A stretch of DNA of 44,840 nt. It comes from a virus. Location of the stretch: the UHGV virus genome UHGV-0716684. The stretch is one strand, 5' to 3'. The notes beneath the pieces are model-generated. The model was not told the origin of the DNA. It worked only from the letters and a program-made list of their open reading frames with translations, and ran no database searches. This document shows positions 1 through 44,840 of this stretch, in pieces; the first letter of the stretch is position 1, and each line of letters begins with the position of its first letter. The translations under genes and the position numbers were made by a program.

Positions 1-73
1 CACGGTCTTTTTCGCGTTCGAATACGTTAACCCATGCAGTGTTTACTTTACGCAGATTCAGTTTAATGCCCAT
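1..73 (-). CDS. hypothetical protein, 5-prime part only (N-terminus MGIKLNLRKVNTAWVNVFEREKDR; continues past window start)
   Basis: ATG at 73..71 on minus strand, 24 open codons to the window edge; promoter immediately upstream. Confidence 0.4.
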   Translation of the reverse strand, partial: MGIKLNLRKVNTAWVNVFEREKDR

Positions 74-127
74 CTTGATTTCTCGCTTTTAAGATTACTC
101 CGGGAAGCTGCCCGGCCAGTGATTAGA

Positions 128-156
128 ACTATAATAGCTAACTATTCAGATGTCAA
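128..156 (-). promoter_or_regulatory. sigma70-like promoter TTGACA-N17-TATAGT with operator-like GAATAG-N4-CTATT in the spacer
   Basis: Reverse complement of 128-156 reads TTGACAtctgaatagttagctatTATAGT; lies between two minus-strand genes. Confidence 0.5.
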
Positions 157-160
157 CACT

Positions 161-1423
161 TTATTCTAAATCTTCTTCACTAACCTTATTCCACTCAGGA
201 CGTTTGTCGTCCGCTGTTGTGACGCATGGCGCCCCCGGCTTACGTGTGATGAAGTCTTTCAGTTCTTCTTCTGGTATTACTTTAACCGCTTCGGTCGGCG
301 TCAGGAGCACTTCTTTAGTCAGCTTGTCGCCGTAGAGTTCTGCTACTTTCTCTGCGTCTTTCCACGCACGATTACCTGGGCGACCTTCCACCAGCTTGTA
401 CCCTGGCACTTTCTTACCGGAATGCAACGCAGCAGCCATAGCTTTTTCGACCTTATCGATGTGCTGGCGCAACAACGGCAACTTCTCATATTCAGCTACG
501 AGTTGCTCCGGCGTAAGTTCCAGCGCAAAGTCGTCCTCCAGTTCTTCGGCAAGTACAGAATTAACCGTCTTTGTACGCGCTGCGCACTGTTCAGAGAACC
601 GACACCACTGACAACCGTCGACAGACGGCTTAAAGTCCGACGCTTTCAGGTTCTTCTTGCCTCGGAAATACGCATCAAGGGCTAACAGTGCGCGTTTCTG
701 TGCGAACTTAGCGAACAGTTCCAGACCTTCAACCGAGATGTCCCACTCCGACGCGCCCCCGGCGTACGGCTGGAAGATGACCAGGCGCACTACTGATATG
801 TTATAACGTCTCTTGAGTCGGCGGTAAACACCGAGAGCGTAGAGCATAAGCTGCTTGTTTTCTTTCGCTTCGACATGATGCCGTCCTGTTTTCAGGTCGC
901 CGATAATGAGCATATGCTCGTCAGTGTTCGCCAGTTCCTGAACGGCAACAAGGTCAGCGGTTCCGAACGTCTCAACGCCTTCGTAACCCGGATGCAATAC
1001 CTCAGTAAGATTTACCCGCATTTCCAGCTTGGCGTAAGTCGCTACGTCGATAATCGCTTTGCAGTAGTCGGTGTACTTGCGCACCTGCTCAATCATGTCA
1101 GCCGTAATCAGTACCGCGCCTTTCATCTGGCTAATTAGCGCCTTAATCTGGCCTTTACCCTCGTCCAGCACGTAAGCGCCGACTTCACGCTCCAACGGCA
1201 ACGCAGTGCCGCGTATATAGGCGTTGAGATGGACCTCAGCTATGGTGTGCATGGCGGTTCCTGATACAGCGGCTTTACCCGACGTGTTAGGGATATCTTT
1301 TTCACACGCCAGCGACGCAGCGCATGACAGCCACTTTTTAGCGCCTGACGGTGACAGTAAGGCGTGTACATCATTATTGCCGCCTCGTTCTTTTAGTTTC
1401 ATGCTCTTAAACTCCCACCCCAT
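161..1423 (-). CDS. PD-(D/E)XK superfamily exonuclease (RecB/Cas4-like, DUF2800-like)
   Basis: 420 aa ORF; N-terminal HALLSPSGAKKWLSC motif, nuclease-core-like GTADLV / IIGDLKTG / QLMLYA segments, C-terminal cysteine cluster CQWCRFSEQC. Confidence 0.65.
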   Translation of the reverse strand: MGWEFKSMKLKERGGNNDVHALLSPSGAKKWLSCAASLACEKDIPNTSGKAAVSGTAMHTIAEVHLNAYIRGTALPLEREVGAYVLDEGKGQIKALISQMKGAVLITADMIEQVRKYTDYCKAIIDVATYAKLEMRVNLTEVLHPGYEGVETFGTADLVAVQELANTDEHMLIIGDLKTGRHHVEAKENKQLMLYALGVYRRLKRRYNISVVRLVIFQPYAGGASEWDISVEGLELFAKFAQKRALLALDAYFRGKKNLKASDFKPSVDGCQWCRFSEQCAARTKTVNSVLAEELEDDFALELTPEQLVAEYEKLPLLRQHIDKVEKAMAAALHSGKKVPGYKLVEGRPGNRAWKDAEKVAELYGDKLTKEVLLTPTEAVKVIPEEELKDFITRKPGAPCVTTADDKRPEWNKVSEEDLE

Positions 1424-1553
1424 TTAACTTTACGCGTTTTGCGCTTGTAGGCGCACGTGTCACCGCTACGGTTGAATATAATCAGCCAAGTCGAGTTGCT
1501 TACTCGAAAAGGCTGGTGACATTTAATAAAGAGAAGTCGCGCTTTACGGTTCG

Positions 1554-1703
1554 TCATTCTGCAATCTCCACAATACGCGCATTAGTGAAACTGCGTGCGA
1601 AGCCGAATGTGTAGAAGATGTACTGGGCTTCGTCCAAACGTGCGTAGCGGCTGTGTTCCTGGTCTTTACCGTCTATTTCTACAATTATCGCGTACCTTGT
1701 CAT
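1554..1703 (-). CDS. small hypothetical protein (49 aa)
   Basis: Hand-translated ORF MTRYAIIVEIDGK...; ATGA start/stop overlap with upstream gene; below ORF-track size cutoff. Confidence 0.3.
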   Translation of the reverse strand: MTRYAIIVEIDGKDQEHSRYARLDEAQYIFYTFGFARSFTNARIVEIAE

Positions 1704-1972
1704 ACCCTGCTCTCCCACTGGTCGATTAAATGTCGCGTCTTATGTTCGCAGTGCATAGCCCACCCATACATCGACTCAAAGACATAAAAGTCTGGCTTGG
1801 CGAATGTCGTGCGCTTAATCTGTGACACGTGACGGCCTATATCTTTAGGCCGCGGTACTTTGCCTAAGTAAGCCATCTCTTCCATCTGGTGCGCTCCGGA
1901 CGGCGCACGCAACAGCCATAGTGCCTCTGTGTTGTCCCGCCTGTCGACGGCGCGGTAGAGTTGGTAAATCAT
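1700..1972 (-). CDS. hypothetical protein
   Basis: 90 aa ORF in tightly packed minus-strand operon. Confidence 0.5.
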   Translation of the reverse strand: MIYQLYRAVDRRDNTEALWLLRAPSGAHQMEEMAYLGKVPRPKDIGRHVSQIKRTTFAKPDFYVFESMYGWAMHCEHKTRHLIDQWESRV

Positions 1973-2172
1973 TTCCTTACCCTCGCAGAATTAATCCACG
2001 TGAAAACATCGTCAATAGAAAAATCGCCGTCGAAAACCTTCTCAACTTTGCTGGCCTTCTTGACCGTCGTAGGGTGTTTGTTGTCTACCGCCTGAAATAC
2101 GTAAACCAAATCATTTTCAGCGACAACGCTGCCAGAAATCATAAGACCACTTTTCTTAGCTAAAATAGCCAT
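1969..2172 (-). CDS. hypothetical protein
   Basis: 67 aa ORF, start/stop overlap with neighbour. Confidence 0.5.
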   Translation of the reverse strand: MAILAKKSGLMISGSVVAENDLVYVFQAVDNKHPTTVKKASKVEKVFDGDFSIDDVFTWINSARVRK

Positions 2173-2183
2173 AATTCCGACCC

Positions 2184-2399
2184 TCAGTAGTACGGCGCAA
2201 ATTCACCTTTAACGGCGGGACGAATTGTATGTACCGCCGTTTTATCGGTTGGGTACATGTCCGCCCAATATTCGCCAGCGGCATAGTCAAGAGTCCCGCG
2301 CCACGCACCATTCAAAACAAAGAATTGCTGACAACCCACATATGAGTCACTTATTTCTACAACTATTTGTTCGTTTATTACTTTGTATACGTTACTCAT
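2184..2399 (-). CDS. hypothetical protein
   Basis: 71 aa ORF in operon context. Confidence 0.5.
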   Translation of the reverse strand: MSNVYKVINEQIVVEISDSYVGCQQFFVLNGAWRGTLDYAAGEYWADMYPTDKTAVHTIRPAVKGEFAPYY

Positions 2400-2442
2400 T
2401 ATTACGACCCTCAGTTAAAGCGGCCCGAAGGCCGCCAGATAA

Positions 2443-2943
2443 TTATTCTTCTTCGAAATACTTGTTCTTGATTGCTGTCAAGCGTTCCAGGTATTCAGCC
2501 AGGTCTTCGTCTTTAATCGCTGCAATCTTCATTTTCTTACCAGTGAACTCTTCCAGCAGTTCATCAGAATCGTCGCACGCGGCATCGCTAGGACCTTCAT
2601 TAATTGCATCGTCGATGGCCTGAATCTGGTCACGCAGAGACTTGTAATCGACTTCTTCTTTCTCTTCTTCCGGTTCTGGCGCAGGTTCCTCTACTTTAGC
2701 TTTACGCGGCTTGCGTTTTGGCTTCTCTTCCTCCGCCGGTTTAGTGTCAACTACGTCTTCACCTTCAACCGGGATTTCTTTTGTTGCTTCTTCAGCGCAC
2801 TCAGCTACCGCTTCTTTGGTGTACGATACCGTCTCTACTTCCAGCGGCGTGGCAACCTGAACAACTTGTTTCGCACTGTTCGCGGCAATCAGTTCATGTG
2901 CAACTACGAAACGTTCCAGCAATACTAAGAATTTCTCTAACAT
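2443..2943 (-). CDS. highly acidic low-complexity protein (E/K/P-rich linker)
   Basis: 166 aa ORF with long acidic stretches (EEEKPKRKPRKAKVEEPAPEPEEEKEE, DDSDELLEEF). Confidence 0.55.
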   Translation of the reverse strand: MLEKFLVLLERFVVAHELIAANSAKQVVQVATPLEVETVSYTKEAVAECAEEATKEIPVEGEDVVDTKPAEEEKPKRKPRKAKVEEPAPEPEEEKEEVDYKSLRDQIQAIDDAINEGPSDAACDDSDELLEEFTGKKMKIAAIKDEDLAEYLERLTAIKNKYFEEE

Positions 2944-2967
2944 TTGTTTCTCTCCTGTTTGTGTAAG

Positions 2968-3195
2968 TTACTCACCGTCGCCTTCAGTAAGGCTATCGTC
3001 TATTAGTTCAAATTTACCGTTTGAGTGTTGAATAGCTTCTTGCCCGCAATGGTCACAGACAACAAGTTTATCGAACCCATCAAACTCATCCCCTACTACG
3101 CAAGAAAGTACAAATTTATGTTTTGTGCACACTTCTTGCGGAGCGCCGAAAATTGCTCGAAAACCTTTAGCTATGGCCCCAGTGATTGTGTTCAT
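2968..3195 (-). CDS. small zinc-ribbon-like protein
   Basis: 75 aa ORF with C..H and CDHCGQ motifs; GAGGGG Shine-Dalgarno upstream; first gene after promoter at 3224-3252. Confidence 0.55.
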   Translation of the reverse strand: MNTITGAIAKGFRAIFGAPQEVCTKHKFVLSCVVGDEFDGFDKLVVCDHCGQEAIQHSNGKFELIDDSLTEGDGE

Positions 3196-3223
3196 ATCTG
3201 CCCCTCTCGTTTGGTATGGGCTA

Positions 3224-3252
3224 ACTATAATAGCGAACTATTCACATGTCAA
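3224..3252 (-). promoter_or_regulatory. sigma70-like promoter TTGACA-N17-TATAGT with GAATAG-N4-CTATT operator-like palindrome
   Basis: Reverse complement reads TTGACAtgtgaatagttcgctatTATAGT; near-identical to the element at 128-156; divergent from the HTH gene at 3317. Confidence 0.5.
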
Positions 3253-3316
3253 TGGGCTTTTCTAAAATAATTAATATGGTACTATTCACATATCAACTGA
3301 CTAAGGAGTAACTGAC

Positions 3317-3532
3317 ATGCAACCATCTGAACTAGGCATCCGTGTAGAGCAACGCCGTAAAGAACTCGGTATCTCCCAGCGCCGTCTGGCTGTTCTGGCC
3401 GGCGTTTCCCAGGGCGCGATTAACCAGCTTGCACTCGGGGTAACTCAGGACGTACGCCCGGCAACGCTGTTTAAACTGGCGGAAGTGCTGGAAGTAGACG
3501 CCAAGTGGCTGGCGCTAGGTGAAGGGGCGTAA
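3317..3532 (+). CDS. XRE/Cro-family helix-turn-helix transcriptional regulator
   Basis: 71 aa; HTH signature ISQRRLAVLAGVSQGAINQL; AGGAG Shine-Dalgarno; operator-like palindromes in its own upstream region. Confidence 0.8.
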   Translation: MQPSELGIRVEQRRKELGISQRRLAVLAGVSQGAINQLALGVTQDVRPATLFKLAEVLEVDAKWLALGEGA

Positions 3533-3548
3533 CGCCCCTTTCTTTTTA
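3522..3548 (+). terminator. rho-independent terminator (stem aggggcg / cgcccct, then T-run)
   Basis: GC hairpin whose loop is the TAA stop of the HTH gene, followed by tttcttttt. Confidence 0.5.
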
Positions 3549-3549
3549 C

Positions 3550-5772
3550 CTATTCCAAATCCTCCTCTGTCACCACCAGCATCTCATTTGGTTCGTATAG
3601 TGTCTTCGGCCTTAATCTATCACCTATTCTTTCGGGTATACGATATGTTCTCGGTACTACTTCGCCGTTAGCATCGCAACCAAGCATTAGTTCTCCATCT
3701 TTCAACATTTTATCAAGATGGGTGTTAGTCACAGAGAAGTCACCGGAACGAGCCACTATCTGCTGCTGAGTAAAACCGCGACCTGTGTCATCTGACTGTT
3801 GCAGGTCTTCCAGTGCCGAAAGTATTGACTCCTTCCTTACTTCATCCCTGCCGCGTTTAACTTCTTCCTTTACTTTTTGCTTACCTTCTTTCGTCAACCC
3901 TTCTTCCCGCTCTTTCTCCTCGTCAGTTTTGAACGGCTCGAAACCCCACGGCATCAACACAAGCGCCTTGTGTGGTTCAGGCAGGTCCAGGTTTACGATT
4001 GTGCCGTATTCCTCTGTGCTACCCAGGAACTCAACCGCTCGGTATTCTTTAGGCGGCGGCGCTTCACGGAACTGTACCGACTCCAGCACCATGCCAACCG
4101 TCTTCTGCTGAGGCCCGTGCTTGAATTTCGAGTGATATACGTTTATCTGACGGTCGGTTGCACGTTCGATTGTCAGTTCCACGTCAACACCCGCATACAG
4201 CGCCCCACTGCCGCGTGCTTTCTTTCCACCCTTCGGCGTATGGTGGACAACGCCTACTGCGGCTTTAGTTGCATCGCGTACTTCTTTCAGAATGGCGATA
4301 ACTTTACCCATGCCGATTGCTGTTGATGAACTGTTCTCGTCGAACTTATCAATCGTCAGTGCCAGGGTCTGGTTAAGGGTGTCGAACGCAACCATGCCAA
4401 TTGGCTCGTCGCCAGCAGTTTCGCGCATTAACTTAATCAGGCTTTTAAGTTTGCCGACTTCGCCCATATCGATGACGTGTACATAATCTTTACCTTCCCC
4501 GCCATATTTAGCCGCTAGTGCATCAATACGGGTGCGTGTAGCTGCGCCACCCTCACCATCAATATAGAAATGGTGGCAACGCTGGGTATCCGCCCCCGCA
4601 AACCTGTACCCGGCGGCGCTGAGGTACATCATCCCCAGCGTATAGAACGATTTGTACGTGCCAGATTCCCCGACGATATCCCAGATACAATCCGACGGCA
4701 TGTACCCCTCAACGACGAAATCAGCCTTTACCGGCTCCGGTAACTCGTCCTCCTCTGAGTCCTCGTCGTCTTCCAGGTCGTCGAGGCTGCAAGTTACTGG
4801 GTCCTCGTTCTCTGTGCGGTGTAGTTCTTCAATCTCTTCTTCCGGTAAATCAGGCAGAGCCGCACGAATGCTGTTAATGCTGATAGGTTGCTTATCTATG
4901 TTAAGCTCGTCGGGTAGGCCACACATACGCAGGGCCAAATGCTGCCTACGGTTAAGCTCGGTGCAAGCGCCGTTGTTTGTATGCTGGCAGACAAAGCGCA
5001 CTTCTTTACCGTCGAGCATTATGCTGGTGGAGCCCTTGCCTGTATGCAGATGTTCGTTAGGGCATGGCACTTCGTACCCGCGCCCGGAAGATAAAGCGTC
5101 AAGGCCAAGCTCGGCTTCGCAGAAGTGTGCTATATCCGCGTTAAGCCCATGCTCATCAGCGGCAAGTGTTTTAGCCTCACGCTTACGCAACCCCATCTCT
5201 TCGGCTTTCTTGATGTACCGCTCAGCACGGATAACACGCCCTTCTGTAACCGTTATCTTCGACTCTTTATGCGGCAGGTAGATAAGGCGGTTGCCGTCTT
5301 CTGTGCAGTGGTCGCGCAACGCTTCGTCTATTTCTAACTCTGCACAAATAGCACGTTGCACCATCCACGCGTCGTTAGAGTTAAACGGCGTGCGAGCTGG
5401 AACCAGAACGCGGAAAGCGTAATCTCCGTTTTTACATGCGTGCTGATGCGATGCCGTTGTGTGCAGAATATTGAAGAACGGCGCGTTCTTGAATTTGCGT
5501 GTCAGGTCGCGGTACTGAGTACGGTTGAGATGGTCGAAATCGAACTTAACCACACTGTCTTCCAGGATAGCGTTTTTACGGCGACCACCAACAGGCGCAA
5601 TAGCTTTCTGTTTAATCTTGGCAGCGTCGTACTCTTCCTTAGTCCATGACGGGTCCACGGATAAACGCTTCGATGTATCGCAGACATACTCGACAAACTG
5701 CTCCAGCGGCATTTCACGCGCTACAGGGTTTTTATCGAATGTGTTACGCAGCGTTGCAAAAACAATATTCAT
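3550..5772 (-). CDS. putative primase-helicase (primase-polymerase-like N-terminal domain, Zn-binding motif, C-terminal RecA/AAA_25-type ATPase)
   Basis: 740 aa; DFDH and SHQH motifs, CPNEHLH..C..C zinc motif, Walker A GESGTYKS, RecA-like C-terminal region. Confidence 0.7.
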   Translation of the reverse strand: MNIVFATLRNTFDKNPVAREMPLEQFVEYVCDTSKRLSVDPSWTKEEYDAAKIKQKAIAPVGGRRKNAILEDSVVKFDFDHLNRTQYRDLTRKFKNAPFFNILHTTASHQHACKNGDYAFRVLVPARTPFNSNDAWMVQRAICAELEIDEALRDHCTEDGNRLIYLPHKESKITVTEGRVIRAERYIKKAEEMGLRKREAKTLAADEHGLNADIAHFCEAELGLDALSSGRGYEVPCPNEHLHTGKGSTSIMLDGKEVRFVCQHTNNGACTELNRRQHLALRMCGLPDELNIDKQPISINSIRAALPDLPEEEIEELHRTENEDPVTCSLDDLEDDEDSEEDELPEPVKADFVVEGYMPSDCIWDIVGESGTYKSFYTLGMMYLSAAGYRFAGADTQRCHHFYIDGEGGAATRTRIDALAAKYGGEGKDYVHVIDMGEVGKLKSLIKLMRETAGDEPIGMVAFDTLNQTLALTIDKFDENSSSTAIGMGKVIAILKEVRDATKAAVGVVHHTPKGGKKARGSGALYAGVDVELTIERATDRQINVYHSKFKHGPQQKTVGMVLESVQFREAPPPKEYRAVEFLGSTEEYGTIVNLDLPEPHKALVLMPWGFEPFKTDEEKEREEGLTKEGKQKVKEEVKRGRDEVRKESILSALEDLQQSDDTGRGFTQQQIVARSGDFSVTNTHLDKMLKDGELMLGCDANGEVVPRTYRIPERIGDRLRPKTLYEPNEMLVVTEEDLE

Positions 5773-5897
5773 TTCTTTTTCTCCGCACGTTCTAAGGCTT
5801 CCTGCATACGGCGCATTGCGCGGTTCATCTTTACCGGCGCGAAGAAATCGGCGCCGTGTTTCTGTCGGCGCAGCTGTGGAACTATTAACTTCGTCAT
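5769..5897 (-). CDS. small basic hypothetical protein (42 aa)
   Basis: Hand-translated ORF MTKLIVPQLRRQKHG...; ATGA overlap with primase-helicase start. Confidence 0.3.
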   Translation of the reverse strand: MTKLIVPQLRRQKHGADFFAPVKMNRAMRRMQEALERAEKKK

Positions 5898-5966
5898 TGT
5901 ATAATCCTTGTGCTTACTTTGATGATTTGTGCTTTGGCCCCGACGTTCTTGCGTTGGGGTTTCTTT

Positions 5967-6257
5967 TTACCGTTTAGCCAACCCTTCCAGCAAATTTTTA
6001 TACTCTTCAAAATATTCCTCGACCAAATCATCGCCGAAATAGAAGTCGATATACTCGAGATTATCTCTTACGTTAAGCGATGCCGACATGGTGCTTAGTT
6101 GGCGTAAGCTAATTAGCTTCATTTCTGTTTCTACGCAGAAAGGCCGGTAGGTATCAAGATGGCAAGAGATATTGAAGCATAAAGCGAACTCTCCTGCCAC
6201 GGAGTGAACCATATACACTTCGTTTTCTGCTTTATTGTGGAAAATTACGCCTTTCAT
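5967..6257 (-). CDS. hypothetical protein
   Basis: 96 aa ORF. Confidence 0.5.
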   Translation of the reverse strand: MKGVIFHNKAENEVYMVHSVAGEFALCFNISCHLDTYRPFCVETEMKLISLRQLSTMSASLNVRDNLEYIDFYFGDDLVEEYFEEYKNLLEGLAKR

Positions 6258-6436
6258 TTCACGTTCTCCTTAATCCATGCTTCGACTTTATTACGGTCAA
6301 ATGTTCCCGGTAAACGGCGGCCCATAACCTTAATACAGCAGTCAGGGAATTTGCCGCTGCGCAACCAGTTATTAATTGTCTGACGTGTCACCCCGATACG
6401 TTCAGCTACTTCATTCTGCGTCATATAATGCGACAT
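6254..6436 (-). CDS. AlpA/excisionase-like small HTH DNA-binding protein
   Basis: Start placed at internal ATG (MSHYMTQNEVAERIGVTRQTINNWLRSGKFP...) preceded by GGAG; ORF track extends to 6550. Confidence 0.6.
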   Translation of the reverse strand: MSHYMTQNEVAERIGVTRQTINNWLRSGKFPDCCIKVMGRRLPGTFDRNKVEAWIKENVK

Positions 6437-6467
6437 TTTTATATCTCCTGTTTGTTTGGTGAAACTG

Positions 6468-6496
6468 AGTATAGGATAGCGGGAATGTAAAAGCAA
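6468..6496 (-). promoter_or_regulatory. candidate leftward promoter TTGCTT-N17-TATACT
   Basis: Reverse complement of 6468-6496; upstream of the AlpA-like gene. Confidence 0.4.
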
Positions 6497-6533
6497 CCAA
6501 TCTCTGTAATATTTAATCTTTACAAAAATGTTA

Positions 6534-6563
6534 TTGAAAGTTCTTGACACATGTTTGTATAAT
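6534..6563 (+). promoter_or_regulatory. candidate rightward promoter TTGAAA-N18-TATAAT
   Basis: Consensus -10 TATAAT at 6558-6563 with TTGAAA 18 bp upstream. Confidence 0.45.
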
Positions 6564-6762
6564 GGTTTTGGGACTTGTATATATTACGGAGTTGACGAAC
6601 CCTCCCCGAGGGATTCGTCAACCCCTCCCAGACAGCTGAGATGCTTGCCTTGGGGTTTAAGGATAAGTGTATCTAAATCTCATTTAAAGAAGTAACCCGC
6701 TGAAATATCTACTGTTTCTTAATGTGCCGTAGATTCGCAACCGTAAAAATGTAACGATTATT

Positions 6763-6789
6763 GGGCAGGCTTAAGCCTGCCCTTTAGTT
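6763..6789 (+). terminator. terminator-like hairpin (gggcaggc-ttaa-gcctgccc, then tttagtt)
   Basis: Perfect 8 bp GC-rich stem followed by a T-rich tract, inside the noncoding switch region. Confidence 0.4.
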
Positions 6790-6854
6790 ACCAAGTAATA
6801 AGAATAAAGGCACAACCCTCCCCGAAGAATCACAACGGCAACGTAACTATTCTC

Positions 6855-6883
6855 TTGCACACCCCAACATAATAGGTTACTAT
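6855..6883 (+). promoter_or_regulatory. conserved phage promoter TTGCAC-N17-TACTAT with AATAG-N4-CTATT operator-like palindrome
   Basis: TTGCACaccccaacataataggtTACTATtcac; near-identical copies at 20383-20411 and 29690-29718 (minus strand). Confidence 0.5.
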
Positions 6884-6917
6884 TCACTTATCGAAACGAG
6901 ACATAAGGAATTTAGAA

Positions 6918-7136
6918 ATGAACAAAGCGACCGCAAGCGTAGTTTCCGCAATCAAAGAAGTTTACGGCATCGATATCTCAGAGCGCGTAATTATCGGGAA
7001 CAAGCGCAACTTCTTTACGTTCGACACCGACGGAATGGATGAAAATGATTTTGTTAACGTACAACGTTTCGCTAACGGTAAAGGACTTCGTAACGAGCCA
7101 GCGGGTTACAAGAAATTTGCTATCTACTTTAAATAA
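6918..7136 (+). CDS. hypothetical protein
   Basis: 72 aa ORF; AGGAA upstream. Confidence 0.5.
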   Translation: MNKATASVVSAIKEVYGIDISERVIIGNKRNFFTFDTDGMDENDFVNVQRFANGKGLRNEPAGYKKFAIYFK

Positions 7137-7145
7137 GACAGAGGA

Positions 7146-7340
7146 GTGATGGTTATGTTTAAGAAGGGTCAGTTGGTTAAAACAAAACGCGGCGGACAGT
7201 ACGTAATAGTTACCCAGAATGAGGATGAATATAGTACCGCTGTAGACGTATGGGGTCTTGTACGAAAGAAACATGGTTACGCTTTCAGAGATAATTTAAC
7301 ACTCATCGGCAACAATTTTAAATTCAAAGGGGCGAAGTGA
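7146..7340 (+). CDS. hypothetical protein
   Basis: 64 aa ORF; GGAG upstream. Confidence 0.5.
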   Translation: MMVMFKKGQLVKTKRGGQYVIVTQNEDEYSTAVDVWGLVRKKHGYAFRDNLTLIGNNFKFKGAK

Positions 7341-7558
7341 TGATTAAGCTAGAGATTAAATCGAAAGAGACAAAACAAACCATAGCCAGTAAAGAATTCA
7401 ACAGTAAATCCGAAATCGGTCCCTGGCTAAAACAGTACGCACATTTGCGGACGGTTTACATCCTTCTGACGAAGGAAAGTGGTGTGGTCACTTTACTCGA
7501 ACCGGCATCGAATCATGATGCTCGTGCCGACGACTCTGAGGGAGGTTGCCGTGAATAA
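7337..7558 (+). CDS. hypothetical protein
   Basis: 73 aa ORF overlapping neighbour stop. Confidence 0.45.
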   Translation: MMIKLEIKSKETKQTIASKEFNSKSEIGPWLKQYAHLRTVYILLTKESGVVTLLEPASNHDARADDSEGGCRE

Positions 7559-7600
7559 GTTTGTTTTAATCATCAGCGCCGTTTATGTGGTGCACGCGTT

Positions 7601-7807
7601 GTGGAGGTTGGTATGAGTCCGTATAACGAATTCCGCTTACGCCGTCTGATTGGCGGTCTGCGCGCCGCCGAGTTTGGTGTTGAATGCTGGGAAAAGGCGA
7701 AGTACACCCCGTTGAAGTCGTGGCATTTGGCTCATGCTAAGGAGGTAGCACAGTACCGTGAGTACAAGTTAAACAGTTTTCTTAAGCACCACGGGGTTGA
7801 GTTATGA
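7601..7807 (+). CDS. hypothetical protein
   Basis: 68 aa ORF; start may be the internal ATG (MSPYNEF). Confidence 0.45.
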   Translation: MEVGMSPYNEFRLRRLIGGLRAAEFGVECWEKAKYTPLKSWHLAHAKEVAQYREYKLNSFLKHHGVEL

Positions 7808-7947
7808 GAGAAGCATTCGAACGGTGGGCCATCGTCGAGGGTCTGCCGGTTAACAAGGGTTCAAAGAAAGAGTACCTGAACGTTAAGACACGTCTCGCGT
7901 GGCGGGCGTGGAAAGCTGGTGTTCAAACTGCGATGAATACGAGGTGA
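7804..7947 (+). CDS. small hypothetical protein (47 aa)
   Basis: Hand-translated MREAFERWAIVEGLPVNKG...; ATGA overlap with upstream gene. Confidence 0.35.
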   Translation: MREAFERWAIVEGLPVNKGSKKEYLNVKTRLAWRAWKAGVQTAMNTR

Positions 7948-7950
7948 GAT

Positions 7951-8151
7951 ATGGGTGAGTGGATTAAGTGTAGTGAGATGCTGCCGGGCAACGGTAGTAC
8001 AGATAAAGAATTCCTGGTGTATGAAACGTTAAATAACGCAGTTCAACACGATTATTACATCGTTCCTGATGACGGGAGAAAGCCTTTCTGGAATCACTAC
8101 GATAAGTACGTGACTCACTGGATGCCGTTACCTGAGCCGCCGGAAGTGTGA
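7951..8151 (+). CDS. DUF551-like small protein
   Basis: 66 aa; N-terminal MGEWIKCSEMLP resembles the DUF551 pattern (M.EWI....LP). Confidence 0.45.
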   Translation: MGEWIKCSEMLPGNGSTDKEFLVYETLNNAVQHDYYIVPDDGRKPFWNHYDKYVTHWMPLPEPPEV

Positions 8152-8285
8152 TGTTCAATAGTTTGGGATTTTACTGAGTGACTTACGCTGCTACACAGCA
8201 GCGTACAACTTTAACTTAGTGTCGTCAAAAGGCGACACTTTCACCAAACGCAACAATCGAAGCGACTATTGCAGGAGACGCAACA

Positions 8286-8456
8286 ATGAAACTGAATGAC
8301 ATCGTAACCTGGACCGGTAGAAACGGAGAAAAGCGATTCGGGCTTATTGTTGCGTCAGACGGCAACAAGTACCGTGTTATGCGCTGGTGCCAGTGGGCCA
8401 GACGCCCGAGGTACTACTGGATTCGTGGCGAACGATTATCTTTAAAACACCAATAA
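8286..8456 (+). CDS. small hypothetical protein (56 aa)
   Basis: Hand-translated MKLNDIVTWTGRNGEKRFG...; AGGAG upstream. Confidence 0.4.
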   Translation: MKLNDIVTWTGRNGEKRFGLIVASDGNKYRVMRWCQWARRPRYYWIRGERLSLKHQ

Positions 8457-8463
8457 AATTTAC

Positions 8464-8492
8464 TTGCACACTAAGATAGAATAGGCTACTAT
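8464..8492 (+). promoter_or_regulatory. promoter TTGCAC-N17-TACTAT with GAATAG-N4-CTATT operator-like palindrome
   Basis: TTGCACactaagatagaataggcTACTATtcat upstream of gene at 8525. Confidence 0.5.
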
Positions 8493-8524
8493 TCATTTAC
8501 ACAGACGAGACAGAGGAAAACGAA

Positions 8525-8710
8525 ATGTTAGAAGTTAAAGTTACAAAAAGAGACAGTGAACTGACTAAAGGCATCTTCAAAGTAGGAACCGTTATAGACC
8601 TGGATTTAGATGACATGGTTGTGTACCACGGTGGGATTGAGTGGAACGTGGCGCGGACCGACAACGGCTTCAAGTTACCAGGAAGTGAGACTCACTTTGC
8701 AGCAGTTTGA
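8525..8710 (+). CDS. hypothetical protein
   Basis: 61 aa ORF; GAGGAAAA upstream. Confidence 0.5.
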   Translation: MLEVKVTKRDSELTKGIFKVGTVIDLDLDDMVVYHGGIEWNVARTDNGFKLPGSETHFAAV

Positions 8711-9170
8711 AATATGGTTCCGGAGCCGGTTTGGGTTCACCCCGGCCCGGAAAGACAATGGCTACGCTGAACCAGAGGTTCAGCGGATGTGGGTACGGTG
8801 GAGTATCGACCGTAGTATCGTGGGTCGCGGTATCTATACTGACGAGGAAAACGCTATAATCGACGCTTACATCGGCCTGGAGCACAACCCGTACAAGCAA
8901 CAGTGCGAAGACCTGGCGCATGGGGTGCTGTCACTTAAAAACCAGTTACGTGATGCGTCGGCGCAGATTAAGGATTTGCATCTGGCGCTGGTTAAGGCCA
9001 CCGGTGACGTTGAGGCGTACAAACTTATCCGGGAACAGGAGCAATCCGGTTGCCGTAAGGGAGATACTCAGGAATGTGAACATGATTGGAGGGTAGTGCA
9101 GTATTCCGCCGGGGTAGAGACGAATAAGTGCCGCCTTTGCGGAGAAGAAAAAGAGGTTCGCTACAAATGA
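8697..9170 (+). CDS. hypothetical protein with C-terminal Cys-rich zinc-finger-like motif
   Basis: Frame open from 8610; start uncertain (TTG at 8697 or ATG at 8787); C-terminal C..H..C..C. Confidence 0.45.
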   Translation: MQQFEIWFRSRFGFTPARKDNGYAEPEVQRMWVRWSIDRSIVGRGIYTDEENAIIDAYIGLEHNPYKQQCEDLAHGVLSLKNQLRDASAQIKDLHLALVKATGDVEAYKLIREQEQSGCRKGDTQECEHDWRVVQYSAGVETNKCRLCGEEKEVRYK

Positions 9171-9370
9171 CCAGCATCCTCTTTATCTGGGTGTTATCTG
9201 CGGGTCAGATGCACCTGGCGGCAACAGAAACGTTTTATTCTATGGAGGCGTGCCAGTCAGCGGCACGCGCCGCAGAGAACGCGCACTTCTTGTTTCAGGG
9301 CGACAAGCCTAACGATTCAGAGGTACGCGCTATCTGCTCACCTAAGCGACTTGGTAAACAGGAGAAGTGA
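9167..9370 (+). CDS. small predicted secreted protein
   Basis: 67 aa from ATGA-overlapped ATG; hydrophobic signal-peptide-like N-terminus MTSILFIWVLSAGQMHLAA. Confidence 0.45.
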   Translation: MTSILFIWVLSAGQMHLAATETFYSMEACQSAARAAENAHFLFQGDKPNDSEVRAICSPKRLGKQEK

Positions 9371-9372
9371 TT

Positions 9373-9636
9373 ATGGTACAGAGATATTTATTACAAGGCG
9401 GTTTAATAGGGCCGCACGACGATGGTGACTGGGTTGGTTACGAAGACTACGCGGAACTTGAGCGTAAGTTCAATGAACTCAGGACATGGCGTACGCAGAT
9501 GCTCAATGCCGCTTTCGACTTTTTAGCGTGGGCAGAAAAAGCGGAAGCCGAGTTACAGAAATACAAAGACCAGTTCCCTGATTACGTCGAGTGCGCGAAC
9601 TGTGGGTCAGTTACACATGCGGAAGGGGTGGAGTGA
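9373..9636 (+). CDS. hypothetical protein, paralog 1 (W/Y-VGYEDYAELE motif)
   Basis: ATG preceded by gtgattATGGT context shared with the next gene. Confidence 0.5.
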   Translation: MVQRYLLQGGLIGPHDDGDWVGYEDYAELERKFNELRTWRTQMLNAAFDFLAWAEKAEAELQKYKDQFPDYVECANCGSVTHAEGVE

Positions 9637-9638
9637 TT

Positions 9639-9869
9639 ATGGTTATTCGTAAAGGCTTTTATGAAGATGGTAATTTCGATAGTAAAGTAAATGGGGAGTA
9701 CGTAAGCTACGAAGACTACGCGAAACTCGAAGCCAAACTTCTGGAAATAAAAGCAGCAGCCAGTTGTCTTGTGCGAGAAGCGAGTAAGGTGTATAGCGAT
9801 TATAGTGACGTTATAGCGCCTGAGTTTGTAGACCAGCAAACCATATACGAACTAGGTATTCTGCTATGA
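9639..9869 (+). CDS. hypothetical protein, paralog 2 (YVSYEDYAKLE motif)
   Basis: ATG at 9639 with GGAAGGGG upstream; shares motif and start context with previous gene. Confidence 0.5.
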   Translation: MVIRKGFYEDGNFDSKVNGEYVSYEDYAKLEAKLLEIKAAASCLVREASKVYSDYSDVIAPEFVDQQTIYELGILL

Positions 9870-10159
9870 GCCTCGCAACTGACATCCTGAAACGAAGCGG
9901 CCTTGCGCCGCTGTCGCCGAGAGCTAAAACACAGATATACAAGCGTCGGGGTAACGCGCTGTACCCAGAGATTCAGGCCAGGCGCAAAGCTGTCCGCGCC
10001 TGTGGATTCCAGAACGGGAAGGCCGTGAATCTCGGTGAGTTCAGGACAAAGGAACGCGCTGCAATCTCTAATCGGTTATTTAATTACTGGAAATCGCTGG
10101 GATACGATGATATCCCGACGAAACCACAGAGACGACAATACATCTGGAGACATAAATAA
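9866..10159 (+). CDS. basic hypothetical protein
   Basis: 97 aa ORF. Confidence 0.5.
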   Translation: MSLATDILKRSGLAPLSPRAKTQIYKRRGNALYPEIQARRKAVRACGFQNGKAVNLGEFRTKERAAISNRLFNYWKSLGYDDIPTKPQRRQYIWRHK

Positions 10160-10234
10160 ACCGCTATTAGGATAATTCCTACCCGTGGTATCCTCCAGTT
10201 ACTGCATACTTAATATGCACCTGGAGGATTCATC

Positions 10235-10543
10235 TTGGATAAATTTACTGAAACAGTGACGGGGTGGCTTCTCGCTGCCGCACTAGCCGGAGGGGTAATC
10301 GGCCTACGGCAACATAAGTCCGTTATTTCTGGCCCTATTGATGGCTTCTGCTTTATCGCTACCGGCTTCACCTGCGCCGTATTTGGTGCGCCTCTCGCGG
10401 CCCAATGGTTTGGTATTACCGGCGAACGCGAGATAGCTGGCCTGGGCTTCATTATCGCTATTCTCTGGATGCCTATCTATTCCCGCCTCTCCGGTATCGT
10501 CGCCGGAGAATACATCGCACGTCGAGGAGACCCGGATGAATGA
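10235..10543 (+). CDS. putative holin (three hydrophobic segments)
   Basis: 102 aa membrane protein immediately upstream of lysozyme; TTG start 6 nt after GGAGGA. Confidence 0.55.
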   Translation: MDKFTETVTGWLLAAALAGGVIGLRQHKSVISGPIDGFCFIATGFTCAVFGAPLAAQWFGITGEREIAGLGFIIAILWMPIYSRLSGIVAGEYIARRGDPDE

Positions 10544-10808
10544 GTTATTCTGGTTCGGCGGTATGCTGGCAATCGGTGGCACATCGCTGTTTAATGTATA
10601 CCACCCCAGTGTTGACGATGGGTTATTTGGTCGGGTGCTCTACATCCTGACCGCTATCGTTTGCGCTGCCGGATGCATCCACCTGTTACAGGGCAGCATG
10701 TCGCCAACGCTGCCTGGGACATTAATCACATTAGTTGCGCTGCGCCAGATTCGTCAGGCGTGGCTGTCATACGGAGGACATAAGCGTGTCTCGAAACATT
10801 TCAGATAA
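10536..10808 (+). CDS. putative holin/antiholin-like membrane protein (two hydrophobic segments)
   Basis: 90 aa; overlaps holin stop and lysozyme start. Confidence 0.5.
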   Translation: MNELFWFGGMLAIGGTSLFNVYHPSVDDGLFGRVLYILTAIVCAAGCIHLLQGSMSPTLPGTLITLVALRQIRQAWLSYGGHKRVSKHFR

Positions 10809-11271
10809 TGGGTTGCATTTTACCGCTGCATTTGAGGGATTCCGCGGAACTGCGTATCGCGCTACACCGAATGAGAAGTACCTTACAATAGGCTACGGAA
10901 GCTATGGCCCTCATGTTAAGGCTGGGCGGACCATCACTCCAGGGCAAGGCCTCCTGTTACTGAATCGTGATATGGCTAAGGCCGTAGCTGCGGTTGACGC
11001 AGCAGCGCACCATTCACTGACGCAGGCGCAGTTTGATGCTGTTTGCGACCTGGTCTATAACGCGGGCGCTGGCGTGATTGCTGCTACTACGGGCACGGGT
11101 AAGGCGCTGCGTTCTGGTGATATCACGACGCTGCGGGCTAAGCTGGCGCTGTTCATCAACCAGAATGGTAAACCGTTACTTGGTCTGCGTCGCCGTACTG
11201 CGGGTCGTCTGGCGTTGTTCGACGGTAAACAGTGGCAGGAGGCGGAGGCTATCGGGAGGGCTGTTAAATGA
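10786..11271 (+). CDS. endolysin, lysozyme (glycoside hydrolase family 24-like)
   Basis: GTG start 8 nt after GGAGG; motifs AAFEGFRGTAY and TIGYG typical of phage lysozymes. Confidence 0.8.
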   Translation: MSRNISDNGLHFTAAFEGFRGTAYRATPNEKYLTIGYGSYGPHVKAGRTITPGQGLLLLNRDMAKAVAAVDAAAHHSLTQAQFDAVCDLVYNAGAGVIAATTGTGKALRSGDITTLRAKLALFINQNGKPLLGLRRRTAGRLALFDGKQWQEAEAIGRAVK

Positions 11272-11397
11272 TGGACGAATACGAAGGCGTTTAGTAAACT
11301 TACATCACGCTGCTTGTGCTTGCATACTAAGCCCTGGTAAACCTGAAGCAGCAGCCCAGGCGGTGGAGACTGCGTAGGGTTCAGGGGCTTATGCCCG

Positions 11398-11428
11398 AAA
11401 CCCGGACCGCGAATCCGGGTTTTATTTT
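11398..11428 (+). terminator. rho-independent terminator
   Basis: cccgga-ccgcgaa-tccggg followed by ttttatttt. Confidence 0.6.
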
Positions 11429-11501
11429 ACCAATTGACACCTAAGACTAATCAGACGATACTTAAATCACCTCCTGTTCCATCCCTCTGCTCTCCAGTTT
11501 T

Positions 11502-11534
11502 ATCCCGGCCCTGACCCAGCCGGGATTTTTTTTA
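11502..11534 (+). terminator. rho-independent terminator (second, tandem)
   Basis: atcccggc...gccgggat followed by tttttttt. Confidence 0.6.
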
Positions 11535-11555
11535 TCTGTTTTCTGTAATGACTAG

Positions 11556-11584
11556 TTGACTATTATCCTCGACCCTATTATATT
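11556..11584 (+). promoter_or_regulatory. sigma70-like promoter TTGACT-N17-TATATT
   Basis: Located after the tandem terminators and before the small-gene block at 11619. Confidence 0.45.
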
Positions 11585-11618
11585 TACTTCATCGACAACG
11601 AGAACGGAGTAGAGAGAA

Positions 11619-11816
11619 ATGGGCAACGTATCGACGATAGAAATAACCGAAGAACTCGAAGTTAAATGTATCGCATCAGTTATAGGGAATGGTTCGGTGG
11701 AAAAACTACAGATGAGGGCTGCTGCGGGCTACATACGCAGGGCTAATAGCGCGCAGACTGATGTTTTACGTAAACGTTACCTCGTGAAAGCGTTAGAAAT
11801 ACTGGAGAATAACTAA
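11619..11816 (+). CDS. hypothetical protein
   Basis: 65 aa ORF; GGAG upstream. Confidence 0.5.
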   Translation: MGNVSTIEITEELEVKCIASVIGNGSVEKLQMRAAAGYIRRANSAQTDVLRKRYLVKALEILENN

Positions 11817-11965
11817 TGAAAATTACAGATATCGAAGCATTCAAAGACGCACAACTGATGGCACGCATCGCCGTTAGCAACCTGAGCAACAGCATCCCAG
11901 CGGCTGCATTCTGGTTCGCCGCGATGCAGACACTGAAAGCAGCTTATGCAGGAGAGAAGAAATGA
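11816..11965 (+). CDS. small hypothetical protein (49 aa, ends AGEKK)
   Basis: Hand-translated MKITDIEAFKDAQ...; start/stop overlaps both neighbours. Confidence 0.4.
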   Translation: MKITDIEAFKDAQLMARIAVSNLSNSIPAAAFWFAAMQTLKAAYAGEKK

Positions 11966-12171
11966 TCGACGTTATCGTTGGTGGCATCTATAAGAGTAAT
12001 TACTCGTGGGGTGATGTAGGTGAAGTTAGTTTCATTGTAACTGCGGTTGGGTTGGACCACGTACTTATCGCCGACTACCCATTGATGAAATTCAATGAAT
12101 CCTATTCAGAATATTGTGTTGGTAGAAAGGAGTTCGAGGCTAAATTTAAGTTTGCAGGAGAGAAGAAATGA
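11962..12171 (+). CDS. hypothetical protein (ends FAGEKK)
   Basis: 69 aa ORF; 18-nt junction gcaggagagaagaaatga repeated at both ends. Confidence 0.5.
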   Translation: MIDVIVGGIYKSNYSWGDVGEVSFIVTAVGLDHVLIADYPLMKFNESYSEYCVGRKEFEAKFKFAGEKK

Positions 12172-12365
12172 AAGTTAAAGCCGCTAAAATTCTCTGGTTA
12201 GCCGCCCTTGACTATGTGACAGAGGGTAAAGTGTACGATGTGTACAACCCGACAGCTACTGGTTTCGGTTATATAGACTCCGACGACGACTGCTATATTT
12301 TCATAGACTTTGGTAACGATGAAGGTGATGGCTTCCACGGCGTTAAATGGGAGATTGTAGAATGA
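12168..12365 (+). CDS. hypothetical protein
   Basis: 65 aa ORF, ATGA coupling. Confidence 0.5.
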   Translation: MKVKAAKILWLAALDYVTEGKVYDVYNPTATGFGYIDSDDDCYIFIDFGNDEGDGFHGVKWEIVE

Positions 12366-12520
12366 GCGAACAAGGTCAAGTAAGCCAACCATTACGAGTA
12401 GGCCGTAAAGTCAGTCACACCTCGTTCCCGACACGAGAGGAGCTTATGAAACGTAACAGTTTCCCGGGGCCGGACAAGAACAAGTATCTAAATCGCATGT
12501 GGGGAGAGCGTAAAGAATGA
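12362..12520 (+). CDS. small hypothetical protein (52 aa)
   Basis: Hand-translated MSEQGQVSQPLRVGRK...; ATGA coupling at both ends. Confidence 0.4.
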   Translation: MSEQGQVSQPLRVGRKVSHTSFPTREELMKRNSFPGPDKNKYLNRMWGERKE

Positions 12521-12714
12521 CTGACCGTGAATATGAAAAGATGATGGTGGAGGCTGTTAACGGCGGCGTAGACATCAGTCACGTGATGCACGTCCTGAAT
12601 ACTAAAATCGCTGTAGCCGAGCAAATGGTTGAGTCACTTTACGAGACACGTCGTGAACTGATTAACCGCTTCAACCTGAACAAAGCATCCGGTGATGGGC
12701 ATGAAAGCGCCTGA
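12517..12714 (+). CDS. hypothetical protein
   Basis: 65 aa ORF. Confidence 0.5.
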   Translation: MTDREYEKMMVEAVNGGVDISHVMHVLNTKIAVAEQMVESLYETRRELINRFNLNKASGDGHESA

Positions 12715-12883
12715 ACCGGTAGTGATTGATGGCGTCCTGTGGAAACCATACTCTGTTAACCATATCGACGCCGACGGGAAGAAGTTTAGCTTCTACATTT
12801 TTGCAATTAGCCGTGAGCACGCCGCGTGTGTGGTCGATGATATACGAGAGACGGCGTGGCTCGGTGATGAAATAGTGGGGTAG
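12692..12883 (+). CDS. hypothetical protein
   Basis: 63 aa ORF; true start probably ATG at 12695 or 12701. Confidence 0.45.
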   Translation: MMGMKAPEPVVIDGVLWKPYSVNHIDADGKKFSFYIFAISREHAACVVDDIRETAWLGDEIVG

Positions 12884-12885
12884 AT

Positions 12886-13056
12886 ATGTTCAGTGACATC
12901 AACGCAGCAATCGAAGAGGCAATCTGGCGTCGCTACAACGGCGAGCAACAACGGCACTTCTGCCTGGTGCAACGTGGAAACATGATTGCTGTAGTGCAGG
13001 ACCGCGATAACAAATATCCGAATGCGATGTGGACAACGAGGAATTTCTTAGGATGA
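12886..13056 (+). CDS. small hypothetical protein (56 aa)
   Basis: Hand-translated MFSDINAAIEEAIWRRY... Confidence 0.4.
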   Translation: MFSDINAAIEEAIWRRYNGEQQRHFCLVQRGNMIAVVQDRDNKYPNAMWTTRNFLG

Positions 13057-13289
13057 TTACCAGCATTCCTAACCTGATTAAAGAATTTGGCACGATGGCC
13101 GAGACGTGCCGACAAACCGGCATCAACGAAATGACGATTGCGAAGTACAGCAAAGACGTGGACTGCGAGCGCCACGTAATTTATAACAACCGTCTGATGA
13201 CGCACGTTAAAACAAGCCCGGTGTTATTCACGCGCCGGGGTATCACTAAAACTGAGCAACGTATCGCACGAGAGGAGAGCGGGGAATGA
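13053..13289 (+). CDS. small HTH-containing protein
   Basis: ATGA-coupled start MITSIPNLIKEFGTMAETCRQTGINEMTIAKYSK (HTH-like). Confidence 0.45.
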   Translation: MITSIPNLIKEFGTMAETCRQTGINEMTIAKYSKDVDCERHVIYNNRLMTHVKTSPVLFTRRGITKTEQRIAREESGE

Positions 13290-13390
13290 GACTACTAATC
13301 ATCCCTAACGCCCGGGCCATTCCCGTAGCTAACGACCATTACGGCGGCGACGGTAAAAGAGCACCACGCCACGGCCTATACAACTGATAC

Positions 13391-13414
13391 AAGCCCTCTA
13401 CCGAGGGCTTTTCT
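13391..13414 (+). terminator. rho-independent terminator
   Basis: aagccctc-tacc-gagggctt followed by ttctgt. Confidence 0.5.
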
Positions 13415-13508
13415 GTACATCCCGCCCAATCCCCTTATATAATCCATTTAGACGCGTAGGGCGCGTCTGGTGCGCTCTGATGGTCAGACGCATATGCAAG
13501 GGGATTCT

Positions 13509-14021
13509 ATGAAGCTGAAACTCAAGCAGCCATCACCAGAGGTGGTGCAAGCTGCACATGAAGAAGCTGTTAGCGCAAACCGTCGCCGTAAACGACCGCG
13601 CGGTAAACAGAGCCTTTATCAATCATCCCGTAATTCCGCCGCGTTGTGGGACCCGGACTATTGTGACGAATTGATTCGTTTCTTCGACCGCACGTCGTGG
13701 GAGGCTATGCCGACCGGTGCGCACGGAGACTACAAAGCAGTCATTGCGGATAAACCGCCATCACTGGCTCGCTTCGCCTTACACATCGGTGTCACTATCC
13801 CGATTATTAAGCTGTGGCTGCGCGAGATTCCCTCATTTGCAGAAGCCTATGAAACGGCACAGGCGCTGGAAGAGGCGTATTTCACTGAGAATGGGGCCGC
13901 CGGTATCTCTGCTACGTTCGCCGCCGCTAAGCTGGGGCTGAATAAAACAGTTGTCGCCGAAGAAGTACGCGACGAGCCAATCAGTGAAGTAACAATTAAG
14001 GTGGTGTCCGGTGAACGTTAA
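13509..14021 (+). CDS. terminase small subunit
   Basis: HTH region SLARFALHIGVTIPIIKLWLREIPSFAEAYE typical of small terminase subunits; directly upstream of and overlapping the large subunit. Confidence 0.65.
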   Translation: MKLKLKQPSPEVVQAAHEEAVSANRRRKRPRGKQSLYQSSRNSAALWDPDYCDELIRFFDRTSWEAMPTGAHGDYKAVIADKPPSLARFALHIGVTIPIIKLWLREIPSFAEAYETAQALEEAYFTENGAAGISATFAAAKLGLNKTVVAEEVRDEPISEVTIKVVSGER

Positions 14022-15282
14022 TATCACGGCAACGGAACCTCAAGGCGCATTTCTTGGGATGCATTGCAAGTTCCCTGCGTTCGTGGCTGGCTTCGGCACC
14101 GGGAAATCAGAGGTTATGTGTAACTCCGCGCTACTGGACAGCATGGAGGGTGGCAGCGATTCTATCATCGCCATGTATGAGCCTACTTATGACCTGGTAC
14201 GCCTTATCCTTGCGCCCCGTATGGAAGAGAAGCTGACGGACTGGGGTATCCGGTACAAATACAATAAGTCCGACAACATAATCTATACGTCATCCGGTCA
14301 ATTTGGGGATTTTGTCCTGCGTACATTAGATAATCCAGCACGAATCGTTGGTTACGAGTCATTTCGTGCAAAAATCGACGAGTTGGATACCCTGAACATG
14401 GAACACGCGGAGCACGCATGGAACAAAGTCATCGCCCGTAACCGTCAGTTGCCGAGGACGTATAAACCTATTACGCCAAAACCTGCTAATACCGTTTCCG
14501 TGTTCACTACGCCGGAAGGATTCCGTTTCGTGCATGACCGCTGGGTTGTTAAAAAGAATCCTGGTTACGAGATGATTCAGGCGTCCACCCTGTCTAACCC
14601 GTTCCTGCCAGAAGATTATGTGCAGTCCTTACGAGATACCTACCCCGGGCAGTTGATTGATGCCTACATCAACGGCGAGTTCGTAAACCTCACGGCTGGG
14701 ACGGTCTACTACGCTTACGACCGCAGGAAAAACAGCAGTCGCGAAACAATCAAGCCTGGTGAGACTCTGTATATTGGGCAGGATTTTAACGTAGGCCATA
14801 TGGCGAGCACAGTCTACGTGCAACGCGGAAAGGTGTGGCACGCTGTCGCCGAGTTGGTTGATATGTTCGATACGCCGGATGTAGTGCGAGCCATAACGGA
14901 GCGCTGGAAAAGTAAGGGCCATTATATCGTTATGTACCCGGACGCCAGCGGCAAGAACCGTAAAAGCAACAACGCCAGCACCTCCGACATCGTCCAGCTA
15001 CAGCAGGCCGGTTTCGAAGTACGCGCTAAATCGACAAACCCACCGGTTAAAGACCGCGTATCTGCGATGAATAAGGCGCTTGAATCTGGTATGGTCATGA
15101 TTAACGAACAGGCTTGCCCGGTTACTGCTCGATGCCTGGAGCAGCAAGCCTACGACAAGAACGGCGAACCGGATAAATCAGGTGGTGTGGACCACCAGAA
15201 TGATGGAACCACATACCCTATCGCGTATGAAATGCCGATTCGCAAACCAGTTATTAACGTCCCGGTGACTTTCGCACTTTAA
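14011..15282 (+). CDS. terminase large subunit
   Basis: 423 aa; Walker A GFGTGKS near N-terminus; position before portal. Confidence 0.85.
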   Translation: MNVNITATEPQGAFLGMHCKFPAFVAGFGTGKSEVMCNSALLDSMEGGSDSIIAMYEPTYDLVRLILAPRMEEKLTDWGIRYKYNKSDNIIYTSSGQFGDFVLRTLDNPARIVGYESFRAKIDELDTLNMEHAEHAWNKVIARNRQLPRTYKPITPKPANTVSVFTTPEGFRFVHDRWVVKKNPGYEMIQASTLSNPFLPEDYVQSLRDTYPGQLIDAYINGEFVNLTAGTVYYAYDRRKNSSRETIKPGETLYIGQDFNVGHMASTVYVQRGKVWHAVAELVDMFDTPDVVRAITERWKSKGHYIVMYPDASGKNRKSNNASTSDIVQLQQAGFEVRAKSTNPPVKDRVSAMNKALESGMVMINEQACPVTARCLEQQAYDKNGEPDKSGGVDHQNDGTTYPIAYEMPIRKPVINVPVTFAL

Positions 15283-15294
15283 GAGGATTATTCA

Positions 15295-16770
15295 ATGTTA
15301 ACTATGAACGGTCAGAATCAGGGTGTTAAGACTAAACACCGGGAATGGCTGCATCACTTCAATAAATGGCAGAAGGTACGCCACGCGCTGGAAGGCGACC
15401 TTATCCGTTACCTGCGCAACGTCGGGAAGAACGAACCAGACCCGACCTACGCGGCACAGCGTCAGGAAGAATACGAGAACGGCGCTATCTGCTACAACTT
15501 TACTAAACGTACCCTGGCGGGGATGGTTGGGTCCGTGATGCGCAAAGACCCCGAGCAGATTATCCCGCCTGAACTGGAGTACCTGTTACGTAATGCCGAC
15601 GGCTCCGGTGTTGGTCTGTGGCAGCACGCGCAGGACACGCTGATGGAGATTGACTCGGTGGGCCGTGGTGGGTTGCTGGTTGACGCCCCGGAGACCGCCG
15701 CGGCAACGGCGGCAGAGCAGAACGCGGGGTTATTAAACCCGGTCATCGCTTTCTATACCGCAGAGAACATCATCAACTGGCGACTGACTCGCGTCGGTTC
15801 AGTTAACCGCGTGACGATGGTTGTATTGCGTGAGGTATGGGAATACTCAGAACCGGGCGCAGAGTTCGAAACAAAGTTCGGTGAGCAATACCGCGTTCTC
15901 GATTTGATTGACGGTCGCTACCGTCAGCGCATTTACCGCTTTGACGCAGAAGGTGGCGCACAGGGTGAAGTAATCGAAATCTTCCCGGAACTCGGCGAAC
16001 AGTTACGTGGCAAAATCCCGTTCACGTTCATTGGTGCAAGCAACAACGACGCTACTATCGACGATGCGCCTTTGCTGCCGTTGGCTGAGCTTAATATCGG
16101 ACATTTCCGTAACAGCGCAGACAATGAGGAATCCAGCTTCGTTGTAGGCCAGCCAACTCTGTTCATCGCCCCCGGTGAGAACATGAGCATGGAACAGTGG
16201 AAAGAAGCTAACCCTCACGGCGTGCGCATGGGGTCACGTTCAGGCCATAACATCGGCTACGGCGGCAATGCATTTCTTGTTCAGGCAGGAGAGAACAACC
16301 TCGCCAAACAGAATATGCTGGATAAAGAGAATCAGGCCATTCAGATTGGCGCGCAGCTTATCACCCCGACGCAGCAAATCACCGCCGAATCCGCCCGCCT
16401 GCAACGCGGCGCCGATACGTCAGTCATGGCAACAATCGCGCGTAACGTAAGCATGGCGTATACCGATGCATTGCGCTGGGTAGCGGCGATGCTAGGGTTG
16501 CGCGAAGACACAGAGATTGAATTCAAGCTGAACATGGAGTTCTTCCTACAACCGATGACAGCTCAGGACCGCGCCCAGTGGATGGCAGACATTAACGCTG
16601 GCTTGCTGCCCGCCACCGCTTACTATGCTGCGTTGCGCAAGGCGGGTGTAACTGACTGGAAGGATGAAGACATTCAGAACGCTATCGAGGATGCACCATT
16701 GCCGTTGGGGGCCGTTACTCAGGTGACGGGGGAGATTCCGCAGTCGGCGCAGCAGCAACAGCAGGAGTAA
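15295..16770 (+). CDS. portal protein
   Basis: 491 aa ORF directly after terminase large subunit; size and position typical. Confidence 0.75.
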   Translation: MLTMNGQNQGVKTKHREWLHHFNKWQKVRHALEGDLIRYLRNVGKNEPDPTYAAQRQEEYENGAICYNFTKRTLAGMVGSVMRKDPEQIIPPELEYLLRNADGSGVGLWQHAQDTLMEIDSVGRGGLLVDAPETAAATAAEQNAGLLNPVIAFYTAENIINWRLTRVGSVNRVTMVVLREVWEYSEPGAEFETKFGEQYRVLDLIDGRYRQRIYRFDAEGGAQGEVIEIFPELGEQLRGKIPFTFIGASNNDATIDDAPLLPLAELNIGHFRNSADNEESSFVVGQPTLFIAPGENMSMEQWKEANPHGVRMGSRSGHNIGYGGNAFLVQAGENNLAKQNMLDKENQAIQIGAQLITPTQQITAESARLQRGADTSVMATIARNVSMAYTDALRWVAAMLGLREDTEIEFKLNMEFFLQPMTAQDRAQWMADINAGLLPATAYYAALRKAGVTDWKDEDIQNAIEDAPLPLGAVTQVTGEIPQSAQQQQQE

Positions 16771-16799
16771 ATATTAAGGCCCCTATTGGGGCCTTAATC

Positions 16800-18212
16800 T
16801 CACTTATTCCATACCAATTTCTCTTGTCCGCTATCCCATATGCGGGATACACCTTCCGCAGCGTACCATTCCGACTGTGTAAGCCCCTCTGGCGCTTTGT
16901 TCCATTTTTGCCGTGATTCTGTTTTAGTCGCATTGTTTACGACGATGCGGAATCCACATCTCACAGAAGCCTTTTTAAACCCCGCTGATAGGTATGATTC
17001 TCCGGTAAATAAATCCCGGTCAGTGTAGGTAAAACCGTCGGTGATGCTATAACGGCGCACGGCATAGGCCCATAGCTTCGACAGCCCGCCTACCACCGAA
17101 CACGACGTAGCGTACCGCACAAGCTCCCATTCACCTTTTCTACACGTCAGCGTCATTACCGCAACAATCTTTTCTTCATAAACGAGGCTGATATACCTCG
17201 TCGAGTTACGGAATCCTTGAATGTGGTTCTCCTCCAGGAAACGCTCTGCACATATTTTGTTAATCTCTTTTACATGGCATTTGCGGGCGAAAACTCGCAA
17301 AGAAGAGACGCCGACGGAATGGCCGATTATTTTCTTTATTATTTCTTTTTTATGCAGCCATAGCTCATCCCTTATTGACAGGAGCCGGAACCCTCTTTCC
17401 TCAACGGCGACTCTTTTCTCCATGTGATACTTTCTCCCCTTCCCGGCAGCTTCACTGTGCCAGTACAGGCCGTTTATTTCTATCGCCAGATTATGTTGCG
17501 GTATTAAAATATCTATCTCTCTTGGGTGGATAAGACTTCTATCATTCCGATGATATTCCACCCCCATGCTATCGAGAAATTCACAGACTTCATCCTCCAC
17601 TTTACTACGCCCGAACGACGCGCACCGCGGGCACCCTCTACCCTGAAAAATGTTACCAAGCGTAGAGGCCCATTCATGGCCTTTTTGACACCTCAGTGTC
17701 GATGGCGCACGGCAGATATCCCCTGAATAAGACACCAGTTCAAAACCAGTGCCGCGTAACCTTTCCTCTATTTCTCCGATCTCGAGCCTTTTTCTGTTAG
17801 TGCTGCAATTCGGGCAATGACTTTTACCCCTTAAAATGTCGCTGCCGGTAGCGGACCAGACGAACCCGCATTTACATCTGAACGTTGATTTCCCACTTAC
17901 AGCACCTGCGTAATTAAGGCATTCAACCCCATTAGGCCACTCTGTTACTTTCGCCCGTTTTTCCGCAGCGTAGCATTGGGGGCAACCATGACCGTTTAGG
18001 ACGGTATTGGCCTTTGTCTCCCACACATGGCCACTACGGCAGCGGAATTTAGACTTAAGTTTAGAGTGGCCTGCATACTCAATTACTACTATACCCCGTG
18101 ACGCCAGTCTCAGGTTTACATCTTCTTCAGTTAAACGTCTGGACCCCATTAAAATACCCTCCGCTTCTTCTAGTATAAAGATTGTGTATATACATGTACC
18201 ACAGCAAGACAT
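16800..18212 (-). CDS. putative multi-domain homing-type endonuclease (zinc-ribbon repeats plus PD-(D/E)XK Vsr/DUF559-like nuclease motif)
   Basis: Repeated C..GH.W...G.GCP.C units; motif EIDILIPQHNLAIEINGLYWHSE; opposite strand inside the packaging/head module. Confidence 0.55.
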   Translation of the reverse strand: MSCCGTCIYTIFILEEAEGILMGSRRLTEEDVNLRLASRGIVVIEYAGHSKLKSKFRCRSGHVWETKANTVLNGHGCPQCYAAEKRAKVTEWPNGVECLNYAGAVSGKSTFRCKCGFVWSATGSDILRGKSHCPNCSTNRKRLEIGEIEERLRGTGFELVSYSGDICRAPSTLRCQKGHEWASTLGNIFQGRGCPRCASFGRSKVEDEVCEFLDSMGVEYHRNDRSLIHPREIDILIPQHNLAIEINGLYWHSEAAGKGRKYHMEKRVAVEERGFRLLSIRDELWLHKKEIIKKIIGHSVGVSSLRVFARKCHVKEINKICAERFLEENHIQGFRNSTRYISLVYEEKIVAVMTLTCRKGEWELVRYATSCSVVGGLSKLWAYAVRRYSITDGFTYTDRDLFTGESYLSAGFKKASVRCGFRIVVNNATKTESRQKWNKAPEGLTQSEWYAAEGVSRIWDSGQEKLVWNK

Positions 18213-18252
18213 CGCACCGCAATAAGAAAAAATTCCCTGAGATATTATTTTT

Positions 18253-19329
18253 ATGCGTTACACTGTCGATACTACAGGAGGGCTTATGAGCTTACTTACA
18301 TCTCTAATTAGCCACCAGATATGGCTGCAACGTACTGCATCCGGTGAGGTGAAAGACCTAGCACCGTTCATTCAGGAGATGCGGGACGAAATCAAACGGC
18401 AGGTGCTGTTATTCGGCGATGATGGCCGCAGCACCGCCCGGCTGAATAAACTGTTACGCGACCTTGAAGAAGCACTGGCTGGACTTACAGTTGACTGGCA
18501 AACAAAGCTGACAGAAGACCTTAAGGAACTGGCGGCATATGAGGCTGAGTGGAACGTAAAGACACTTACCACCAACGTTAACGCGGAATTTGTTACACCT
18601 ACCGCCGAGCAGGTGTGGGCCGCTGCCGAGTTTCAACCTCTGTCGCTAAGTGACAAGCCCGTTGACTTCACCAAGCTGATGTCAGGCTGGGGTGAAGCGG
18701 AGGTCGCGCGCCTTGTAACTGGCGTTAAGATGGGCTTTGTGCAAGGCCAAACCACACGGCAGATTGTTAAAGAAGTAGTTGGTAAAGGCGGCCTGGCTGA
18801 CGTATCAGAGAAACACGCTGCTACAGTAATCCGCACCGCGCTGTCCCACGTGTCCAACGAAGCCCGTAATGAGACGTACCGCCAGAACGACGACATTATC
18901 GAGAAATATGAGTGGGTGTCTACTCTTGATTCTAGGACCTCAGCCGTTTGCAAGGCCAGAGATGGGATGACGTGGGAAATCGGTAAAGGGCCGATGCCCC
19001 CCGCCCATCCGAACTGCCGGTCGTGCACGGCTCCGGTAATCAGTTCGGAGTTCGACTTCCTGGATAAAGGCGCAAAACGCGCGGCTAAGGGTGCGGACGG
19101 AGGTACTCAGGTAAGCGCAGACACCACTTACTACGAGTTCCTGAAACAACAACCGGCATGGTTTCAGGACCAGGCTCTAGGCCCGGTGCGGGGTAAGATT
19201 TTCCGTAACAGCGGTATATCGCCGGAAGAGTTTCGCGTAATATCTGTAGATGGTTTCGGGAATCCGCTCACGCTTAAGCAGATGGCGGAACTCGATAAAC
19301 GTGTTGCTGATTATCTGAAAGGGGAATAA
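18253..19329 (+). CDS. head morphogenesis protein (SPP1 gp7 / Mu F-like minor head protein)
   Basis: 358 aa; conserved PMPPAHPNCRSC region; position after portal. Confidence 0.75.
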   Translation: MRYTVDTTGGLMSLLTSLISHQIWLQRTASGEVKDLAPFIQEMRDEIKRQVLLFGDDGRSTARLNKLLRDLEEALAGLTVDWQTKLTEDLKELAAYEAEWNVKTLTTNVNAEFVTPTAEQVWAAAEFQPLSLSDKPVDFTKLMSGWGEAEVARLVTGVKMGFVQGQTTRQIVKEVVGKGGLADVSEKHAATVIRTALSHVSNEARNETYRQNDDIIEKYEWVSTLDSRTSAVCKARDGMTWEIGKGPMPPAHPNCRSCTAPVISSEFDFLDKGAKRAAKGADGGTQVSADTTYYEFLKQQPAWFQDQALGPVRGKIFRNSGISPEEFRVISVDGFGNPLTLKQMAELDKRVADYLKGE

Positions 19330-19790
19330 TGATGGGCTTTTTCAAAGTAACTGATGTACCGTCGCGTCGCGTAGTCCAGTACGCCCGTGTGCCTGGCTCC
19401 GGCGAGAACGTGGTATTTATTGAAGATGAAAGTGTACTGGGTGCGCCCGTAGACGATATGCCGTTTGCAGATAAAACCGGTATTGCGCTACCGGCGGCGG
19501 GCATGCTTTATGAGATTCAGTACCTGGCGGATGCTGGTGATGTGTATTTCTCCGTACAACCGCAGGACGCTGAACTGGCAGACGGCAGCGCAAATATCGC
19601 TGTCGAAGTTAAGGCGGGCAAAGCACCATATGCGCTGACCTGGTACAAAGACGGGAAGGAAGTGGTTAACGCCCCGGAAGAGGCTTTGTCTCTTACGGTT
19701 AATTCTGTTGGGGAATACTTCGTTAAAGTTACTGACGCCGATGGTGTAGAGGCTATGAGTAAAGCGGCGAAAGTTACTAAGCCAGAATGA
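19329..19790 (+). CDS. hypothetical head-associated protein with Ig-like C-terminal segment
   Basis: 153 aa; LTWYKDGKEV...GEYFVKVTD pattern reminiscent of Ig-like domains. Confidence 0.45.
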   Translation: MMGFFKVTDVPSRRVVQYARVPGSGENVVFIEDESVLGAPVDDMPFADKTGIALPAAGMLYEIQYLADAGDVYFSVQPQDAELADGSANIAVEVKAGKAPYALTWYKDGKEVVNAPEEALSLTVNSVGEYFVKVTDADGVEAMSKAAKVTKPE

Positions 19791-19793
19791 TAT

Positions 19794-19820
19794 AAGGCCC
19801 CGAAAGGGGCCTTAATTTTA
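19794..19820. terminator. conserved terminator hairpin aaggccccgaaaggggcctt
   Basis: Perfect 8 bp stem, GAAA loop, T-rich flank; same hairpin at 27155 and 39396. Confidence 0.6.
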
Positions 19821-20357
19821 ATAAGCTAACCAAGAACCTCTTTCTGTGAACATCAATTTATTTCCTTTTAAGAGATTCAGAACCGCAGGGATAACTTGTA
19901 TGTTTTCTGCGACGTGCAGCCCTGAGACAGTTTTAGCCCGCAACGGCAGCATGTGGTCGATATGCCATAAGAAACCTGTTTCACCCGCTCGCAGTTGACA
20001 TAGCTCCTGCGCTTCTTCGAATACTAATAGGTCAAATTCATCATTCCTGATGTTTATACTCCTGGCTCTTTTTGCCGTTTTATACTTCAACCTTTGGGCT
20101 TTCCTGGCGGTTTTGTTTTTCTTACGGTACTCCGCATCAATTTCGGCTAATCGGTCTTTATTTTCTTGCCTCCATTTTGCGTTTTTAGCCGCCCAAGAAA
20201 CAGCGTTTCGTTCTCGGTACGATTTTTGTATCTCTTTAGTGCACTCATAGCACCCGGTGCGAACATGCCTTTTCGCAACATGCCCGCGTTTACACGGTTT
20301 GCCAGTGAAGTAATAATCATCCCCCGCGGCTATGGCTTCTGAACGCTTAGTGAGCAT
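19818..20357 (-). CDS. HNH-type endonuclease
   Basis: 179 aa; CKRGH..C.EC zinc-binding N-terminus and WHIDHMLPL...N HNH-like core. Confidence 0.6.
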   Translation of the reverse strand: MLTKRSEAIAAGDDYYFTGKPCKRGHVAKRHVRTGCYECTKEIQKSYRERNAVSWAAKNAKWRQENKDRLAEIDAEYRKKNKTARKAQRLKYKTAKRARSINIRNDEFDLLVFEEAQELCQLRAGETGFLWHIDHMLPLRAKTVSGLHVAENIQVIPAVLNLLKGNKLMFTERGSWLAY

Positions 20358-20382
20358 AAAACCCCCTGTTTAAGTTAACCGA

Positions 20383-20411
20383 ATAGTACCCTATTATATT
20401 GGTGTGTGCAA
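20383..20411 (-). promoter_or_regulatory. promoter TTGCAC-N17-TACTAT with GAATAG-N4-CTATT palindrome
   Basis: Reverse complement TTGCACacaccaatataatagggTACTATtc; upstream of the HNH gene. Confidence 0.5.
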
Positions 20412-20686
20412 ACTATTTGTTTACATATTCCAGTTATTCCACTCAATTGTAAATGTTGGAATAAACTATTCGAATAGTTGACTTTTCACTAAAAATATGA
20501 TAAGCTCCACCTGAGCTTGTGAAGTATGAACAAGCGACCGCGGCGCGGGCAGGTAACGGAGCCGGATGTTAAGTCCGAGTGTAGTTACGCTGACGCGTTC
20601 GGAAGGGCCGTACTCTATTGCTTGTGTAAAAAGTAACTGGTTTACTGAGATTACGCCGTTTCTATGTTTAAATGATAAGGACTAGC

Positions 20687-20712
20687 GCCCCGCTTTAAGG
20701 CGGGGCTTTACT
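20687..20712 (+). terminator. terminator-like hairpin (gccccgc-tttaag-gcggggc, then tttacttat)
   Basis: GC stem followed by T-rich tract, located in the leader just upstream of the i-spanin RBS. Confidence 0.45.
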
Positions 20713-20730
20713 TATCGAGAAAGGAGAAAC

Positions 20731-21117
20731 ATGAATCTTAAAGCAACTGTCGTAGCGGGGGCATGTTTCATCGTCCTGTTATACGCACACGGCTACTTTC
20801 AATACCGCAGCGGTTGGGACGAAGGCCGGGCGAATCTCGTTTCGCAGCAACAGCAGGAAGCACAGGCTGAGTTAGCGAAGAAAACACAACGGCAGCAGCA
20901 GGATGAGTCGAAGGCCGCAGCCGCTGATAACGAAGGCAAGACGAAATCAGAGGTAATTACACGTGAAGTCGTTAAGTACATTAAAACGCCCGGTCGCAGC
21001 GTGTGCACTTTCGATGATGCTCGCGTCCTGCTCAAGTCCCGCGCCGTCGCAAACGCCAATTCCATCCCCGGATACGACAATGATGCAGCCGCCGTGCAAA
21101 CTGGCTCCGCCAAGTAA
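20731..21117 (+). CDS. i-spanin (Rz-like)
   Basis: 128 aa; N-terminal transmembrane segment, Q/E/K-rich coiled-coil-like middle; AAGGAGAAAC RBS. Confidence 0.6.
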   Translation: MNLKATVVAGACFIVLLYAHGYFQYRSGWDEGRANLVSQQQQEAQAELAKKTQRQQQDESKAAAADNEGKTKSEVITREVVKYIKTPGRSVCTFDDARVLLKSRAVANANSIPGYDNDAAAVQTGSAK

Positions 21118-21226
21118 CGACGCTGACGAGGATTTGGCTATCGACGTTCAGAACGCCGAATGCGTACGGCAACTGAGGCTGAAAGTGTTCATGTTGCAGG
21201 ACTACGTGAGGAATATTCTGGAATAG
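20963..21226 (+). CDS. o-spanin (Rz1-like lipoprotein), overlapping the i-spanin in another frame
   Basis: GTG start; signal peptide with lipobox LASC; proline-rich mature part; extends past the i-spanin stop. Confidence 0.55.
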   Translation: MKSLSTLKRPVAACALSMMLASCSSPAPSQTPIPSPDTTMMQPPCKLAPPSNDADEDLAIDVQNAECVRQLRLKVFMLQDYVRNILE

Positions 21227-21308
21227 TTGCCTTGCATGTTGGAATAATTTATTCTTGACATGTAAATCCGGGTGGCCCGGGTTCCAACGTCCAGGGGACA
21301 TACTGACT

Positions 21309-22010
21309 ATGAATCGTTTTTTACGTTATCCGTTCCAGGAAGAAGCTGGGGCAGAAGATAAAGCTGGTGGCGGTGACGCGCCAAAAATGTTCACCGCTGA
21401 AGAAGTTCAGGCGCTGATTGAGAAAGAAGTAGCCGGGCTTAAGGCCAATCAGGAAGCGTTGCTGGCGGAGAAGAAAGAAGCCGCTCGTAAAGCAAAAGAG
21501 GCCGAAGAAGAACGGCAGCGTGCCCACCAGGAGGCGTTAAAAGCCGCTGGTAAGATGGACGAGTTCGAAAAGACGATTCGTAGCCAGTATGACCCGGTGT
21601 TAGCTGAGAAAGATGGTCGCATCTCCAAAATGGCAGAGCGCATCCTCGGCAGCGAACGTAAAGCGGTGTTAGGCTCTTTCGCGGGCGACTTTATCACCCC
21701 TGAAGCAGTAGACATTCTTGCACCGTTCGTTAAGACTGAGTTCGAAGGCGATGATGTGGTTACTAAGTTTGTCGGCGCAGATGGCAATGTAATCACAACT
21801 GACCCGGAACAGTTCCGTAAATATTTGCGTGAACACAAAGCGTTTTCGCATTTGATTAAAGCAAATGCAGCTTCCGGCGGCGGGGCTTCCGGTGGCAAAG
21901 GCGGCGGGGCCGCACCAGCGTTTAAAGACATGAGTGAAGCAGAGCGTTTAGCCCTGTATAAATCGAACCCTGCCGAATTTGAACGGCAACTTAAAGCCCT
22001 GAGGAAATAA
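21309..22010 (+). CDS. putative capsid scaffolding protein
   Basis: Charged, helical-looking E/K/A-rich protein immediately upstream of major capsid gene; ORF track starts at 21255 (TTG), ATG at 21309 preferred. Confidence 0.55.
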   Translation: MNRFLRYPFQEEAGAEDKAGGGDAPKMFTAEEVQALIEKEVAGLKANQEALLAEKKEAARKAKEAEEERQRAHQEALKAAGKMDEFEKTIRSQYDPVLAEKDGRISKMAERILGSERKAVLGSFAGDFITPEAVDILAPFVKTEFEGDDVVTKFVGADGNVITTDPEQFRKYLREHKAFSHLIKANAASGGGASGGKGGGAAPAFKDMSEAERLALYKSNPAEFERQLKALRK

Positions 22011-22012
22011 TA

Positions 22013-23062
22013 ATGGCAATTACTACTATCGGCGATATCGTAACTGGCAACATCCCGGTCCTGGCGTCTTATATGACCGAGGACCCGGTAGAAAAAACCG
22101 CGTTCTTCCAGTCTGGTATTCTGACCCCGACCCCATACGCTGCCGAGATTGCCCGCGGCCCGTCCAACATCGCTAATATTCCTTTCTGGAAAGCGATTGA
22201 TACCTCTATCGAGCCAAACTACTCGAACGACGTATACCAGGATATCGCTACCCCGCGTAACGTGCGGACCGGTGAGATGATGGCGCGCGTTGCATACCTG
22301 AACGAAGGTTTCGGCCAGGCGGACCTGACTGTCGAACTGACCAGCCAGAACCCGCTGCAATCAGTAGCTTCTCGCCTGGATAACTTCTGGCAGCGCCAGG
22401 CACAACGCCGTCTGATTGCCACCGCGCTCGGTCTGTACAATGACAACGTGGCCGCTACCGACGCATACCACGAGCAGAACGACATGGTGATCGACGTGTC
22501 CGCTACTAAAGGCTTCGACGCGGGCGCGTTCATCGACGCTACCCAGACTATGGGTGATGCGCTGATGGGCAACGGCGGTGAAGTGCTGGGCGCTATCGCG
22601 ATGCACAGCTTCGTTTATGCGCAGGCCCGTAAGCAGCAGCTTATTGACTTCATCAAAAACGCTGACAACGATACCCTGTTCGCCACCTACCAGGGCTACC
22701 GCGTGATTGTTGATGACAGCATGACGGTAGTTGGTACAGGCCCGAGCCGTAAGTTCATCTCCATCATCTTCGGCAACGGCGCTATCGGTTACGGCGAAGG
22801 TAACCCGAAAAATCCGCTGGCATATGAGCGCGAAGAGTCCCGCGGCAATGGTGGCGGTGTCGAAACCTTGTGGACCCGTAAGACCTGGTTACTGCACCCA
22901 CTGGGCTACAGCTTCACCAGCGCAGTAATCACTGGCAACGGCACCGAGACTACCCCGCGCTCCGCTTCCTGGCAGGACCTGGCGAACGCCTCCAACTGGA
23001 ACCGTGTGGTTGAACGTAAGCATGTGCCTATTGCCTTCCTGGTAACTGGTGTAGGTGCTTAA
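22013..23062 (+). CDS. major capsid protein
   Basis: 349 aa ORF after scaffold gene, followed by a strong terminator; size and position typical. Confidence 0.8.
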   Translation: MAITTIGDIVTGNIPVLASYMTEDPVEKTAFFQSGILTPTPYAAEIARGPSNIANIPFWKAIDTSIEPNYSNDVYQDIATPRNVRTGEMMARVAYLNEGFGQADLTVELTSQNPLQSVASRLDNFWQRQAQRRLIATALGLYNDNVAATDAYHEQNDMVIDVSATKGFDAGAFIDATQTMGDALMGNGGEVLGAIAMHSFVYAQARKQQLIDFIKNADNDTLFATYQGYRVIVDDSMTVVGTGPSRKFISIIFGNGAIGYGEGNPKNPLAYEREESRGNGGGVETLWTRKTWLLHPLGYSFTSAVITGNGTETTPRSASWQDLANASNWNRVVERKHVPIAFLVTGVGA

Positions 23063-23078
23063 GGTTAAGCTATAATCG

Positions 23079-23104
23079 AGAGGGACTTCGGTCCCTCTTT
23101 TCAT
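23079..23104 (+). terminator. rho-independent terminator
   Basis: agagggac-ttcg-gtccctct followed by tttcattt. Confidence 0.6.
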
Positions 23105-23123
23105 TTACTAAGAGGATCCCTCA

Positions 23124-23468
23124 ATGGCAGACGTATTGAAACGACGCATCACCGGCGTCTCCGCTGACGCCCCGGGCGCTAAGATTGACATGGAGACTAT
23201 TTCTCCTGCGTCTTTTTCTACCCCACTTAACGCTACTACCGAGGTTACCGCACCCGCCGCATTGACTCTCGCCGTTGCGGTAACTGGCGGTCTGGAGCCA
23301 TATTCTTACCAGTGGTATAAGAATAACAACGCCATCGCCGGCGCTACCGCAGCTACGTACACCAAGTCCACTACTGTCGCTACTACCGACTCCGGCACGT
23401 ATAAAGTGGTTGTTCACGATGCGTATGGTAATATTATCTCCAGCAGCACTGTAGCAACTGTGTCTTAA
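23124..23468 (+). CDS. Ig-like domain protein (possible head decoration protein)
   Basis: 114 aa; YSYQWYKNNNAI...DSGTYKVVVHD Ig-like signature. Confidence 0.5.
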   Translation: MADVLKRRITGVSADAPGAKIDMETISPASFSTPLNATTEVTAPAALTLAVAVTGGLEPYSYQWYKNNNAIAGATAATYTKSTTVATTDSGTYKVVVHDAYGNIISSSTVATVS

Positions 23469-23504
23469 TACAACGGCCCTTCGGGGCCATAATAAGGAAA
23501 GGTC

Positions 23505-23684
23505 ATGGCAGATAATTATGTAATCCGTGAAAAGTACACTCACGTTGATGTTGTTGATGGTCAGGTGATGCCTGTTCGCGGTGTTGTAGACGCGGATGAA
23601 CTGGTTGCTACTCAACCGGACAACGAAGAAGCGCACAACAACGGTGGTGGTACTAAGCGTCGACGCCGTAAGTCAGAGGAATAA
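23505..23684 (+). CDS. small hypothetical protein (59 aa)
   Basis: Hand-translated MADNYVIREKYTHVDVVDGQ...; AAGGAAAGG RBS. Confidence 0.45.
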   Translation: MADNYVIREKYTHVDVVDGQVMPVRGVVDADELVATQPDNEEAHNNGGGTKRRRRKSEE

Positions 23685-23687
23685 TTC

Positions 23688-24200
23688 ATGCCGCTAATCG
23701 TGGAAACTGGGGCAATCGTCCCTAATGCCGACAGTTACATTAGTCTGGCTGACGCCCGCGCGTTAGCGGCTAATTATGGTCTGGAGTTGCCTGCGGACGA
23801 TACCGCCGCAGAGGTGGCCTTGCGCAACGGTGCTACTTATGTCGGGCTTGCAGAACCGCAGATGTGTGGTCGTCGTGTATCCGCCGAACAGTCACTGGCA
23901 TATCCTCGCACTGGTGTAACGTTGAACGGCTTCCCTGTAGCTAACAACGTCATCCCGAAGCAGGTAATTCTTGCGCAGGTAATTGCTGCTGTTACCTATG
24001 GCGCGGGTACTGAGGTGCGGGCTAACTCAGACGGGCGTTCCGTGCAGACTGAGCGTGTTGAGGGTGCGGTGACAGTGACCTACTTCAACAACGGCAACAG
24101 CGGGGCTACAACTGCTATTACCGCCGCGGACGACGCTTTACGCCCGTTACTGTGTGGCGGTCTTAACAACGGCTTCTCATTTAATGTGTACCGGGGTTAA
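23688..24200 (+). CDS. putative head-tail connector/adaptor protein
   Basis: 170 aa; position in head-to-tail joining block; call by synteny. Confidence 0.45.
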   Translation: MPLIVETGAIVPNADSYISLADARALAANYGLELPADDTAAEVALRNGATYVGLAEPQMCGRRVSAEQSLAYPRTGVTLNGFPVANNVIPKQVILAQVIAAVTYGAGTEVRANSDGRSVQTERVEGAVTVTYFNNGNSGATTAITAADDALRPLLCGGLNNGFSFNVYRG

Positions 24201-24202
24201 AA

Positions 24203-24817
24203 ATGGCGAAGACTAAAACAGAGATATTTACGCTAATCGGGTCCGAGCTACCTGACAACACGACCGGTCTTATTACCCCCGCCGCATTGCGCGAGGTAAT
24301 GACGCAGATGGCGGACTCGCCTATCTACGCCACTCCAGGCGTTAAAGAAGTTGAAGTTCTACGTGCTGCGTCTACCATAGCACAAGCACCAACCGCGGTA
24401 GATACAGCATTGCAGTTAACTTTTGGCTCCGCTCAGGGTAGCGCATCCGACCCAGTAACGATTAATGCCGCAGGGCTGGTTACGTTCAACACCCCCGGAA
24501 ACTACGCCGTTCGCATCAAGTTGCAGGCGGGGCGCACGGGTGCTAGCGGTACATCAATCTTGCTATCACGTATTTTAGTAAATGGCGCTCAGTACGGCTC
24601 GCCCGCCGCCACGAAACTAGTCAGCGCCGACGTAACGATTCCGATTGAATCCCGCGTTGTTATTAACCCGACAGCAGGCCAGACGTTTGCCGTTCAGATT
24701 ATGCGAGATAGCCCCGGAAGCAACTACGGCGGCGTATACCCGCAAGCGGCTACCGTGACCGCATGGGGCACAGCACCATCCGCGCTACTGGTTATCTCAA
24801 GACTGGAGGCCGCCTGA
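24203..24817 (+). CDS. hypothetical structural protein
   Basis: 204 aa ORF in head-tail joining block. Confidence 0.5.
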   Translation: MAKTKTEIFTLIGSELPDNTTGLITPAALREVMTQMADSPIYATPGVKEVEVLRAASTIAQAPTAVDTALQLTFGSAQGSASDPVTINAAGLVTFNTPGNYAVRIKLQAGRTGASGTSILLSRILVNGAQYGSPAATKLVSADVTIPIESRVVINPTAGQTFAVQIMRDSPGSNYGGVYPQAATVTAWGTAPSALLVISRLEAA

Positions 24818-25176
24818 TGAGCACCGCTTTCAGTAAGCGTATGCAAGGCGTGGGTACGCGCCTGCTAACCAAATTCGGCAGCACGGTGTCGCTGATTCGC
24901 GCTGGCTCGAAAGTGTGGGATGAAGCCCTCGGCGAGTACGTATGGTCTGACGATGAAGTGTTGCCGTTGAAGGCCGTTCCGGTTCCGGTAAACGCGGGAC
25001 TGGTAAATGGTACGACGATTCAGGCCGGCGACATGATTGTTAAAGCCGATTACAGTGTCGTACCGAAGATGGAAGACAAGGTTCAATTCGGCGGAGAGCA
25101 ATGGTCCGTCGTAACCATTGAGAAGAAGATGGTTAATGATGATGTCGTGGCCTACTTTATTCAGGTGAGAAAATGA
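24817..25176 (+). CDS. putative head closure / tail completion protein
   Basis: Start at ATG overlapping upstream stop (TGATG); call by synteny only. Confidence 0.45.
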   Translation: MSTAFSKRMQGVGTRLLTKFGSTVSLIRAGSKVWDEALGEYVWSDDEVLPLKAVPVPVNAGLVNGTTIQAGDMIVKADYSVVPKMEDKVQFGGEQWSVVTIEKKMVNDDVVAYFIQVRK

Positions 25177-25568
25177 GTTTCGCGCTCGATGTCTCTAAGT
25201 TCGTGGAAAAGGCGAAGAAGAACCCTGAGACGGTGATGCGCCAGGTGTCTATCAAGCTGTTTTCCGCTATTATAGAGGCGAGTCCGGTAGATACGGGTCG
25301 CTTTCGTATGAACTGGATGGCATCTGGCGGTACTCCTGCTTCCGGTATTACAGACGCTACGGATAAATCAGGAAACACGGCAACCGGAAACGCTACGAGT
25401 TTCGTACTGAAAGCCGCAGACTGGCACGAGTTCACGCTGACAAATAACCTGCCGTATGCACAACGGCTGGAGTATGGCTGGTCGCAACAGGCACCCGCCG
25501 GGGTGGTCAGGACTAACGTGTCCCGCTTCCAGCAACTCATTAACGAAGAAGCCAACAAGGTGAAATGA
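25173..25568 (+). CDS. HK97 gp10-like neck/tail-component protein
   Basis: 131 aa; motif SPVDTGRFRMNWM characteristic of the HK97 gp10 family. Confidence 0.55.
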   Translation: MSFALDVSKFVEKAKKNPETVMRQVSIKLFSAIIEASPVDTGRFRMNWMASGGTPASGITDATDKSGNTATGNATSFVLKAADWHEFTLTNNLPYAQRLEYGWSQQAPAGVVRTNVSRFQQLINEEANKVK

Positions 25569-25981
25569 TGGGCTACTTTGAGGACTTAACAAAAGCGTTT
25601 GATGTGCCGCTGGTAGCCTTCGGAACCGCCAACGGCATCAAAGTCGCGCTTGAAAATATCGGCGCACCGACGTCAACCGATACACCATATCTGGCAAGTT
25701 ACATGTTGCTGGCGGATACGGAACAGGCGGATTTGTTCTTCACGGAACAACGCGCTGGCGTCTATCAGGTAGATATTAACTACGCATCGGTGAAAGGTAG
25801 CGCGCCAATCAATAAAATGGCAGACTTACTTAACACGGCGTTTAAAGCAGGTAAGTCATTTTCACGTAACGACATCTGCGCCGAGGTTCAATCGGTTAGC
25901 CTGGGGCCGCTGATTGTAGAAAACGGATGGGCCAAACGACCATTGTCAATTAACTTTATTGCATTCACCAAGAGGCTGTGA
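25565..25981 (+). CDS. putative tail terminator / tail component
   Basis: 138 aa ORF immediately upstream of major tail protein gene. Confidence 0.45.
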   Translation: MMGYFEDLTKAFDVPLVAFGTANGIKVALENIGAPTSTDTPYLASYMLLADTEQADLFFTEQRAGVYQVDINYASVKGSAPINKMADLLNTAFKAGKSFSRNDICAEVQSVSLGPLIVENGWAKRPLSINFIAFTKRL

Positions 25982-27150
25982 ATATGGCTACAACTCCTTT
26001 TAAGGGCGCGAATACTGCGCAATTCTATGTGGCAGAAACTACCCCGGGCGTAACACCGGCTAACCCGGTATGGTCGCCGTTGCGCAACACGGGCGGCGTT
26101 CCTGCCATTACCCGCGACACGCTGACCTCCAACGAACTTGACGGCAGCCGAGAAACCACATCCATCCGCACCGGTAACAAGCAGGTTAGCGGAGAATACG
26201 CTATTGAGCTTAGCTCTAAAAGTCAGGACGACTGGTTAGCCGGGGCTTTAGGCTCTACGTGGCAATCCGGCGTTTCCCTGTCAGGACTATCGATTACCGT
26301 CGCACCCGCGGGCAAGACGTTCACACGCGCTACCGGCAGTTTTATCACTGACGGAGTTGGGGTAGGCGACCTGATTGCGTTTACCGATTTAACAGGCGAT
26401 AACGCAAAACCATTTATTGTTACTGCAGTAACGGCTACGGTTGTTACTGGTGCGGGCATCCAACACACCCTGACCACCGAGACAAAAACTAGTAAGGCTA
26501 AAACTGGCGACACGTTGGAAACCGGTAACGCGTGTAAGACGTTCTCTATCCTTACCTGGTACAAAGGCCAGTGCGGCGGTACTGACGCGTACACGTTAAC
26601 CAAAGGCGTGGAAGTTTCTGGTTTTACCATCGAACAGGCTGTTAACGCGATGGTAACTGGCAGCTTCCCGTTCATCGGTCGCAGTCAGGAGATTCTCACC
26701 ACGCAGCCGTCTGGTTCTGATTTCTCCTCTGTTACGTTTGGTGACGAGCCATTCTCCTCGGTCGATGTTTCTGTGTTCGACGGTTCTACGCCGTTGCGTT
26801 GCGACAGCCTGACCATCGCCAACGACAACAGCGCGTCGGCGCAGTTCGAACTCGGCAACACTAACGTAGCGTTTGTGGAACGTAGCCGCGCGGCTAACAC
26901 CTTCTCCATCTCCGGCAAGCTGTACGACATGGCTATGATTCAGAAGTTTATCAACGAACAGCAGGTGGAGATTAACTCTATTCTGGCGGGGGTAAACGGG
27001 GCTATGTCTTTTAGTTTGAAACGCGCAGAACTCACGGCGGTTACACCTGAGATTGGTGGGCCTGAGTCAATTACCCAAAGTATAGAAGGGCAGTCCACAG
27101 GCAACCAGTATCAGTCGTCTATCGTAATTCAACGTATTAGTTACGCATAA
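25978..27150 (+). CDS. putative major tail protein
   Basis: 390 aa; last gene of the plus-strand head-tail operon, followed by conserved terminator. Confidence 0.6.
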   Translation: MNMATTPFKGANTAQFYVAETTPGVTPANPVWSPLRNTGGVPAITRDTLTSNELDGSRETTSIRTGNKQVSGEYAIELSSKSQDDWLAGALGSTWQSGVSLSGLSITVAPAGKTFTRATGSFITDGVGVGDLIAFTDLTGDNAKPFIVTAVTATVVTGAGIQHTLTTETKTSKAKTGDTLETGNACKTFSILTWYKGQCGGTDAYTLTKGVEVSGFTIEQAVNAMVTGSFPFIGRSQEILTTQPSGSDFSSVTFGDEPFSSVDVSVFDGSTPLRCDSLTIANDNSASAQFELGNTNVAFVERSRAANTFSISGKLYDMAMIQKFINEQQVEINSILAGVNGAMSFSLKRAELTAVTPEIGGPESITQSIEGQSTGNQYQSSIVIQRISYA

Positions 27151-27154
27151 AACT

Positions 27155-27179
27155 AAGGCCCCGAAAGGGGCCTTTTCTT
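27155..27179. terminator. conserved bidirectional terminator hairpin aaggccccgaaaggggcctt
   Basis: T-rich tract on both strands; convergent gene ends. Confidence 0.65.
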
Positions 27180-27396
27180 ACTCACTTTTGAACGGCATTT
27201 CGTAGAAGTTAGTTAACTGGCCTCGGTCCCTTCGTTCTGTCATTTCTTTAGAGGCCTCTTCCTTACTACTAACGGCATAAATATCAACCCACTCGTCCCA
27301 TTCTTCGTCGTATACTCGGATTACATATATTGTTTTCATAATATTTTCACTCATCAATATTGCTTCGGTATTCCCGTAACTTCTCCAGACTTTCAA
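27178..27396 (-). CDS. hypothetical protein (accessory island)
   Basis: 72 aa ORF on opposite strand within tail module. Confidence 0.45.
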   Translation of the reverse strand: MKVWRSYGNTEAILMSENIMKTIYVIRVYDEEWDEWVDIYAVSSKEEASKEMTERRDRGQLTNFYEMPFKSE

Positions 27397-27577
27397 TTGC
27401 TTCTGCTAAGTCGGTTCCGGTGTCCTTGTGTCCGCGCAAGCCCATGCACAATAACTTCTTTAACGCATGCTGTAGCGCCGGGTCACGGATATCGAAAGCA
27501 CGGAGCACATCATAAACGTCTACTGTCATGGTGCTGCCGTGAGTGTTTGTCATTGTGCGGTTGTATTTTGAAGTCAT
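27347..27577 (-). CDS. hypothetical protein (accessory island)
   Basis: 76 aa ORF. Confidence 0.45.
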   Translation of the reverse strand: MTSKYNRTMTNTHGSTMTVDVYDVLRAFDIRDPALQHALKKLLCMGLRGHKDTGTDLAEAIESLEKLREYRSNIDE

Positions 27578-27586
27578 CTCTACACC

Positions 27587-28087
27587 CTATTTATAACCGT
27601 TGTTGAATGTTGTCAGTCCATGATTTATGTGAAACCTATTAGCCACAGACATGTAAATTCTTTCAGCGAAAGCGTCCTCTATTCTGTCAAATGTTTTACT
27701 AATCTGCTTACCGTTGACAACGGCATAAGCTCTCCACTTAGTTTTTCCTTTCCGCGCCACACCCGTAACTCCAGAGGTATTATCTTTGCGCCTTTTCACG
27801 TTAACCATGTTGTCCCTTCTAGATTTGCATGACAGGTTTTCAATTCTGTCGTCACAGGTATCATGGTTAGTATGGTCTATGACAAATCCTTTTGGAATCT
27901 TACCTGAGAACATCTCATACACCACCCTCGACCTTTTAAACTTACGGTTACCAAACATGACATACCAATAGCCGTTTTTACACAAACTCCCGGCCACATC
28001 ACCTATATTCACATCGTTACGGCGACATGATTTGACTTTCCAGTATAGGACGCCATTTTTGTAGCTAAAAACCTCACTCCAATCCAT
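27587..28087 (-). CDS. HNH homing endonuclease with AP2 DNA-binding domain
   Basis: HNH_3 motif VIDHTNHDTCDDRIENLSCKSRRDN; AP2-like SGVTGVARKGKTKWRAYAVVNGKQISKTFDRIEDA. Confidence 0.75.
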   Translation of the reverse strand: MDWSEVFSYKNGVLYWKVKSCRRNDVNIGDVAGSLCKNGYWYVMFGNRKFKRSRVVYEMFSGKIPKGFVIDHTNHDTCDDRIENLSCKSRRDNMVNVKRRKDNTSGVTGVARKGKTKWRAYAVVNGKQISKTFDRIEDAFAERIYMSVANRFHINHGLTTFNNGYK

Positions 28088-28102
28088 ACTTTCACCTATA
28101 TT

Positions 28103-29257
28103 TTAGTATGTCGATTTTGGGTTTATGTCTCGCAGCATTTCGACAGGTATACTTATGCGGGACACCTCCCCGTAACGTTTGTGGTATGTAATCACATTTG
28201 CGCTTCTACCTGAATAATAGCCGCCCTTACTAGAATACTCATCTTTAGCCGCTAATGTCTGGTGTTGCTCAACAATTAGCAGATTAGTCTCTTTAACCGC
28301 CCTGTGATGGAGGTGCCCCGTATGGACATATGTGAACTTACACCGCCCGTACATCTCCCGGTACTTACCGATTATAGCCTGCTCTACCTTAGCAAAGTTA
28401 GAACAATGCCCGTGATGTGCTGAAATCATACAATCCCCGAACTTGTACGCATAATACGGTGACACCTCCCGGTTAACCTCGACGCGAGGCTCATTTGTGT
28501 ATACCTCGTAGAACATCTCCCGGAGCCACAGAGAAGAACTAAGGTCGTGGTTACCTTCACAGATAAGAAGTTTAACCTTCTTGTGTTTTCGCAAGCACAG
28601 TGAGACAGCCAGCTTGATAACCTTAATGGCCGTGCGTATCATTTTAAACAGGCGACTATCCGCTGAAAGAATATGACCGCTCATAGGGGTCATTGCCTTC
28701 ATGCCGTCGTAGTGCATTTGGTCCCCTAAGAAGTTAATGATACATTCACCACTCTGTGGACTCATACAAACCGCACTGTTGAACCAGTCAACCGCGAGAG
28801 ATTCCGCGATTGTGGTGTCGTAATCATCCCCGCCTTCTTCTTGACACGCCAACATCCCTATGTGATGGTCTGTTATTGTGTAAAGATTTAATAAGTCGTC
28901 ATCTGTCCCATTTTTGGCCAAAGTGACTGGCTTATACTTGGGTAAATCTTTTTTCATCTCGTCCACAACGGCTTTCATTAACTCGACCTGACGTTCCGCA
29001 TCGGTGTCGGTCTTAACCCATTGCAGTTTAGTGTTGCCTAACTCATCAACCAGAGACGATGTACCCTTAATCTTGTAGCCGTCCGGCACAAGGTGGCTAA
29101 CGTCACGCCCGTGGCCTACGCCTTTCTTCGCTAGTTTCGCTTTACGGATACGAATAACGCGGTCTGAGATGCCGTATTTACGAGCAATGTCGATATTCTT
29201 CATCCCAGCGTTCAATTCTTCCTGTAACTGTTCGTCGGTTATTTTCTTCTGGGCCAT
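28103..29257 (-). CDS. HTH-fused calcineurin-like metallophosphoesterase
   Basis: N-terminal HTH (IDIARKYGISDRVI); phosphoesterase motifs TDHH, GDQMHYDG, GNHD, HTGHLHH. Confidence 0.65.
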   Translation of the reverse strand: MAQKKITDEQLQEELNAGMKNIDIARKYGISDRVIRIRKAKLAKKGVGHGRDVSHLVPDGYKIKGTSSLVDELGNTKLQWVKTDTDAERQVELMKAVVDEMKKDLPKYKPVTLAKNGTDDDLLNLYTITDHHIGMLACQEEGGDDYDTTIAESLAVDWFNSAVCMSPQSGECIINFLGDQMHYDGMKAMTPMSGHILSADSRLFKMIRTAIKVIKLAVSLCLRKHKKVKLLICEGNHDLSSSLWLREMFYEVYTNEPRVEVNREVSPYYAYKFGDCMISAHHGHCSNFAKVEQAIIGKYREMYGRCKFTYVHTGHLHHRAVKETNLLIVEQHQTLAAKDEYSSKGGYYSGRSANVITYHKRYGEVSRISIPVEMLRDINPKSTY

Positions 29258-29322
29258 GCCTATTTCCTCGTGTTTAGGATTTGTCCTATTTAACCACAGT
29301 GCATTCCTTTAAATAAAGGCAA

Positions 29323-29649
29323 CTATTTACTTTCTGCGCCTATTGACCATCCGGTTGTAACCATTTGCAAACGAGTGGCTAACAGTAGGCTGCTGAAAGT
29401 GGGGCTGTTAACATCTACAGACTCAACAACAAGGGATGTCATCAATTCAAGACCAAGGCCAGACCCGCCAGCGCGCACGGCAGCATTACATTCGCGAATA
29501 GCAGCGGTTTTAAACGCACTAACGGCAGACGGAGGGGCTGAATCAAGCACCCCGGAAGTTACTAAAGGGGTTTCACTATATACTTGCTCACACTGGGACC
29601 CTACCGCGCAAAAAGAAATAAGACCCATGGCTATGATTAATTTACGCAT
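29323..29649 (-). CDS. small secreted/periplasmic protein
   Basis: 108 aa; N-terminal signal peptide MRKLIIAMGLISFCAVG; first gene downstream of promoter at 29690-29718. Confidence 0.5.
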   Translation of the reverse strand: MRKLIIAMGLISFCAVGSQCEQVYSETPLVTSGVLDSAPPSAVSAFKTAAIRECNAAVRAGGSGLGLELMTSLVVESVDVNSPTFSSLLLATRLQMVTTGWSIGAESK

Positions 29650-29689
29650 TTTAATTCCTTATTTAAGTTAATAACGTTGGTGTAAGTGA

Positions 29690-29718
29690 ATAGTACCCTA
29701 TTATATTGGGGTGTGCAA
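29690..29718 (-). promoter_or_regulatory. promoter TTGCAC-N17-TACTAT with GAATAG-N4-CTATT palindrome
   Basis: Reverse complement TTGCACaccccaatataatagggTACTATtcac; essentially identical to 6855-6883. Confidence 0.5.
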
Positions 29719-29826
29719 GTAGTGTGTTAGAATAATTTTGCACCTAGTGTCGCGCACGAAAAGCGGTTGGTTACCGCCTGGTGCATTTCTCTTTAACCAA
29801 CAACCTCTTAACCAAAGGATTAAAGA

Positions 29827-30243
29827 ATGAAACTTTCTGATTTTTATTTCGCGTCCCGCCACGCTGCGGGAACTAAGATGCCTATCCTGCTACCGGACGG
29901 CAGTGACTCAGGGGAGTGGTTGCAGGTGATGGGGCCTGACTGCGACGACTCAATCGCCGCAGCTAAGGATTTTATCTCCGCTTACCGCGACATCCTTGAC
30001 CGCCTGAAACCGCTCGACGCGGAGTGCCGCGAGAAAGGGGACTGGGCGCGCTATAACACGGAATTAAACAGTGAATTGGCTAAACTTAACGATGCACTTG
30101 CTGCCGTTGTTGTTGTAGGGTGGTCCTTCGAGGAGAAGTTCACTAAGAAAGCGTTGGTCAAGCTGTTGAAGGAGTATAAAGGGTTGGGAGGGGCTGTCGC
30201 TCAACACCATGCTGAGAGCCGCAAAGCTTTATCTGTAAAGTAG
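29827..30243 (+). CDS. putative tail assembly chaperone
   Basis: 138 aa ORF directly upstream of tape measure gene; AAGGA RBS. Confidence 0.5.
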   Translation: MKLSDFYFASRHAAGTKMPILLPDGSDSGEWLQVMGPDCDDSIAAAKDFISAYRDILDRLKPLDAECREKGDWARYNTELNSELAKLNDALAAVVVVGWSFEEKFTKKALVKLLKEYKGLGGAVAQHHAESRKALSVK

Positions 30244-30602
30244 AAGCGCTTTACGAATATGCGAGGTATCGCTGGGTTATACGGCAAAGGAGACGTGAGT
30301 TCGACTCCATCGCCGACGGGCACAAGGCCGCTATGGCGGCTATGGGGTTACCTGTACCGAAGGAGCCTGAGGAAACCCCGCCGGAATGCCCGAGCGATAT
30401 GATGAAAATAATGGATAAATACTACGCATTGAAGTTTGTAAGCCGCAATAATGTGCTAATACCAAGGGAAATGCTCCAATATCACCACCTTACAGCGTAC
30501 GCAGAGTTGCATAAACAGCCGTTCTCGTTGCTTGAGGTAGACTTAATAATGGGCCTAGACGCACTGTTCGAAGGCCGTAATGAGGACGATTATAATGGCT
30601 GA
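30216..30602 (+). CDS. possible frameshift extension of tail assembly chaperone (GT-like), or separate small ORF from ATG 30333
   Basis: Frame is open from 30216, overlapping the last 28 nt of the chaperone ORF in the -1 frame, and ends just inside the tape measure gene. Confidence 0.35.
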   Translation, partial: EPQSFICKVEALYEYARYRWVIRQRRREFDSIADGHKAAMAAMGLPVPKEPEETPPECPSDMMKIMDKYYALKFVSRNNVLIPREMLQYHHLTAYAELHKQPFSLLEVDLIMGLDALFEGRNEDDYNG

Positions 30603-32598
30603 TACCGCGAGTTTAATGGTGCGAGTCCAGGCAACTGGAGCGGAGCAAGCAGCAAAGCAGTTAGATAACCTTAGTAGTTCCGCTGGGAAAGCGGATTCCA
30701 GCACAAAGAAACTAACGGACACCACCTCCGCGGCAACCCCGAAGATGAACGCGATGCGGGCGTCAATAGGTAATGCTGGGTATCAGGTACAGGACTTTAT
30801 CGTACAAATCCAAGGGGGGCAGTCCGCCCTCACGGCTTTCACGCAACAAGGTAGTCAGTTAGTGTCCGCATTCAATCCAATTGCGGGCACGGTATTGACT
30901 ATCGCCACCGTAATCGGCGGCGCGCTGTACGCGTCTTTGAGTAACTCAACGGATACCGCTAAACAACTGGAGGAAGCTACTAAGTTCCTTGATGACGCTC
31001 TTAATGAGGCCACACCCGGTGTGTATGACATGAATGACGCACTGGAAAAACTGGACGCTGTCGGGGCAACAACAGCGGAGAAGATGGCATTTCTTAATAA
31101 GGCACTAGAGGCAACCGCCATACAGGCTAACTCCACCGCAGATAAGATTGTTGAAGCTATTGATAAGGTAACAAAAGCCCAATCTCTGTTTCAGAAGTTG
31201 ACCACCAACCTTGCCGCATCACAGATAGCCCAAGGCGGGGACGCTGCCGGGGCCGTGGCTTTCCAGTACGAATCCGCTGCGGAAGCTGCGGGGTTGACCG
31301 CCAAAGAGTTACGCAGTATTGAAGTTGCTCAGAAAGCAATCGCAGCTGGGGTTCCTGGAGCTCGAGAAGGGCTGGTCGCCTACCTGGACGGCATAAACGC
31401 CAAAACGCCAGAAGCGCAGATGGAAATAAATAAACTGCGAAATGAACTTAACTACCTTGGTGTGGAGGAAAAGACCCGCGCAGCCGAGCGAAAAGGGGTA
31501 GAGCAATCTGAGAAGACGTATGAAAAGGATAAGGCGGACAGGGCACAGAAGGAAATAGACAGGCAGAATCGTATCGCTGCCGCAGCTAAGAAACGAGCAG
31601 ATGCTCAAGCCCGCGCCGACGCTCGCGCGCAGGAAAGCGCACAGAAAGCCGCAGACCAGTTTATAGCTCAAATAGACACAAACACCGGAACAGAGTTAGA
31701 ACGGATAGACGCCAAAGAGAAACAGAAACTGGCTAAATTGCAGGAGTTCCACGACAAGCAACTCGTAAGCGACGCTGACTACGAGAAGTCGAAAAGTGAC
31801 ATCATGGCGGAGTTTCAGGCACAACGAGATGCGCTGTATAACAATGCTGATGCATATCTGGAGAAACTACAGGCGCTTGGTGGCACAGAGTTCGAGGAAA
31901 TCCAACGGCAGAATGACGCCAAACTTAAGCAACTGGACGATTTCCTTAAACAGAAACTAATCAGCGAAGAAGAATACGCTAATGCAGTGCGTAACCTGAA
32001 CGAACAGAGCAATATTGCACAAGCCAACGCCACCGCCGACGCATTCGGCAGCATGGCAGCGGATGCTAAATCCGCACTGGGGGAGACGTCCGCTGCGTAC
32101 AAAGCGTTCGCCATAACGCAAGCGACTATTGCCACTTACACGGCTGCTATCGAAGCCTATAAATCAACTGCTGCTATTCCAATTGTCGGCCCGGCACTCG
32201 CTCCGGTTGCCGCGGGTCTGGCTGTCGCGGCGGGGGTGGCGAACATCGCCAAGATTAGCGGCGCGCGTGAGCAAGGCGGGCAAATGAACGCTGGCGGTAG
32301 TTACCTGGTTGGTGAACGCGGCCCTGAGATTATCAAGATGGCGGGTTCTGGCAGGGCGACCAATGCAAGTCAAACACGGCAGCAGTTAAACGGTAATAAT
32401 AGCGGAAATAGTGGCCCATCTAATGTTACTATCGTAAACAACACGAGTTCTCAAATCGGCAACGTATCCACTGAGCAAGATGATGAGGGCCGTTTGCGTA
32501 TCATCATTGAAGAACAGGTTGCCGCGTCTTTGCAGAACAGCAACAGTAAGATTAGCAAGGCTCGCAAGGCCACAAGAAACGCGCCGGGGTTCAAATAA
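30595..32598 (+). CDS. tail tape measure protein
   Basis: About 670 aa, long coiled-coil-like A/E/K/Q-rich sequence with Gly/Ala-rich hydrophobic segment near C-terminus; canonical position. Confidence 0.8.
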   Translation: MADTASLMVRVQATGAEQAAKQLDNLSSSAGKADSSTKKLTDTTSAATPKMNAMRASIGNAGYQVQDFIVQIQGGQSALTAFTQQGSQLVSAFNPIAGTVLTIATVIGGALYASLSNSTDTAKQLEEATKFLDDALNEATPGVYDMNDALEKLDAVGATTAEKMAFLNKALEATAIQANSTADKIVEAIDKVTKAQSLFQKLTTNLAASQIAQGGDAAGAVAFQYESAAEAAGLTAKELRSIEVAQKAIAAGVPGAREGLVAYLDGINAKTPEAQMEINKLRNELNYLGVEEKTRAAERKGVEQSEKTYEKDKADRAQKEIDRQNRIAAAAKKRADAQARADARAQESAQKAADQFIAQIDTNTGTELERIDAKEKQKLAKLQEFHDKQLVSDADYEKSKSDIMAEFQAQRDALYNNADAYLEKLQALGGTEFEEIQRQNDAKLKQLDDFLKQKLISEEEYANAVRNLNEQSNIAQANATADAFGSMAADAKSALGETSAAYKAFAITQATIATYTAAIEAYKSTAAIPIVGPALAPVAAGLAVAAGVANIAKISGAREQGGQMNAGGSYLVGERGPEIIKMAGSGRATNASQTRQQLNGNNSGNSGPSNVTIVNNTSSQIGNVSTEQDDEGRLRIIIEEQVAASLQNSNSKISKARKATRNAPGFK

Positions 32599-33998
32599 TG
32601 AGCGACTTATATTTCCCACGTAGCCTTAAGCCAATTGTATCGAAAGGCTACTCGATGACCAGACGTAACAACGTCTGGAGCGTTGATTTAGCTGGTGGCG
32701 GTGTACGTCAGGGGCGCGACACGTATTACGACGTGTTCCCGGTGAGCGTAACCCTGATTACATCCGCAATGGGGCGACAGGCGTTTCTGTCGTTCCTCGA
32801 AAAAGTAGACGGCGGTGCGTCAAGTTTCTGGATGGCGCACGACTTCGGCATGGGCATCGAAGATTATCAGGTAACCATTACGTCCACTATCGCCGAGTCC
32901 ACCGAAGACGGGATTAACTGGACAATTACCTTCACGGCAACCGCCGAGAAATCGCCGTTCCAGGACCTTGAGAACCAGTGCCTGATTAACAATCTTCCGG
33001 ATTTGTACGGCTGTTACGGGGATTGTCTGGGTAGTTTCCTGAAAATATACGCGAACTATGAGACGACGTTCCCTCGCATCTGGAGCAATGAAGGCCCCGC
33101 CGGGTATCCGCCGATTAACCTTCTGGCGTCGACTCTTGATAGCCGCATTGTGTATGAGGGGCCACAGGTTTATTACATCAACCGCAATGGTAATCTTGTA
33201 CAGTCCGCCGCCAATGAATGGCCTCTTACGTTTATTGACGGGGTTGCCGCCGGGCGCGTGCCACCAGAGGTATCAGTAACTAACAGATTCCTATATTCAA
33301 GCAATTTCTCTTCGTCAAACTGGAACAAAGGTTTGGTGAGTGTATCAGTATCTGAAACAGGTGTTTTAACAGCCGCTGGCACGTACGACGTAACTGCTAC
33401 CGCCGCACGCGGTAACCACCTAATAAACCAGACTGTAGATGTTAGCGTTGGTGTTGGCGACATGGTTACTTTTAGTTTCTTCGCAAAAGCAAACGGATAC
33501 AATTTCATACGGATGTACGTGCGAGAACTTCCTACAGTATTAGGCTCGGCAGTTGTTGATTTGCGGGATGGTAGCATTTATTCCGGCCCAGGCGGTACAG
33601 ATGTAACCGACGTAGGCGGAGGGTGGTTCCGAATATCGGAGACGATCACCGCGACAGAAGATAAAACAATGAGCATACGGATGGACGCATGGATATATTC
33701 AGACGGAGTTACCGGATCCTTTACGGGGGATGGCGTTTCAGGGATTAAATTATCCGCGGCTACTGTAGAGGTAAACCAAAATACAACATCACCAATAATT
33801 ACGTCGGCGTCTCCTGTAACACGCCCAGCGCCATCGGCAAAAGTAGTAATGAACGGCGCGACAAGTATCGACATCACCTATTCCGACGGCTCCGTGATAA
33901 ACGTTCAGGCTGTAGATGATTACGCGACTATCCCTCAGGCCGATTCTGCGTGGGGTAGTAAATATATCACTCGTATTGATTTTAATGTGGACGGCTAA
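32598..33998 (+). CDS. distal tail protein (lambda gpM-like N-terminal domain with C-terminal extension)
   Basis: 466 aa; N-terminus MSDLYFPRSLKPIVSKGYSMTRRNNVWSVDLAGGG resembles the minor tail protein M family; directly after tape measure. Confidence 0.55.
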   Translation: MSDLYFPRSLKPIVSKGYSMTRRNNVWSVDLAGGGVRQGRDTYYDVFPVSVTLITSAMGRQAFLSFLEKVDGGASSFWMAHDFGMGIEDYQVTITSTIAESTEDGINWTITFTATAEKSPFQDLENQCLINNLPDLYGCYGDCLGSFLKIYANYETTFPRIWSNEGPAGYPPINLLASTLDSRIVYEGPQVYYINRNGNLVQSAANEWPLTFIDGVAAGRVPPEVSVTNRFLYSSNFSSSNWNKGLVSVSVSETGVLTAAGTYDVTATAARGNHLINQTVDVSVGVGDMVTFSFFAKANGYNFIRMYVRELPTVLGSAVVDLRDGSIYSGPGGTDVTDVGGGWFRISETITATEDKTMSIRMDAWIYSDGVTGSFTGDGVSGIKLSAATVEVNQNTTSPIITSASPVTRPAPSAKVVMNGATSIDITYSDGSVINVQAVDDYATIPQADSAWGSKYITRIDFNVDG

Positions 33999-34001
33999 CT
34001 T

Positions 34002-34517
34002 ATGAGTCAGGAATCAGTAGAAGCTGCCTATCGCCGTAAGTTGGCATCAAATCCCGACGGCGAGATAGACTACATCACGTTGCAAATCAGCCACCCGTTG
34101 TTGTCAAAGACGTACTATCTTGTTCGTGGGCTACAGGAACTTACGGCGACACTGGAAACCGGCGAAACTATCACATTCGAACCCACCCCGATGGAGGCGT
34201 CCGGGGCCGCTAACAACAGCGATATGGACCAGACGACGACGTTTACACTACCGGATATTCTCAATCAACTTGATGATGAGATGGATAAAATCCCGATGAG
34301 TAACACCGAGTTGCCGAAGTTTGTATTCCGCCGTTACGTCGGCACCGACCTGTCTTATCCTGCGGACGGCCCTGTCGTGTACGAGTTACAGGCCATCAAT
34401 CAGGAGAAAGGCGAGTTTTCCGCAGATGTCGGTACACCTATGCTGAACCAACGAAGCACTGGTATACTGATGACACCTAAAGAGATACCGTTATTACGCG
34501 GCCTGTTGACCACATGA
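34002..34517 (+). CDS. minor tail protein
   Basis: 171 aa ORF in tail tip block. Confidence 0.45.
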   Translation: MSQESVEAAYRRKLASNPDGEIDYITLQISHPLLSKTYYLVRGLQELTATLETGETITFEPTPMEASGAANNSDMDQTTTFTLPDILNQLDDEMDKIPMSNTELPKFVFRRYVGTDLSYPADGPVVYELQAINQEKGEFSADVGTPMLNQRSTGILMTPKEIPLLRGLLTT

Positions 34518-34879
34518 ATATTAACGACTACACGGGCATACCTTACGACTTTCGCAAACGCAATTGCTGGCATCACGTGCGCATTGTCCGCGCGGATGCC
34601 GGGTTAGAAACCCCTGCGTTCGACGTTACAAGCCCAACGGCAATTAACGAAGCGTTTGACGAAGGCCGCCGTGACACGAAGGGGCTTACAAAAATTGATA
34701 AGCCTGAAAACTTCTGCGCGGTGCTTATGGGTTATCGCCGCGGGGGTCGTATCGTGTGGCATGCGGGAGTTTACTTCGACGGGATGGTGAGTCATTGCGA
34801 GCTTGCATCCCGCCAGGTACGGCTTGACAGGCTGGCGGACCTCAGAGACACGTACACGGAGATTGAATTTTGGCGATAA
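34514..34879 (+). CDS. tail assembly protein with NlpC/P60-like Cys-His motif (gpK-like)
   Basis: 121 aa; NCWHHV and HAGVYFDGMVSHCE motifs. Confidence 0.45.
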   Translation: MNINDYTGIPYDFRKRNCWHHVRIVRADAGLETPAFDVTSPTAINEAFDEGRRDTKGLTKIDKPENFCAVLMGYRRGGRIVWHAGVYFDGMVSHCELASRQVRLDRLADLRDTYTEIEFWR

Positions 34880-37425
34880 TCCTGCACTACTCGCGAAACG
34901 CTGATGGCGCTTTCGACCGTACAAAACACGTCGGGATGCCGATGGAGTTTGTTGTTAGCCGTATTCCGGACGGTGTGCCTGTGCGCGTCTACCTCGGCGA
35001 GATTGGCGATGATACTGATGTTACAGACGACTTCGAAGCGCTTAAAGACGAAGACGCCGTGTACCATATTATTGAGGGTGCGGGTAGCGGGGCGCTTGGT
35101 GCAGTTAGTAAGGTATTTGGTTTTATCCTTAAGCCAATCGCTAAGTTGTTTGGCCTGAACATGTCCGCAAACGCCAACTATACGGCGACTAACAACCAGA
35201 CAACATCGCCAAATAACAGCCTCACGGACCGCTCAAACAAACCACGCCCTTACGAGCGCTCTTATGACATCTGCGGGACTGTGCAGACAATCCCTAACGA
35301 CCTTATGCAGACGTATAAAGCGTTCAACTCCACTGGTGCTTTGCTGGAGTATTCGTACTACGACGCCGGGCGCGGACATCTGTATATTGAGGCCGATGGC
35401 GTCACGGAAGGCGACACCCTGATAAGCGACATCACAGGTTCCTCTGTTGCCGTGTACGCGCCGTATACGTCACCGAACAACACCACATCGCCGCAGGTAC
35501 AAATCGGCGACGTCATTGATCAGAAGCTCTATGTGACGTACTCCAATGACGACGTTGACGGTATTGTGCTCAAAGCGCCAAACGACATTGGGGCTAACCC
35601 AAGCTCCGGTGGAACCGCCAAACGTACTTCGACCACCGGCTACATCTATGACCCGTCGGGCGACTCTGCTTTTTCTGAGTTTCTTAGCGTCGGTGATGTC
35701 GCGGTGCTGAGCAACTTTGACGTTGCTGATGTCACTAACCTGAACGGCTCGTTTGAGGTTTTATACGTTGATGACTTCGAAGTAAGATTAGCGGTAAACG
35801 GTGCGTCTAACTGGGCGGCGTTGACCAGCGGGCAGACGTACGCCCTAACAGAGCGTTCAGATACGTTTATCGGCCCGAGCGACACCTATGACGTATCCCT
35901 GACAGACTGGTATTACATGGTGCGCGGAGAAGTTGACCGGGTGCTTGCGAACGTTGCCGGGCAGAACGGCATCTACAAATACGACGGCGGCTATAACCGC
36001 ACCAGCGTAACGGTGGAACTCCAGTACCAGATGATTGACTCTCAGCGTAACCCGTTGAGCGATATTTACACGGTACAGGCTACGATTACTGGTAATAGCA
36101 CGGATTACGTTGGTACGTCTATCTACGGGCAGTTGCCGACCGCGTCTCGTTTCCGCGCCCGTATGCGCCGTATAACGAATTTTGATAAGGACTATGACGG
36201 AACGGTAAGCGACGAGATAACATTCATTAACCTGTATGGGCAGTCTCTGGACACCACTCCACACTACGGCAACCGAACTACCGTACATTGCGCCCGTAAA
36301 CAGACGCCGCGGGCCGCCAGTATCGATAACCCTGAACTGCGCATGATTGCGACCGAGATGTGCTACAAATACCTCGGCAATGGGGTATTCGATACAGTAA
36401 TGACACCGAACACGCAAGCCGTACAATCTCTAATTCGACTGGCGCGCGACCCCGCAGTAGGCAATCTGGAACTGACAACGGCAAACATGGACAAGTTACT
36501 TGCTGTGCAGGAAGAAATTGAGTCCTATTTCGGAAGTGAATTAGCAGGGCAATTCTGCTACACGTTCGACGACTATGACACAACCATGCAGGACATCGTC
36601 CAGACCATAGCGGAAGCCGTTTTCTGTACTGCGTACCGTAAAGGTGCGGATATTATGCTGCGATTCGACCGTCCTGTCGCGGGGCCTGAAATGGTGTTCA
36701 CCCACCGCAGCAAAACTACCGGTACTGAGAAATGGACCCGCACGTTCAACGATTCGACAACCTACGATAGCCTGTCGTTCTCATACATCGACCCGGATAC
36801 GAACGTACAGGAAACTATTTATATCCCGGAAGAACTAGGGGCAAACACCGAGGAATACGAATCGAAGGGCGTGCGCAACTATCAGCAAGCGTACTGGCTG
36901 GCGTGGCGTCGCTACCAGCGCAATGCGTTAAGTAAAGTTGTCGTAGAGTTTGAAGCTACCGAAGAAGGTGCGCTCGCTACCCCAGGCGGTGTAATCAGCG
37001 TAGTTAAAGGCTCGCGTATTGCGCCACAGGACGGCTATGTTGCTGCCGTTAATGGGCTTACGCTGACACTGTCACAGCCGGTTGCGTTTACTCCGGGTGA
37101 TGACCACTCCATCATCCTCAAGAAGCGCGATGGCTCTGTACAGAGTATCTCCGTTATCAAAGGAAGCCACGACCGCGAAGTGATTATGCTCTCCGCGCCG
37201 GAAGAAGCAATCTACACGGGGAATAGCGCACTAAAAACTGAGTTTTCATTCGGCAACGAAGCAAGGCATAATGCTCAGAAGATAGTTGTTTCTTCAATCG
37301 ACCCCGGCGACGACCGCACGGTCAAGATTACAGGCTACAACTATGACGACGGATTCTATAAATACGACGGCGTCGCGCCATACGGCAGCGGTTTCTCCGA
37401 CGGATTCAGCAATGGTTTTAATTAA
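34870..37425 (+). CDS. tail tip / host specificity protein (gpJ-like)
   Basis: 851 aa ORF after the M/L/K-like genes; start uncertain (TTG 34870 or ATG 34936). Confidence 0.6.
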   Translation: MAIILHYSRNADGAFDRTKHVGMPMEFVVSRIPDGVPVRVYLGEIGDDTDVTDDFEALKDEDAVYHIIEGAGSGALGAVSKVFGFILKPIAKLFGLNMSANANYTATNNQTTSPNNSLTDRSNKPRPYERSYDICGTVQTIPNDLMQTYKAFNSTGALLEYSYYDAGRGHLYIEADGVTEGDTLISDITGSSVAVYAPYTSPNNTTSPQVQIGDVIDQKLYVTYSNDDVDGIVLKAPNDIGANPSSGGTAKRTSTTGYIYDPSGDSAFSEFLSVGDVAVLSNFDVADVTNLNGSFEVLYVDDFEVRLAVNGASNWAALTSGQTYALTERSDTFIGPSDTYDVSLTDWYYMVRGEVDRVLANVAGQNGIYKYDGGYNRTSVTVELQYQMIDSQRNPLSDIYTVQATITGNSTDYVGTSIYGQLPTASRFRARMRRITNFDKDYDGTVSDEITFINLYGQSLDTTPHYGNRTTVHCARKQTPRAASIDNPELRMIATEMCYKYLGNGVFDTVMTPNTQAVQSLIRLARDPAVGNLELTTANMDKLLAVQEEIESYFGSELAGQFCYTFDDYDTTMQDIVQTIAEAVFCTAYRKGADIMLRFDRPVAGPEMVFTHRSKTTGTEKWTRTFNDSTTYDSLSFSYIDPDTNVQETIYIPEELGANTEEYESKGVRNYQQAYWLAWRRYQRNALSKVVVEFEATEEGALATPGGVISVVKGSRIAPQDGYVAAVNGLTLTLSQPVAFTPGDDHSIILKKRDGSVQSISVIKGSHDREVIMLSAPEEAIYTGNSALKTEFSFGNEARHNAQKIVVSSIDPGDDRTVKITGYNYDDGFYKYDGVAPYGSGFSDGFSNGFN

Positions 37426-37437
37426 AGAGGACTCTAT

Positions 37438-39390
37438 ATGTCAAGCGGATGCGGTGACGTTTTAAGCCTGGTGGATTTACAGACCGCCAAGAAACACCAA
37501 ATTTTTGAAGCCGAGGTTATCACCGGCAAATCCGGCGGTGTTGCTACTGGTGCTGATATTGATTATGCAACAAATCAGGTTACCGGACAGACACAGAAGA
37601 CGTTACCCGCCGTGTTGCGTGGCGCGGGATTTTCTCCCGTGTCGTGGGACTTTTCTACAGGCGGGACATTAACAGTTAATGACCGAGACAAAGTGGTGTA
37701 TGACCCTGTAAGCAAGACGTGGTACTCGTATACCGGGACTCTGCCGGTTGTTGTCCCCGCATCGTTTAACCCGGTTGGTAACGCTAACTGGAAGCCGCAG
37801 ACTGACCCGGATTTGCGCAATGAGCTAGCAGATCTATCCGGCGCATCTTTGGTGGGATTCAATTCTGGGTATTCCGATTCGGTTTCACTCACCGTAATGG
37901 ATAAACTCAAACAGGAGATTAACGTTGATGATTTTGGCGCATACGGTGACGCCTACCTGGTAAACGGAAGCCCAAACCCTAGTCGCCATGACGACACATC
38001 GGCGTTTCAGGCGGCTATAGTCGCCGCGTGGCGCGCGGGTGGTGTTAAAGTTGTTGCTACTCCGTGGAAAAGCTACTACATCGCCGGTAAAGTTTATGTG
38101 TTGGCTTCAGAATCTCCATCTGACATTGAAGCAACTAATTTCCCTAAGCGTAGGATGCAAGTGATCGATTTTCAGGGCGCTCGTATCGTAGGGCGTGACG
38201 ACACTTCTGACACAACTAACGTGTTCATTGAGACTGGCTATATAACTTCTACTGGCACTATCTCTTCGGTTTTTGGAAAATCTGGTGAAGAGTATCTAAC
38301 TATAGGGACAACAATTCGCAATGCTACACTGATTAATTTCTATCAAGGCTTTCGTCTGCGGGACCATGTATTTGGCTGCGAAGTTACAGATATTGTTGGT
38401 GTAAACGTCCAGCAGTTGATTTACACTCAGCGCTGTTTTTACTCCATGTTCAGGAACCTACAGTGTAACGGTACATACACTAACGGCTTGCACCGTTACC
38501 ACTTTACCGATGAATGTAACATTCAGCCATTAGTATCAGTTCATACAGGCCAGTGTGATGTCGGCATTAAGTTCGAAGGGGCTGTTGAAGCTCTTACGCT
38601 GTTCAACTGCGGCATTGAAAGTTTTCGTACCCATGGCGTTTGGATTGCAGGAGCATATAACATCAAGTTTGATTCATGCTACATAGAGTCAGACGAAAGT
38701 GGTGTATATGGCGTCATAGCAACGAGCGCCAATAATATCACTATGGATAACTGTTGGATTTACGGCAGTAGTATGAAAATGTTTGGCGCATTTGACGATA
38801 ATACTAACGTGCGTATTCTTCCTAATAACCGTATTGGGGGAGGGGCCGTTTGGTGGAACCTTAACGAAGGGTCGCCGTACAACCTTTCTGACATTCACTG
38901 GCAAACAGATATAAAACCCGGCGGTACAACACTACCCGCTGCATCCGCTAAAGAGGCCAGCACAGTAGACCAGACTATAGTCTTCTACCACCCGGATTTA
39001 GGACTTAGTTCAGTTGTAGGGAAAGCCAAGCAGACCAGTAAATACCACCCGCAGCTTGTTAACGGGAAGATGAGCAATGGTAGCTCCGCAGGGTACACAG
39101 TTGGCGCGAGCGTCTCTACAGAGATTTCTGGCTCAGACACCCGAGCAAAATGGACAACACAGATTCAATACTCAGATACCCAATTACTGTTCCTCGCCCT
39201 TAAAATAGACCATAACTTGGGGACATGGTTTTGGCTCGGGCATGTAGCCGGTGGGACCGCGGTGGCGCTTTCTACATCCGATGTATCGAAGCCGCCGGTG
39301 GTGAGCAACGAAAATGGCTTCGTTGTGGTAAAAAGTCCTTATTTGGCTACTCCTGTCGCCATACACGGCGGGGAAATACGCATACTCTAA
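37438..39390 (+). CDS. tailspike / tail fibre, candidate receptor-binding depolymerase with beta-helix-like body
   Basis: 650 aa; N-terminal anchor-like domain, then repeated Asn/Cys-containing rungs (NCGIESF, DSCYIESD, MDNCWIYG); last structural gene. Confidence 0.65.
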   Translation: MSSGCGDVLSLVDLQTAKKHQIFEAEVITGKSGGVATGADIDYATNQVTGQTQKTLPAVLRGAGFSPVSWDFSTGGTLTVNDRDKVVYDPVSKTWYSYTGTLPVVVPASFNPVGNANWKPQTDPDLRNELADLSGASLVGFNSGYSDSVSLTVMDKLKQEINVDDFGAYGDAYLVNGSPNPSRHDDTSAFQAAIVAAWRAGGVKVVATPWKSYYIAGKVYVLASESPSDIEATNFPKRRMQVIDFQGARIVGRDDTSDTTNVFIETGYITSTGTISSVFGKSGEEYLTIGTTIRNATLINFYQGFRLRDHVFGCEVTDIVGVNVQQLIYTQRCFYSMFRNLQCNGTYTNGLHRYHFTDECNIQPLVSVHTGQCDVGIKFEGAVEALTLFNCGIESFRTHGVWIAGAYNIKFDSCYIESDESGVYGVIATSANNITMDNCWIYGSSMKMFGAFDDNTNVRILPNNRIGGGAVWWNLNEGSPYNLSDIHWQTDIKPGGTTLPAASAKEASTVDQTIVFYHPDLGLSSVVGKAKQTSKYHPQLVNGKMSNGSSAGYTVGASVSTEISGSDTRAKWTTQIQYSDTQLLFLALKIDHNLGTWFWLGHVAGGTAVALSTSDVSKPPVVSNENGFVVVKSPYLATPVAIHGGEIRIL

Positions 39391-39395
39391 AAACT

Positions 39396-39419
39396 AAGGC
39401 CCCGAAAGGGGCCTTTTCT
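39396..39419. terminator. conserved bidirectional terminator hairpin aaggccccgaaaggggcctt
   Basis: Identical to hairpins at 19794 and 27155; between convergent genes. Confidence 0.65.
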
Positions 39420-39557
39420 CTACTCTTCTGATAACTTCTCCAGTACAAACGCCAGTTGCGCATTAGCGGCATCTCTCTGCTGGCGTAGACGTAGAACCTC
39501 TTCTTCGAGTTCCTTGATACGTTTTTGCAATGCCGGAATCGGGGCTATGATGTTCAT
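39420..39557 (-). CDS. small coiled-coil protein (45 aa)
   Basis: Hand-translated MNIIAPIPALQKRIKELEEEVLRLRQQ...; ATGA overlap with helicase stop. Confidence 0.35.
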   Translation of the reverse strand: MNIIAPIPALQKRIKELEEEVLRLRQQRDAANAQLAFVLEKLSEE

Positions 39558-40978
39558 TTCTTACCTCGTCTCTTCATGTAATTAAGCAATTCTTCCTGCA
39601 CCGATTTCTTCTCGTCTGTACGCGCGGCAACAACCTCGTCCAGCGTGTCTTTAGCAACGATGTGATAGAGGAACACCGGCCGCTCGCGCCCTGCCTGTTT
39701 CTGGCGGACCGGGCCTATACGCTCGACAACCTGCAAATAGTGCTCAAGGTTCCAGCCTTGCGAGATGAATGCCAGATGATGCCCGCCGTCCTGTAAATTC
39801 AAACCATGCCCGGCTGACGCAGGATGCACGCATAAGATTTCGATTTCCCCTCGGTTCCATGCTTCCATCTGCTTATTGCCCTTAGCGCCTTTGGCAAACG
39901 CCTGGGCCTGCGGGAATCGCTTAAGGATGCGCTCCAGTTCGTGCTTAAACTGATAGGCCACCAATAACGGAGCGCCCTGTAACTCCTCAACAATCGACTC
40001 AAGCGCATCCAGTTTCGTGTCGTGAACTTTCTCCCAGTCTTTGGTTGCTTCTCCGTCTGGCCCCGATACATACACGGCACCGGATGCAATCTGTAGGCAC
40101 TTCGACGTCTTCGCCGCAGCGTTAGCCGCTTCCACTTCCCCGCTCTCCAGTTCTGCGAATAGCTTCTCCTCCATATCGATGTACGCCTGACGCGCCTTCT
40201 TCGGTAGGTCGATTTCAACCGGTACAATAATCGGCGCTTCACAACCAAACCACTCGGCCGCGTCAATCGTGAGACTAATGTCTTTCATCTTCTGATGAAT
40301 CTCATTATCTGCGCCAGGGCGGGCGTGGTATTCACGTGCCATCGCCGATTTGCCCTTCTGTACCGAGTTAAACCAGCGGTCTGTGAATGCTGTGTATGAA
40401 GAACCGAGGCGCTCTCCAGCGTCGATAAACCAGTTCTGACCCCACAAGTCCTTAAGGCCGTTCGGTGACGGTGTACCGGTAAGGTTAATGAAACGCTTAA
40501 CCTTACCGAACGCCACTTTGCTTAACGCCTTTGCTCTCTTACTACCGCCAGAACGACTACGGAATGATTTCAACTTCGTGCTTTCATCGGCGACGATAAC
40601 CGTAAAAGGCCAGTCGTCTTTGCCGTAGTAGTCGATAAGCCACTCGATAACTTCGTAGTTGGTGCACACCACGTTAGCGTCTGACTCCAGCGCCGCGATG
40701 CGGCGCTTCTCTGAACCGGTCGCATCGACGACACGCAGACAAGGGAAGTTCCATTTCTCTTGTTCTGCAGGCCATGTACCTGACGCAACACGCAACGGCG
40801 CGAGGATTAACACGCGGTCATCATCATTAAGTTGGCCGTTGCGGAACAGTCTGTTTAACGCCCACAGTACGCTGCCAGTCTTACCCGCACCCATGCTCGC
40901 CCATATGTTACAGCGATGGTGCCGCAGCATGAACGAGGTCATAAGCTTCTGGTACTCGCGCCTTTGAAACTTACTCAT
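39554..40978 (-). CDS. superfamily II DNA helicase (SNF2/RAD54-like)
   Basis: 474 aa; Walker A GAGKTG, DEST box (VADESTKLK), motif III LTGTP. Confidence 0.8.
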   Translation of the reverse strand: MSKFQRREYQKLMTSFMLRHHRCNIWASMGAGKTGSVLWALNRLFRNGQLNDDDRVLILAPLRVASGTWPAEQEKWNFPCLRVVDATGSEKRRIAALESDANVVCTNYEVIEWLIDYYGKDDWPFTVIVADESTKLKSFRSRSGGSKRAKALSKVAFGKVKRFINLTGTPSPNGLKDLWGQNWFIDAGERLGSSYTAFTDRWFNSVQKGKSAMAREYHARPGADNEIHQKMKDISLTIDAAEWFGCEAPIIVPVEIDLPKKARQAYIDMEEKLFAELESGEVEAANAAAKTSKCLQIASGAVYVSGPDGEATKDWEKVHDTKLDALESIVEELQGAPLLVAYQFKHELERILKRFPQAQAFAKGAKGNKQMEAWNRGEIEILCVHPASAGHGLNLQDGGHHLAFISQGWNLEHYLQVVERIGPVRQKQAGRERPVFLYHIVAKDTLDEVVAARTDEKKSVQEELLNYMKRRGKK

Positions 40979-41465
40979 TGGGTCGTATTCCTTTGTCTAA
41001 TGTTTCAAGTGCCGATACCCTGGCGGCTATTGCTTCTTCTCTTGTAGAGTAATAGCCTAAATGCTTCTTTATTCCGTCAATAGTCATATACGCGGCCCAT
41101 TTATTATGCGACTCTCGCCACCTAACGCCAGGAAAGCCGCTTTTATTACTCGACCTAATTTTCTGCCATCCAGCTTTTGCGACGTTACCTTGTTGTGTCA
41201 CTAACTGTAGATTTTCCAATCGGTTATCATCGTACACGCCATTTATGTGGTCAATTTGCATTCCTTCTGGAATCTTGCCGTTGTGCATCTCCCAGACTAT
41301 TCTATGCGCTTGGTATATTTTACCTTTGAACTTAATACGCCTATGACCCTTGTTTACCGAGCTTCCTGCTGTACTGCCTACCGATACTCTCGGCCCCGGT
41401 CTTACTCGCCAAATGAGGGTGCCGTTGTCGTAGGTGAATATCCTTCCCCATGCTATTTCACACAT
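40971..41465 (-). CDS. HNH homing endonuclease with AP2 DNA-binding domain (paralog of 27587-28087)
   Basis: HNH_3 motif QIDHINGVYDDNRLENLQLVTQQGN; AP2-like SGFPGVRWRESHNKWAAYMTIDGIKKHLGYY. Confidence 0.75.
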   Translation of the reverse strand: MCEIAWGRIFTYDNGTLIWRVRPGPRVSVGSTAGSSVNKGHRRIKFKGKIYQAHRIVWEMHNGKIPEGMQIDHINGVYDDNRLENLQLVTQQGNVAKAGWQKIRSSNKSGFPGVRWRESHNKWAAYMTIDGIKKHLGYYSTREEAIAARVSALETLDKGIRPNE

Positions 41466-41644
41466 AATACTAATTCCTTACGCCCAAACGCTGTAACGTT
41501 ACCAGTTACATCTTCGATAACCAGTTTACCGTTCGACTCGACGAACACCGTATCAACGGCAACAGGCTGGCGTGTCTTAACGTTGAAAATCATGTCGCCA
41601 GGTACGATGTCACGTGCTGGTTTGCGGTCATATTCGTGTTTCAT
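41453..41644 (-). CDS. hypothetical protein
   Basis: 63 aa ORF downstream of promoter at 41677-41705. Confidence 0.45.
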   Translation of the reverse strand: MKHEYDRKPARDIVPGDMIFNVKTRQPVAVDTVFVESNGKLVIEDVTGNVTAFGRKELVLCVK

Positions 41645-41674
41645 TTCTCAATTCCTTATATTGTTGGTGTAGGA

Positions 41675-41959
41675 CTAACTATAATAGTTAGCTATTAGGT
41701 CGTCAACCTGTTTAAACGAACCTACGACAAAAACATTCGCGCCACGTTTACGCATCCGCTCGTGCTCTCGTAGTTGGTGCGGGTCTGGCTTCGTATTTTC
41801 GTCTTTCTTCACCTCTACGAACCAGATGATGCCACCGGGGAGAATTACCAGCAGGTCAGGAGCACCCGAACGTCCTTCGTAGGAGAGCTTACGAACGAGG
41901 CCCCCCAGGGCCTCGAATCGGTCTTTTGCGTATTTCTGAATCTTGCCTTCCGGGGTCAT
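41675..41959 (-). CDS. VRR-NUC domain nuclease
   Basis: 94 aa; PDLLVILPGGIIWFVEVKK core typical of VRR-NUC / PD-(D/E)XK. Confidence 0.65.
   Translation of the reverse strand: MTPEGKIQKYAKDRFEALGGLVRKLSYEGRSGAPDLLVILPGGIIWFVEVKKDENTKPDPHQLREHERMRKRGANVFVVGSFKQVDDLIANYYS
41677..41705 (-). promoter_or_regulatory. sigma70-like promoter TTGACG-N17-TATAGT with AATAG-N4-CTATT palindrome
   Basis: Reverse complement TTGACGacctaatagctaactatTATAGT; overlaps a 17-bp perfect palindrome ctaactataatagttag. Confidence 0.45.
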
Positions 41960-42108
41960 GAGCGCAGAATCCAGGTAAGGAAAGCCCCGCCTAGAACGGC
42001 AACACCGACAAACTTAAAGAACAGGCCATAACAGAACATCGCAGCTATTCCAGCGCCGAATAACAGTGCGAGCATGGTTACTATCGCCCAAAATACAAAC
42101 ATTGTCAT
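41956..42108 (-). CDS. tiny hydrophobic membrane protein (about 50 aa)
   Basis: Hand-translated MTMFVFWAIVTMLALLFGAGIAAMFCYGLFFKFVG...; ATGA overlap with VRR-NUC start. Confidence 0.3.
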   Translation of the reverse strand: MTMFVFWAIVTMLALLFGAGIAAMFCYGLFFKFVGVAVLGGAFLTWILRS

Positions 42109-42190
42109 AATACGCACCCCTCACGTTTCGTGTGCTCAATCCCGCAGCGCGGGCAGATTCGACAGTCTTCTTCGTAGAACCAGTAAATTT

Positions 42191-42322
42191 TCATTCCAGC
42201 ACCCACAGATAAATTGCGATGAACATACCAAATATGGCAACCATCATGCCGTATTGACCCTCGTGACAGTAGACACCGGCGGCGAATCCCGCCAGTACCG
42301 CGATACTCAGTTTACTTGGCAT
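42191..42322 (-). CDS. tiny hydrophobic membrane protein (44 aa)
   Basis: Hand-translated MPSKLSIAVLAGFAAGVYCHEGQYGMMVAIFGMFIAIYLWVLE; overlaps the DNA polymerase 3-prime end. Confidence 0.3.
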   Translation of the reverse strand: MPSKLSIAVLAGFAAGVYCHEGQYGMMVAIFGMFIAIYLWVLE

Positions 42323-44492
42323 AACGCTTCATCTCCGCACCTTCTGCTACAAGAGGGAACCCCTCCGCCCATTCAGGTAATTCGCACATCAACCGCTCAA
42401 GCTCTGCAACATTGTATTCCGGTAAATCTGGTGTCTCGCAGATAATCTCATCGTGAACATGAAGCACAATCGGGTAGCCGTTTGCTTCGACGTTCAGCAG
42501 CGCATTAGCCAGCAAATCACGGCACAGCGCCTGTGTGCAGTTTTCCACGAGTTTACCGGAATATGTGTACTGGAAGCCCCACTGACGGGTTAACTGATTT
42601 TCTCCCTGGTACTTTATGCGCACGTTAGTAGACACCTTCCCATCTTCGTCTGTCTCTTTCGATACGCTCAACCCTACGCCTGGGTAAGACATAACGCGGC
42701 CCGACGGCAACGTCATGCGCAGCCACCAACCGGCGACTTTGTTGCTGTTGTTGTCTGTCTCTACGTTGCGCGAAAACTTAACTCCCCGCGGCCCCGCGGT
42801 GAACTCTTTGCCCGGATTGCGGATAGCCGCCATAGCCGCATCTTCAATATCACGCCAGAAAGCTACTGTTTCCGGGTGTGACTCACGCCACATACGCTTG
42901 ATAGCGTCGCAGGTACGCCACACTTTCTTATCAAGAATATAAGATGGTCGGTCATCTTTTTCACCAGGACGTGGCGGTCGCTTGGCTTCCTGAATACGCG
43001 CCCACTCATATCCACGTGCGGTAGCAGCCCAGATGTGGTCGGGGAAAGTCCCGTCCATTGTTTTTGCCATATCAACAAGGTCAAGGCCGAGGTTTTTGGC
43101 GAACTGTACGAATGCGCCGACACCACCCGCGTAGCCAAGTCCCAGTTCGCAGGCCTTACCAATCTGGCGTAAGTCTTTACGTTCTTTCTTAATGTAATCC
43201 GACTCCATGCCAAACATCTTGCCTGCGGTTACGCAGTAAATATCCAGCCCGGCACGGAACGTATCAAGCGCGGTTTCTTCGCCAGCCAGCCACGCCAAAC
43301 CGCGGCCTTCAACGTTAGAGTAATCGGCGACGACAAACTTATGCCCGGCTTCAGGTATAATGCAGCTGCGCACCGTCGATGCCGTTAGTTTGGCTACATC
43401 GAAACGGCGGTGCGCACGGCCTTTAAGTAACGCAGAAATGCCTTTATCCAGTTCGTCGTCGTGATAGTACCCGCGAGCCAGGTTCTGCGGCTGGAAGCCT
43501 TTACCCGCAAATCGTAACGTACGTTTAGCTCCACCATACTGGATGCAACCGCGACGGCGGTCGTCAGACGAGCGGCCTAACAGCAGCGGGTTATATTTCG
43601 TTGACGCAGTGGATGCCGCCCCGAGGCGCATTTCGATAATCGTGCGGGCGTCGTCCGGTAAATCATCATCCGCCAACAGGTCATTTAGCGTCGACTTCTG
43701 CGCGTTGTGGATTCGGTGCGCTGGCGCAAGTTCACGCAGAATAGGAAGGAAGTCTTTACCAGTAAGCGAGCCGCCGTATTTACGTTGGGCTTCTTCCTGC
43801 AACTGCGCTTTGTGTTTCTCTACCGCTTCAATCGCGGCTTCCGCCAACGCAACGTCGACCTTAAACCCGCGGTCGTTGATTAACTGGTCCAGTTCCAGTA
43901 CACGGTCCTCAAACTCCGAGTTACCCCACCGCGGTAGCTTATGGAACACTTCACGCATCGCGGTGATGTCGCTAACTGCGTACTTGATGAACAGCGCCCA
44001 CTCGTCAGGGTGCGTTTCGGCGGTATAGCGGCGAATTTTGTAGTTCTTCGGTGTCGGTTTAGAGAAACGCTGAATCAGCGCCTTACCGCGTTTGTCTTTT
44101 GCGTTGTCAGCAGATACGCCCAGCACTTCGCACAGCGCATCGAGCGAACCCGGCAGCGCGTGACGAAACGCCCAAATCATCGTATCAATGGTGTTGCTTA
44201 CCGGAATGTCAAAACCCCAGCAGTGTTTCATGACGAGCCTATCGAACATTGAGCCGTTGTGCCACACCATCTTAACGCGGCTGTTCGGCTTAACCAGGCG
44301 GCGTAACGCGCGATACAAATCGCCCGGCATATCGCTGCCGTCGGTGCAATCCCATACCTGTACAGGCTGGTCGTTAAAAGCATATGTACAGATTAGCACT
44401 TCGGTAGTTGGATGTTCGGCGTAAGCGTAGGAACCGACTTTCTTCAAATCGGCTTCGGAGAATGTTTCAAAGTCTAAGAACAGGTAACTCAT
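42312..44492 (-). CDS. family A DNA polymerase with 3-prime to 5-prime exonuclease domain
   Basis: 726 aa; Exo I DFETFS, motif A DYSNVEGRGLAWL, motif B KACELGLGYAGG, motif C HVHDEIICE. Confidence 0.9.
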   Translation of the reverse strand: MSYLFLDFETFSEADLKKVGSYAYAEHPTTEVLICTYAFNDQPVQVWDCTDGSDMPGDLYRALRRLVKPNSRVKMVWHNGSMFDRLVMKHCWGFDIPVSNTIDTMIWAFRHALPGSLDALCEVLGVSADNAKDKRGKALIQRFSKPTPKNYKIRRYTAETHPDEWALFIKYAVSDITAMREVFHKLPRWGNSEFEDRVLELDQLINDRGFKVDVALAEAAIEAVEKHKAQLQEEAQRKYGGSLTGKDFLPILRELAPAHRIHNAQKSTLNDLLADDDLPDDARTIIEMRLGAASTASTKYNPLLLGRSSDDRRRGCIQYGGAKRTLRFAGKGFQPQNLARGYYHDDELDKGISALLKGRAHRRFDVAKLTASTVRSCIIPEAGHKFVVADYSNVEGRGLAWLAGEETALDTFRAGLDIYCVTAGKMFGMESDYIKKERKDLRQIGKACELGLGYAGGVGAFVQFAKNLGLDLVDMAKTMDGTFPDHIWAATARGYEWARIQEAKRPPRPGEKDDRPSYILDKKVWRTCDAIKRMWRESHPETVAFWRDIEDAAMAAIRNPGKEFTAGPRGVKFSRNVETDNNSNKVAGWWLRMTLPSGRVMSYPGVGLSVSKETDEDGKVSTNVRIKYQGENQLTRQWGFQYTYSGKLVENCTQALCRDLLANALLNVEANGYPIVLHVHDEIICETPDLPEYNVAELERLMCELPEWAEGFPLVAEGAEMKRYAK

Positions 44493-44505
44493 TATTTTCG
44501 ACCCT

Positions 44506-44532
44506 TAGTAAAAAGGCCCAATGAAGGGCCTT
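44506..44532 (-). terminator. terminator hairpin (aaggccc-aatgaa-gggcctt) with T-run on minus strand
   Basis: Between end of upstream minus-strand gene and DNA polymerase start. Confidence 0.5.
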
Positions 44533-44551
44533 AGTTAAATTGATTCAGATA

Positions 44552-44840
44552 TTAACGGCGGCGACGTTCGCGGCGCGGTGCTTCATCTTCTTCGTCGTCT
44601 TCCAGGTCGTCGACGCTTGCAGCAACTTTAGAGCCTCCAAACGCTTTACCTTCTCCGACGTATTTAATCGCCAGCAGGTTAACGCCGAGTACTTTATATT
44701 TCTGGCTGAACCAGATTTCGACGCTTACGTTAGCGACGCAGCCGCTGTAAACCTGTTCACCTTCAATCTGTTCACCGTCTACGTTGAAGTCCTGCTCCAC
44801 CTGAGTCTCACCTTTTTTAGAGGTTACAATCAGCGGCTGT
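44552..44840 (-). CDS. 3-prime part of a gene; acidic-tailed protein, possibly ssDNA-binding
   Basis: Frame open to window end on minus strand; C-terminus ...SVDDLEDDEEDEAPRRERRRR; adjacent to DNA polymerase. Confidence 0.45.
   Translation of the reverse strand, partial: QPLIVTSKKGETQVEQDFNVDGEQIEGEQVYSGCVANVSVEIWFSQKYKVLGVNLLAIKYVGEGKAFGGSKVAASVDDLEDDEEDEAPRRERRRR

Follow-up and report, generated by a model that had tools for sequence, protein, structure and literature searches.

The dispersed palindrome AATAG-N4-CTATT in the promoters of a virulent Kagunavirus is probably the operator of a 434-Cro-like phage protein

Phages of the Guernseyvirinae (Kagunavirus, Jerseyvirus) are among those most often isolated for therapy and food safety, and in the searchable papers we found no regulatory mechanism described for this group. 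Genome papers based on PHIRE have listed "phage-specific promoters" for several members, i.e. Kagunavirus fBC-Eco01 (tgAATAGTa-ccTATTat-T), Golestan, and the Jerseyvirus SGP-C (TAATAGTACCCTATTATGTT), and one of these papers credits the element to a phage RNA polymerase. The window analyzed here (the whole 44,840-nucleotide stretch UHGV-0716684) is the DNA of a virulent Kagunavirus of Escherichia coli, and in it the sequence AATAG-N4-CTATT recurs. The element listed in those papers, from phages of this very group, is the one found here; the repeated sequence itself is already known. The fBC-Eco01, Golestan and SGP-C papers give no mechanism and mention neither the palindrome, nor its registers, nor a link to an XRE protein. 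The question is which protein reads this palindrome, and with what effect on the promoters that carry it.

The palindrome, pointed out in an earlier note on this DNA, is real. There are seven exact matches, at 133, 3229, 6871, 8480, 20382, 29689 and 41683, where 100 dinucleotide-preserving shuffles of the window average 0.04, and 13 matches with at most one mismatch where 1.21 are expected. AATAG-N4-CTATT tops the over-representation among all 5-N4-5 palindromes of the window (z of about 15 against Markov shuffles), and it was also the top family when intergenic DNA was searched, without bias, for families of repeated 14-mers. Six of the seven exact sites fall in intergenic DNA, which makes up 7.6% of the window (binomial P of about 1e-6, by our own arithmetic), and the seventh, at 41683, overlaps the final codons of the small ORF 41675-41959. 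One-mismatch copies occur in promoter contexts at 3273 (AATATGGTACTATT), 11551, 20473 and 10155, whereas those deep inside coding DNA (5599 and 36516) are present at about the chance number; the motif does not occur at a similar frequency within genes. The sole conserved intragenic copy encodes the peptide EIE(S/N)YF. The earlier note had described a flanked form, (G)AATAG-N4-CTATT(C), in eight copies; the core stands, but the flanking G and C are not general, as the base preceding AATAG is T or G, and seven of the copies are exact while that at 3273 carries one mismatch. The intervals given for the sites each exceed the 14-bp core by one base. CTATTCGAATAG, the everted copy, is likewise present at 20466-20477, and corresponds to an extra CTATT half-site beside the one-mismatch site 20473-20486.

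The palindrome is found inside about ten σ70-type promoters (at least eight had been proposed) with ordinary hexamers such as TTGACA/TATAGT and TTGCAC/TACTAT, and 17-bp spacing. It adopts three registers, centered at -12.5 (class A), -18.5 (class B) and -33.5 (class C). The sites, as candidate operators, and the genes discussed below are the following:

128..156, minus strand: promoter TTGACA-17-TATAGT, upstream of the Gp2.5-like SSB gene (minus strand, starting at 73 and continuing past the window start).
133..146, no strand: exact site AATAGCTAACTATT, class B, centre -18.5, in the spacer of this leftward SSB and DNA polymerase promoter.
3229..3242, no strand: exact site AATAGCGAACTATT, located within the spacer of 3224-3252 (TTGACA-17-TATAGT), a leftward promoter that diverges from the XRE gene and serves the genes from 2968-3195 as far as the exonuclease gene (161-1423).
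3273..3286, no strand: one-mismatch site AATATGGTACTATT, predicted to serve autoregulation; it covers the extended -10 (TGgTACTAT, with the hexamer at 3280-3285) of the promoter of the XRE gene itself.
3317..3532, plus strand: encodes an HTH_3/XRE protein of 71 aa that is homologous to 434 Cro and is proposed to bind the operator as a repressor.
3521..3541, plus strand: intrinsic terminator closing the monocistronic XRE unit.
6254..6436, minus strand: HTH_17 (AlpA/excisionase-like) gene; rival binder, probably outside the system.
6855..6884, plus strand: class A promoter TTGCAC-17-TACTAT whose -10 is covered by an exact site (6871-6884; centre -12.5); drives the cluster of small early genes read rightward from 6918.
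8464..8493, plus strand: class A promoter with an exact site (8480-8493); drives 8525 onwards, the first gene being a Gp54 antiviral-trigger homologue.
10155..10168, no strand: weak candidate, a one-mismatch copy (AATAAACCGCTATT) upstream of the holin genes, where it occupies the spacer of a poor promoter-like site (10147-10176).
11551..11584, plus strand: class C promoter in which one-mismatch ACTAGTTGACTATT (11551-11564) straddles the -35, centre -33.5; hexamers TTGACT-17-TATATT at 11556-11584.
20382..20411, minus strand: class A promoter with an exact site (20382-20395); drives 19818-20357, an endonuclease VII-like moron set lying antisense within the late region.
20466..20506, plus strand: the extra CTATT half-site (20466-20477) and a class C one-mismatch site (20473-20486) over the -35; hexamers TTGACT-17-TAAGCT at 20478-20506.
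29689..29718, minus strand: class A promoter with an exact site (29689-29702); drives 29323-29649 and the phosphoesterase-like gene 28103-29257.
41678..41706, minus strand: class B promoter TTGACG-17-TATAGT with an exact site (41683-41696); drives 41453-41644 and the helicase gene 39554-40978.

In class A half the palindrome coincides with the -10, and in class B the palindrome is wholly within the spacer; given these three registers, it must be considered a module separate from the σ70 hexamers. As had been claimed, the sites overlap core promoter elements: every copy lies within the RNA polymerase footprint (-10, spacer or -35), and for this reason an occupied operator should block the host σ70 polymerase. 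Class A promoters match the σ70 consensus at only 8 of 12 positions, so that a positive role may apply.

At orthologous promoters of Kagunavirus, Jerseyvirus and the Serratia phage Tsm2 the half-sites are kept, whereas the central four bases and the flanks differ. For instance, at the SSB promoter CTATT never varies and AATAG takes only two variant forms in 24 loci of Kagunavirus and Jerseyvirus, while the four bases 5' of the motif and the central four are freely variable. The conservation in related phages that the earlier note proposed to check is thus found, with variable neighbouring bases; all of the computational checks suggested there gave favourable results. The Jerseyvirus wksl3 keeps the motif at orthologous promoters; at 5687 it has the same class C arrangement as the window at 11551, and its 30793 promoter, orthologous to that at 29689, differs in register by 3 bp. 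When IMG/VR was scanned for the class B promoter together with its operator, 72 stretches came up; of these, 71 loci were new, 66 being relatives of this phage and the other five unrelated singletons. The Pantoea phage AH01 carries a different version, AATAC-N4-GTATT, at 10 sites, of which 8 are intergenic and 2 lie beside its XRE gene.

Which protein could read such a site? The best-supported candidate is the XRE protein 3317-3532, which the earlier note had also favoured. It matches Pfam HTH_3 (PF01381) with E = 2.3e-12, scoring 47 bits where the cut-off is 23, and in a phmmer search of the PDB its best match is 434 Cro (E = 2e-6, residues 6-68, full length). The predicted model has five helices (pLDDT 84), and its top Foldseek match is 2cro (39% identity, TM 0.72-0.77), with C.AhdI, C.BclI and SinR also ranking high among the structural matches. 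Helix 3 begins with a Gln that is invariant across the aligned XRE homologues. Two copies of the motif had been placed at the divergent promoter region of this gene; both are present in the 121 bp upstream of 3317, that at 3229 exact and that at 3273 with one mismatch. A motif, or a degenerate copy of it, is likewise found beside the phage XRE gene in most lineages examined, and the XRE protein is the sole predicted DNA-binding protein common to all motif-bearing lineages. AH01, with a diverged recognition helix (MTQGGIGH vs VSQGAINQ), has altered both half-sites together, its half-site pairs being C/C in five cases vs G/G in 7-8 in Kagunavirus. On these grounds we infer that the palindrome is the operator of the phage's own 71-aa 434-Cro-like HTH protein, with a probability of roughly 0.6. 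Counting against this reading, Kagunavirus and Jerseyvirus share the same half-site despite a differing helix 3 (SQGAINQ vs SQSLITH). In addition, Tsm2 has dispersed copies, yet none recognizable beside its XRE gene, and no dispersed motif was found in Cornellvirus, SE1, Klebsiella VLCpiS11a and Hafnia TS33, though the XRE homologue is present; these four have at most one degenerate copy beside that gene.

Another phage protein might bind the palindrome instead, either the 60-aa HTH_17/AlpA-like protein or a small protein without a recognizable DNA-binding domain, but we consider this unlikely. Pseudomonas AlpA binds an element inside a promoter, which speaks for the HTH_17 protein as an activator, or as a Q/AlpA-type antiterminator loaded at the promoter. 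This protein is 82% identical between Kagunavirus and Jerseyvirus, where the motif is identical, in contrast to only about 50% for the XRE protein; its gene lies behind an operator-free promoter and belongs to the "early" class in the K1B4 RNA-seq study. However, neither tblastn nor the family HMM detected it in the motif-bearing phages Tsm2, phiEap-2 and AH01, and the AlpA-like alternative named in the earlier note is disfavoured because of its absence from these three lineages. Moreover, its helix varies while the motif is constant: in Kagunavirus L019 and L021 the putative HTH_17 helix changes from TRQTINNW to STMTLNRW, yet five exact sites are kept. The protein matches Pfam HTH_17, and Phage_AlpA is not among the 13 listed Pfam matches. 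The many small ORFs without assigned function would accommodate an unrecognized binder, but, the XRE protein excepted, no window protein with a DNA-binding signature is common to all motif-bearing genomes.

Two further explanations dispense with a phage regulator, and both seem to us very improbable. An Enterobacterales host transcription factor that bound the palindrome would tie early phage transcription to host physiology. The hosts of all motif-bearing phages are related, the variant half-site ACTAG, at 11551 and in L024, gives ACTAGTTAACTA, which we take to match the trp operator core, and ATAG/CTAT resembles the half-sites of OxyR. TrpR needs CTAG, OxyR sites have the spacing ATAG-N7-CTAT, and we know of no E. 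coli factor with the consensus AATAG-N4-CTATT. A host factor also fits poorly with Cornellvirus and SE1, which share Salmonella hosts with Jerseyvirus and have homologous promoters, yet lack the motif, with the change in AH01 of both half-sites in concert and along with its own regulator, and with the position of the motif, or a degenerate copy of it, beside the phage XRE gene in most lineages examined. Alternatively, the repeat could have no dedicated binder and be a shared promoter consensus, spread by cassette duplication or read by a phage RNA polymerase. The fBC-Eco01 and SGP-C papers describe the sequence as a phage-specific promoter or regulatory element, half of the palindrome is the -10 in class A, and these promoters are alike beyond the palindrome (TTGCACAC, ATAATAGG), which fits cassette duplication. 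In contrast, the class B palindrome is conserved while its neighbours vary, in a spacer where σ70 reads no bases; furthermore, three registers, two-fold symmetry and the G/G to C/C switch of AH01 are unexpected for a plain promoter consensus. Promoters of a phage RNA polymerase were rejected, since no such gene is annotated in the annotated relatives and ordinary σ70 -35/-10 hexamers with 17-bp spacing are present.

If the XRE protein is the binder, a dimer would contact the two AATAG half-sites, which lie one helical turn apart, with a recognition helix each, leaving the central four bases unread. After infection the host polymerase would fire the operator-bearing promoters and so express the small early genes, the operons for replication and recombination, the late region's antisense morons and the regulator itself. 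The accumulating regulator would then close these promoters, its own presumably being the last because of the weaker, one-mismatch site there. In the only Kagunavirus transcriptome the DNA polymerase and Imm genes fall in the "late" class, a misfit with early shut-off that is not decisive because the sampling (time points up to 120 min, with a latent period of 30 min and an MOI of 100) is far too coarse. As the phage is virulent, and among the annotated relatives no CI-type repressor or integrase is annotated, the circuit would amount to a temporal switch with Cro alone and not to an immunity system. A lambdoid CI/Cro switch was rejected for the same absence in the relatives, and because the divergent gene 2968-3195 encodes a 75-aa protein without assigned function, and 161-1423 is the gene of an exonuclease, not of an integrase.

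If the proposal is correct, one protein-DNA pair would explain the temporal programme of several hundred sequenced phages (a homologue is encoded in 486 INPHARED records), and this programme could be read from sequence; the literature reading of the element as a phage RNA polymerase promoter would be corrected, and the natural G-to-C operator switch of AH01 would provide a ready-made specificity swap. A bolder version, which we hold to be doubtful, makes this "orphan Cro" the master timer of a strictly lytic phage, with its operator spread to nearly every early/middle promoter, those of the antisense morons in the late region included, and extends it to exclusion across genera: with one operator common to Kagunavirus and Jerseyvirus, a resident phage's regulator would also silence the early promoters of a superinfecting relative. 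This would amount to repressor-based exclusion between virulent phages of different genera, and the AATAC switch in the Pantoea lineage to an escape or heteroimmunity event.

Among the closest known systems is phage 434, whose Cro has here a homologue in full-length sequence and fold, with five helices and the helix-3 Gln kept. Operators of 434 are 14 bp long (ACAA-N6-TTGT) with conserved outer bases, and the Gln that opens helix 3 reads their outermost A. The sites of the window are likewise 14 bp, two-fold symmetric, with conserved outer bases, an outermost A and a variable centre, and in both cases they overlap promoter core elements, with copies at the regulator's own divergent promoter region. 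Unlike 434, the half-site is AATAG, about ten operators are distributed over 44 kb instead of six in two clusters, and, with neither a partner CI nor an integrase nor a tripartite OR in this virulent phage, no bistable switch is expected. Genome-dispersed operators of phage repressors are known from P1 C1 and from the "stoperators" of mycobacteriophage L5 gp71, which share with the present case one small phage regulator and many short sites, genome-wide, serving many transcription units. In P1 and L5, however, the sites are asymmetric and serve lysogenic immunity, and those of L5 lie within transcribed regions in one orientation and stop elongation, whereas here they are palindromic, embedded in promoters and belong to a lytic phage. 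L5-type stoperators were rejected, given that the sites are palindromes placed upstream of the start sites, with deep intragenic copies at chance number. The C proteins of restriction-modification systems and SinR belong to the same fold family and act as small dimers on promoter-overlapping palindromes with timed expression, but a C protein serves one or two promoters, those of its own operon, which it both activates and represses; no dual arrangement of that kind is seen here. As the mechanism would be the standard one of an HTH repressor and its operator, the gain lies in annotation and in the understanding of this phage group rather than in a new principle; most likely, this is a standard kind of switch used on a genome-wide scale.

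The palindrome AATAG-N4-CTATT (14 bp, half-sites AATAG and CTATT) is present in seven exact copies in the window, against a mean of 0.04 in shuffled sequences, and in 13 copies when up to one mismatch is allowed, against 1.2 expected; the repeat claimed in the earlier note is therefore real. It is the commonest of all the 5-N4-5 palindromes in the window, reaches a z-score of about 15 against second-order Markov shuffles, and was also recovered as the top family by a pattern-free search for repeated 14-mers in the intergenic DNA. Six of the seven exact sites are intergenic, in a window where the intergenic share of the curated gene map is 7.6%, and the remaining one overlaps the final codons of a small ORF. 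Four of the six one-mismatch sites (3273, 10155, 11551 and 20473) are found in promoter contexts and two (5599 and 36516) lie deep inside genes, as many as would be expected by chance. The site at 36516 has an exact counterpart at the same place within a tail gene of Sciku L003 (21426); an operator role for these two copies was discarded as a coding coincidence, given that both specify the conserved peptide EIE(N/S)YF.

By megablast, the window belongs to Kagunavirus (Guernseyvirinae), whose members are virulent siphophages infecting E. coli; JSSK01 is the nearest relative (97% identity), and XY1 and Bas70 come next. The window appears to be an entire genome in circular permutation: the SSB gene, read on the minus strand from 73, continues past the left end. 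An integrase reading of the ORF 161-1423 was rejected, as it encodes a PD-(D/E)XK exonuclease typical of the group; no integrase or CI-type repressor is included in the annotations of the relatives, and neither Rfam nor tRNA matches were found when the window was scanned for them.

Every site listed below lies within a sigma70-type promoter, directly upstream of a correctly oriented gene, and the palindrome adopts three registers, centred at -12.5, -18.5 and -33.5, in agreement with the proposal that it is embedded in core promoter elements.

Motif-bearing promoters of the window, by register of the palindrome (window start positions)
Class A, TTGCAC-17-TACTAT: right half-site is part of the -10 element, centre at -12.5
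6871 and 8480, rightward
20382 and 29689, leftward
3273, at the extended -10 promoter of the gene for the XRE protein (71 residues, 3317-3532, plus strand)
Class B, TTGACA/G-17-TATAGT: palindrome entirely inside the spacer, centre at -18.5
133, 3229 and 41683, all leftward
Class C, TTGACT-17-TATATT/TAAGCT: palindrome straddles the -35 element, centre at -33.5
11551 and 20473, each with one mismatch

The units under these promoters are two clusters of small early genes, three replication/recombination operons (one for the exonuclease, one for SSB and DNA polymerase, one for the helicase), two morons that are antisense within the late region, and the XRE gene itself, which stands alone as a unit with a terminator, a promoter of its own and a weaker operator. 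The operator-bearing promoter at 8464 is followed first by a gene (8525-8710, plus strand) that matches the Pfam family PF25180, 'phage antiviral trigger protein Gp54' (E = 5e-26). The late structural region holds antisense morons, all on the minus strand: an HNH or homing endonuclease at 16800-18212, an endonuclease VII-like protein at 19818-20357 and an Imm/phosphoesterase block at 27178-29649. Operator-bearing promoters serve two of these three, and the HNH moron gene is missing from all six relatives compared. Other promoter-like intergenic sequences are devoid of the palindrome:

6534-6563
about 6470-6500, minus strand, ahead of the gene for HTH_17 (AlpA-like protein, 60 residues)
13414-13443, preceding the terminase genes
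21255, ahead of the scaffold gene

In the sole Kagunavirus RNA-seq study (phage K1B4), the HTH_17 gene is one of four early genes, a DNA-binding gene next to the primase is of the middle class, and the late class includes the DNA polymerase and Imm genes; the sampling behind these classes (latent period of 30 min, MOI of 100, time points to 120 min) is too coarse to serve as a test of timing.

The motif is also conserved in related phages. Sciku (Kagunavirus) carries eight exact copies, and wksl3 (Jerseyvirus) carries three exact and six one-mismatch copies at orthologous promoters, with protein identities of 50-90%. With up to one mismatch, four copies are found in the Serratia phage Tsm2 (0.35 expected) and 10 in the Enterobacter phage phiEap-2 (0.8 expected), where AATAG and AATAC half-sites are mixed. 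In an alignment of the SSB promoter from 24 Kagunavirus and Jerseyvirus loci, CTATT is invariant and AATAG shows only two variants (AATCG and ACTAG), whereas the four bases between the -35 element and the motif have six forms and the central N4 has seven. These bases sit in the spacer, which is not read by sigma70; the pattern looks like the footprint of a dimeric protein. The symmetry is longer in Jerseyvirus (TAATAG-N4-CTATTA), and at wksl3 30793, the orthologue of the promoter at 29689, the register is shifted by 3 bp. An exact-match scan of 2.9 million IMG/VR contigs with the class B promoter and operator (17 fixed bases) yielded 72 stretches, 71 of them new loci; 66 of these encode relatives of the window phage and five are unrelated single matches, about the chance level.

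Related sequences have been listed before, as seven 'phage RNA polymerase' promoters of fBC-Eco01 with the consensus tgAATAGTa-ccTATTat-T (PMC9825357), as the conserved element TAATAGTACCCTATTATGTT of SGP-C (PMC8790156), and as seven PHIRE promoters of Golestan (PMC7203180). The symmetry, the registers, the XRE link and the repressor model are in none of these three papers, and our literature search found no other paper giving them. We rejected the reading of these sequences as promoters of a phage RNA polymerase, since the gene for such an enzyme is absent from the annotations of the fetched relatives and sigma70 hexamers are present. We also rejected a restriction or methylation site, in view of the confinement of the copies to promoters, and an RNA-level hairpin, given that the predicted start sites lie downstream of the palindrome and that the stem is just 5 bp long. 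The palindrome is, with high confidence, a protein-binding operator.

Regarding the protein that would bind it, the window encodes two predicted DNA-binding proteins, the XRE protein (HTH_3, E = 2e-12) and HTH_17 (6254-6436, minus strand; E = 1.6e-8), which the earlier note had proposed as the main candidate and the alternative, respectively. HTH_17 occurs in Kagunavirus and Jerseyvirus only; it was undetected by tblastn or the family HMM in the motif-bearing phages Tsm2, phiEap-2 and AH01, and we rejected it as the binder on this distribution. Its putative recognition helix varies within Kagunavirus while the motif remains exact. When the presence of all the window proteins was compared across six whole genomes, the XRE protein was the sole predicted DNA-binding protein common to all motif-bearing lineages. 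The palindrome resembles sites of the host regulators TrpR and OxyR, but the half-site or the spacing would not fit, and this reading was set aside. The Klebsiella phage VLCpiS11a has one AATAC-type copy only, at the promoter divergent from XRE, a position where Cornellvirus, SE1 and the Hafnia phage TS33 have no more than a degenerate copy and Tsm2 has none. Therefore, the regulator-adjacent copy seems to be ancestral and the dispersal to many promoters lineage-specific, which favours a phage-encoded factor tied to the XRE gene over one from the host.

The Pantoea phage AH01 provides the only clear co-variation of regulator and operator. Helix 3 of its XRE homologue (MZ501269, 42509-42727) is MTQGGIGH versus VSQGAINQ in Kagunavirus, and AATAC-N4-GTATT occurs at 10 sites with up to one mismatch, eight of them intergenic and in promoter contexts; the XRE gene is flanked by two copies, one exact and the other with a single mismatch. 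Among AATAN-N4-NTATT sequences, G/G pairs number 7-8 in Kagunavirus genomes and C/C pairs five in AH01; both half-sites were switched jointly at many promoters, and in the class A-like promoters the -10 element TACTAT became TAGTAT, accommodating the switch. A simple rule relating helix 3 residues to bases was discarded, given that Kagunavirus and Jerseyvirus share the same half-site although helix 3 differs, and that XRE homologues are present also in lineages without the dispersed motif.

The window has further candidate regulatory elements. At 6534-6790 (plus strand), a near-consensus promoter (TTGAAA-18-TATAAT, 11/12 matches) precedes some 220 nt without an ORF that contain a long hairpin and end at an intrinsic terminator (6763-6782). 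This stretch has no Rfam match but a fold far more stable than that of shuffled sequences (z = -4.6); it may be a small RNA or a terminated leader, and the early promoter at 6855 comes directly after it. Another conserved palindrome, GGAATAATTTATTC (21241-21260), abuts a TTGACA that lies before the scaffold gene, and additional copies of GGAATA/TATTCC are close by; it is also positioned at 20458 and 21231, and in Sciku (6336), phiEap-2 (12669 and three further positions), VSiP (7725), wksl3 (40014) and SE1 (32055). It is kept even in genera without the AATAG palindrome and probably serves a different regulator, one of the late genes. At 20478-20712 (plus strand), the promoter TTGACT-17-TAAGCT precedes about 200 untranslated nt (fold z-score of just -1.8) and a strong terminator at 20687-20706; the spanin, scaffold and capsid genes come immediately afterwards. 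This arrangement is reminiscent of PR'-tR', the late leader of lambdoid phages, for which an antiterminator is required; that HTH_17 fulfils this role is speculation.

All the computational tests available supported the interpretation of the palindrome as a phage-wide regulon under the XRE protein. We assign a probability of about 0.6 to the full model, in which this protein binds the palindrome and represses; it is the position of the sites that suggests repression. The XRE protein aligns with phage 434 Cro over its whole length (E = 2e-6), its model has five helices (pLDDT 84), and 434 Cro is the top structural match in the PDB (39% identity, TM 0.72-0.77). The operators of 434 Cro and 434 repressor are 14 bp long, ACAA-N6-TTGT, and the outermost A is read by the Gln that starts helix 3. 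This Gln is invariant in the aligned XRE homologues and, as in the 434 operators, the window operator spans 14 bp with A outermost. The system would be an ordinary Cro-type repressor-operator pair, deployed genome-wide in a lytic phage.

Follow-up and report, generated by a model that had tools for sequence, protein, structure and literature searches.

Predicted divergent promoters, a structured leader and a terminator-like hairpin in a putative early-gene control region of a Kagunavirus phage

Organization of the region and flanking genes

The window analysed in the present work (the whole stretch of 44,840 nucleotides) is a complete Kagunavirus (Guernseyvirinae) genome of 44.8 kb, sharing 99.8% identity with Escherichia phage JSSK01 over the 1-kb stretch compared. 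At positions 6437–6917 a leftward replication block and a rightward block meet; this switch point had been proposed in a preliminary description of the DNA, and the gene order bears it out. The rightward block embeds small genes, then lysis genes and terminase, and then structural genes; leftward genes interrupt it, and the terminase genes lie about 6.5 kb from the control region. All the features listed in the preliminary description were retrieved from the sequence, at or near their proposed positions. The best reading of the region is that of an early-gene control region, and the functions proposed for it throughout are predicted from the sequence. Its layout (divergent promoters, leader, hairpin, and second promoter) is kept throughout the Guernseyvirinae, for which no transcription mapping was found in the searchable literature.

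A simple scan of the region revealed no excess of promoter-like and terminator-like sites over shuffled sequences; thus, the case rests on the quality of the matches and on their conservation, and not on counts. Probing Rfam retrieved nothing relevant at E ≤ 10 within 5500–8000, zero matches at E ≤ 1 in the loci of six relatives, and zero matches at the gathering score in the whole window. Moreover, no tRNA or tmRNA genes were found, and blastn (which is blind to short seed matches) did not retrieve any similarity to host DNA in 5,426 E. coli genomes.

The first leftward gene (6254–6436, minus strand) codes for a 60-aa HTH_17/excisionase-family DNA-binding protein (Pfam HTH_17, E = 1.6e-8), which also matches PHROG 66 (“excisionase and transcriptional regulator”) and, slightly under its cut-off, the TIGR01764 excisionase domain; this protein is a candidate regulator. 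In the close relative vB_Eco_K1B4 (95% identical), an HTH-domain gene was classed as early by RNA-seq (PMC12645636), and we assume that it is the counterpart of 6254–6436. On the other side, the first rightward gene (6905–7136, plus strand, with the ribosome-binding site AAGGA at 6905–6909 and the ATG at 6918) codes, at 6918–7136, for a protein of 72 residues matching PHROG 7673, labelled “internal head protein”. This gene is missing in most close relatives, where the gene for a protein starting with MFKKGQLVK comes directly next.

The putative divergent promoters

The reading of the minus strand revealed a putative leftward promoter, P_L (6468–6496), composed of a −35 TTGCTT (6496–6491), a 17-nt spacer, and a −10 TATACT (6473–6468). 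All 27 aligned relatives share its −10 (AGTATA on the plus strand) and have TTGATT as their −35; the match to the consensus covers only 8 of 12 positions, which is why P_L is absent from the consensus-scan list. Judging from these elements, P_L probably acts as a promoter. It lies back-to-back with the rightward promoter P_R, in agreement with the divergent promoters announced in the title of the preliminary description, which gave no location for the leftward one.

P_R (TTGAAA-N18-TATAAT, 6534–6563, plus strand, predicted start near 6570) matches the sigma-70 consensus at 11 of 12 positions, and only three sites in the whole 44.8-kb genome, P_R among them, reach this value. The conservation of P_R was checked in 27 relatives and 22 further metagenome loci (49 sequences). 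An equivalent strong rightward sigma-70 promoter occupies the same relative place in each of the 27 relatives and in each of the 22 loci, with sequences belonging to four or five differing types. The match and the conservation in 49/49 sequences uphold the earlier assignment of a rightward promoter to 6534–6563.

The predicted leader RNA

P_R is followed by about 220 nt of non-coding sequence, up to the terminator. The RNA spanning 6570–6790 (221 nt) folds at −72.4 kcal/mol, versus −51.6 ± 4.5 kcal/mol for shuffled sequences (z = −4.6; 0 out of 200 shuffles as good). Sequence inspection and folding placed at its 5′ end a hairpin (6588–6625, plus strand), GTTGACGAACCCTC / GAGGG-A-TTCGTCAAC, closed by GG/CC, with a 14-bp stem (6591–6604 / 6608–6622) carrying one bulge, plus two closing G-C pairs. 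An imperfect hairpin of 13 bp had been described at 6588–6620; the hairpin is indeed there, and its extent differs, the stem being of 14 bp and the whole structure reaching 6625.

Every leader type has a large stem-loop after the start. In the ZCEC5-like and Jersey-like leaders, the two other types analysed, a multi-tier hairpin of about 100 nt lies at the equivalent place, and its lower stems are kept, in the 14 sequences, via compensatory and G-U changes (C-G to U-A in 7/14; A-U, G-U, or G-C at another pair; G-C to A-U in 3/14). The structure of the 5′ hairpin is hence retained among leader types though the sequence is replaced, and its G-U pairs fit folding of the plus-strand RNA. The covariance comparison proposed in the preliminary description thus yielded compensatory changes in both hairpins, i.e., in the 5′ hairpin and in the terminator-like one described below.

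As for coding potential, no PHROG family was found for the four ORFs (31–55 aa) overlapping the region, and indels of 1 nt and 10 nt in the relatives cut through the leader ORFs; both data agree with the earlier statement that no convincing ORF is present. Small leader proteins were accordingly rejected, the four ORFs lacking a family and no ORF being conserved; the short ORFs annotated here in Bas70, Shashou, K53, and K-01 differ from one another. A 10-codon ATG reading frame at 6722 was also discarded as a gene, having no ribosome-binding site and being frame-shifted in relatives.

The terminator-like hairpin and the conserved box upstream of it

The putative terminator t_R (6751–6791, plus strand) was identified by a hairpin scan and a score. 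Its core hairpin (6763–6782), GGGCAGGC-TTAA-GCCTGCCC, has 8 bp, 7 of which are G-C, and is followed by the U-tail TTTAGTT (6783–6789); a possible outer stem pairs GTAAC (6751–6755) with GTTAC (6787–6791). The hairpin has an energy of −16.3 kcal/mol and a d'Aubenton-Carafa-type score of +14.5, the highest among the six terminator-like hairpins scored in the genome; this substantiates the terminator-like hairpin proposed at 6763–6789. With up to three mismatches allowed, the hairpin 20-mer occurs once in the window, versus 0 expected.

The t_R stem carries C-G to U-A changes in Jersey-type sequences and a G-U pair in one further sequence (L017). In K1G-type phages the position is occupied by a GGGTGGGC/GCCCACCC stem with a different outer stem, AGAGTAC/GTACTCT. 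The hairpins of K1G-type and Shashou-type phages score d = −21.6 and −49.3, respectively, and do not reach the score of a canonical terminator. This applies to two out of the three module types, and therefore a strict “terminated unless antiterminated” switch is not a conserved property of the module.

Upstream of the hairpin lies a conserved box (6716–6762, plus strand), which includes the “A” box GTGCCGT (6724–6730), in which part of the dispersed word ACGGCAAC (see below) recurs in inverted orientation. The box hardly varies among Kagunavirus and Jerseyvirus relatives, whereas to its left no alignment between types is possible; as a whole, the conserved stretch belongs to type I only, and folding predictions leave part of it unpaired. 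All three module types retain TGCCGT; among the unique sequences listed, only L045 and L046 deviate from it, each by a single base. Since relatives carry a 1-nt indel in GTAAAAATG, the box is non-coding. Two further RNA helices around the terminator, GATTC/GAATC and GTGCC/GGCAC, were discarded as unsupported, being invariant or broken in the relatives.

This organization recalls that of a small RNA, and one scenario is that the P_R product is a trans-acting sRNA, i.e., a stable early non-coding RNA of 220–270 nt comparable to lambda 6S RNA, PreS, and StxS, with its active sequence in the conserved 3′ part; the freely exchanged 5′ modules might then reflect adaptation to hosts or host defences. 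Such a transcript would start from a near-consensus promoter of its own, carry a stem-loop at the 5′ end and a terminator hairpin at the 3′ end, and contain no ORF. Moreover, the 45 nt upstream of the terminator are nearly invariant between E. coli and Salmonella phages and partly predicted to be unpaired, and the leader modules recombine independently of the hairpin module. The lambda PR′-tR′ 6S RNA, of 194 nt, accumulates, is bound by Hfq, and has RNA partners (bioRxiv 10.1101/2024.10.31.621285). Against this scenario, duplexes of the leader with the translation-start regions of the phage genes were no better in energy than those of shuffled RNA, K1G-type and Shashou-type phages lack the conserved 3′ part, and there is no Rfam match. 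Hfq-dependent sRNAs typically have a longer U-tail than that of the leader, which also speaks against it. On balance, we regard a trans-acting sRNA as rather unlikely.

The A-rich box, M2 and the putative second promoter

Downstream of t_R, an A-rich box, GTAATAAGAATAAAGGCAC (6795–6813, plus strand), is invariant in the type I relatives. Jerseyviruses have a second A-rich copy (AAGAATAAAAAGGCAC) abutting the −35 of a P2-type promoter, and this position suggests an UP-element-like role. In the window, the A-rich box is followed by the box M2, GAAGAATCACAACGGCAACGTAACTATTCTC (6824–6854, plus strand), recognized from its conservation and lying directly upstream of the P2 −35. M2 is conserved more widely than any other piece of the region, occurring in each of the three module types, with 98.7% identity over 79 nt in K1G. 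Its core, at 6835–6842, matches ACGGCAAC at every position, and no other word is as over-represented in the genome. Two “bacterial MAG” matches to M2 (L036 and L037) were set aside as chance matches, their flanks being unmatched.

The second promoter, P2 (6855–6883, plus strand), was recognized from its sequence and its motif family and comprises a −35 TTGCAC (6855–6860), a 17-nt spacer, and a −10 TACTAT (6878–6883), with a palindromic box, AATAG-N4-CTATT, at 6871–6884. It lies downstream of the terminator and upstream of the 6918 gene, where the preliminary description had put a second promoter. With at most two mismatches, ATAATAGNNTACTATT occurs 10 times in the window, versus 0.18 expected; the full TTGCAC-N17-TACTAT is present in four copies, each upstream of a gene start, and three leftward TTGAC(A/G)-N17-TATAGT promoters contain the box in reverse orientation. 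By sequence reading, the box is missing from both P_R and P_L. A leftward promoter within the P2 palindrome (TCGATA-N17-TATGTT) was rejected, as it matches only 8 of 12 consensus positions.

The same box is reported as a PHIRE “phage promoter” motif in genome papers on relatives (PMC9825357): the consensus tgAATAGTa-ccTATTat-T of fBC-Eco01 and vB_EcoS-Golestan is the reverse complement of the P2 box, and in the fBC-Eco01 record the homologous region is already marked with a host promoter, a terminator, and a “phage promoter”. The fBC-Eco01 paper ascribes the motif to a phage-encoded RNA polymerase, whereas it is read here as a palindromic box within sigma-70-type promoters, in both orientations. 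Being this frequent and lying either with or against the direction of transcription, the box is more in keeping with a site bound by a protein than with a promoter element specific to one polymerase. The annotation of the genome of Bas70, a close relative, lists no RNA polymerase.

A second scenario does without the terminator. P_R might be the main early promoter of the rightward genes, the 350 nt to the 6918 gene being a structured 5′ UTR; the hairpin at 6763–6782 would then do no more than weakly pause or attenuate transcription, the hairpins would contribute to the stability or processing of the RNA (e.g., 5′-end protection or RNase III cleavage), and the pairing of TGCCGT (6725–6730) with ACGGCA (6835–6840) would be the closing helix of a conserved RNA domain with the hairpin inside. 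In line with this, the type II and type III hairpins do not reach a terminator score, yet the architecture is present in every relative, and the closing helix is predicted in all three types (RNAfold, RNAalifold). Furthermore, RNase III substrates resemble the imperfect hairpins of about 100 nt that follow the start in the ZCEC5-like and Jersey-like leaders. However, the letters of the closing helix are invariant, and therefore covariation lends it no support; L045 and L046 break it without compensation. The rank of the t_R hairpin as the best of the six terminators scored and the presence of a separate, well-formed P2 between leader and gene also speak against a 5′ UTR, which we consider unlikely.

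The dispersed word and a possible DNA-level function

The enrichment of ACGGCA(A/G)C is about 5- to 9-fold across the genomes of the Guernseyvirinae; it concerns every reading frame and shows an absolute strand bias. In each relative, two inverted copies of the word flank the hairpin of the early control region. In principle, 6716–6854 could work at the DNA level, with the inverted ACGGCAAC pair flanking a palindrome, as a binding or nucleation site for a phage DNA-binding protein or as a replication origin, the latter adjoining the helicase-primase block. No pieces other than M2 and the “A” box, inverted ACGGCAAC copies, are shared by the three module types, and M2 is not part of the terminated transcript. 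In addition, the cumulative GC skew has its minimum at about 6.0–6.5 kb, beside a stretch of 28–31% G+C (6450–6600), and GTAAC/GTTAC occurs 5 times within 196 bp, versus about 0.4 expected under a uniform base model.

Other data argue against this idea. The central hairpin keeps its structure although three unrelated sequences build it, a sign of RNA and not of a sequence-specific DNA site, and the G-U pairs of the 5′ hairpin likewise favour plus-strand RNA. ACGGCA has 78 copies in the genome, so that some are expected in any 480 bp. An origin had also been suggested in the preliminary description, and a GC-skew minimum is indeed present; however, it coincides with the switch in transcription direction, the 28–31% G+C stretch is the promoter region, and no iterons, tandem repeats, or DnaA boxes were found within 6437–6917. 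The replication-origin reading is thus weak, and a DNA-level function of 6716–6854 appears quite improbable. The packaging-related role that the preliminary description also mentioned is a weak reading as well.

In a related scenario, the conserved core (“A” box, hairpin, and M2) could be more than a plain terminator, namely a high-affinity site of a genome-wide DNA signal; this would be a phage-specific polar system, either Chi-like or consisting of the sites of an unknown DNA-binding protein, tied to early transcription or replication. The P_R transcript, in turn, may be a modular regulatory or anti-defence RNA whose 5′ domains are swapped between phages. These two ideas, which could hold together, have in our opinion a low probability.

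Comparison with known systems and the antitermination question

The region had been likened to the lambda PR′/tR′ arrangement. The promoter-leader-terminator layout is indeed shared; the mechanism is not upheld, since searches of Pfam, PHROGs, and NCBIfam did not retrieve any Q, N, or other antiterminator family among the approximately 28 neighbouring proteins. With lambda PR′/6S/tR′ (and StxS), the module predicted here shares a constitutive sigma-70 promoter, a non-coding transcript of about 200 nt, and an intrinsic terminator, placed upstream of a long co-directional lysis and packaging block. Unlike lambda, the phage has no nearby Q-type gene, a complete promoter stands between the terminator and the first gene, the module is at a divergent early junction and not at the start of a late operon, and there is no sequence or Rfam similarity.

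According to a lambda-like switch, P_R transcripts would stop at 6789 until an antiterminator or a put-like leader RNA acts, and a terminator-resistant polymerase would then read through the rightward block into the lysis and structural genes. Promoter, leader of about 200 nt, terminator, and long co-directional lysis/terminase block do follow each other in the lambda late-operon order. The HK022 put RNAs, which have two stems and make the polymerase terminator-resistant with no protein factor, are located directly after the start, like the large stem-loop found here. Moreover, direct reading of the sequence revealed a −10-like stretch, TGTATATATT (6576–6585, plus strand), in which TG precedes TATATT and which spans about +7 to +16 of the P_R transcript. 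A role as a sigma-dependent pause element is conceivable, although the indication is weak; in Q- and AlpA-type systems, −10-like elements cause the sigma-dependent pause needed for loading (PMC9371919). No comparable element is evident by eye in the other leader types, leftward genes interrupt the rightward block, and the approximately ten internal box-bearing promoter-like sites would provide a simpler temporal control. Together with the lack of an antiterminator family, these data make a lambda-like switch very unlikely.

The AlpA/21Q-type systems (Pseudomonas aeruginosa alpA-alpBCDE) share with the phage an HTH regulator gene adjoining a promoter with an intrinsic terminator, and, as a weak candidate here, a −10-like element in the initially transcribed region. 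An AlpA-like antiterminator beside the terminator was nonetheless rejected: the phage protein is an HTH_17 protein of 60 residues for which phmmer retrieved no AlpA chain from the PDB (E ≤ 10), whereas AlpA has eight helices, a ring-forming N-terminal part, and DNA-contact residues up to position 142 (PMC9371919).

The lambdoid PL/PR regions (Cro/CI, tL1/tR1) are similar in having back-to-back early promoters beside a small HTH regulator gene, at the boundary of divergent early operons, and a terminator soon into the rightward transcript. In contrast to them, neither an integrase nor a CI-type repressor is annotated in the phage, which is a virulent one, both P_R and P_L are devoid of the repeated palindromic box, no gene precedes the rightward terminator, and there is no matching leftward terminator. 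The hairpin at 5936–5961, within the leftward operon, was rejected as a leftward counterpart of tL1/tR1, its T-run being on the plus strand; read on the leftward strand, it is followed by CCAAAGCAC.

A possible scenario for early transcription

The scenario that we favour, although we would give it slightly less than an even chance, is that in this immediate-early region P_R gives rise to a terminated, structured leader RNA, the genes being served by a separately regulated P2. A virulent Kagunavirus would use the host RNA polymerase, and the two back-to-back sigma-70 promoters would fire upon infection. From P_L, transcription would run through the gene of the small HTH regulator into the replication genes; P_R would make an untranslated leader of about 220 nt, starting with the long hairpin and, in this phage, mostly stopping at the strong intrinsic terminator (6763–6789). 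The rightward genes would have their own promoter, P2, a member of a genome-wide family of about ten sites with a palindromic box over the −10, presumably the operator for the HTH_17 protein or for a Cro/DicA-like protein (3317–3532). Since the rightward genes have P2, t_R would act as an attenuator or insulator, preventing unregulated P_R transcription from driving or occluding the regulated P2. The product would be a short RNA, hairpin-capped at each end, which should be stable.

This scenario is built on the sequence elements and their quality, their positions across the subfamily, the compensatory changes, the absence of coding potential, and the P2 family; promoter firing, the start sites, efficient termination, the operator role of the box, and any role of the RNA are predictions from them. 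Some data do not fit it easily. The U-tail is short and interrupted (TTTAGTT), and the RNA-seq paper on the close relative gives no intergenic coverage. The K1G-type and Shashou-type hairpins fail the terminator score, so that termination may not be the conserved function of the module. Furthermore, the near-invariance of M2 and of about 45 nt upstream of the hairpin exceeds what a terminator needs and is left unexplained by the model; M2 is located beyond the terminator, yet it is the best-conserved piece.

The Guernseyvirinae (Kagunavirus and Jerseyvirus) include hundreds of sequenced E. coli and Salmonella phages and are used in phage typing, therapy, and synthetic biology; 6437–6917 is the best candidate for their early switch. 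The analysis yielded a conserved, unannotated structured RNA locus and about ten promoter-like sites with one palindromic box, and it corrects the published ascription of this box to a phage RNA polymerase, which is not annotated in these phages. If the leader RNA acts in trans, or if ACGGCAAC is a functional signal, this would represent a new regulatory system in a small, easily engineered genome; if neither is true, the region would be an ordinary arrangement of early promoter, attenuator, and promoter.

Two further observations concern t_R. An IMG/VR contig (L004) harbors an identical 20-nt hairpin; it belongs to an unrelated phage, where the palindrome is longer, and the match was attributed to chance. 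Within the window, a second terminator-then-promoter junction is found about 35 nt upstream of the P2-type promoter at 29718, on the minus strand, which speaks for the favoured scenario.

Genomic context of the noncoding region

The 1-kb stretch around the noncoding region 6437–6917 shares 99.8% identity with Escherichia phage JSSK01 and has matches in hundreds of genomes from the genera Kagunavirus and Jerseyvirus (subfamily Guernseyvirinae). The gene layout follows that annotated for Bas70, a close relative. There, the leftward genes to the left of the region start with a small HTH regulator and two small ORFs, followed by a helicase-primase and the remaining replication block; on its right, a long rightward block embeds small genes, then holin and endolysin, terminase, and structural genes. 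Since the blocks diverge on either side, the region is the main transcription-direction switch of the genome, in agreement with the preliminary description, which had placed it at the boundary of these two blocks.

The first rightward gene (6918–7136, + strand; 72 aa, PHROG 7673, labelled “internal head protein”) was found in few relatives only (JSSK01, Bas70, CR01, and D1); in most of the others, the second rightward promoter, P2, leads directly into the MFKKGQLVK gene, located at 7146–7340 in the window. The former looks like an inserted accessory gene heading the early operon. Between two leftward genes, a strong hairpin (5936–5961) has its T-run on the plus strand; it would thus terminate antisense, rightward transcripts and not those of the leftward operon. 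In the fBC-Eco01 record, it is annotated as a terminator for each strand.

Promoters, leader, and hairpins

The rightward promoter P_R (TTGAAA-N18-TATAAT, 6534–6563, + strand) matches the sigma-70 consensus at 11 out of 12 positions, as do only three sites, P_R included, in the whole genome. The sequence TTGCTT-N17-TATACT (6496–6468, − strand) was read as P_L, the leftward promoter that the title of the preliminary description implied; the two are arranged back-to-back, 37 bp apart. Downstream of P_R, on the same strand, lie a first hairpin (6588–6625), whose 14-bp stem has a single bulge, and a second one (6763–6782, GGGCAGGC-TTAA-GCCTGCCC), directly followed by TTTAGTT. Transcription from the predicted start (about 6570) up to 6790 would give a 221-nt RNA with a folding energy of −72.4 kcal/mol, vs. 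−51.6 ± 4.5 for shuffled sequences (z = −4.6). P2 (TTGCAC-N17-TACTAT, 6855–6883, + strand) precedes an AAGGA and the ATG at 6918. All the elements listed beforehand, that is P_R, two hairpins, a second promoter, and the first gene, are present in the sequence. A consensus scan revealed that promoter-like and terminator-like sites are not more numerous in the region than in shuffled sequence; hence, the argument rests on match quality and conservation.

A C-rich word (AACCCTCCCCGA/CAACCCCTCC) occurs three times in the region (6598–6609, 6619–6628, and 6814–6825), and CCUUCC or CCUCC tracts are present in other leader types; these could represent candidate anti-Shine-Dalgarno-like sequences or Rho-loading sites.

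Conservation among the relatives

The intergenic region was aligned from 27 relatives, to which 30 IMG/VR and 22 metagenome loci, retrieved via a conserved 19- to 21-mer, were added. Every relative examined shares the same architecture, with P_L, P_R, leader, hairpin, a conserved box (M2), and P2 in that frame; the −10 of the leftward promoter does not vary among the 27 aligned relatives, all 49 relatives searched for a strong rightward sigma-70 promoter have one, and 220–330 nt without a conserved ORF follow this promoter in the relatives examined. The sequence content is mosaic: promoter plus leader come in four or five unrelated types and the hairpin in three, likewise unrelated, in various combinations, the window harboring its own leader type together with hairpin type I. 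In the latter type, positions 6716–6817 hardly differ between phages of E. coli and those of Salmonella; to the left of 6716, no alignment between types is possible.

The 5′ hairpin of ZCEC5-like and Jersey-like leaders forms a multi-tier stem of about 100 nt, whose apical part is exchanged wholesale between the subtypes and whose lower stems are retained via compensatory and wobble changes: of 14 sequences, 7 carry U-A in place of C-G at one pair and 3 carry A-U in place of G-C at another, and a further pair is A-U, G-U, or G-C. On the opposite strand, each G-U pair would become an A-C mismatch, which favors folding as plus-strand RNA. Similarly, the terminator stem keeps its pairing despite changes (C-G to U-A in the Jersey-type, a G-U pair in one contig), and in K1G-type phages its inner part is replaced by GGGTGGGC/GCCCACCC, with an outer stem AGAGTAC/GTACTCT instead of GTAAC/GTTAC.

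Shashou-type phages (L030, L031, and L040) carry a variable-length (CTCA)n microsatellite in the leader, upstream of the hairpin. Moreover, in some Jerseyvirus records (L009 and also L008), an apparent 1-kb “intergenic” gap holds a second box-hairpin-A-rich-box-promoter module; in Salmonella phage Ent1 (L009, locus coordinates 619–1617), the gap also contains a homolog of the MFKKGQLVK gene that the incomplete annotation there misses.

Probable termination and possible roles of the leader

Hairpins were scored with a d'Aubenton-Carafa-type formula together with ViennaRNA energies. The type I hairpin of the window (6763–6782) obtained d = +14.5, the top of the six scored in the genome, and its Jersey variant +5.2; the K1G-type (type II) hairpin, taken as a whole interrupted stem, and the Shashou-type (type III) one obtained −21.6 and −49.3, respectively. 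Tails similar to that of the window follow other well-formed terminators of this genome, such as the one at 20687 (GCCCCGC..GCGGGGC, then TTTACTT). These data suggest that termination at 6763–6789 is likely to be efficient in the window, whereas termination as the universal function of the module appears doubtful. The poor scores of types II and III would fit a long 5′ UTR with weak termination, a reading that we regard as unlikely.

The preliminary interpretation is partly supported, namely for the divergent promoters and the putative terminated leader, and the region belongs to a known kind, i.e., phage early control regions with a terminated leader; it showed no homology to any described RNA family. 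In layout, it is closest to lambda PR′/6S/tR′. The antitermination switch suggested on this basis fits that layout, and positions +7 to +16 contain a −10-like TGTATATATT; however, the roughly 28 neighboring proteins scanned gave no match to an antiterminator family, the HTH protein falls far short of the size of an AlpA-like one, and the other leader types show no evident counterpart of this pause-like element. This part of the earlier interpretation found no support, and we consider it improbable. A trans-acting small RNA has slightly better prospects, though still poor ones: the leader has the anatomy of one and resembles the Hfq-bound 6S RNA of lambda transcribed from PR′-tR′, but no target exceeded the shuffled-RNA level among the phage's own start regions, and the conserved 3′ part is missing in two of the three types. 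Just as improbable as antitermination would be an element acting at the DNA level, or an origin.

The P2 promoter family

The sequence ATAATAGNNTACTATT, with at most two mismatches, occurs 10 times in the window (0.18 expected). Four full TTGCAC-N17-TACTAT promoters each lie upstream of a gene start: P2 and 8464–8492 on the plus strand, and about 20383–20411 and 29690–29718 on the minus strand. Three leftward TTGAC(A/G)-N17-TATAGT promoters (156–128, 3252–3224, and 41706–41678, − strand) share the 20-bp box of P2 in the opposite orientation relative to transcription, and a further box site (3271–3286, + strand) is listed in the same family. The box is a palindrome, AATAG-N4-CTATT (also written GTGAATAGT-N3-CTATTAT), placed over the −10 region; it is absent from both P_R and P_L. 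This arrangement resembles an operator bound by a dimeric regulator, and the promoters bearing the box look like a putative regulon with a common operator. Two candidate regulators are the adjoining 60-aa HTH_17 protein and a Cro/DicA-like HTH protein of 71 aa, whose rightward gene (3317–3532, + strand) is located inside the leftward replication block, with its own terminator (3521–3541) and two box copies upstream.

PHIRE-predicted “phage promoters” are listed in the fBC-Eco01 and vB_EcoS-Golestan papers; in the former, the same box is their consensus and is assigned to a phage RNA polymerase. The Bas70 annotation includes no RNA polymerase gene. Since a promoter, a terminator, and a “phage promoter” are already marked in the homologous region of the fBC-Eco01 record, the bare observation is not new.

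Overall, we tentatively favor, at a little under even chances, a model in which P_L and P_R would be unregulated immediate-early promoters, the first expressing the HTH regulator and the second a non-coding leader, protected by its 5′ stem-loop, that would mostly end at the terminator in this phage; the rightward genes would be driven by the box-bearing P2, which the terminator would insulate from the strong P_R upstream. The P2-type promoter at 29718 likewise has a terminator about 35 nt upstream. RNA-seq of a 95%-identical phage classed as early an HTH-domain gene that we assume to be the counterpart of the one downstream of P_L.

Conserved boxes and a dispersed genomic word

Two short boxes are common to all three module types: TGCCGT (6725–6730), upstream of the hairpin, and M2 (6824–6854), located between the hairpin and P2 and immediately preceding the latter. 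The two boxes complement each other, and folding programs predict their pairing in every type; the helix is broken without compensation in two relatives. As their letters are invariant, covariation neither supports nor refutes it.

The M2 core ACGGCAAC is the most over-represented word of the genome: ACGGCAAC/GTTGCCGT has 21 copies (for example at 475, 942, 1195, 6835, 8359, 10306, 14026, 21166, 24091, and 41556), vs. 2.35 expected from dinucleotide shuffles and 4.2 ± 1.6 from codon shuffles, and the (A)CAACGGCA(AC) family ranks first by over-representation at every length between 6-mers and 10-mers. All three reading frames contain copies, which run sense or antisense to genes, with an absolute strand bias of 16 vs. 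5; the density is 0.3–0.95 per kb in the Guernseyvirinae loci counted, vs. 0.12 per kb in a 50-kb E. coli K-12 sample. With TGCCGT as an inverted partial copy and the M2 core as a full one, the early control region contains this dispersed word, a putative genomic signal, as an inverted pair. The pair could be either coincidental, given how common the word is, or the reason for the conservation of the boxes.

Follow-up and report, generated by a model that had tools for sequence, protein, structure and literature searches.

The window is the whole 44,840-nucleotide stretch of virus genome UHGV-0716684. It represents a Kagunavirus, a virulent E. coli phage, with 96% identity to phage JSSK01. The promoters (predicted), palindromic sites and genes considered here are as follows.

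128..156, minus strand: class 2 promoter; palindrome AATAGTTAGCTATT (133-146) takes up the spacer, its end coinciding with the first T of the -10; the gene driven from here runs off the window start and is a DUF2815/Gp2.5-like ssDNA-binding homologue of JSSK01_50.
3224..3252, minus strand: class 2 promoter TTGACA-N17-TATAGT with the perfect palindrome O1 (3229-3242); heads the leftward operon 3195 to 161, back-to-back with the candidate promoter of the 434-Cro-like gene.
3241..3286, plus strand: element with the candidate promoter of the Cro-like gene, TTCACA-N16-TAAAAT (3241-3268), and, 44 bp from O1, the imperfect palindrome O2, AATATGGTACTATT (3273-3286, one mismatch), at about +1 of this promoter.
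3317..3532, plus strand: 434-Cro-like gene, 71 aa, HTH_3 (XRE).
6254..6436, minus strand: HTH_17 (excisionase/MerR-like) gene, 60 aa.
6855..6884, plus strand: class 1 promoter TTGCAC-N17-TACTAT; palindrome AATAGGTTACTATT (6871-6884) covers the -10; heads a rightward block of small early ORFs, the first at 6918.
8464..8493, plus strand: class 1 promoter; palindrome AATAGGCTACTATT (8480-8493); downstream, 8525-8710 is a homologue of the Gp54 antiviral trigger protein gene.
11551..11584, plus strand: element with an eighth, imperfect site ACTAGTTGACTATT (11551-11564, one mismatch), which overlaps the -35 of TTGACT-N17-TATATT (11556-11584) directly after a T run, upstream of small ORFs preceding the terminase genes.
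19814..20425, minus strand: endonuclease VII-like segment, 612 bp, with the gene (19818-20357), a class 1 promoter (20383-20411) and palindrome AATAGGGTACTATT (20382-20395).
29689..29718, minus strand: class 1 promoter of the tail-module accessory island, with palindrome AATAGGGTACTATT (29689-29702); the island comprises 29323-29649 (unknown product), 28103-29257 (homologue of the JSSK01 and AG11 phosphoesterase/repair-exonuclease genes) and the HNH gene 27587-28087, all on the minus strand.
41678..41706, minus strand: class 2 promoter TTGACG-N17-TATAGT; palindrome AATAGCTAACTATT (41683-41696); located within the 3' end of the preceding ORF 41675-41959 (minus strand), a VRR-NUC/resolvase gene by homology to JSSK01 and AG11; heads the operon 41644 to 39420 (helicase and others).

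Both conserved promoter families named in the original prediction are present. TTGCAC-N17-TACTAT (class 1) has four exact matches in the window, at 6855-6883(+), 8464-8492(+), 20383-20411(-) and 29690-29718(-), against 0.20 expected, and none of 100 shuffles reaches this number. The copies at 6855, 20383 and 29690 differ pairwise in just 2-5 of 36 bases, spacer included; at 8464 both hexamers are exact and the spacer diverges from the other class 1 copies. TTGACA-N17-TATAGT (class 2) is matched exactly at 128-156(-) and 3224-3252(-). Its third copy, previously placed at 41677-41705, lies one base away, at 41678-41706(-), and reads TTGACG-N17-TATAGT, with one mismatch (three copies versus 0.15 expected).

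The designation of these elements as promoters is well supported by their sequence, and they are predicted to be of the host sigma-70 type. Measured against the consensus (TTGACA-like and TATAAT-like hexamers 17 +/- 1 nt apart), class 2 hexamers match at 10-11 of 12 positions and class 1 hexamers at 7 of 12, with TTG of the -35 and A2 and T6 of the -10 intact; the spacer is 17 nt in both. All seven elements are located upstream of a gene or operon and oriented towards it, 25-45 nt before a same-strand ribosome-binding site and ATG. The orthologous sites of Salmonella phage AG11 carry an RpoD promoter annotation. No transcription start-site mapping for any Guernseyvirinae member was found in the searched literature. 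Promoters of the MerR-activated type require a 19-20 bp spacer with a dyad and were rejected as a model, since the spacers of the window measure 17 nt and those of relatives 17-18 nt.

The sequence AATAG-N4-CTATT (14 bases) has exactly seven copies in the window against 0.04 expected: one in each of the seven promoters and none elsewhere. This feature, overlooked in the original prediction, is common to both promoter classes, which are therefore not the independent families they had been taken for. In an alignment anchored on the palindrome, only the ten arm positions and one T five bases downstream are invariant across the classes. With the first base of the -35 as base 1, the palindrome spans bases 11-24 in class 2, 17-30 in class 1 and 14-27 in the tail-island promoter of AG11; whatever its register relative to the -35, it always overlaps or abuts the -10. 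An operator could be expected as a dyad of 14-18 bp over the core promoter, and all seven copies lie on or against the -10. The dedicated recognition factor suggested earlier holds in spirit; however, what would be recognized is a dyad-symmetric 14-mer over the -10 and not the target of a promoter-specificity factor. Judged by its sequence, such a 14-mer points to a regulator that binds operators as a dimer and not to a sigma factor or a phage RNA polymerase.

About 40 Kagunavirus and 14 Jerseyvirus genomes retain the palindrome at their orthologous promoters, with variation in its centre and flanks. Perfect arms at orthologous sites are found in 38 Kagunavirus loci (L004-L040, JSSK01), as well as in EC3-1 (8 palindrome copies), AG11 and SETP13. 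Among 35 distinct Kagunavirus sequences the arms of O1 are invariant while its centre varies, and O2 is conserved. The base flanking the arms is T in 46 of 46 Jerseyvirus half-sites versus T or G (52%/41%) in Kagunavirus. The exact AATAG-N4-CTATT is absent in the Cornellvirus-lineage phages VSiA and SE1. These have 4-5 copies of a looser dyad, AWTAS-N4-STAWT, most of them located at promoter-like sites, versus 0.5 expected from mononucleotide shuffles, a background against which AT-rich -10 sequences may inflate the enrichment. At the position equivalent to the 11551 site, a near-palindrome is kept in both Jerseyvirus and Cornellvirus. In a scan of viral contigs, multi-copy clusters of the palindrome were confined to Guernseyvirinae, the subfamily of these genera, and 56 unrelated loci carried one copy each (three of them two).

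The most likely binder of the palindrome, and the favoured candidate, is the 71-aa 434-Cro-like HTH_3 protein. It matches Pfam HTH_3 with E = 2.3e-12, and its closest solved structure is phage 434 Cro, also of 71 aa (E = 2e-6, residues 6-68 aligned), which binds as a dimer to 14-bp dyad operators. The gene is divergent from the 3224 promoter, and both O1 and O2 are located in the 121-bp gap upstream of 3317, a layout expected for autoregulation; the perfect O1 lies over the spacer of the neighbouring promoter, at about -40 from the candidate start of the Cro-like gene. In Kagunavirus variants of the protein (77-100% identical) all substitutions fall outside the helix-turn-helix, and GVSQGAINQLALGVTQDVR is invariant. 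VSiA and SE1, in which HTH_17 is missing, retain the Cro-like protein, and the looser dyads persist there. The Cro-like helix has diverged between genera (SQSLITHL versus SQGAINQL), whereas HTH_17 is 82% identical between Kagunavirus and Jerseyvirus; the genus difference in the arm-flanking base parallels this divergence. Several observations speak against this candidate. The Jerseyvirus recognition helix differs at four of seven positions, whereas both genera have the same ten arm bases, and the Cornellvirus helix resembles that of Jerseyvirus although the Cornellvirus sites differ; protein and operator therefore do not covary cleanly. In a strict phylogenetic profile HTH_17 fares better, being present or absent together with the perfect palindrome.

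The best explanation, to which about an even chance is given, is that the elements are sigma-70 promoters in which an operator is embedded for a dimeric regulator of the phage itself, likeliest the 434-Cro-like protein, and that seven units are co-controlled in this way. Each promoter would embed the 14-bp dyad-symmetric operator AATAG-N4-CTATT, which would be recognized by a phage-encoded protein acting as a symmetric dimer. With its operator in every case on or against the -10, the bound regulator would compete with RNA polymerase. This single negative control would extend to seven transcription units: the block of rightward early ORFs, three leftward operons for replication/recombination, the gene for the endonuclease VII-like protein and the accessory island of the tail module. 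The O1/O2 layout would permit autoregulation of the Cro-like gene. The longer identity of the 6855, 20383 and 29690 copies, extending through the spacer, would result from duplication and recombination of the promoter-operator unit with its cargo genes. The motif and its statistics, register, conservation and indels are observed in the sequence and its comparisons; from these we infer protein binding and the binder, and from the operator position alone, repression as the sign of regulation.

The main rival reading, which is considered unlikely, is that the same architecture is served by the 60-aa HTH_17 protein. Made immediately from a palindrome-free promoter, this protein would go on to repress the seven palindrome-bearing promoters or to set their timing in another way. 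A candidate promoter read by hand, TTGCTT-N17-TATACT (about 6472-6500, minus strand), indeed contains no palindrome. HTH_17 homologues (443 phage records) are confined to Kagunavirus and Jerseyvirus, the two genera with the exact palindrome, between which the protein is well conserved (the 82% identity given above); VSiA and SE1, without the exact palindrome, have no homologue. However, this profile amounts to two independent lineages, and the Cornellvirus promoters keep their looser dyads in the absence of the protein. In EC3-1 the HTH_17 identity is 69.6% and the recognition helix is substantially changed (VSTMTLNRW versus VTRQTINNW), while the palindrome is unchanged. Characterised representatives of the HTH_17 superfamily, such as excisionases, BldC and PrtN, as a rule recognize direct repeats or asymmetric sites and not short perfect dyads, which also speaks against HTH_17 as the binder. 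In the one RNA-seq study of a Kagunavirus (K1B4, PMC12645636), which is coarse and at gene level, gene 008 ('helix-turn-helix domain'), presumably HTH_17 by gene order, is one of four early genes, in favour of HTH_17 as the binder, and genes 045, 053, 054 and 057 are called late. By gene order, these late genes lie in minus-strand operons headed by palindrome promoters, and the timing could equally fit an early-made repressor delaying those operons.

The earlier suggestion that promoter cassettes spread with mobile genes applies to three of the seven copies (an indel at 20383; breakpoints at 20383, 29690 and 8464), whereas the others occupy fixed backbone positions across two genera. Relative to JSSK01, 19814-20425 is a 612-bp indel that comprises the endonuclease VII-like gene, its promoter and its palindrome, and a 961-bp query containing it has approximately 93% identical matches in Salmonella Jerseyviruses. 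Homology between relatives breaks within about 30 bp of the three promoters: at 29690, approximately 15-30 bp downstream of the -10; at 8464, the promoter forms an 88-bp conserved island; at the endonuclease VII-like locus, EC3-1 retains the promoter combined with another cargo gene, the homology ending at the palindrome. These data, together with the near-identity of the 6855, 20383 and 29690 copies through the spacer, fit a scheme without any dedicated regulator, in which copies of a single promoter unit travelled around the genome with mobile or accessory genes and were homogenized by recombination. The scheme is nevertheless improbable. Classes 1 and 2 have only the ten arm bases in common, in different registers, and these bases are invariant over two genera (about 50 genomes), in contrast to the variable flanks and four central bases. 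Simple copying leaves the dyad symmetry unexplained: the extra identity of class 1 could be accounted for, but not the palindrome.

Binding of the palindrome by a host (E. coli or Salmonella) transcription factor exploited by the phage is highly improbable. Phages of two host genera share the exact palindrome although their candidate regulators have diverged, and the TrpR operator, ACTAG-TTAA-CTAGT, has a similar 5-4-5 geometry; the imperfect 11551 site reads ACTAGTTGACTATT. On the other hand, we know of no host factor with the consensus AATAG-N4-CTATT, Cornellviruses also infect Salmonella yet have lost the exact motif, and the restriction of multi-copy clusters to Guernseyvirinae does not agree with a host factor.

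The reading of the sites as promoters of a phage-encoded RNA polymerase was put forward in the fBC-Eco01 paper, in which seven copies of tgAATAGTa-ccTATTat-T found by PHIRE were assigned to such a polymerase; in the VB_EcoS-Golestan paper, seven PHIRE sites are called phage-specific promoters. The motif is already listed in two Kagunavirus papers, presumably so for Golestan, under a wrong assignment. The chance of a phage polymerase is negligible, and T7-like promoters are effectively refuted by gene content: an RNA polymerase gene is annotated in none of six genomes (JSSK01, AG11, SETP13, VSiA, SE1, EC3-1), and the five window ORFs of at least 650 aa correspond to the JSSK01 tail protein, helicase-primase, DNA polymerase, tape measure and tail spike (the last by position). 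In addition, every site has good sigma-70 hexamers with 17-nt spacing, and the palindromic conserved core is unlike promoters of single-subunit RNA polymerases.

The proposed control of sigma-70 promoters by a 434-Cro-like regulator bound at embedded operators can be compared with known systems. The PeSLs of T4-type phages are mobile promoter/stem-loop cassettes. As in these, variable cargo genes, homing-type endonucleases among them, are bordered by conserved promoter units, which adjoin the breakpoints of homology between relatives, and a repeated GC hairpin, AGGCCCC-N4-GGGGCCT, is found at the downstream end of each minus-strand island. In contrast to PeSLs, a palindrome of the regulator type, located within the promoter, forms the conserved core; the majority of copies keep a constant place in the backbone from genus to genus, and just one copy (20383) lies demonstrably within an indel.

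The 'phage-specific promoters' found by PHIRE in fBC-Eco01 represent the same motif in the same copy number (seven); the VB_EcoS-Golestan sites, compared by number and not by sequence, are also seven. Unlike the present description, neither paper notes the dyad symmetry or the surrounding sigma-70 hexamers, and these phages encode no RNA polymerase.

The lambdoid OR/OL system of phage 434 Cro and repressor resembles the present one in its 71-aa HTH_3 protein, for which 434 Cro is the best match among solved structures, in a 14-bp dyad-symmetric site over core promoter elements, and in two sites between divergent promoters beside the regulator gene, one strong and one weak (predicted here from sequence). 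A complete lambdoid immunity region (CI/Cro/lysogeny switch) was rejected: no CI-type repressor with a cleavable C-terminal domain, integrase or lysogeny genes are annotated in JSSK01, AG11, SETP13 and EC3-1, and lysogeny genes are not reported in the published descriptions of fBC-Eco01 and Golestan. Accordingly, the phage differs from 434 in having no CI partner, integrase or lysogeny module, and is virulent (annotation; PMC9825357). Its sites are scattered over 7-8 promoters around the genome instead of being clustered in two tripartite operators, and the half-site, for which binding is predicted, is AATAG versus ACAA. The proposed type of circuit, in which one small phage regulator would control several promoters together, is familiar.

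The TTGCAC-N17-TACTAT promoter family of the original prediction is borne out by four exact copies in the window (0.2 expected from shuffles), and the near-identity claimed for the copies at 6855, 20383 and 29690 is confirmed (2–5 of 36 bases differ). The second class, TTGACA-N17-TATAGT (0.15 expected), is exact at two of its three positions; the third copy carries one mismatch (TTGACG) and lies one base away from its predicted place.

6855, plus strand, TTGCAC-N17-TACTAT promoter (class 1)
8464, plus strand, class 1 promoter
20383, minus strand, class 1 promoter
29690, minus strand, class 1 promoter
128, minus strand, TTGACA-N17-TATAGT promoter (class 2)
3224, minus strand, class 2 promoter
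41678-41706, minus strand, class 2 promoter with TTGACG

Each of the seven is followed, 25–45 nt downstream on the same strand, by a ribosome-binding site and an ATG. The observed promoter family is genuine and non-random.

Common to both classes is a palindrome unnoticed in the original prediction, AATAG-N4-CTATT (arms AATAG and CTATT, centre N4). It occurs seven times in 44.8 kb, once per promoter and nowhere else, against 0.04 expected, a value on which shuffles and a simple base-composition calculation agree. In an alignment anchored on the palindrome, with each of the seven sites oriented like its promoter, all ten arm bases are invariant; beyond them only a T, five bases further downstream than the palindrome, never varies, and the -35 hexamers of the two classes fall out of register. 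Counted from the first -35 base, the palindrome occupies the following positions:

Class 2: bases 11-24, its last T being the first T of TATAGT
Class 1: bases 17-30, with TACTAT inside the palindrome
Tail-island promoter of Jerseyvirus AG11: bases 14-27

As the register relative to the -35 varies, the palindrome, judged from the sequence, is a separate element, always on or against the -10 and outside the fixed-position signal recognized by RNA polymerase. Two sites in the window differ from it by one mismatch:

3273-3286, AATATGGTACTATT (site O2), at a distance of 44 bp from the perfect copy at 3229
11551-11564, ACTAGTTGACTATT, overlapping the -35 of a TTGACT-N17-TATATT sequence after a T run

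An additional perfect palindrome, CAATAGGTTACTATTTGG, is found in several Kagunaviruses (contigs L007 at 14663, L012 at 13351, L016 at 14662, and others), with GGTGTAACAGG repeats ahead of it, a hairpin after it and no evident -35 at the usual distance. Its counterpart in the window (8157-8170, AATAGTTTGGGATT) is decayed to two mismatches.

Over a 6-kb stretch the window is 96% identical to Escherichia phage JSSK01, and 421 phage records match this stretch, nearly all of them Escherichia Kagunavirus and Salmonella Jerseyvirus, both of the subfamily Guernseyvirinae. Those relatives that are annotated are virulent siphoviruses, about 41–45 kb in size, with no RNA polymerase gene in their annotation. 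The gene 3' of the 128 promoter (DUF2815, ssDNA-binding homologue) overruns the window start (1-75), and its C-terminal part is found at the window end (44552-44840). The window is probably a nearly complete but not closed genome copy, since the two pieces add up to no more than about 360 nt, against 627 nt for the gene in JSSK01.

The exact palindrome is found at orthologous promoters in JSSK01 (6 copies), EC3-1 (8 copies), 37 IMG/VR Kagunavirus contigs and the Jerseyviruses SETP13 (6 perfect) and AG11 (5 perfect, 2 with one mismatch). Across Kagunavirus, its distance from the -10 is fixed, and that from the -35 differs by one base. At the site adjoining the Cro-like gene (3317-3532), the ten arm bases are kept in 35 distinct Kagunavirus sequences while the centre varies. 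Next to the arm, all 46 Jerseyvirus half-sites have a T, and Kagunavirus half-sites have T or G. In a AATAGNNNNCTATTATAGT scan of 2.9 million viral contigs, multi-copy clusters are confined to Guernseyvirinae contigs, so no independent lineage with a multi-copy palindrome was found there.

Two phages of the Cornellvirus lineage, VSiA (L003) and SE1 (L044), carry neither the exact palindrome nor an HTH_17 gene. A looser dyad, AWTAS-N4-STAWT, is present in this lineage in 4–5 copies versus 0.5 expected (maximum of 3 in 200 shuffles) and may be a diverged operator. Such dyads in VSiA and SE1, e.g., ATTAGTGTCGTAAT and AATACTCAGCTAAT, lie mostly at promoter-like sites, some in the same register, and the half-sites lean to ATTAG over AATAG.

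The palindrome is most likely an operator of a dimeric DNA-binding protein, because short perfect dyads lying over the -10 at many promoters classically mark such elements. From its position at the -10, a bound protein would compete with RNA polymerase, and repression would be expected. We infer that a protein binds, which protein it is, and in which direction it regulates. This standard mechanism accounts for the palindrome-bearing promoters. MerR-type activation is ruled out by the optimal 17-nt spacers; together with cruciform formation and ArgR/TrpR boxes, it was rejected by inspection of spacer length, arm length and sequence.

The motif is already known as a repeat. In the fBC-Eco01 paper, PHIRE gave seven copies (consensus tgAATAGTa-ccTATTat-T), which the authors assigned to a phage RNA polymerase; the Golestan paper reports seven PHIRE sites, called phage-specific promoters. 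Several orthologous sites are annotated as RpoD promoters in the AG11 GenBank record. A literature search found no paper noting the dyad or linking the motif to a regulator. Since these phages encode no RNA polymerase, the published assignment is to be corrected: the "phage promoters" of fBC-Eco01 are host-type promoters with a putative operator, and the Golestan sites are probably the same.

Three small helix-turn-helix proteins are encoded by the phage:

3317-3532, plus strand, Cro-like HTH_3 protein, 71 aa
6254-6436, minus strand, HTH_17 protein, 60 aa
13053-13289, NinH-like protein

The Cro-like protein has an even chance of being the binder. Of the solved structures, it matches phage 434 Cro best, a protein likewise of 71 aa (aligned over residues 6-68, E = 2e-6). 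434 Cro binds 14-bp dyads as a dimer. The Cro-like gene is divergent from the 3224 promoter, whose spacer is covered by the perfect palindrome O1 (3229-3242). The candidate promoter of the gene (TTCACA-N16-TAAAAT, 3241-3268) has the O1 centre about 40 bp upstream of its predicted start and O2 at about +1, a layout that would allow autoregulation. All substitutions among Kagunavirus variants of the protein (77–100% identical) fall outside the helix-turn-helix, and the flank-base difference between Jerseyvirus and Kagunavirus parallels the diverged Cro-like protein, not the conserved HTH_17. Against this assignment, the Jerseyvirus orthologue differs at 4 of 7 helix positions while the arms are unchanged.

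Binding by the HTH_17 protein, the main rival, is less likely. It is 82% identical between Kagunavirus and Jerseyvirus, the two genera sharing the palindrome, and has no homologue in VSiA and SE1, which lack the exact form; its hand-read candidate promoter carries no palindrome. It is probably the "helix-turn-helix domain" gene that the single RNA-seq study of a Kagunavirus (phage K1B4, PMC12645636) lists among four early genes; we infer the identities of genes 004 and 008 in that study from gene order. However, the recognition helix of HTH_17 in EC3-1 is clearly altered with the palindrome unchanged, and Cornellvirus-lineage phages without HTH_17 still have the looser dyad. Searches of big databases for distant homologues of either protein in other phage types, meant to supply an independent lineage for a co-occurrence test, gave close relatives only; the loci L041 and L176 are unrelated contexts. 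The remaining probability belongs to another phage or host factor, or to no regulator. The NinH-like protein was rejected: all three genera have it, and its similarity is higher in the one that lacks the exact motif.

When all window proteins were profiled phylogenetically across six genomes, four carrying the palindrome and two lacking it, what stood out beside the helix-turn-helix proteins was a 63-aa protein (41453-41644, minus strand, PHROG 4879), which is 94–95% identical in Jerseyviruses and absent from Cornellviruses. It was dropped, the neighbourhood being 92–97% conserved throughout. Its predicted structure (pLDDT 88.8) is an SH3/EF-P-domain-I-like beta-barrel without significant match to any DNA-binding protein. 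Its gene is the first after the 41678 promoter, and the EC3-1 homologue is annotated "transcriptional regulator".

The promoter-operator unit also behaves as a joint for cargo exchange, as indicated by an indel, a cargo swap, homology breaks and island-end hairpins. The segment 19814-20425, comprising an endonuclease VII-like gene (PHROG 1035), its promoter and the palindrome, is replaced by 14 bp in JSSK01; a 961-bp query including it recurs in many Salmonella Jerseyviruses at about 93% identity. At the 20383 locus, EC3-1 keeps promoter and palindrome with a different downstream gene, and homology with the window breaks at the palindrome. The first cargo gene of the tail island (29290-29675) is not homologous in JSSK01 or EC3-1, and homology resumes about 15–30 bp downstream of the -10. 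The promoter at 8464 forms a conserved island of 88 bp flanked by diverged genes. The hairpin AGGCCCC-N4-GGGGCCT occurs four times (0.02 expected), with one at the end of each minus-strand island:

16777-16794, hairpin
19795-19812, hairpin
27156-27173, hairpin
39397-39414, hairpin

Each of the four marks the exact junction between a plus-strand module and the end of a minus-strand module. They probably terminate transcription in both directions, and they bracket the minus-strand cargo islands at the side facing away from the promoter-operator units. The spread of promoters with mobile genes, suggested in the original prediction, holds in part: behaviour as a cargo joint explains the extra spacer identity among three class 1 copies and accounts neither for the palindrome nor for the backbone copies fixed across genera. 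Three homing-type endonuclease genes lie within the structural module:

16800-18212, minus strand, HNH/homing endonuclease, 470 aa
19818-20357, minus strand, endonuclease VII-like protein, 179 aa
27587-28087, minus strand, HNH protein, 166 aa

The 470-aa endonuclease gene has no counterpart in JSSK01, AG11, SETP13, EC3-1, VSiA or SE1, and its candidate promoter (TCGACA-N16-TAATAT, 18242-18269) carries no palindrome.

Several other elements were noted. A strong promoter without the palindrome (TTGAAA-N18-TATAAT after TG, 11 of 12 matches) opens the region 6534-6790 on the plus strand; downstream of it come a long hairpin (6588-6625) and then an intrinsic terminator (6763-6782). The predicted transcript of about 210 nt (fold -72.4 kcal/mol, z = -4.6) has no Rfam match, nor does an Rfam scan of the whole window give any. 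The region overlaps a 55-aa ORF (6528-6695) and C-rich repeats (CCCTCCCCGA), AG11 has an annotated promoter at the equivalent place, and the region may represent a leader, a small RNA or sequence associated with an origin. Downstream of the 8464 promoter, the first gene (8525-8710, plus strand) has a match (E = 4.6e-26) to Pfam PF25180, "Phage antiviral trigger protein Gp54"; it is homologous to a small phage protein named as the trigger of a bacterial defence system. The AACGAGA motif of 5' leaders is not enriched overall (7 copies versus 5.8 expected).

Taken jointly, a Cro-only switch for the entire early and middle transcription programme and a promoter-operator/terminator unit serving as cargo joint can be proposed tentatively, with a modest chance of being correct. 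One 434-Cro-like protein would act on 7–8 dispersed operators in sigma-70 promoters of a strictly virulent family. The unit with its conserved bidirectional terminator hairpin would be the standard joint for homing endonucleases and other accessory genes, cargo being inserted or exchanged there between E. coli and Salmonella phages. Cargo gained at such a joint would thereby come automatically under the regulatory circuit of the phage. The proposed regulon is compact and directly testable (7–8 putative operators, two named candidate regulators), in a phage group used for therapy and as a small synthetic-biology chassis. Its promoter-operator units could be ready-made, co-regulated insertion points for engineered cargo, and they point to a way in which homing endonucleases and accessory genes come under joint control with the phage programme.

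Binding of a Cro-like protein to operators within promoters is a textbook principle, and among known systems the 434/lambdoid Cro-operator arrangement comes closest. Unlike it, this phage has no CI or lysogeny module, its putative operators are dispersed over 7–8 promoters, and the half-site sequence is different.

Follow-up and report, generated by a model that had tools for sequence, protein, structure and literature searches.

The DNA analysed in this study (hereafter the window, meaning the whole 44,840-nucleotide stretch, UHGV-0716684) is the genome of a coliphage of the genus Kagunavirus, subfamily Guernseyvirinae. Over the region 9800-11400, which carries a three-gene lysis cassette, it shares 92.6% identity with Escherichia phage vB_EcoS_XY1, and matches to this region were found in 131 phage records. 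The following features are located at the cassette and in its surroundings:

8464-8492, + strand: TTGCAC-17-TACTAT, the nearest upstream copy of a promoter-like motif and a likely source of read-in transcription
10160-10189, + strand: conserved upstream block accompanying the holin module and starting right after the stop codon of the upstream gene
10235-10543, + strand: first holin-like gene, TTG start, 102 aa with three hydrophobic stretches
10536-10808, + strand: second holin-like gene, 90 aa (phrog_2508 'holin', E = 5.8e-33)
10786-11271, + strand: endolysin gene, GTG start (placed according to the XY1 annotation), overlapping the second holin-like gene where the latter ends
11398-11428, + strand: intrinsic terminator closing the lysis transcription unit, AAACCCGGA-N7-TCCGGGTTT followed by TATTTT

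The product of the first holin-like gene (for brevity, the holin gene) matches phrog_2359 'holin' (E = 3.6e-29) and has no match in Pfam, and the TTG at 10235 is the earliest possible start of its 102-aa open reading frame (10235-10543). The ATG of the second holin-like gene overlaps the stop codon of the first (ATGA), and the endolysin matches Pfam Phage_lysozyme (E = 1.2e-25). In the GenBank record of phage Schulenburg the two small genes are annotated 'antiholin/holin' and then 'holin/antiholin'; both are thus labelled either way, and the first gene may encode either the true holin or its antiholin. At a metagenomic locus (L061, 1501-2313) the first holin-like gene is followed directly by the endolysin gene and the second is absent, while the hairpin described below and the TTG are kept. 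Beyond the endolysin gene of the window a second canonical intrinsic terminator is present at 11505-11531, and behind each of the two terminators lies a consensus-like promoter (11434-11462, TTGACA-17-GATACT; 11556-11584, TTGACT-17-TATATT).

Transferring the annotated starts of XY1 onto the window gave 62 mapped gene starts, only three of which are not ATG: the holin gene (TTG, 10235), the endolysin gene (GTG, 10786) and the large terminase gene (GTG, 14011). Two of the three are thus located in the lysis cassette, and the TTG of the holin gene is the only one among the 62. It is kept in every Kagunavirus sequence examined, whereas at the homologous MDK... position the Dhillonvirus codon is ATG.

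The holin gene's ribosome binding site is part of a hairpin whose arms form a perfect 9-bp inverted repeat with 22 nt in between. The hairpin, the start region and an overlapping promoter-like element are arranged as follows:

10186-10194, + strand: extended -10-like element TGgTATCCT, overlapping the 5' arm, with a predicted transcription start at about 10201
10190-10198, + strand: 5' arm, ATCCTCCAG (RNA AUCCUCCAG), carrying CCUCC, a core identical to the anti-Shine-Dalgarno (anti-SD) of 16S rRNA
10199-10220, + strand: apical part with an internal loop, an inner 6-bp stem and a CUUAA loop
10221-10229, + strand: 3' arm, CTGGAGGAT (RNA CUGGAGGAU), containing the Shine-Dalgarno sequence (SD) GGAGGA at 10223-10228
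10230-10237, + strand: pyrimidine-rich (U/C) spacer UCAUC, then the TTG start codon

The first-pass annotation of this DNA had described a 9-bp stem at 10188-10196 and 10222-10230, with GGAGGA in its second arm 6 nt before the TTG at 10235. The stem is real, although its coordinates had been placed 2 nt and 1 nt off, and the position of GGAGGA with its 6-nt spacer is borne out. The inner stem consists of TGCATA (10203-10208) paired with TATGCA (10214-10219), and the base of the stem can be extended weakly by 3-4 bp. Calculation of the folding energy, which had been suggested as a check, gives a stability that is not marginal: the hairpin by itself folds at -18.4 kcal/mol, a 55-nt segment folds at -19.9 kcal/mol with a z of -3.9, and a 101-nt segment reaches a z of -5.6, where the z values refer to dinucleotide shuffles, none of which folded as well as the native sequence (0 of 200 for either segment). 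Inverted repeats of 9 bp are in themselves no rarity in this genome, as 19 hits were found at 14 distinct places in the window (7.0 +/- 3.6 in dinucleotide shuffles); what sets this one apart from chance is where it lies, how well it is conserved and that it recurs in other lineages. A perfect 9-bp stem of -14 to -21 kcal/mol at 37 C does not resemble the weak, mismatch-rich SD hairpin of an RNA thermometer, and the Rfam search matched no family, giving only a chance snoRNA match (E = 0.82) elsewhere in the gene. A further hairpin predicted in the window immediately upstream (10160-10189) was rejected as a conserved structure, because variants break its pairing and L061 is without it.

To place the holin start among the other genes, two quantities were calculated for the 62 mapped starts: how much energy it costs to open the ribosome site, and how probable it is that the SD is paired. 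In the context from -70 to +35 the holin start ranks first, with an opening cost of 16.9 kcal/mol where the median of the genome is 6.9, and its SD is paired with a probability of 0.94 against a median of 0.54. Across the four folding contexts that include the 5' arm, the holin start holds rank 1 or 2 among 61-62 gene starts and the pairing probability stays at 0.90-0.95. The earlier proposal that this SD is sequestered is therefore upheld by folding prediction, according to which the holin-like gene has the most occluded ribosome site among the 62 gene starts. In the context from -35 to +35, from which the 5' arm is excluded, the SD is mostly unpaired (P = 0.28, rank 51), and therefore it is the 5' arm that is responsible for the predicted occlusion. 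A second GGAGG (10289-10293) is located inside the holin gene, where codons 19-20 encode a conserved Gly-Gly. Forcing the SD open allows this copy, in longer contexts, to pair with the 5' arm instead, and the opening cost depends on context for this reason.

Conservation within the genus was studied with 41 unique Kagunavirus sequences (40 IMG/VR loci, XY1 and the window). In the arms one of 18 columns is variable, compared with 87 of 101 third-codon positions of the holin gene (Fisher p = 2.5e-11); one of the nine columns varies in the 5' arm and none of the nine in the 3' arm. The lone change, A to G in the 5' arm of L040, retains a G-U pair. Strong conservation is likewise seen in the apical region and over the first ~25 nt of the holin gene, so the conservation within the genus is not specific to pairing and may partly reflect a recombination junction. 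The apical part is nevertheless not essential, since its inner stem has an A.C mismatch (TACGCA) in most relatives, leaving most Kagunavirus relatives with a 3-bp inner stem, and the whole part is replaced in L061 and in Dhillonvirus.

The block upstream of the hairpin also belongs to the conserved unit. Homology among phages with a different upstream gene starts at ~10158-10165, and the gene upstream of the block is a 97-aa ORF in some phages and an HslV-like peptidase gene in others. The HslV-family peptidase gene, ~420 bp long, sits directly upstream of the hairpin block in many relatives (L005, L006, L009, H32, H36 and H45, among others), and the block is therefore regarded as a module junction. 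Such a setting invites the explanation that the element works in DNA, as a palindromic site of a phage regulator or as a recombination junction for alleles of the lysis module, with the RNA fold being a by-product. The whole 50-nt block, loop included, is indeed far more conserved than the adjacent coding sequence, and it lies at a module boundary where the upstream gene varies. The kinds of changes seen in the stems of related phages speak against it.

Pairs were compared between genera by anchoring on the start codon with guidance from structure, because the cross-genus MAFFT alignment put the arms out of register; such a comparison is weaker than an independent alignment. In L061, the holin of which is 67% identical, the apical region is wholly different and the stem is kept, with two transitions in the 5' arm that both create G-U pairs. 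The G-U changes of L040 and L061 retain pairing only in the + strand RNA, as they break the DNA palindrome and would give A.C mismatches in RNA of the opposite strand. Dhillonvirus (HK578, SO-1 and 12 IMG/VR loci; holin 47-50% identical) has a 12-bp stem of another sequence, in which both partners differ from Kagunavirus at six of the nine shared pairs with the pairing retained, and in a divergent Dhillon-like lineage (L115/L122) one U-A pair has become C-G. In Kagunavirus, L061, HK578 and L115 alike, the stem has its base at exactly -6 relative to the start codon. KW1E and the Klebsiella phages KLB16 and KLB22, whose holins are ~42% identical, have an 8-bp G+C stem in the corresponding place, based at -9. 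As far as sequence comparison can tell, the preservation of pairing through G-U and double changes indicates a selected structure of the + strand RNA. The protein family is narrow (22 clusters), which puts deeper covariation statistics out of reach, and a search of genome contigs found no relatives in prophages or bacterial genomes.

A DNA-level element is very unlikely in the light of these changes, given that the wobbles of L040 and L061 keep the pairing of the + strand RNA and destroy the DNA palindrome, and that Kagunavirus and Dhillonvirus share the geometry of the stem and not its sequence. Candidate sites for a regulator were also rejected: for the 16-nt palindrome TTAGGATAATTCCTAA (10167-10182), which shortly precedes the hairpin, the window offers no convincing second copy that would make it a repeated operator, and AATAGT..CTATT, a motif repeated elsewhere in this genome, has no copy at the holin gene. 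The lineages bear equally on the idea of a processing site, at which RNase III or another nuclease would cut the interrupted helix, remove the 5' arm and so activate holin translation. The stacked helices of the window amount to ~19 bp with an internal loop, and they resemble phage RNase III sites such as those of the lambda N leader and the T7 early mRNAs. However, with an inner stem of 3 bp in most Kagunavirus phages, a plain 12-bp stem in Dhillonvirus and an 8-bp stem in KW1E, the helices of the family are too short for typical RNase III substrates, and no Rfam family was matched, so that processing is an extremely improbable explanation.

Relatives of the hairpin have the appearance of terminators. 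The hairpins of HK578 (12 pairs followed by TTTTT), L061 (13 pairs followed by TTATTTT) and KW1E and KLB16 (8 pairs followed by T7-8) are all called terminator-like by the scan, the homologous hairpin of L115 also fits the terminator pattern, and the GenBank records of KLB16 and KLB22 carry a terminator annotated over the holin ribosome site. The hairpin of the window is not called by the scan. Instead of the uninterrupted G+C-rich stem with a short loop that is found in the relatives, it has 22 nt with an internal loop between its arms, and its tail UCAUCUUGG contains 5 T in 8 only when the closing A-U pair is counted. Its tail score of 1.5 marks the poorest U-run of the family, compared with 3.2-5.4 in the relatives (4.1-5.4 in Dhillonvirus and KW1E). 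The relatives' hairpins also score positive on a discriminant that combines hairpin and U-tail, but this formula is approximate, sensitive to stem boundaries and negative for the canonical terminators of the window, and only the relative tail scores were used. The duplex between SD and anti-SD is the strongest of the family in the window (-9.3 kcal/mol; HK578 -3.9, KW1E -5.7).

Could the hairpin then be purely a Rho-independent terminator of the upstream operon, with G-rich 3' arms that merely happen to resemble SDs? The hairpins of HK578, L115, KW1E, KLB16 and L061, with a G+C-containing stem followed by a U-rich tract, fit the pattern of intrinsic terminators and are positive on the approximate discriminant, and a terminator is annotated there in KLB16 and KLB22. 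The window departs from that pattern in its 22-nt interrupted apex, its poor tail UCAUCUU and its consensus SD 6 nt from the start codon; moreover, this hairpin, uncalled by the scan, is unlike the genome's own canonical terminators. The base of the stem is placed exactly at -6 from the start codon in four lineages, and the 3' arm of Kagunavirus is a full GGAGGA, the strongest SD of the family, which argues that the link with translation is selected. Together with the fact that a source of holin mRNA would still be needed, this makes a terminator with incidental SD overlap unlikely.

A possible source of that mRNA overlaps the 5' arm itself. TGgTATCCT is the sole exact match to TGNTATCCT within the window. 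Its TATCCT agrees with the consensus at four of six positions, there is no convincing -35 element, and the sigma-70 scan makes no promoter call. Across Kagunavirus the n position is G or C, whereas no variation is seen in the TG, the TAT and the final T; of these, the TG and the T of TAT are invariant in spite of being outside the 9-bp stem. The pattern TGnTAT..T is common to Kagunavirus (cgTGgTATCCT in the window), L061 (caTGgTATCCT) and Dhillonvirus (cgTGaTATAGT). A Dhillonvirus variant (L119/L120) has TATAAT in place of TATAGT at the hairpin base, ~40 nt before the holin ATG, which is a better -10 gained at the expense of one G-C pair of the stem. In KW1E a full promoter-like site, TTGACC-17-TACTAT, is called by the scan and ends 1 nt before the stem, and the same site is unchanged in KLB16 despite a regional identity of 80%. 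A different sigma-70-like candidate, GAGACA-18-GATAAT at 10147-10176, was rejected, as its -35 is replaced in phages with the HslV-like gene upstream and its GATAAT is lost in L061.

With the usual distance of 7 nt the predicted starts are at ~10201 in the window, 1112 in HK578 (L044) and 783 in KW1E (L118). These positions lie at or just beyond the end of the 5' arm, and transcripts starting there could consequently not form the hairpin. Removal of the 5' arm lowers the calculated opening cost: in HK578 it is 18-20 kcal/mol with the arm and 1-4 kcal/mol without it, and in KW1E 13 and 5-6 kcal/mol, respectively. In the window the probability of SD pairing falls from 0.93 to 0.28-0.67 and the opening cost from 10-17 to 8.5-10.7 kcal/mol, with no change of the cost in the +60 context; this is the smallest effect among the three phages, and the site is still fairly structured.

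As for transcription from upstream, the scan found no terminator-like site on the + strand between the promoter-like motif at 8464-8492 and the holin start codon. Transcripts from there should therefore enter the hairpin, and on this reading of the sequence the lysis cassette should be the tail of a transcription unit that is read from upstream. The recognisable promoters of the genome are repeats of TTGACA/TTGCAC-17-TACTAT/TATAGT and are unlike TGgTATCCT. Their spacer and -10 are overlapped by a palindromic motif, AATAGT-N2-CCTATT, which has 24 strand matches against 2.8 expected, with 14-nt matches at 133, 3229, 3273, 6871, 8480, 11551, 20382, 20473, 29689 and 41683. Two Kagunavirus genome papers give promoters predicted by PHIRE, and the fBC-Eco01 paper assigns this motif to a phage RNA polymerase; since Kagunavirus phages encode no RNA polymerase, it is more likely that the sites are host sigma-70 promoters that share an operator. 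Farther upstream of the hairpin, CTGGAG (10144-10149) was considered as an anti-sequestor of the 5' arm and rejected in view of its CTGGCG variants and its absence from phages with the other upstream gene. The sole RNA-seq study of a Kagunavirus phage groups the lysozyme gene with the bulk of the 'middle' genes (PMC12645636).

How could lysis genes be expressed from behind such a hairpin? The reading that we prefer, tentatively and just short of calling it probable, is a composite of insulator and internal promoter that follows the logic of T4 gene e. The hairpin, placed where the lysis cassette begins, would act in cis on RNA of the + strand. On transcripts that hold both arms, having been read in from upstream, the CCUCC of the 5' arm would pair with the GGAGGA of the SD, the 30S subunit would be largely excluded, and the TTG-started gene, probably together with the two overlapping downstream genes, would barely be translated. 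In this way the hairpin may insulate the lysis genes, as a terminator-type element in Dhillonvirus and KW1E-like phages and mainly at the level of translation in the present Kagunavirus. The productive lysis mRNA would start inside the hairpin, at ~10201, from the weak extended -10 at 10186-10194, and without the 5' arm its SD would be freer. From the predicted folds and motifs we infer that upstream transcripts arrive at the hairpin, that their translation is blocked in vivo and that the internal promoter fires.

The first-pass annotation had favoured a throttle on holin synthesis that would affect the timing of lysis. That the SD of a TTG-started gene is held in a stable and conserved hairpin stands; a constant throttle on all holin mRNA is not established. 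Under such a throttle every holin mRNA would carry the hairpin, and rare breathing or standby loading, combined with the weak TTG, would lead to slow holin synthesis and late lysis. The strong SD (-9.3 kcal/mol), the TTG and the hairpin, all conserved in Kagunavirus, fit a permanently low translation equally well, and the only TTG among the 62 mapped starts belongs to this very gene. The poor U-run suggests that upstream transcripts read through, the internal promoter is weak on paper, and the ribosome site is structured even without the 5' arm. There is also a precedent in the stem-loop over the SD upstream of lambda S, where altered translation of the holin shifts the time of lysis (bioRxiv 10.1101/2025.05.14.654169).

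On the other hand, a throttle leaves unexplained why TGnTAT..T is conserved outside the stem, why KW1E and KLB16 have a promoter-like site and why the hairpins of the relatives have the form of terminators. A hairpin of -14 to -18 kcal/mol should, moreover, cut initiation by orders of magnitude and not modestly: the relation between stability and translation of de Smit and van Duin reportedly puts the decrease in this range at several orders of magnitude. Since initiation should thus be nearly abolished, the productive mRNA probably comes from the overlapping promoter-like element. It is for these reasons, the terminator-like sister hairpins, the -10-like element at the 5' arm and a block that would be near complete, that caution is needed with a constant throttle, which we regard as doubtful although a serious alternative, and that an insulator or switch is preferred.

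The preferred composite has its closest counterpart in T4 gene e, in which translation of the long early transcripts is ~100-fold lower and the late promoters are located in the DNA coding for the hairpin's 5' strand (PMC3014915); similar inhibitory hairpins precede T4 soc, 49 and I-TevI (McPheeters et al. 1986; review PMC3014915). As in gene e, a lysis gene lies downstream of earlier transcription and has an SD that long read-through transcripts hide in a helix; the DNA for the 5' strand contains a promoter-like element, short transcripts from which would be without that strand, and the fold is conserved in related phages. The differences are that the gene is holin-like and does not encode a lysozyme, that the candidate promoter is a sigma-70 extended -10, and a weak one in the window, instead of the T4 late TATAAATA, and that the hairpin of the relatives doubles as a putative intrinsic terminator.

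The second comparison is with lambda S, in which the 'sdi' stem-loop (nt -21 to -7) governs the access of ribosomes to the Met1 SD (bioRxiv 10.1101/2025.05.14.654169). Both stem-loops are directly upstream of a holin gene with the SD on the 3' side, and in lambda the rate of translation sets the timing of lysis. The short stem of lambda splits initiation between two in-frame starts, giving the antiholin S107 and the holin S105, whereas the holin and antiholin candidates of the window are two separate overlapping genes and its stem, at least 9 bp long, is far more stable. The gene does not show a dual-start motif either: it begins TTG-GAT-AAA..., and the next in-frame codon of a start type is GTG at codon 8, which has no SD and is absent from the N-terminus of Dhillonvirus.

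The coat-gene hairpins of MS2 and Q-beta are similar in that the SD is located in the 3' side of a local hairpin, the stability of which determines the frequency of initiation; they belong to single-stranded RNA genomes and have no tie to the start or termination of transcription. It was reportedly with such RNA phage coat-gene hairpins that de Smit and van Duin quantified the effect of structure on translation.

Hairpins that sequester the SD before lysis genes are already textbook knowledge in T4 and lambda, and the searchable literature gave no description of this hairpin element for Kagunavirus or Dhillonvirus. Of most interest is the proposed way in which promoter, terminator-like hairpin and ribosome site overlap in three lineages. 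A three-in-one element, in which the -10 lies in the 5' arm, the hairpin is terminator-like and the 3' arm is the ribosome binding site, is possible rather than probable for the three siphovirus lineages Kagunavirus, Dhillonvirus and the KW1E/KLB-like phages. If true, the cassette would be expressible only from its own promoter and read-through from earlier operons would be killed at the levels of both transcription and translation, so that holins would be under a sigma-70 counterpart of the control known from T4 gene e.

Kagunavirus and Dhillonvirus phages are often isolated as candidates for the therapy of E. coli infections, and their lysis genes lie midway in a long run of genes on the same strand and not in a dedicated late operon. 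A hairpin that silences the holin on read-through RNA would, if true, explain how premature lysis is avoided in such an arrangement, and mutations in the stem or in the promoter would then provide a simple handle on lysis time and burst size.

Follow-up and report, generated by a model that had tools for sequence, protein, structure and literature searches.

A predicted Hef-like homing endonuclease with a Mom-like C-terminal domain in the portal/Mu-F slot of a Kagunavirus coliphage

The gene and its slot

The window analysed here, the whole 44,840-nucleotide stretch of UHGV virus genome UHGV-0716684, belongs to a Kagunavirus coliphage. On its minus strand an open reading frame of 470 codons, counted from the first ATG, runs without interruption through positions 16800..18212, between the portal gene and a Mu-F-like head-morphogenesis gene. 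By our own estimate, a stop-free run of this length would arise by chance with a probability of ~(61/64)^470, or ~1e-10. The features of the locus are as follows (residue numbers in the list, and below for the zinc ribbons and the nuclease, are those of the 470-aa form).

15295..16770, plus strand: portal gene, host flank (phrog_145, E 3.5e-149; Pfam DUF4055)
16776..16795, no strand assigned: left edge of the slot, a GC-rich hairpin (AAGGCCCCTATTGGGGCCTT) that separates the stop codons of the portal and endonuclease genes
16800..18149, minus strand: predicted Hef-like homing endonuclease, most likely extent of the coding sequence (449 aa plus the TAA stop at 16800-16802)
16803..17312, minus strand: Mom-like GNAT-fold C-terminal domain (residues ~301-470)
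17313..17603, minus strand: Vsr-like PD-(D/E)XK ('EDxHD'-type) nuclease domain (residues ~204-300)
17604..18131, minus strand: three tandem treble-clef zinc-ribbon modules (residues 28-85, 86-142 and 143-203)
18150..18212, minus strand: in-frame upstream extension of 21 codons, MSCCGTCIYTIFILEEAEGIL, probably untranslated
18242..18285, no strand assigned: right junction of the slot, ~44 bp, common to occupied alleles with different cargo
18286..19329, plus strand: Mu-F-like head-morphogenesis gene, host flank (phrog_241, E 5.4e-152)

The first-pass annotation described a 470-aa opposite-strand gene between the portal and head-morphogenesis genes; the reading frame, strand and position hold, while the length is likely to be 449 aa. 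The true start is probably the internal ATG at 18149 (M22), which has a Shine-Dalgarno sequence, GGAGGG, at 18157-18162, 7 nt upstream. The homologue P0001, 96% identical and located in the same slot, was called as 449 aa. The ATG at 18212 has no Shine-Dalgarno sequence in front of it, and the homologues and the PHROG alignment begin at M22, the latter aligning from residue 23. The homologue alignment spans the full length of the gene with no frameshifts, and the gene is under strong purifying selection, with a dN/dS of 0.07 against the copy in L003, a Logan metagenomic contig, and low pN in all three domains. A search of the window for a further paralogue found none elsewhere in it.

The hairpin at the left edge of the slot, a putative bidirectional terminator, is present 3' of the portal gene in all the compared genomes, whether their slot is occupied or empty; the terminator scan did not list it, and the sites returned by the promoter/terminator scan were no more numerous than in shuffled sequence. 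The C-terminal codons at the portal 3' end differ between the occupied and the empty alleles. The right junction is 95% identical in UTEC10 and phiWAO78-1 and 88% identical in Sciku, but the empty alleles have another sequence in its place. A promoter-like site on the minus strand falls within the junction (TCGACA-16 nt-TAATAT, 18269..18242), with a 9/12 match, which taken alone is not above chance. The Mu-F gene likely starts at the ATGAGC at 18286 and not at 18253, judging from the relatives, in which a 1044-bp gene is annotated from the homologous ATG.

Domain architecture and family

The N-terminal part of the protein matches Pfam DUF4379 (8e-13) and is predicted to be a modular DNA-binding region. 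Three units of the type C-x3-H/C-x-C ... C-x2-C were found, at C58-C80, C113-C136 and C175-C197, and not the 'at least four' counted previously. The N-terminal MSCCGTC was considered as a possible fourth zinc site and rejected: it lacks a CxxC to pair with, precedes the likely start and does not occur in the homologues. Among the best 120 homologues the number of units ranges from 1 to 7. The zinc ribbons are the least conserved of the three regions, with a median identity of 22% compared to 42% for the nuclease and 46% for the Mom-like domain.

The first-pass suggestion of a Vsr/DUF559-like PD-(D/E)XK motif was borne out, and the domain searches pointed to a nuclease and not to any other function. 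The nuclease domain carries the catalytic residues of I-Bth0305I and Vsr: all 60/60 homologues have E206, D234, E245 and H252, and 59/60 have N247. The aspartate of the family motif 'RED-x-W', which is near-invariant (56/60), is replaced here, the sequence being RDELW with D and E swapped; the close homologue in L003 also reads RDELW. The residue D222 of I-Bth0305I (D97 of Vsr) has no unambiguous counterpart position in the endonuclease. The only NCBIfam match is a sub-threshold one to Vsr (TIGR00632, 19.5 bits versus a cut-off of 97.85), and the protein likewise scores far below the family cut-offs for the Vsr endonuclease (PDB 1cw0) and the DUF559 proteins (3hrl). Unlike the protein described here, Vsr is a single-domain host enzyme of very-short-patch repair, which nicks at T:G mismatches.

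The C-terminal domain of ~170 aa, described earlier as uncharacterised, does exist and does lack a Pfam model match, but it has the GNAT fold, and its best structural match among the GNATs is Mom of phage Mu. Scanning the C-terminal 189 aa against Pfam, with the Mom model PF25680 included at E<=10, gave no Mom match; the RAB3A-like_C hit to the same 189 aa taken alone (E 0.08) was dismissed as a chance match. The Mom model does, however, match the homologous domain of two homologues, P0042 (32.7 bits) and P0120 (29.2 bits), above the gathering score of 27.1, and alignment of the two family profiles with hhalign gave Prob 85% and E 5.9e-6. On these grounds we regard the domain, by sequence and profile comparison, as a distant Mom relative below Pfam-level membership. 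On its own, the Mom-like domain has matches in 13,400 clusters at 50% identity.

Mom, which is stand-alone and 241 aa long (PDB 8bv8; Pfam PF25680) and thus differs from the fused domain seen here, acts directly on dsDNA, in which, as work of 2026 showed, it modifies adenine at N6 with Gly-tRNAGly as the donor; R111, S124 and R151 are essential for its activity, and H58, Y59, D149 and Y159 are important (PMC13219725). Equivalents of H58, R111, S124, D149 and Y159 are present in the endonuclease, and among 142 representatives of the family they are kept in 142, 142, 104 (S/T), 132 and 141, respectively. In the 470-aa numbering the equivalents of R111, S124 and D149 are R366, S378 and D398. The position of Y59 is occupied by I here and by I/L/V across the 142 representatives, while R151 aligns to a gap or to the poorly conserved R378, so that its equivalent is uncertain. 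A plain homing model leaves the conserved Mom-like active-site residues unexplained. Mom has no counterpart of the loop V-x-G-G-x-S-K-L, which appears to resemble the loop that binds CoA in classical GNATs. Conservation across the family is highest in the Mom-like domain, whose role is therefore independent of the target; it could lie in catalysis (base modification), in base-flipping DNA binding or in dimerisation. To our knowledge, a DNA-modification activity has been reported for no Hef-like protein.

The protein matches the profiles phrog_559 (E 5.5e-98) and phrog_3339, 'homing endonuclease' (E 1.6e-75). The label 'HNH endonuclease' of the former is a misnomer here because no HNH domain is detectable by Pfam: no HNH or GIY-YIG family was found at E<=0.1 in the endonuclease, nor among the 25 families shown for 60 homologues, in agreement with the earlier view that the architecture is neither HNH nor GIY-YIG. 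A search of 50,697 phage records returned 581 records with homologues, many of them labelled 'Hef-like homing endonuclease'; no copy with >60% amino acid identity was found among these 50,697 records, the maximum being 44%. Homologues are spread over many unrelated genomic contexts, and related phages carry 5–12 paralogues per genome.

The Hef protein of the T4-like phage U5, reportedly described by Sandegren, Nord and Sjoberg in 2005, is the prototype of the 'Hef-like' free-standing homing endonucleases. It is reported to have been characterised experimentally as a free-standing homing endonuclease that cuts near its own locus (PMC3322345, PMC2988022). The gene under study gives a tblastn match to the annotated hef gene of AY262133.2, and U5 Hef aligns to residues 204-442 with 33% identity (BLASTP E 6e-27), so that the nuclease core and the Mom-like domain correspond over ~240 residues with the motifs ARKC, NH-x-QGF, VVGG-x-SKL and RIWD-x-G in common. 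Both genes are free-standing and inserted between conserved phage genes. In contrast to the protein described here, however, U5 Hef is 544 aa long, its N-terminal 287 residues contain no detectable DUF4379 zinc ribbons, its gene is co-oriented with nrdA and nrdB, between which it lies, and it has N at the equivalent of D149, where both our endonuclease and Mom have aspartate. Because the nuclease and Mom-like regions align with U5 Hef, we place the gene in the known Hef-like ('EDxHD') family, as a new and divergent member.

Hef-type enzymes have been placed in the EDxHD family and tied to its intron-encoded founder among the Vsr-like homing endonucleases, I-Bth0305I (PDB 3r3p; PMC3239194). The latter differs from our protein in being intron-encoded, in having its nuclease C-terminal after NUMOD/HTH DNA-binding motifs, and in lacking both the zinc ribbons and the Mom-like domain. 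Architectural parallels are found within Guernseyvirinae, in Salmonella phage Jersey (gp03) and Escherichia phage vB_VIPECOMC04. These Hef-like proteins have the same three-part architecture and are encoded on the minus strand in the same structural operon, but in the neighbouring TerL|portal slot and not in portal|MuF; their identity to the endonuclease is only 44% overall, with ~32% for the zinc ribbons and ~57% for the Mom-like domain. The domain combination was previously implied to be novel. It is in fact the standard one for the Hef-like/EDxHD family and is annotated in hundreds of phage genomes.

The same nuclease and Mom-like region is matched by 5 copies in PA5oct-like jumbo phages (36% identity, E 6e-29), where 'five momylating enzymes' were counted in PA5oct (PMC7824862). 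The Mom-REase fusions of Iyer et al. 2021 (PMC7824862) thus apparently belong to the same protein family as our endonuclease. The PA5oct-like genes are labelled homing endonucleases in GenBank, while the term 'homing endonuclease' has 0 occurrences in PMC7824862, and in the papers searched we found no cross-reference in either direction between the homing-endonuclease literature and this comparative-genomics paper.

Distribution among relatives and the homing interpretation

Nearly all Kagunavirus relatives lack the gene, and it is missing in 200+ related Guernseyvirinae genomes. The empty portal|MuF slot is 55–58 bp long in the three genomes where it was measured (TH07, BUCT825 and VIPECOMC04), and the record spans are consistent with an empty slot in K1G and in ~20/30 sampled relatives. 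In UTEC10, phiWAO78-1 and Sciku the slot is filled by unrelated cargo of ~0.6–0.9 kb. We looked for remnants of the gene in the cargo of these three phages and in the empty alleles and found none, only the right junction of 42–44 bp being common. The same gene in the same slot was seen only in the window and in L003 (96% amino acid and 92.5% nucleotide identity). Paralogues with 44–47% identity occupy other places, namely TerL|portal in Jersey, VIPECOMC04 and L012, and a position 3' of the major capsid gene in L013. The gene is far from being universally present and syntenic, most Kagunavirus junctions being empty and others carrying unrelated cargo, and its presence or absence is polymorphic at a fixed site among otherwise syntenic genomes.

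We consider it quite probable that the gene encodes an intact free-standing Hef-like homing endonuclease and forms a self-contained cassette on the minus strand within the portal|Mu-F slot. [quoted passage not shown] In a mixed infection the variable zinc-ribbon array would bind DNA, and the Vsr-like domain would cleave the allele that lacks the gene, either at the portal/Mu-F junction or close to it, probably as a dimer and leaving short 5' overhangs by analogy with I-Bth0305I. Recombinational repair off the gene-bearing genome would then copy the cassette together with its flanks. About 40 bp of the empty allele, from the terminator hairpin to the Mu-F start codon, are replaced in the gene-bearing allele, which would provide self-immunity. 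These ~40 bp, specific to the empty alleles, together with the adjoining portal 3' and MuF 5' sequence, are the candidate cleavage target.

That the gene lies precisely where a sequence-exchange block ends fits this mechanism. Compared with BUCT825, the block 18285-19813 is 99.15% identical, with the endonuclease gene as its left bound and an HNH ORF as its right bound, whereas the portal side is 83.7% identical (for the exchange boundary, compare PMC10448857). However, the whole-genome comparison shows that the window is mosaic throughout relative to BUCT825, and therefore the block boundary beside the gene is suggestive of homing but could be a coincidence. Between the window and L003 no co-conversion signature was found: the flanks are ~76–96% identical per 200-bp interval versus 92.5% for the gene and are thus about as diverged as the gene itself, so there is no direct trace of a recent transfer between these two genomes.

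Alternative readings and significance

Location within the packaging and head module, near TerL and the portal gene, together with the strong purifying selection, might suggest a domesticated nuclease, mobile no more, that serves the phage in DNA packaging or processing by terminase and portal or as a regulator. We find this very improbable, since the closest relatives keep the packaging and head genes without the endonuclease (BUCT825 is 99% identical immediately downstream), the gene lies on the opposite strand with its own signals, and its homologues occur in so many unrelated contexts. Free-standing homing genes often decay after fixation, and the replaced aspartate of 'RED-x-W' could likewise be taken to mark an inactive relic of a past invasion that has lost DNA cutting. 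The full-length alignment without frameshifts, the presence of every other invariant residue and the dN/dS of 0.07, measured against a copy that also has RDELW and is 7.5% divergent in nucleotide sequence, make such a loss hardly credible.

More weight, though still little, may be given to a one-polypeptide restriction-modification-like weapon, in which the Mom-like domain marks the adenines of the phage's own DNA and the nuclease degrades unmodified host or competitor DNA. The Mom-REase fusions of jumbo phages have been read as restriction-modification-like conflict systems, and exactly this activity was predicted for them (PMC7824862). The Mom-like fold, the Mom key residues (equivalents of H58, R111 and Y159 in 141–142/142), the place of this domain as the most conserved part of a protein under purifying selection and the direct modification of dsDNA by Mom with Gly-tRNAGly (PMC13219725) all accord with it. 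The gene is, however, sporadic and sits in a fixed intergenic slot that holds other cargo in relatives, and the 5–12 paralogues per related genome form a selfish-homing pattern that a genome-wide modifier would not need. Variation in the zinc-ribbon arrays suggests binding to specific targets, the D149 equivalent is N in U5 Hef, and this prototype is reported to be a homing endonuclease that cuts near its own locus (PMC3322345, PMC2988022). We therefore judge this reading improbable and retain the homing endonuclease as the preferred one.

A tentative extension of the homing interpretation, which we think unlikely but less so than a weapon of the restriction-modification type, is that Hef-like endonucleases are bifunctional selfish elements whose active Mom-like domain modifies adenine at or near their own recognition site. 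The modification would be covalent, with an aminoacyl-tRNA or acyl-CoA as the donor; the gene-bearing genome would be chemically marked as immune, and unmodified gene-less genomes would be cut and converted. If true, the protein would be a single-polypeptide hybrid of a homing endonuclease and a restriction-modification system, and this would reconcile the literatures on the 'Hef-like homing endonuclease' and on the 'momylating enzyme fused to an REase'.

Under the preferred homing interpretation, the gene would be an ordinary example of how a free-standing homing endonuclease contributes to the mosaicism of a structural operon in a phage. Its lineage and its target slot (portal|MuF) had not been recorded before in Kagunavirus, a genus represented in phage-therapy collections. 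If Hef-like enzymes do modify DNA, this could account for the way in which free-standing homing endonucleases leave the genomes that carry them uncut.

The gene, its slot and the alleles of related phages

The window is the genome, or most of one, of a Kagunavirus (Guernseyvirinae) coliphage: its structural region matches 234 phage records, the best being Escherichia phages at 90-95% identity. An unbroken reading frame of 470 codons occupies 16800..18212 on the minus strand, between portal and head-morphogenesis genes that are both on the plus strand, as the first-pass annotation had reported; the large terminase (TerL) gene lies upstream of this group and a gene for a Hoc-like decoration protein downstream.

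Features at the portal-MuF junction (window coordinates) and cargoes of the same slot in three relatives (coordinates of each locus)
15295-16770, plus strand: portal gene (phrog_145, E 3.5e-149; Pfam DUF4055)
16776-16795: hairpin, the conserved left edge of the slot
18242-18285: right junction of the slot, about 44 bp common to occupied alleles
Other flank of the endonuclease gene, plus strand: Mu-F-like head-morphogenesis gene (phrog_241, E 5.4e-152)
19818-20357, minus strand: second nuclease ORF, 179 aa (phrog_1035 'endonuclease VII', E 8.5e-32)
UTEC10 (L002) 2043-2633, minus strand: 590 bp, two small ORFs
phiWAO78-1 (L008) 1483-2362, minus strand: 879 bp, one annotated 64-aa ORF
Sciku (L009) 1504-2025, minus strand: 173-aa ORF annotated 'DNA polymerase III sliding clamp'

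The start of the endonuclease is likely M22 (ATG at 18149), because it is preceded by GGAGGG at a distance of 7 nt, P0001, a homologue with 96% identity, is called as 449 aa, and the PHROG alignment covers the protein only from residue 23 on. The Mu-F-like gene has a mechanical ORF start at 18253, and the annotated start of its relatives is the ATG homologous to 18286 (ATGAGCTTACTT), which is also preceded by GGAGGG; the 11 surplus codons fall within the right junction of the slot.

The comparison with relatives lacking the insertion, which had been proposed as a check, yielded gene-less slots in vB_VIPECOTH07, BUCT825 and vB_VIPECOMC04, where 55-58 bp separate the conserved hairpin from the MuF ATG; an empty slot can be deduced from the record span in K1G and many others. 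The cargoes of UTEC10, phiWAO78-1 and Sciku, unrelated to the window's gene, lie between this same hairpin and the ~44-bp right junction. Sciku is one of several phages with a slot ORF of about 570 bp annotated as a sliding clamp, and one relative carries an HNH gene there. No remnants of the window's endonuclease gene were found in the empty alleles or in these three cargoes. The right junction contains a minus-strand promoter-like TCGACA-16-TAATAT, and the hairpin would terminate both convergent genes; the slot looks like a hotspot of cassette exchange in which a leftward promoter is shared. An intein, a further mobile element aimed at the same neighbourhood, is annotated inside the Mu-F-like minor head protein gene of Escherichia phages fEg-Eco06 and vB-Eco-KMB36.

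A single further copy was found, on a 44.5-kb Logan contig (SRR27151669_359, L003), in the same slot and orientation, at 96% amino acid and 92.5% nucleotide identity. The dN/dS of 0.07 between the two copies, with non-synonymous change low in all three domains, reveals purifying selection and indicates that the gene is functional. The next-closest relatives (44-47%) occupy the TerL-portal slot in Jersey, VIPECOMC04 and locus L012, and a position after the major capsid gene in locus L013. In the window the TerL-portal slot measures 12 bp and is empty; in Jersey and vB_VIPECOMC04 it holds a 44%-identical Hef-like paralogue, and in L003 a 74-aa ORF (6895-7119).

Domain architecture and family

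The AlphaFold2 model of the protein, run on our alignment of 60 homologues, is confident (mean pLDDT 89). The N-terminal 180 residues are made up of three treble-clef zinc ribbons (C58-C80, C113-C136, C175-C197; Pfam DUF4379, 8e-13, and DUF723 in relatives), and not of the "at least four" units counted at first pass. The PD-(D/E)XK motif proposed earlier lies in the central domain, a Vsr-like nuclease that matches the I-Bth0305I catalytic domain (3r3p) in sequence with E 0.0015. In the HMMER alignment, alanines of the crystal sequence face D234 and H252, since the construct that was crystallised has the substitutions D196A and H213A; E206/D234/N247/H252 therefore map to I-Bth0305I E170/D196/N208/H213, that is, to Vsr E25/D51/H64/H69. 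E245 is the extra conserved acidic position described by Taylor et al. All 60 homologues share E206, D234, E245 and H252, and 59 share N247. A counterpart of I-Bth0305I D222 (Vsr D97) could not be placed. At the position of a near-invariant aspartate (RED-x-W in 56/60 homologues), our protein and the homologue nearest to it have RDELW.

The protein has PHROG matches in phrog_559 (E 5.5e-98) and in phrog_3339 'homing endonuclease' (E 1.6e-75). The best of these, phrog_559, carries the label 'HNH endonuclease', which we reject for this architecture, as no HNH domain was found among the Pfam families listed for the protein or the 60 homologues; the label is likely to spread wrong annotations. The tblastn search found homologues in 581 phage records, all at 60% identity or less; the closest, at 44%, are annotated 'putative Hef-like homing endonuclease' in Salmonella phages Jersey and demigod. 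The nuclease and Mom-like region matches the annotated hef gene of phage U5 (AY262133.2) over about 240 residues (33% identity, E 6e-27), although the N-terminus of U5 Hef, unlike that of our protein, lacks DUF4379. PMC3322345 and PMC2988022 describe Hef as an endonuclease that cleaves near its own locus and replaces mobE between nrdA and nrdB, and Taylor et al. (PMC3239194) had earlier assigned Hef-type enzymes to the Vsr-like 'EDxHD' family. One GenBank record names a homologue 'putative nuclease/acetyltransferase protein'; 'Hef-like' together with 'acetyltransferase' was not found in the literature searched.

Zinc-ribbon units number from 1 to 7 in the 120 best homologues. Median identity to our protein is 22% over the zinc-ribbon region, against 42% over the nuclease and 46% over the Mom-like domain; the family thus combines a constant nuclease/Mom-like core with a variable DNA-binding front. 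The first-pass description was largely correct as to the reading frame, the nuclease motif and the C-terminal region, its zinc-ribbon count and its start codon excepted. The domain combination that it implied to be unusual is the known Hef-like architecture, so the gene adds a divergent new member, in a new slot, to a known kind.

Proposed homing, genetic exchange and the Mom-like domain

The analysis shows family membership, presence/absence polymorphism and purifying selection, and the proposed free-standing homing endonuclease is the best-supported reading of the gene. We infer cleavage, its site and homing as follows: the zinc-ribbon array would position the enzyme, the Vsr-like domain would cut the gene-less allele near the slot, and recombinational repair would copy the cassette, the gene-bearing allele being spared because the empty-allele sequence, from the hairpin to the MuF start, is replaced.

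The surroundings of the gene are suggestive in the same respect. Block 18285-19813 (MuF and Hoc-like genes) is 99.15% identical to BUCT825, against 83.7% in the TerL 3'/portal segment on its left and 93.8% on its right, and its left and right edges are, respectively, the endonuclease gene and the second minus-strand nuclease ORF. This fits the pattern reported under the title 'Nuclease genes occupy boundaries of genetic exchange between bacteriophages' (PMC10448857). Mosaicism runs through the whole of both genomes, however, and the position of the gene at a block edge is therefore suggestive, not decisive. The second ORF, between the Hoc-like gene and the next structural gene, combines an N-terminal C-x3-H...C-x2-C unit with an HNH-like HIDHMLPL...N...N motif. 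UTEC10 and LSPA1 have this ORF, vB_VIPECOTH07 and BUCT825 lack it, and it is probably another free-standing homing endonuclease. The window TerL gene (13910-15282), divided by PHROG between phrog_38319 and phrog_10250, is ~46-70% identical to BUCT825 over most of its length and the sequence just upstream about 99-100%, while the part compared in vB_VIPECOTH07 (14440-15231) is 99-100% identical to the window; the difference is an allelic replacement of the terminase.

The uncharacterised C-terminal domain of about 170 residues noted at first pass is indeed there, matched by no Pfam model, and has a GNAT fold. Its top Foldseek match in the PDB is phage Mu Mom (8bv8, E 2e-6), above ordinary acetyltransferases, and a local profile-profile comparison with Mom and its homologues gave a probability of 85% (E 5.9e-6, 127 columns). 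Mom (PF25680) is the sole GNAT-type family among the 25 Pfam families listed for the 60 homologues; it spans the same domain and exceeds the gathering score in two of them (P0042 and P0120). Mom moves glycine from Gly-tRNAGly onto N6 of adenine in dsDNA, R111, S124 and R151 being essential and H58, D149 and Y159 important (PMC13219725). In the profile-profile alignment family-conserved residues fall on Mom H58, R111, S124, D149 and Y159, positions at which 142 representatives of 50%-identity clusters have H in 142, R in 142, S/T in 104, D in 132 and Y in 141. Searched alone against 1.84 billion cluster representatives, the domain matched 13,400 of them at E<=1e-3, and in almost all of the best 150 matches it stands at the C-terminus of 400-1000-aa proteins.

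This domain gives weight to a live rival, in which the gene belongs to a restriction-modification-like system of a Mom domain and a REase rather than to a homing element. Iyer et al. (PMC7824862) read 'Mom domains fused to REase domains' in jumbo phages in this way and counted five such fusions in PA5oct; PA5oct-like genomes gave five matches to our protein, annotated as homing endonucleases, which PMC7824862 does not mention. The sporadic, slot-specific and multi-copy distribution speaks against such a system, as does U5 Hef, which lacks the aspartate equivalent to Mom D149.

The homing endonuclease reading leaves the Mom-like domain, the part of this gene worth follow-up, unexplained. The domain is highly conserved whatever the target, which argues for a constant role; this may be catalysis, base-flipping binding or dimerisation.
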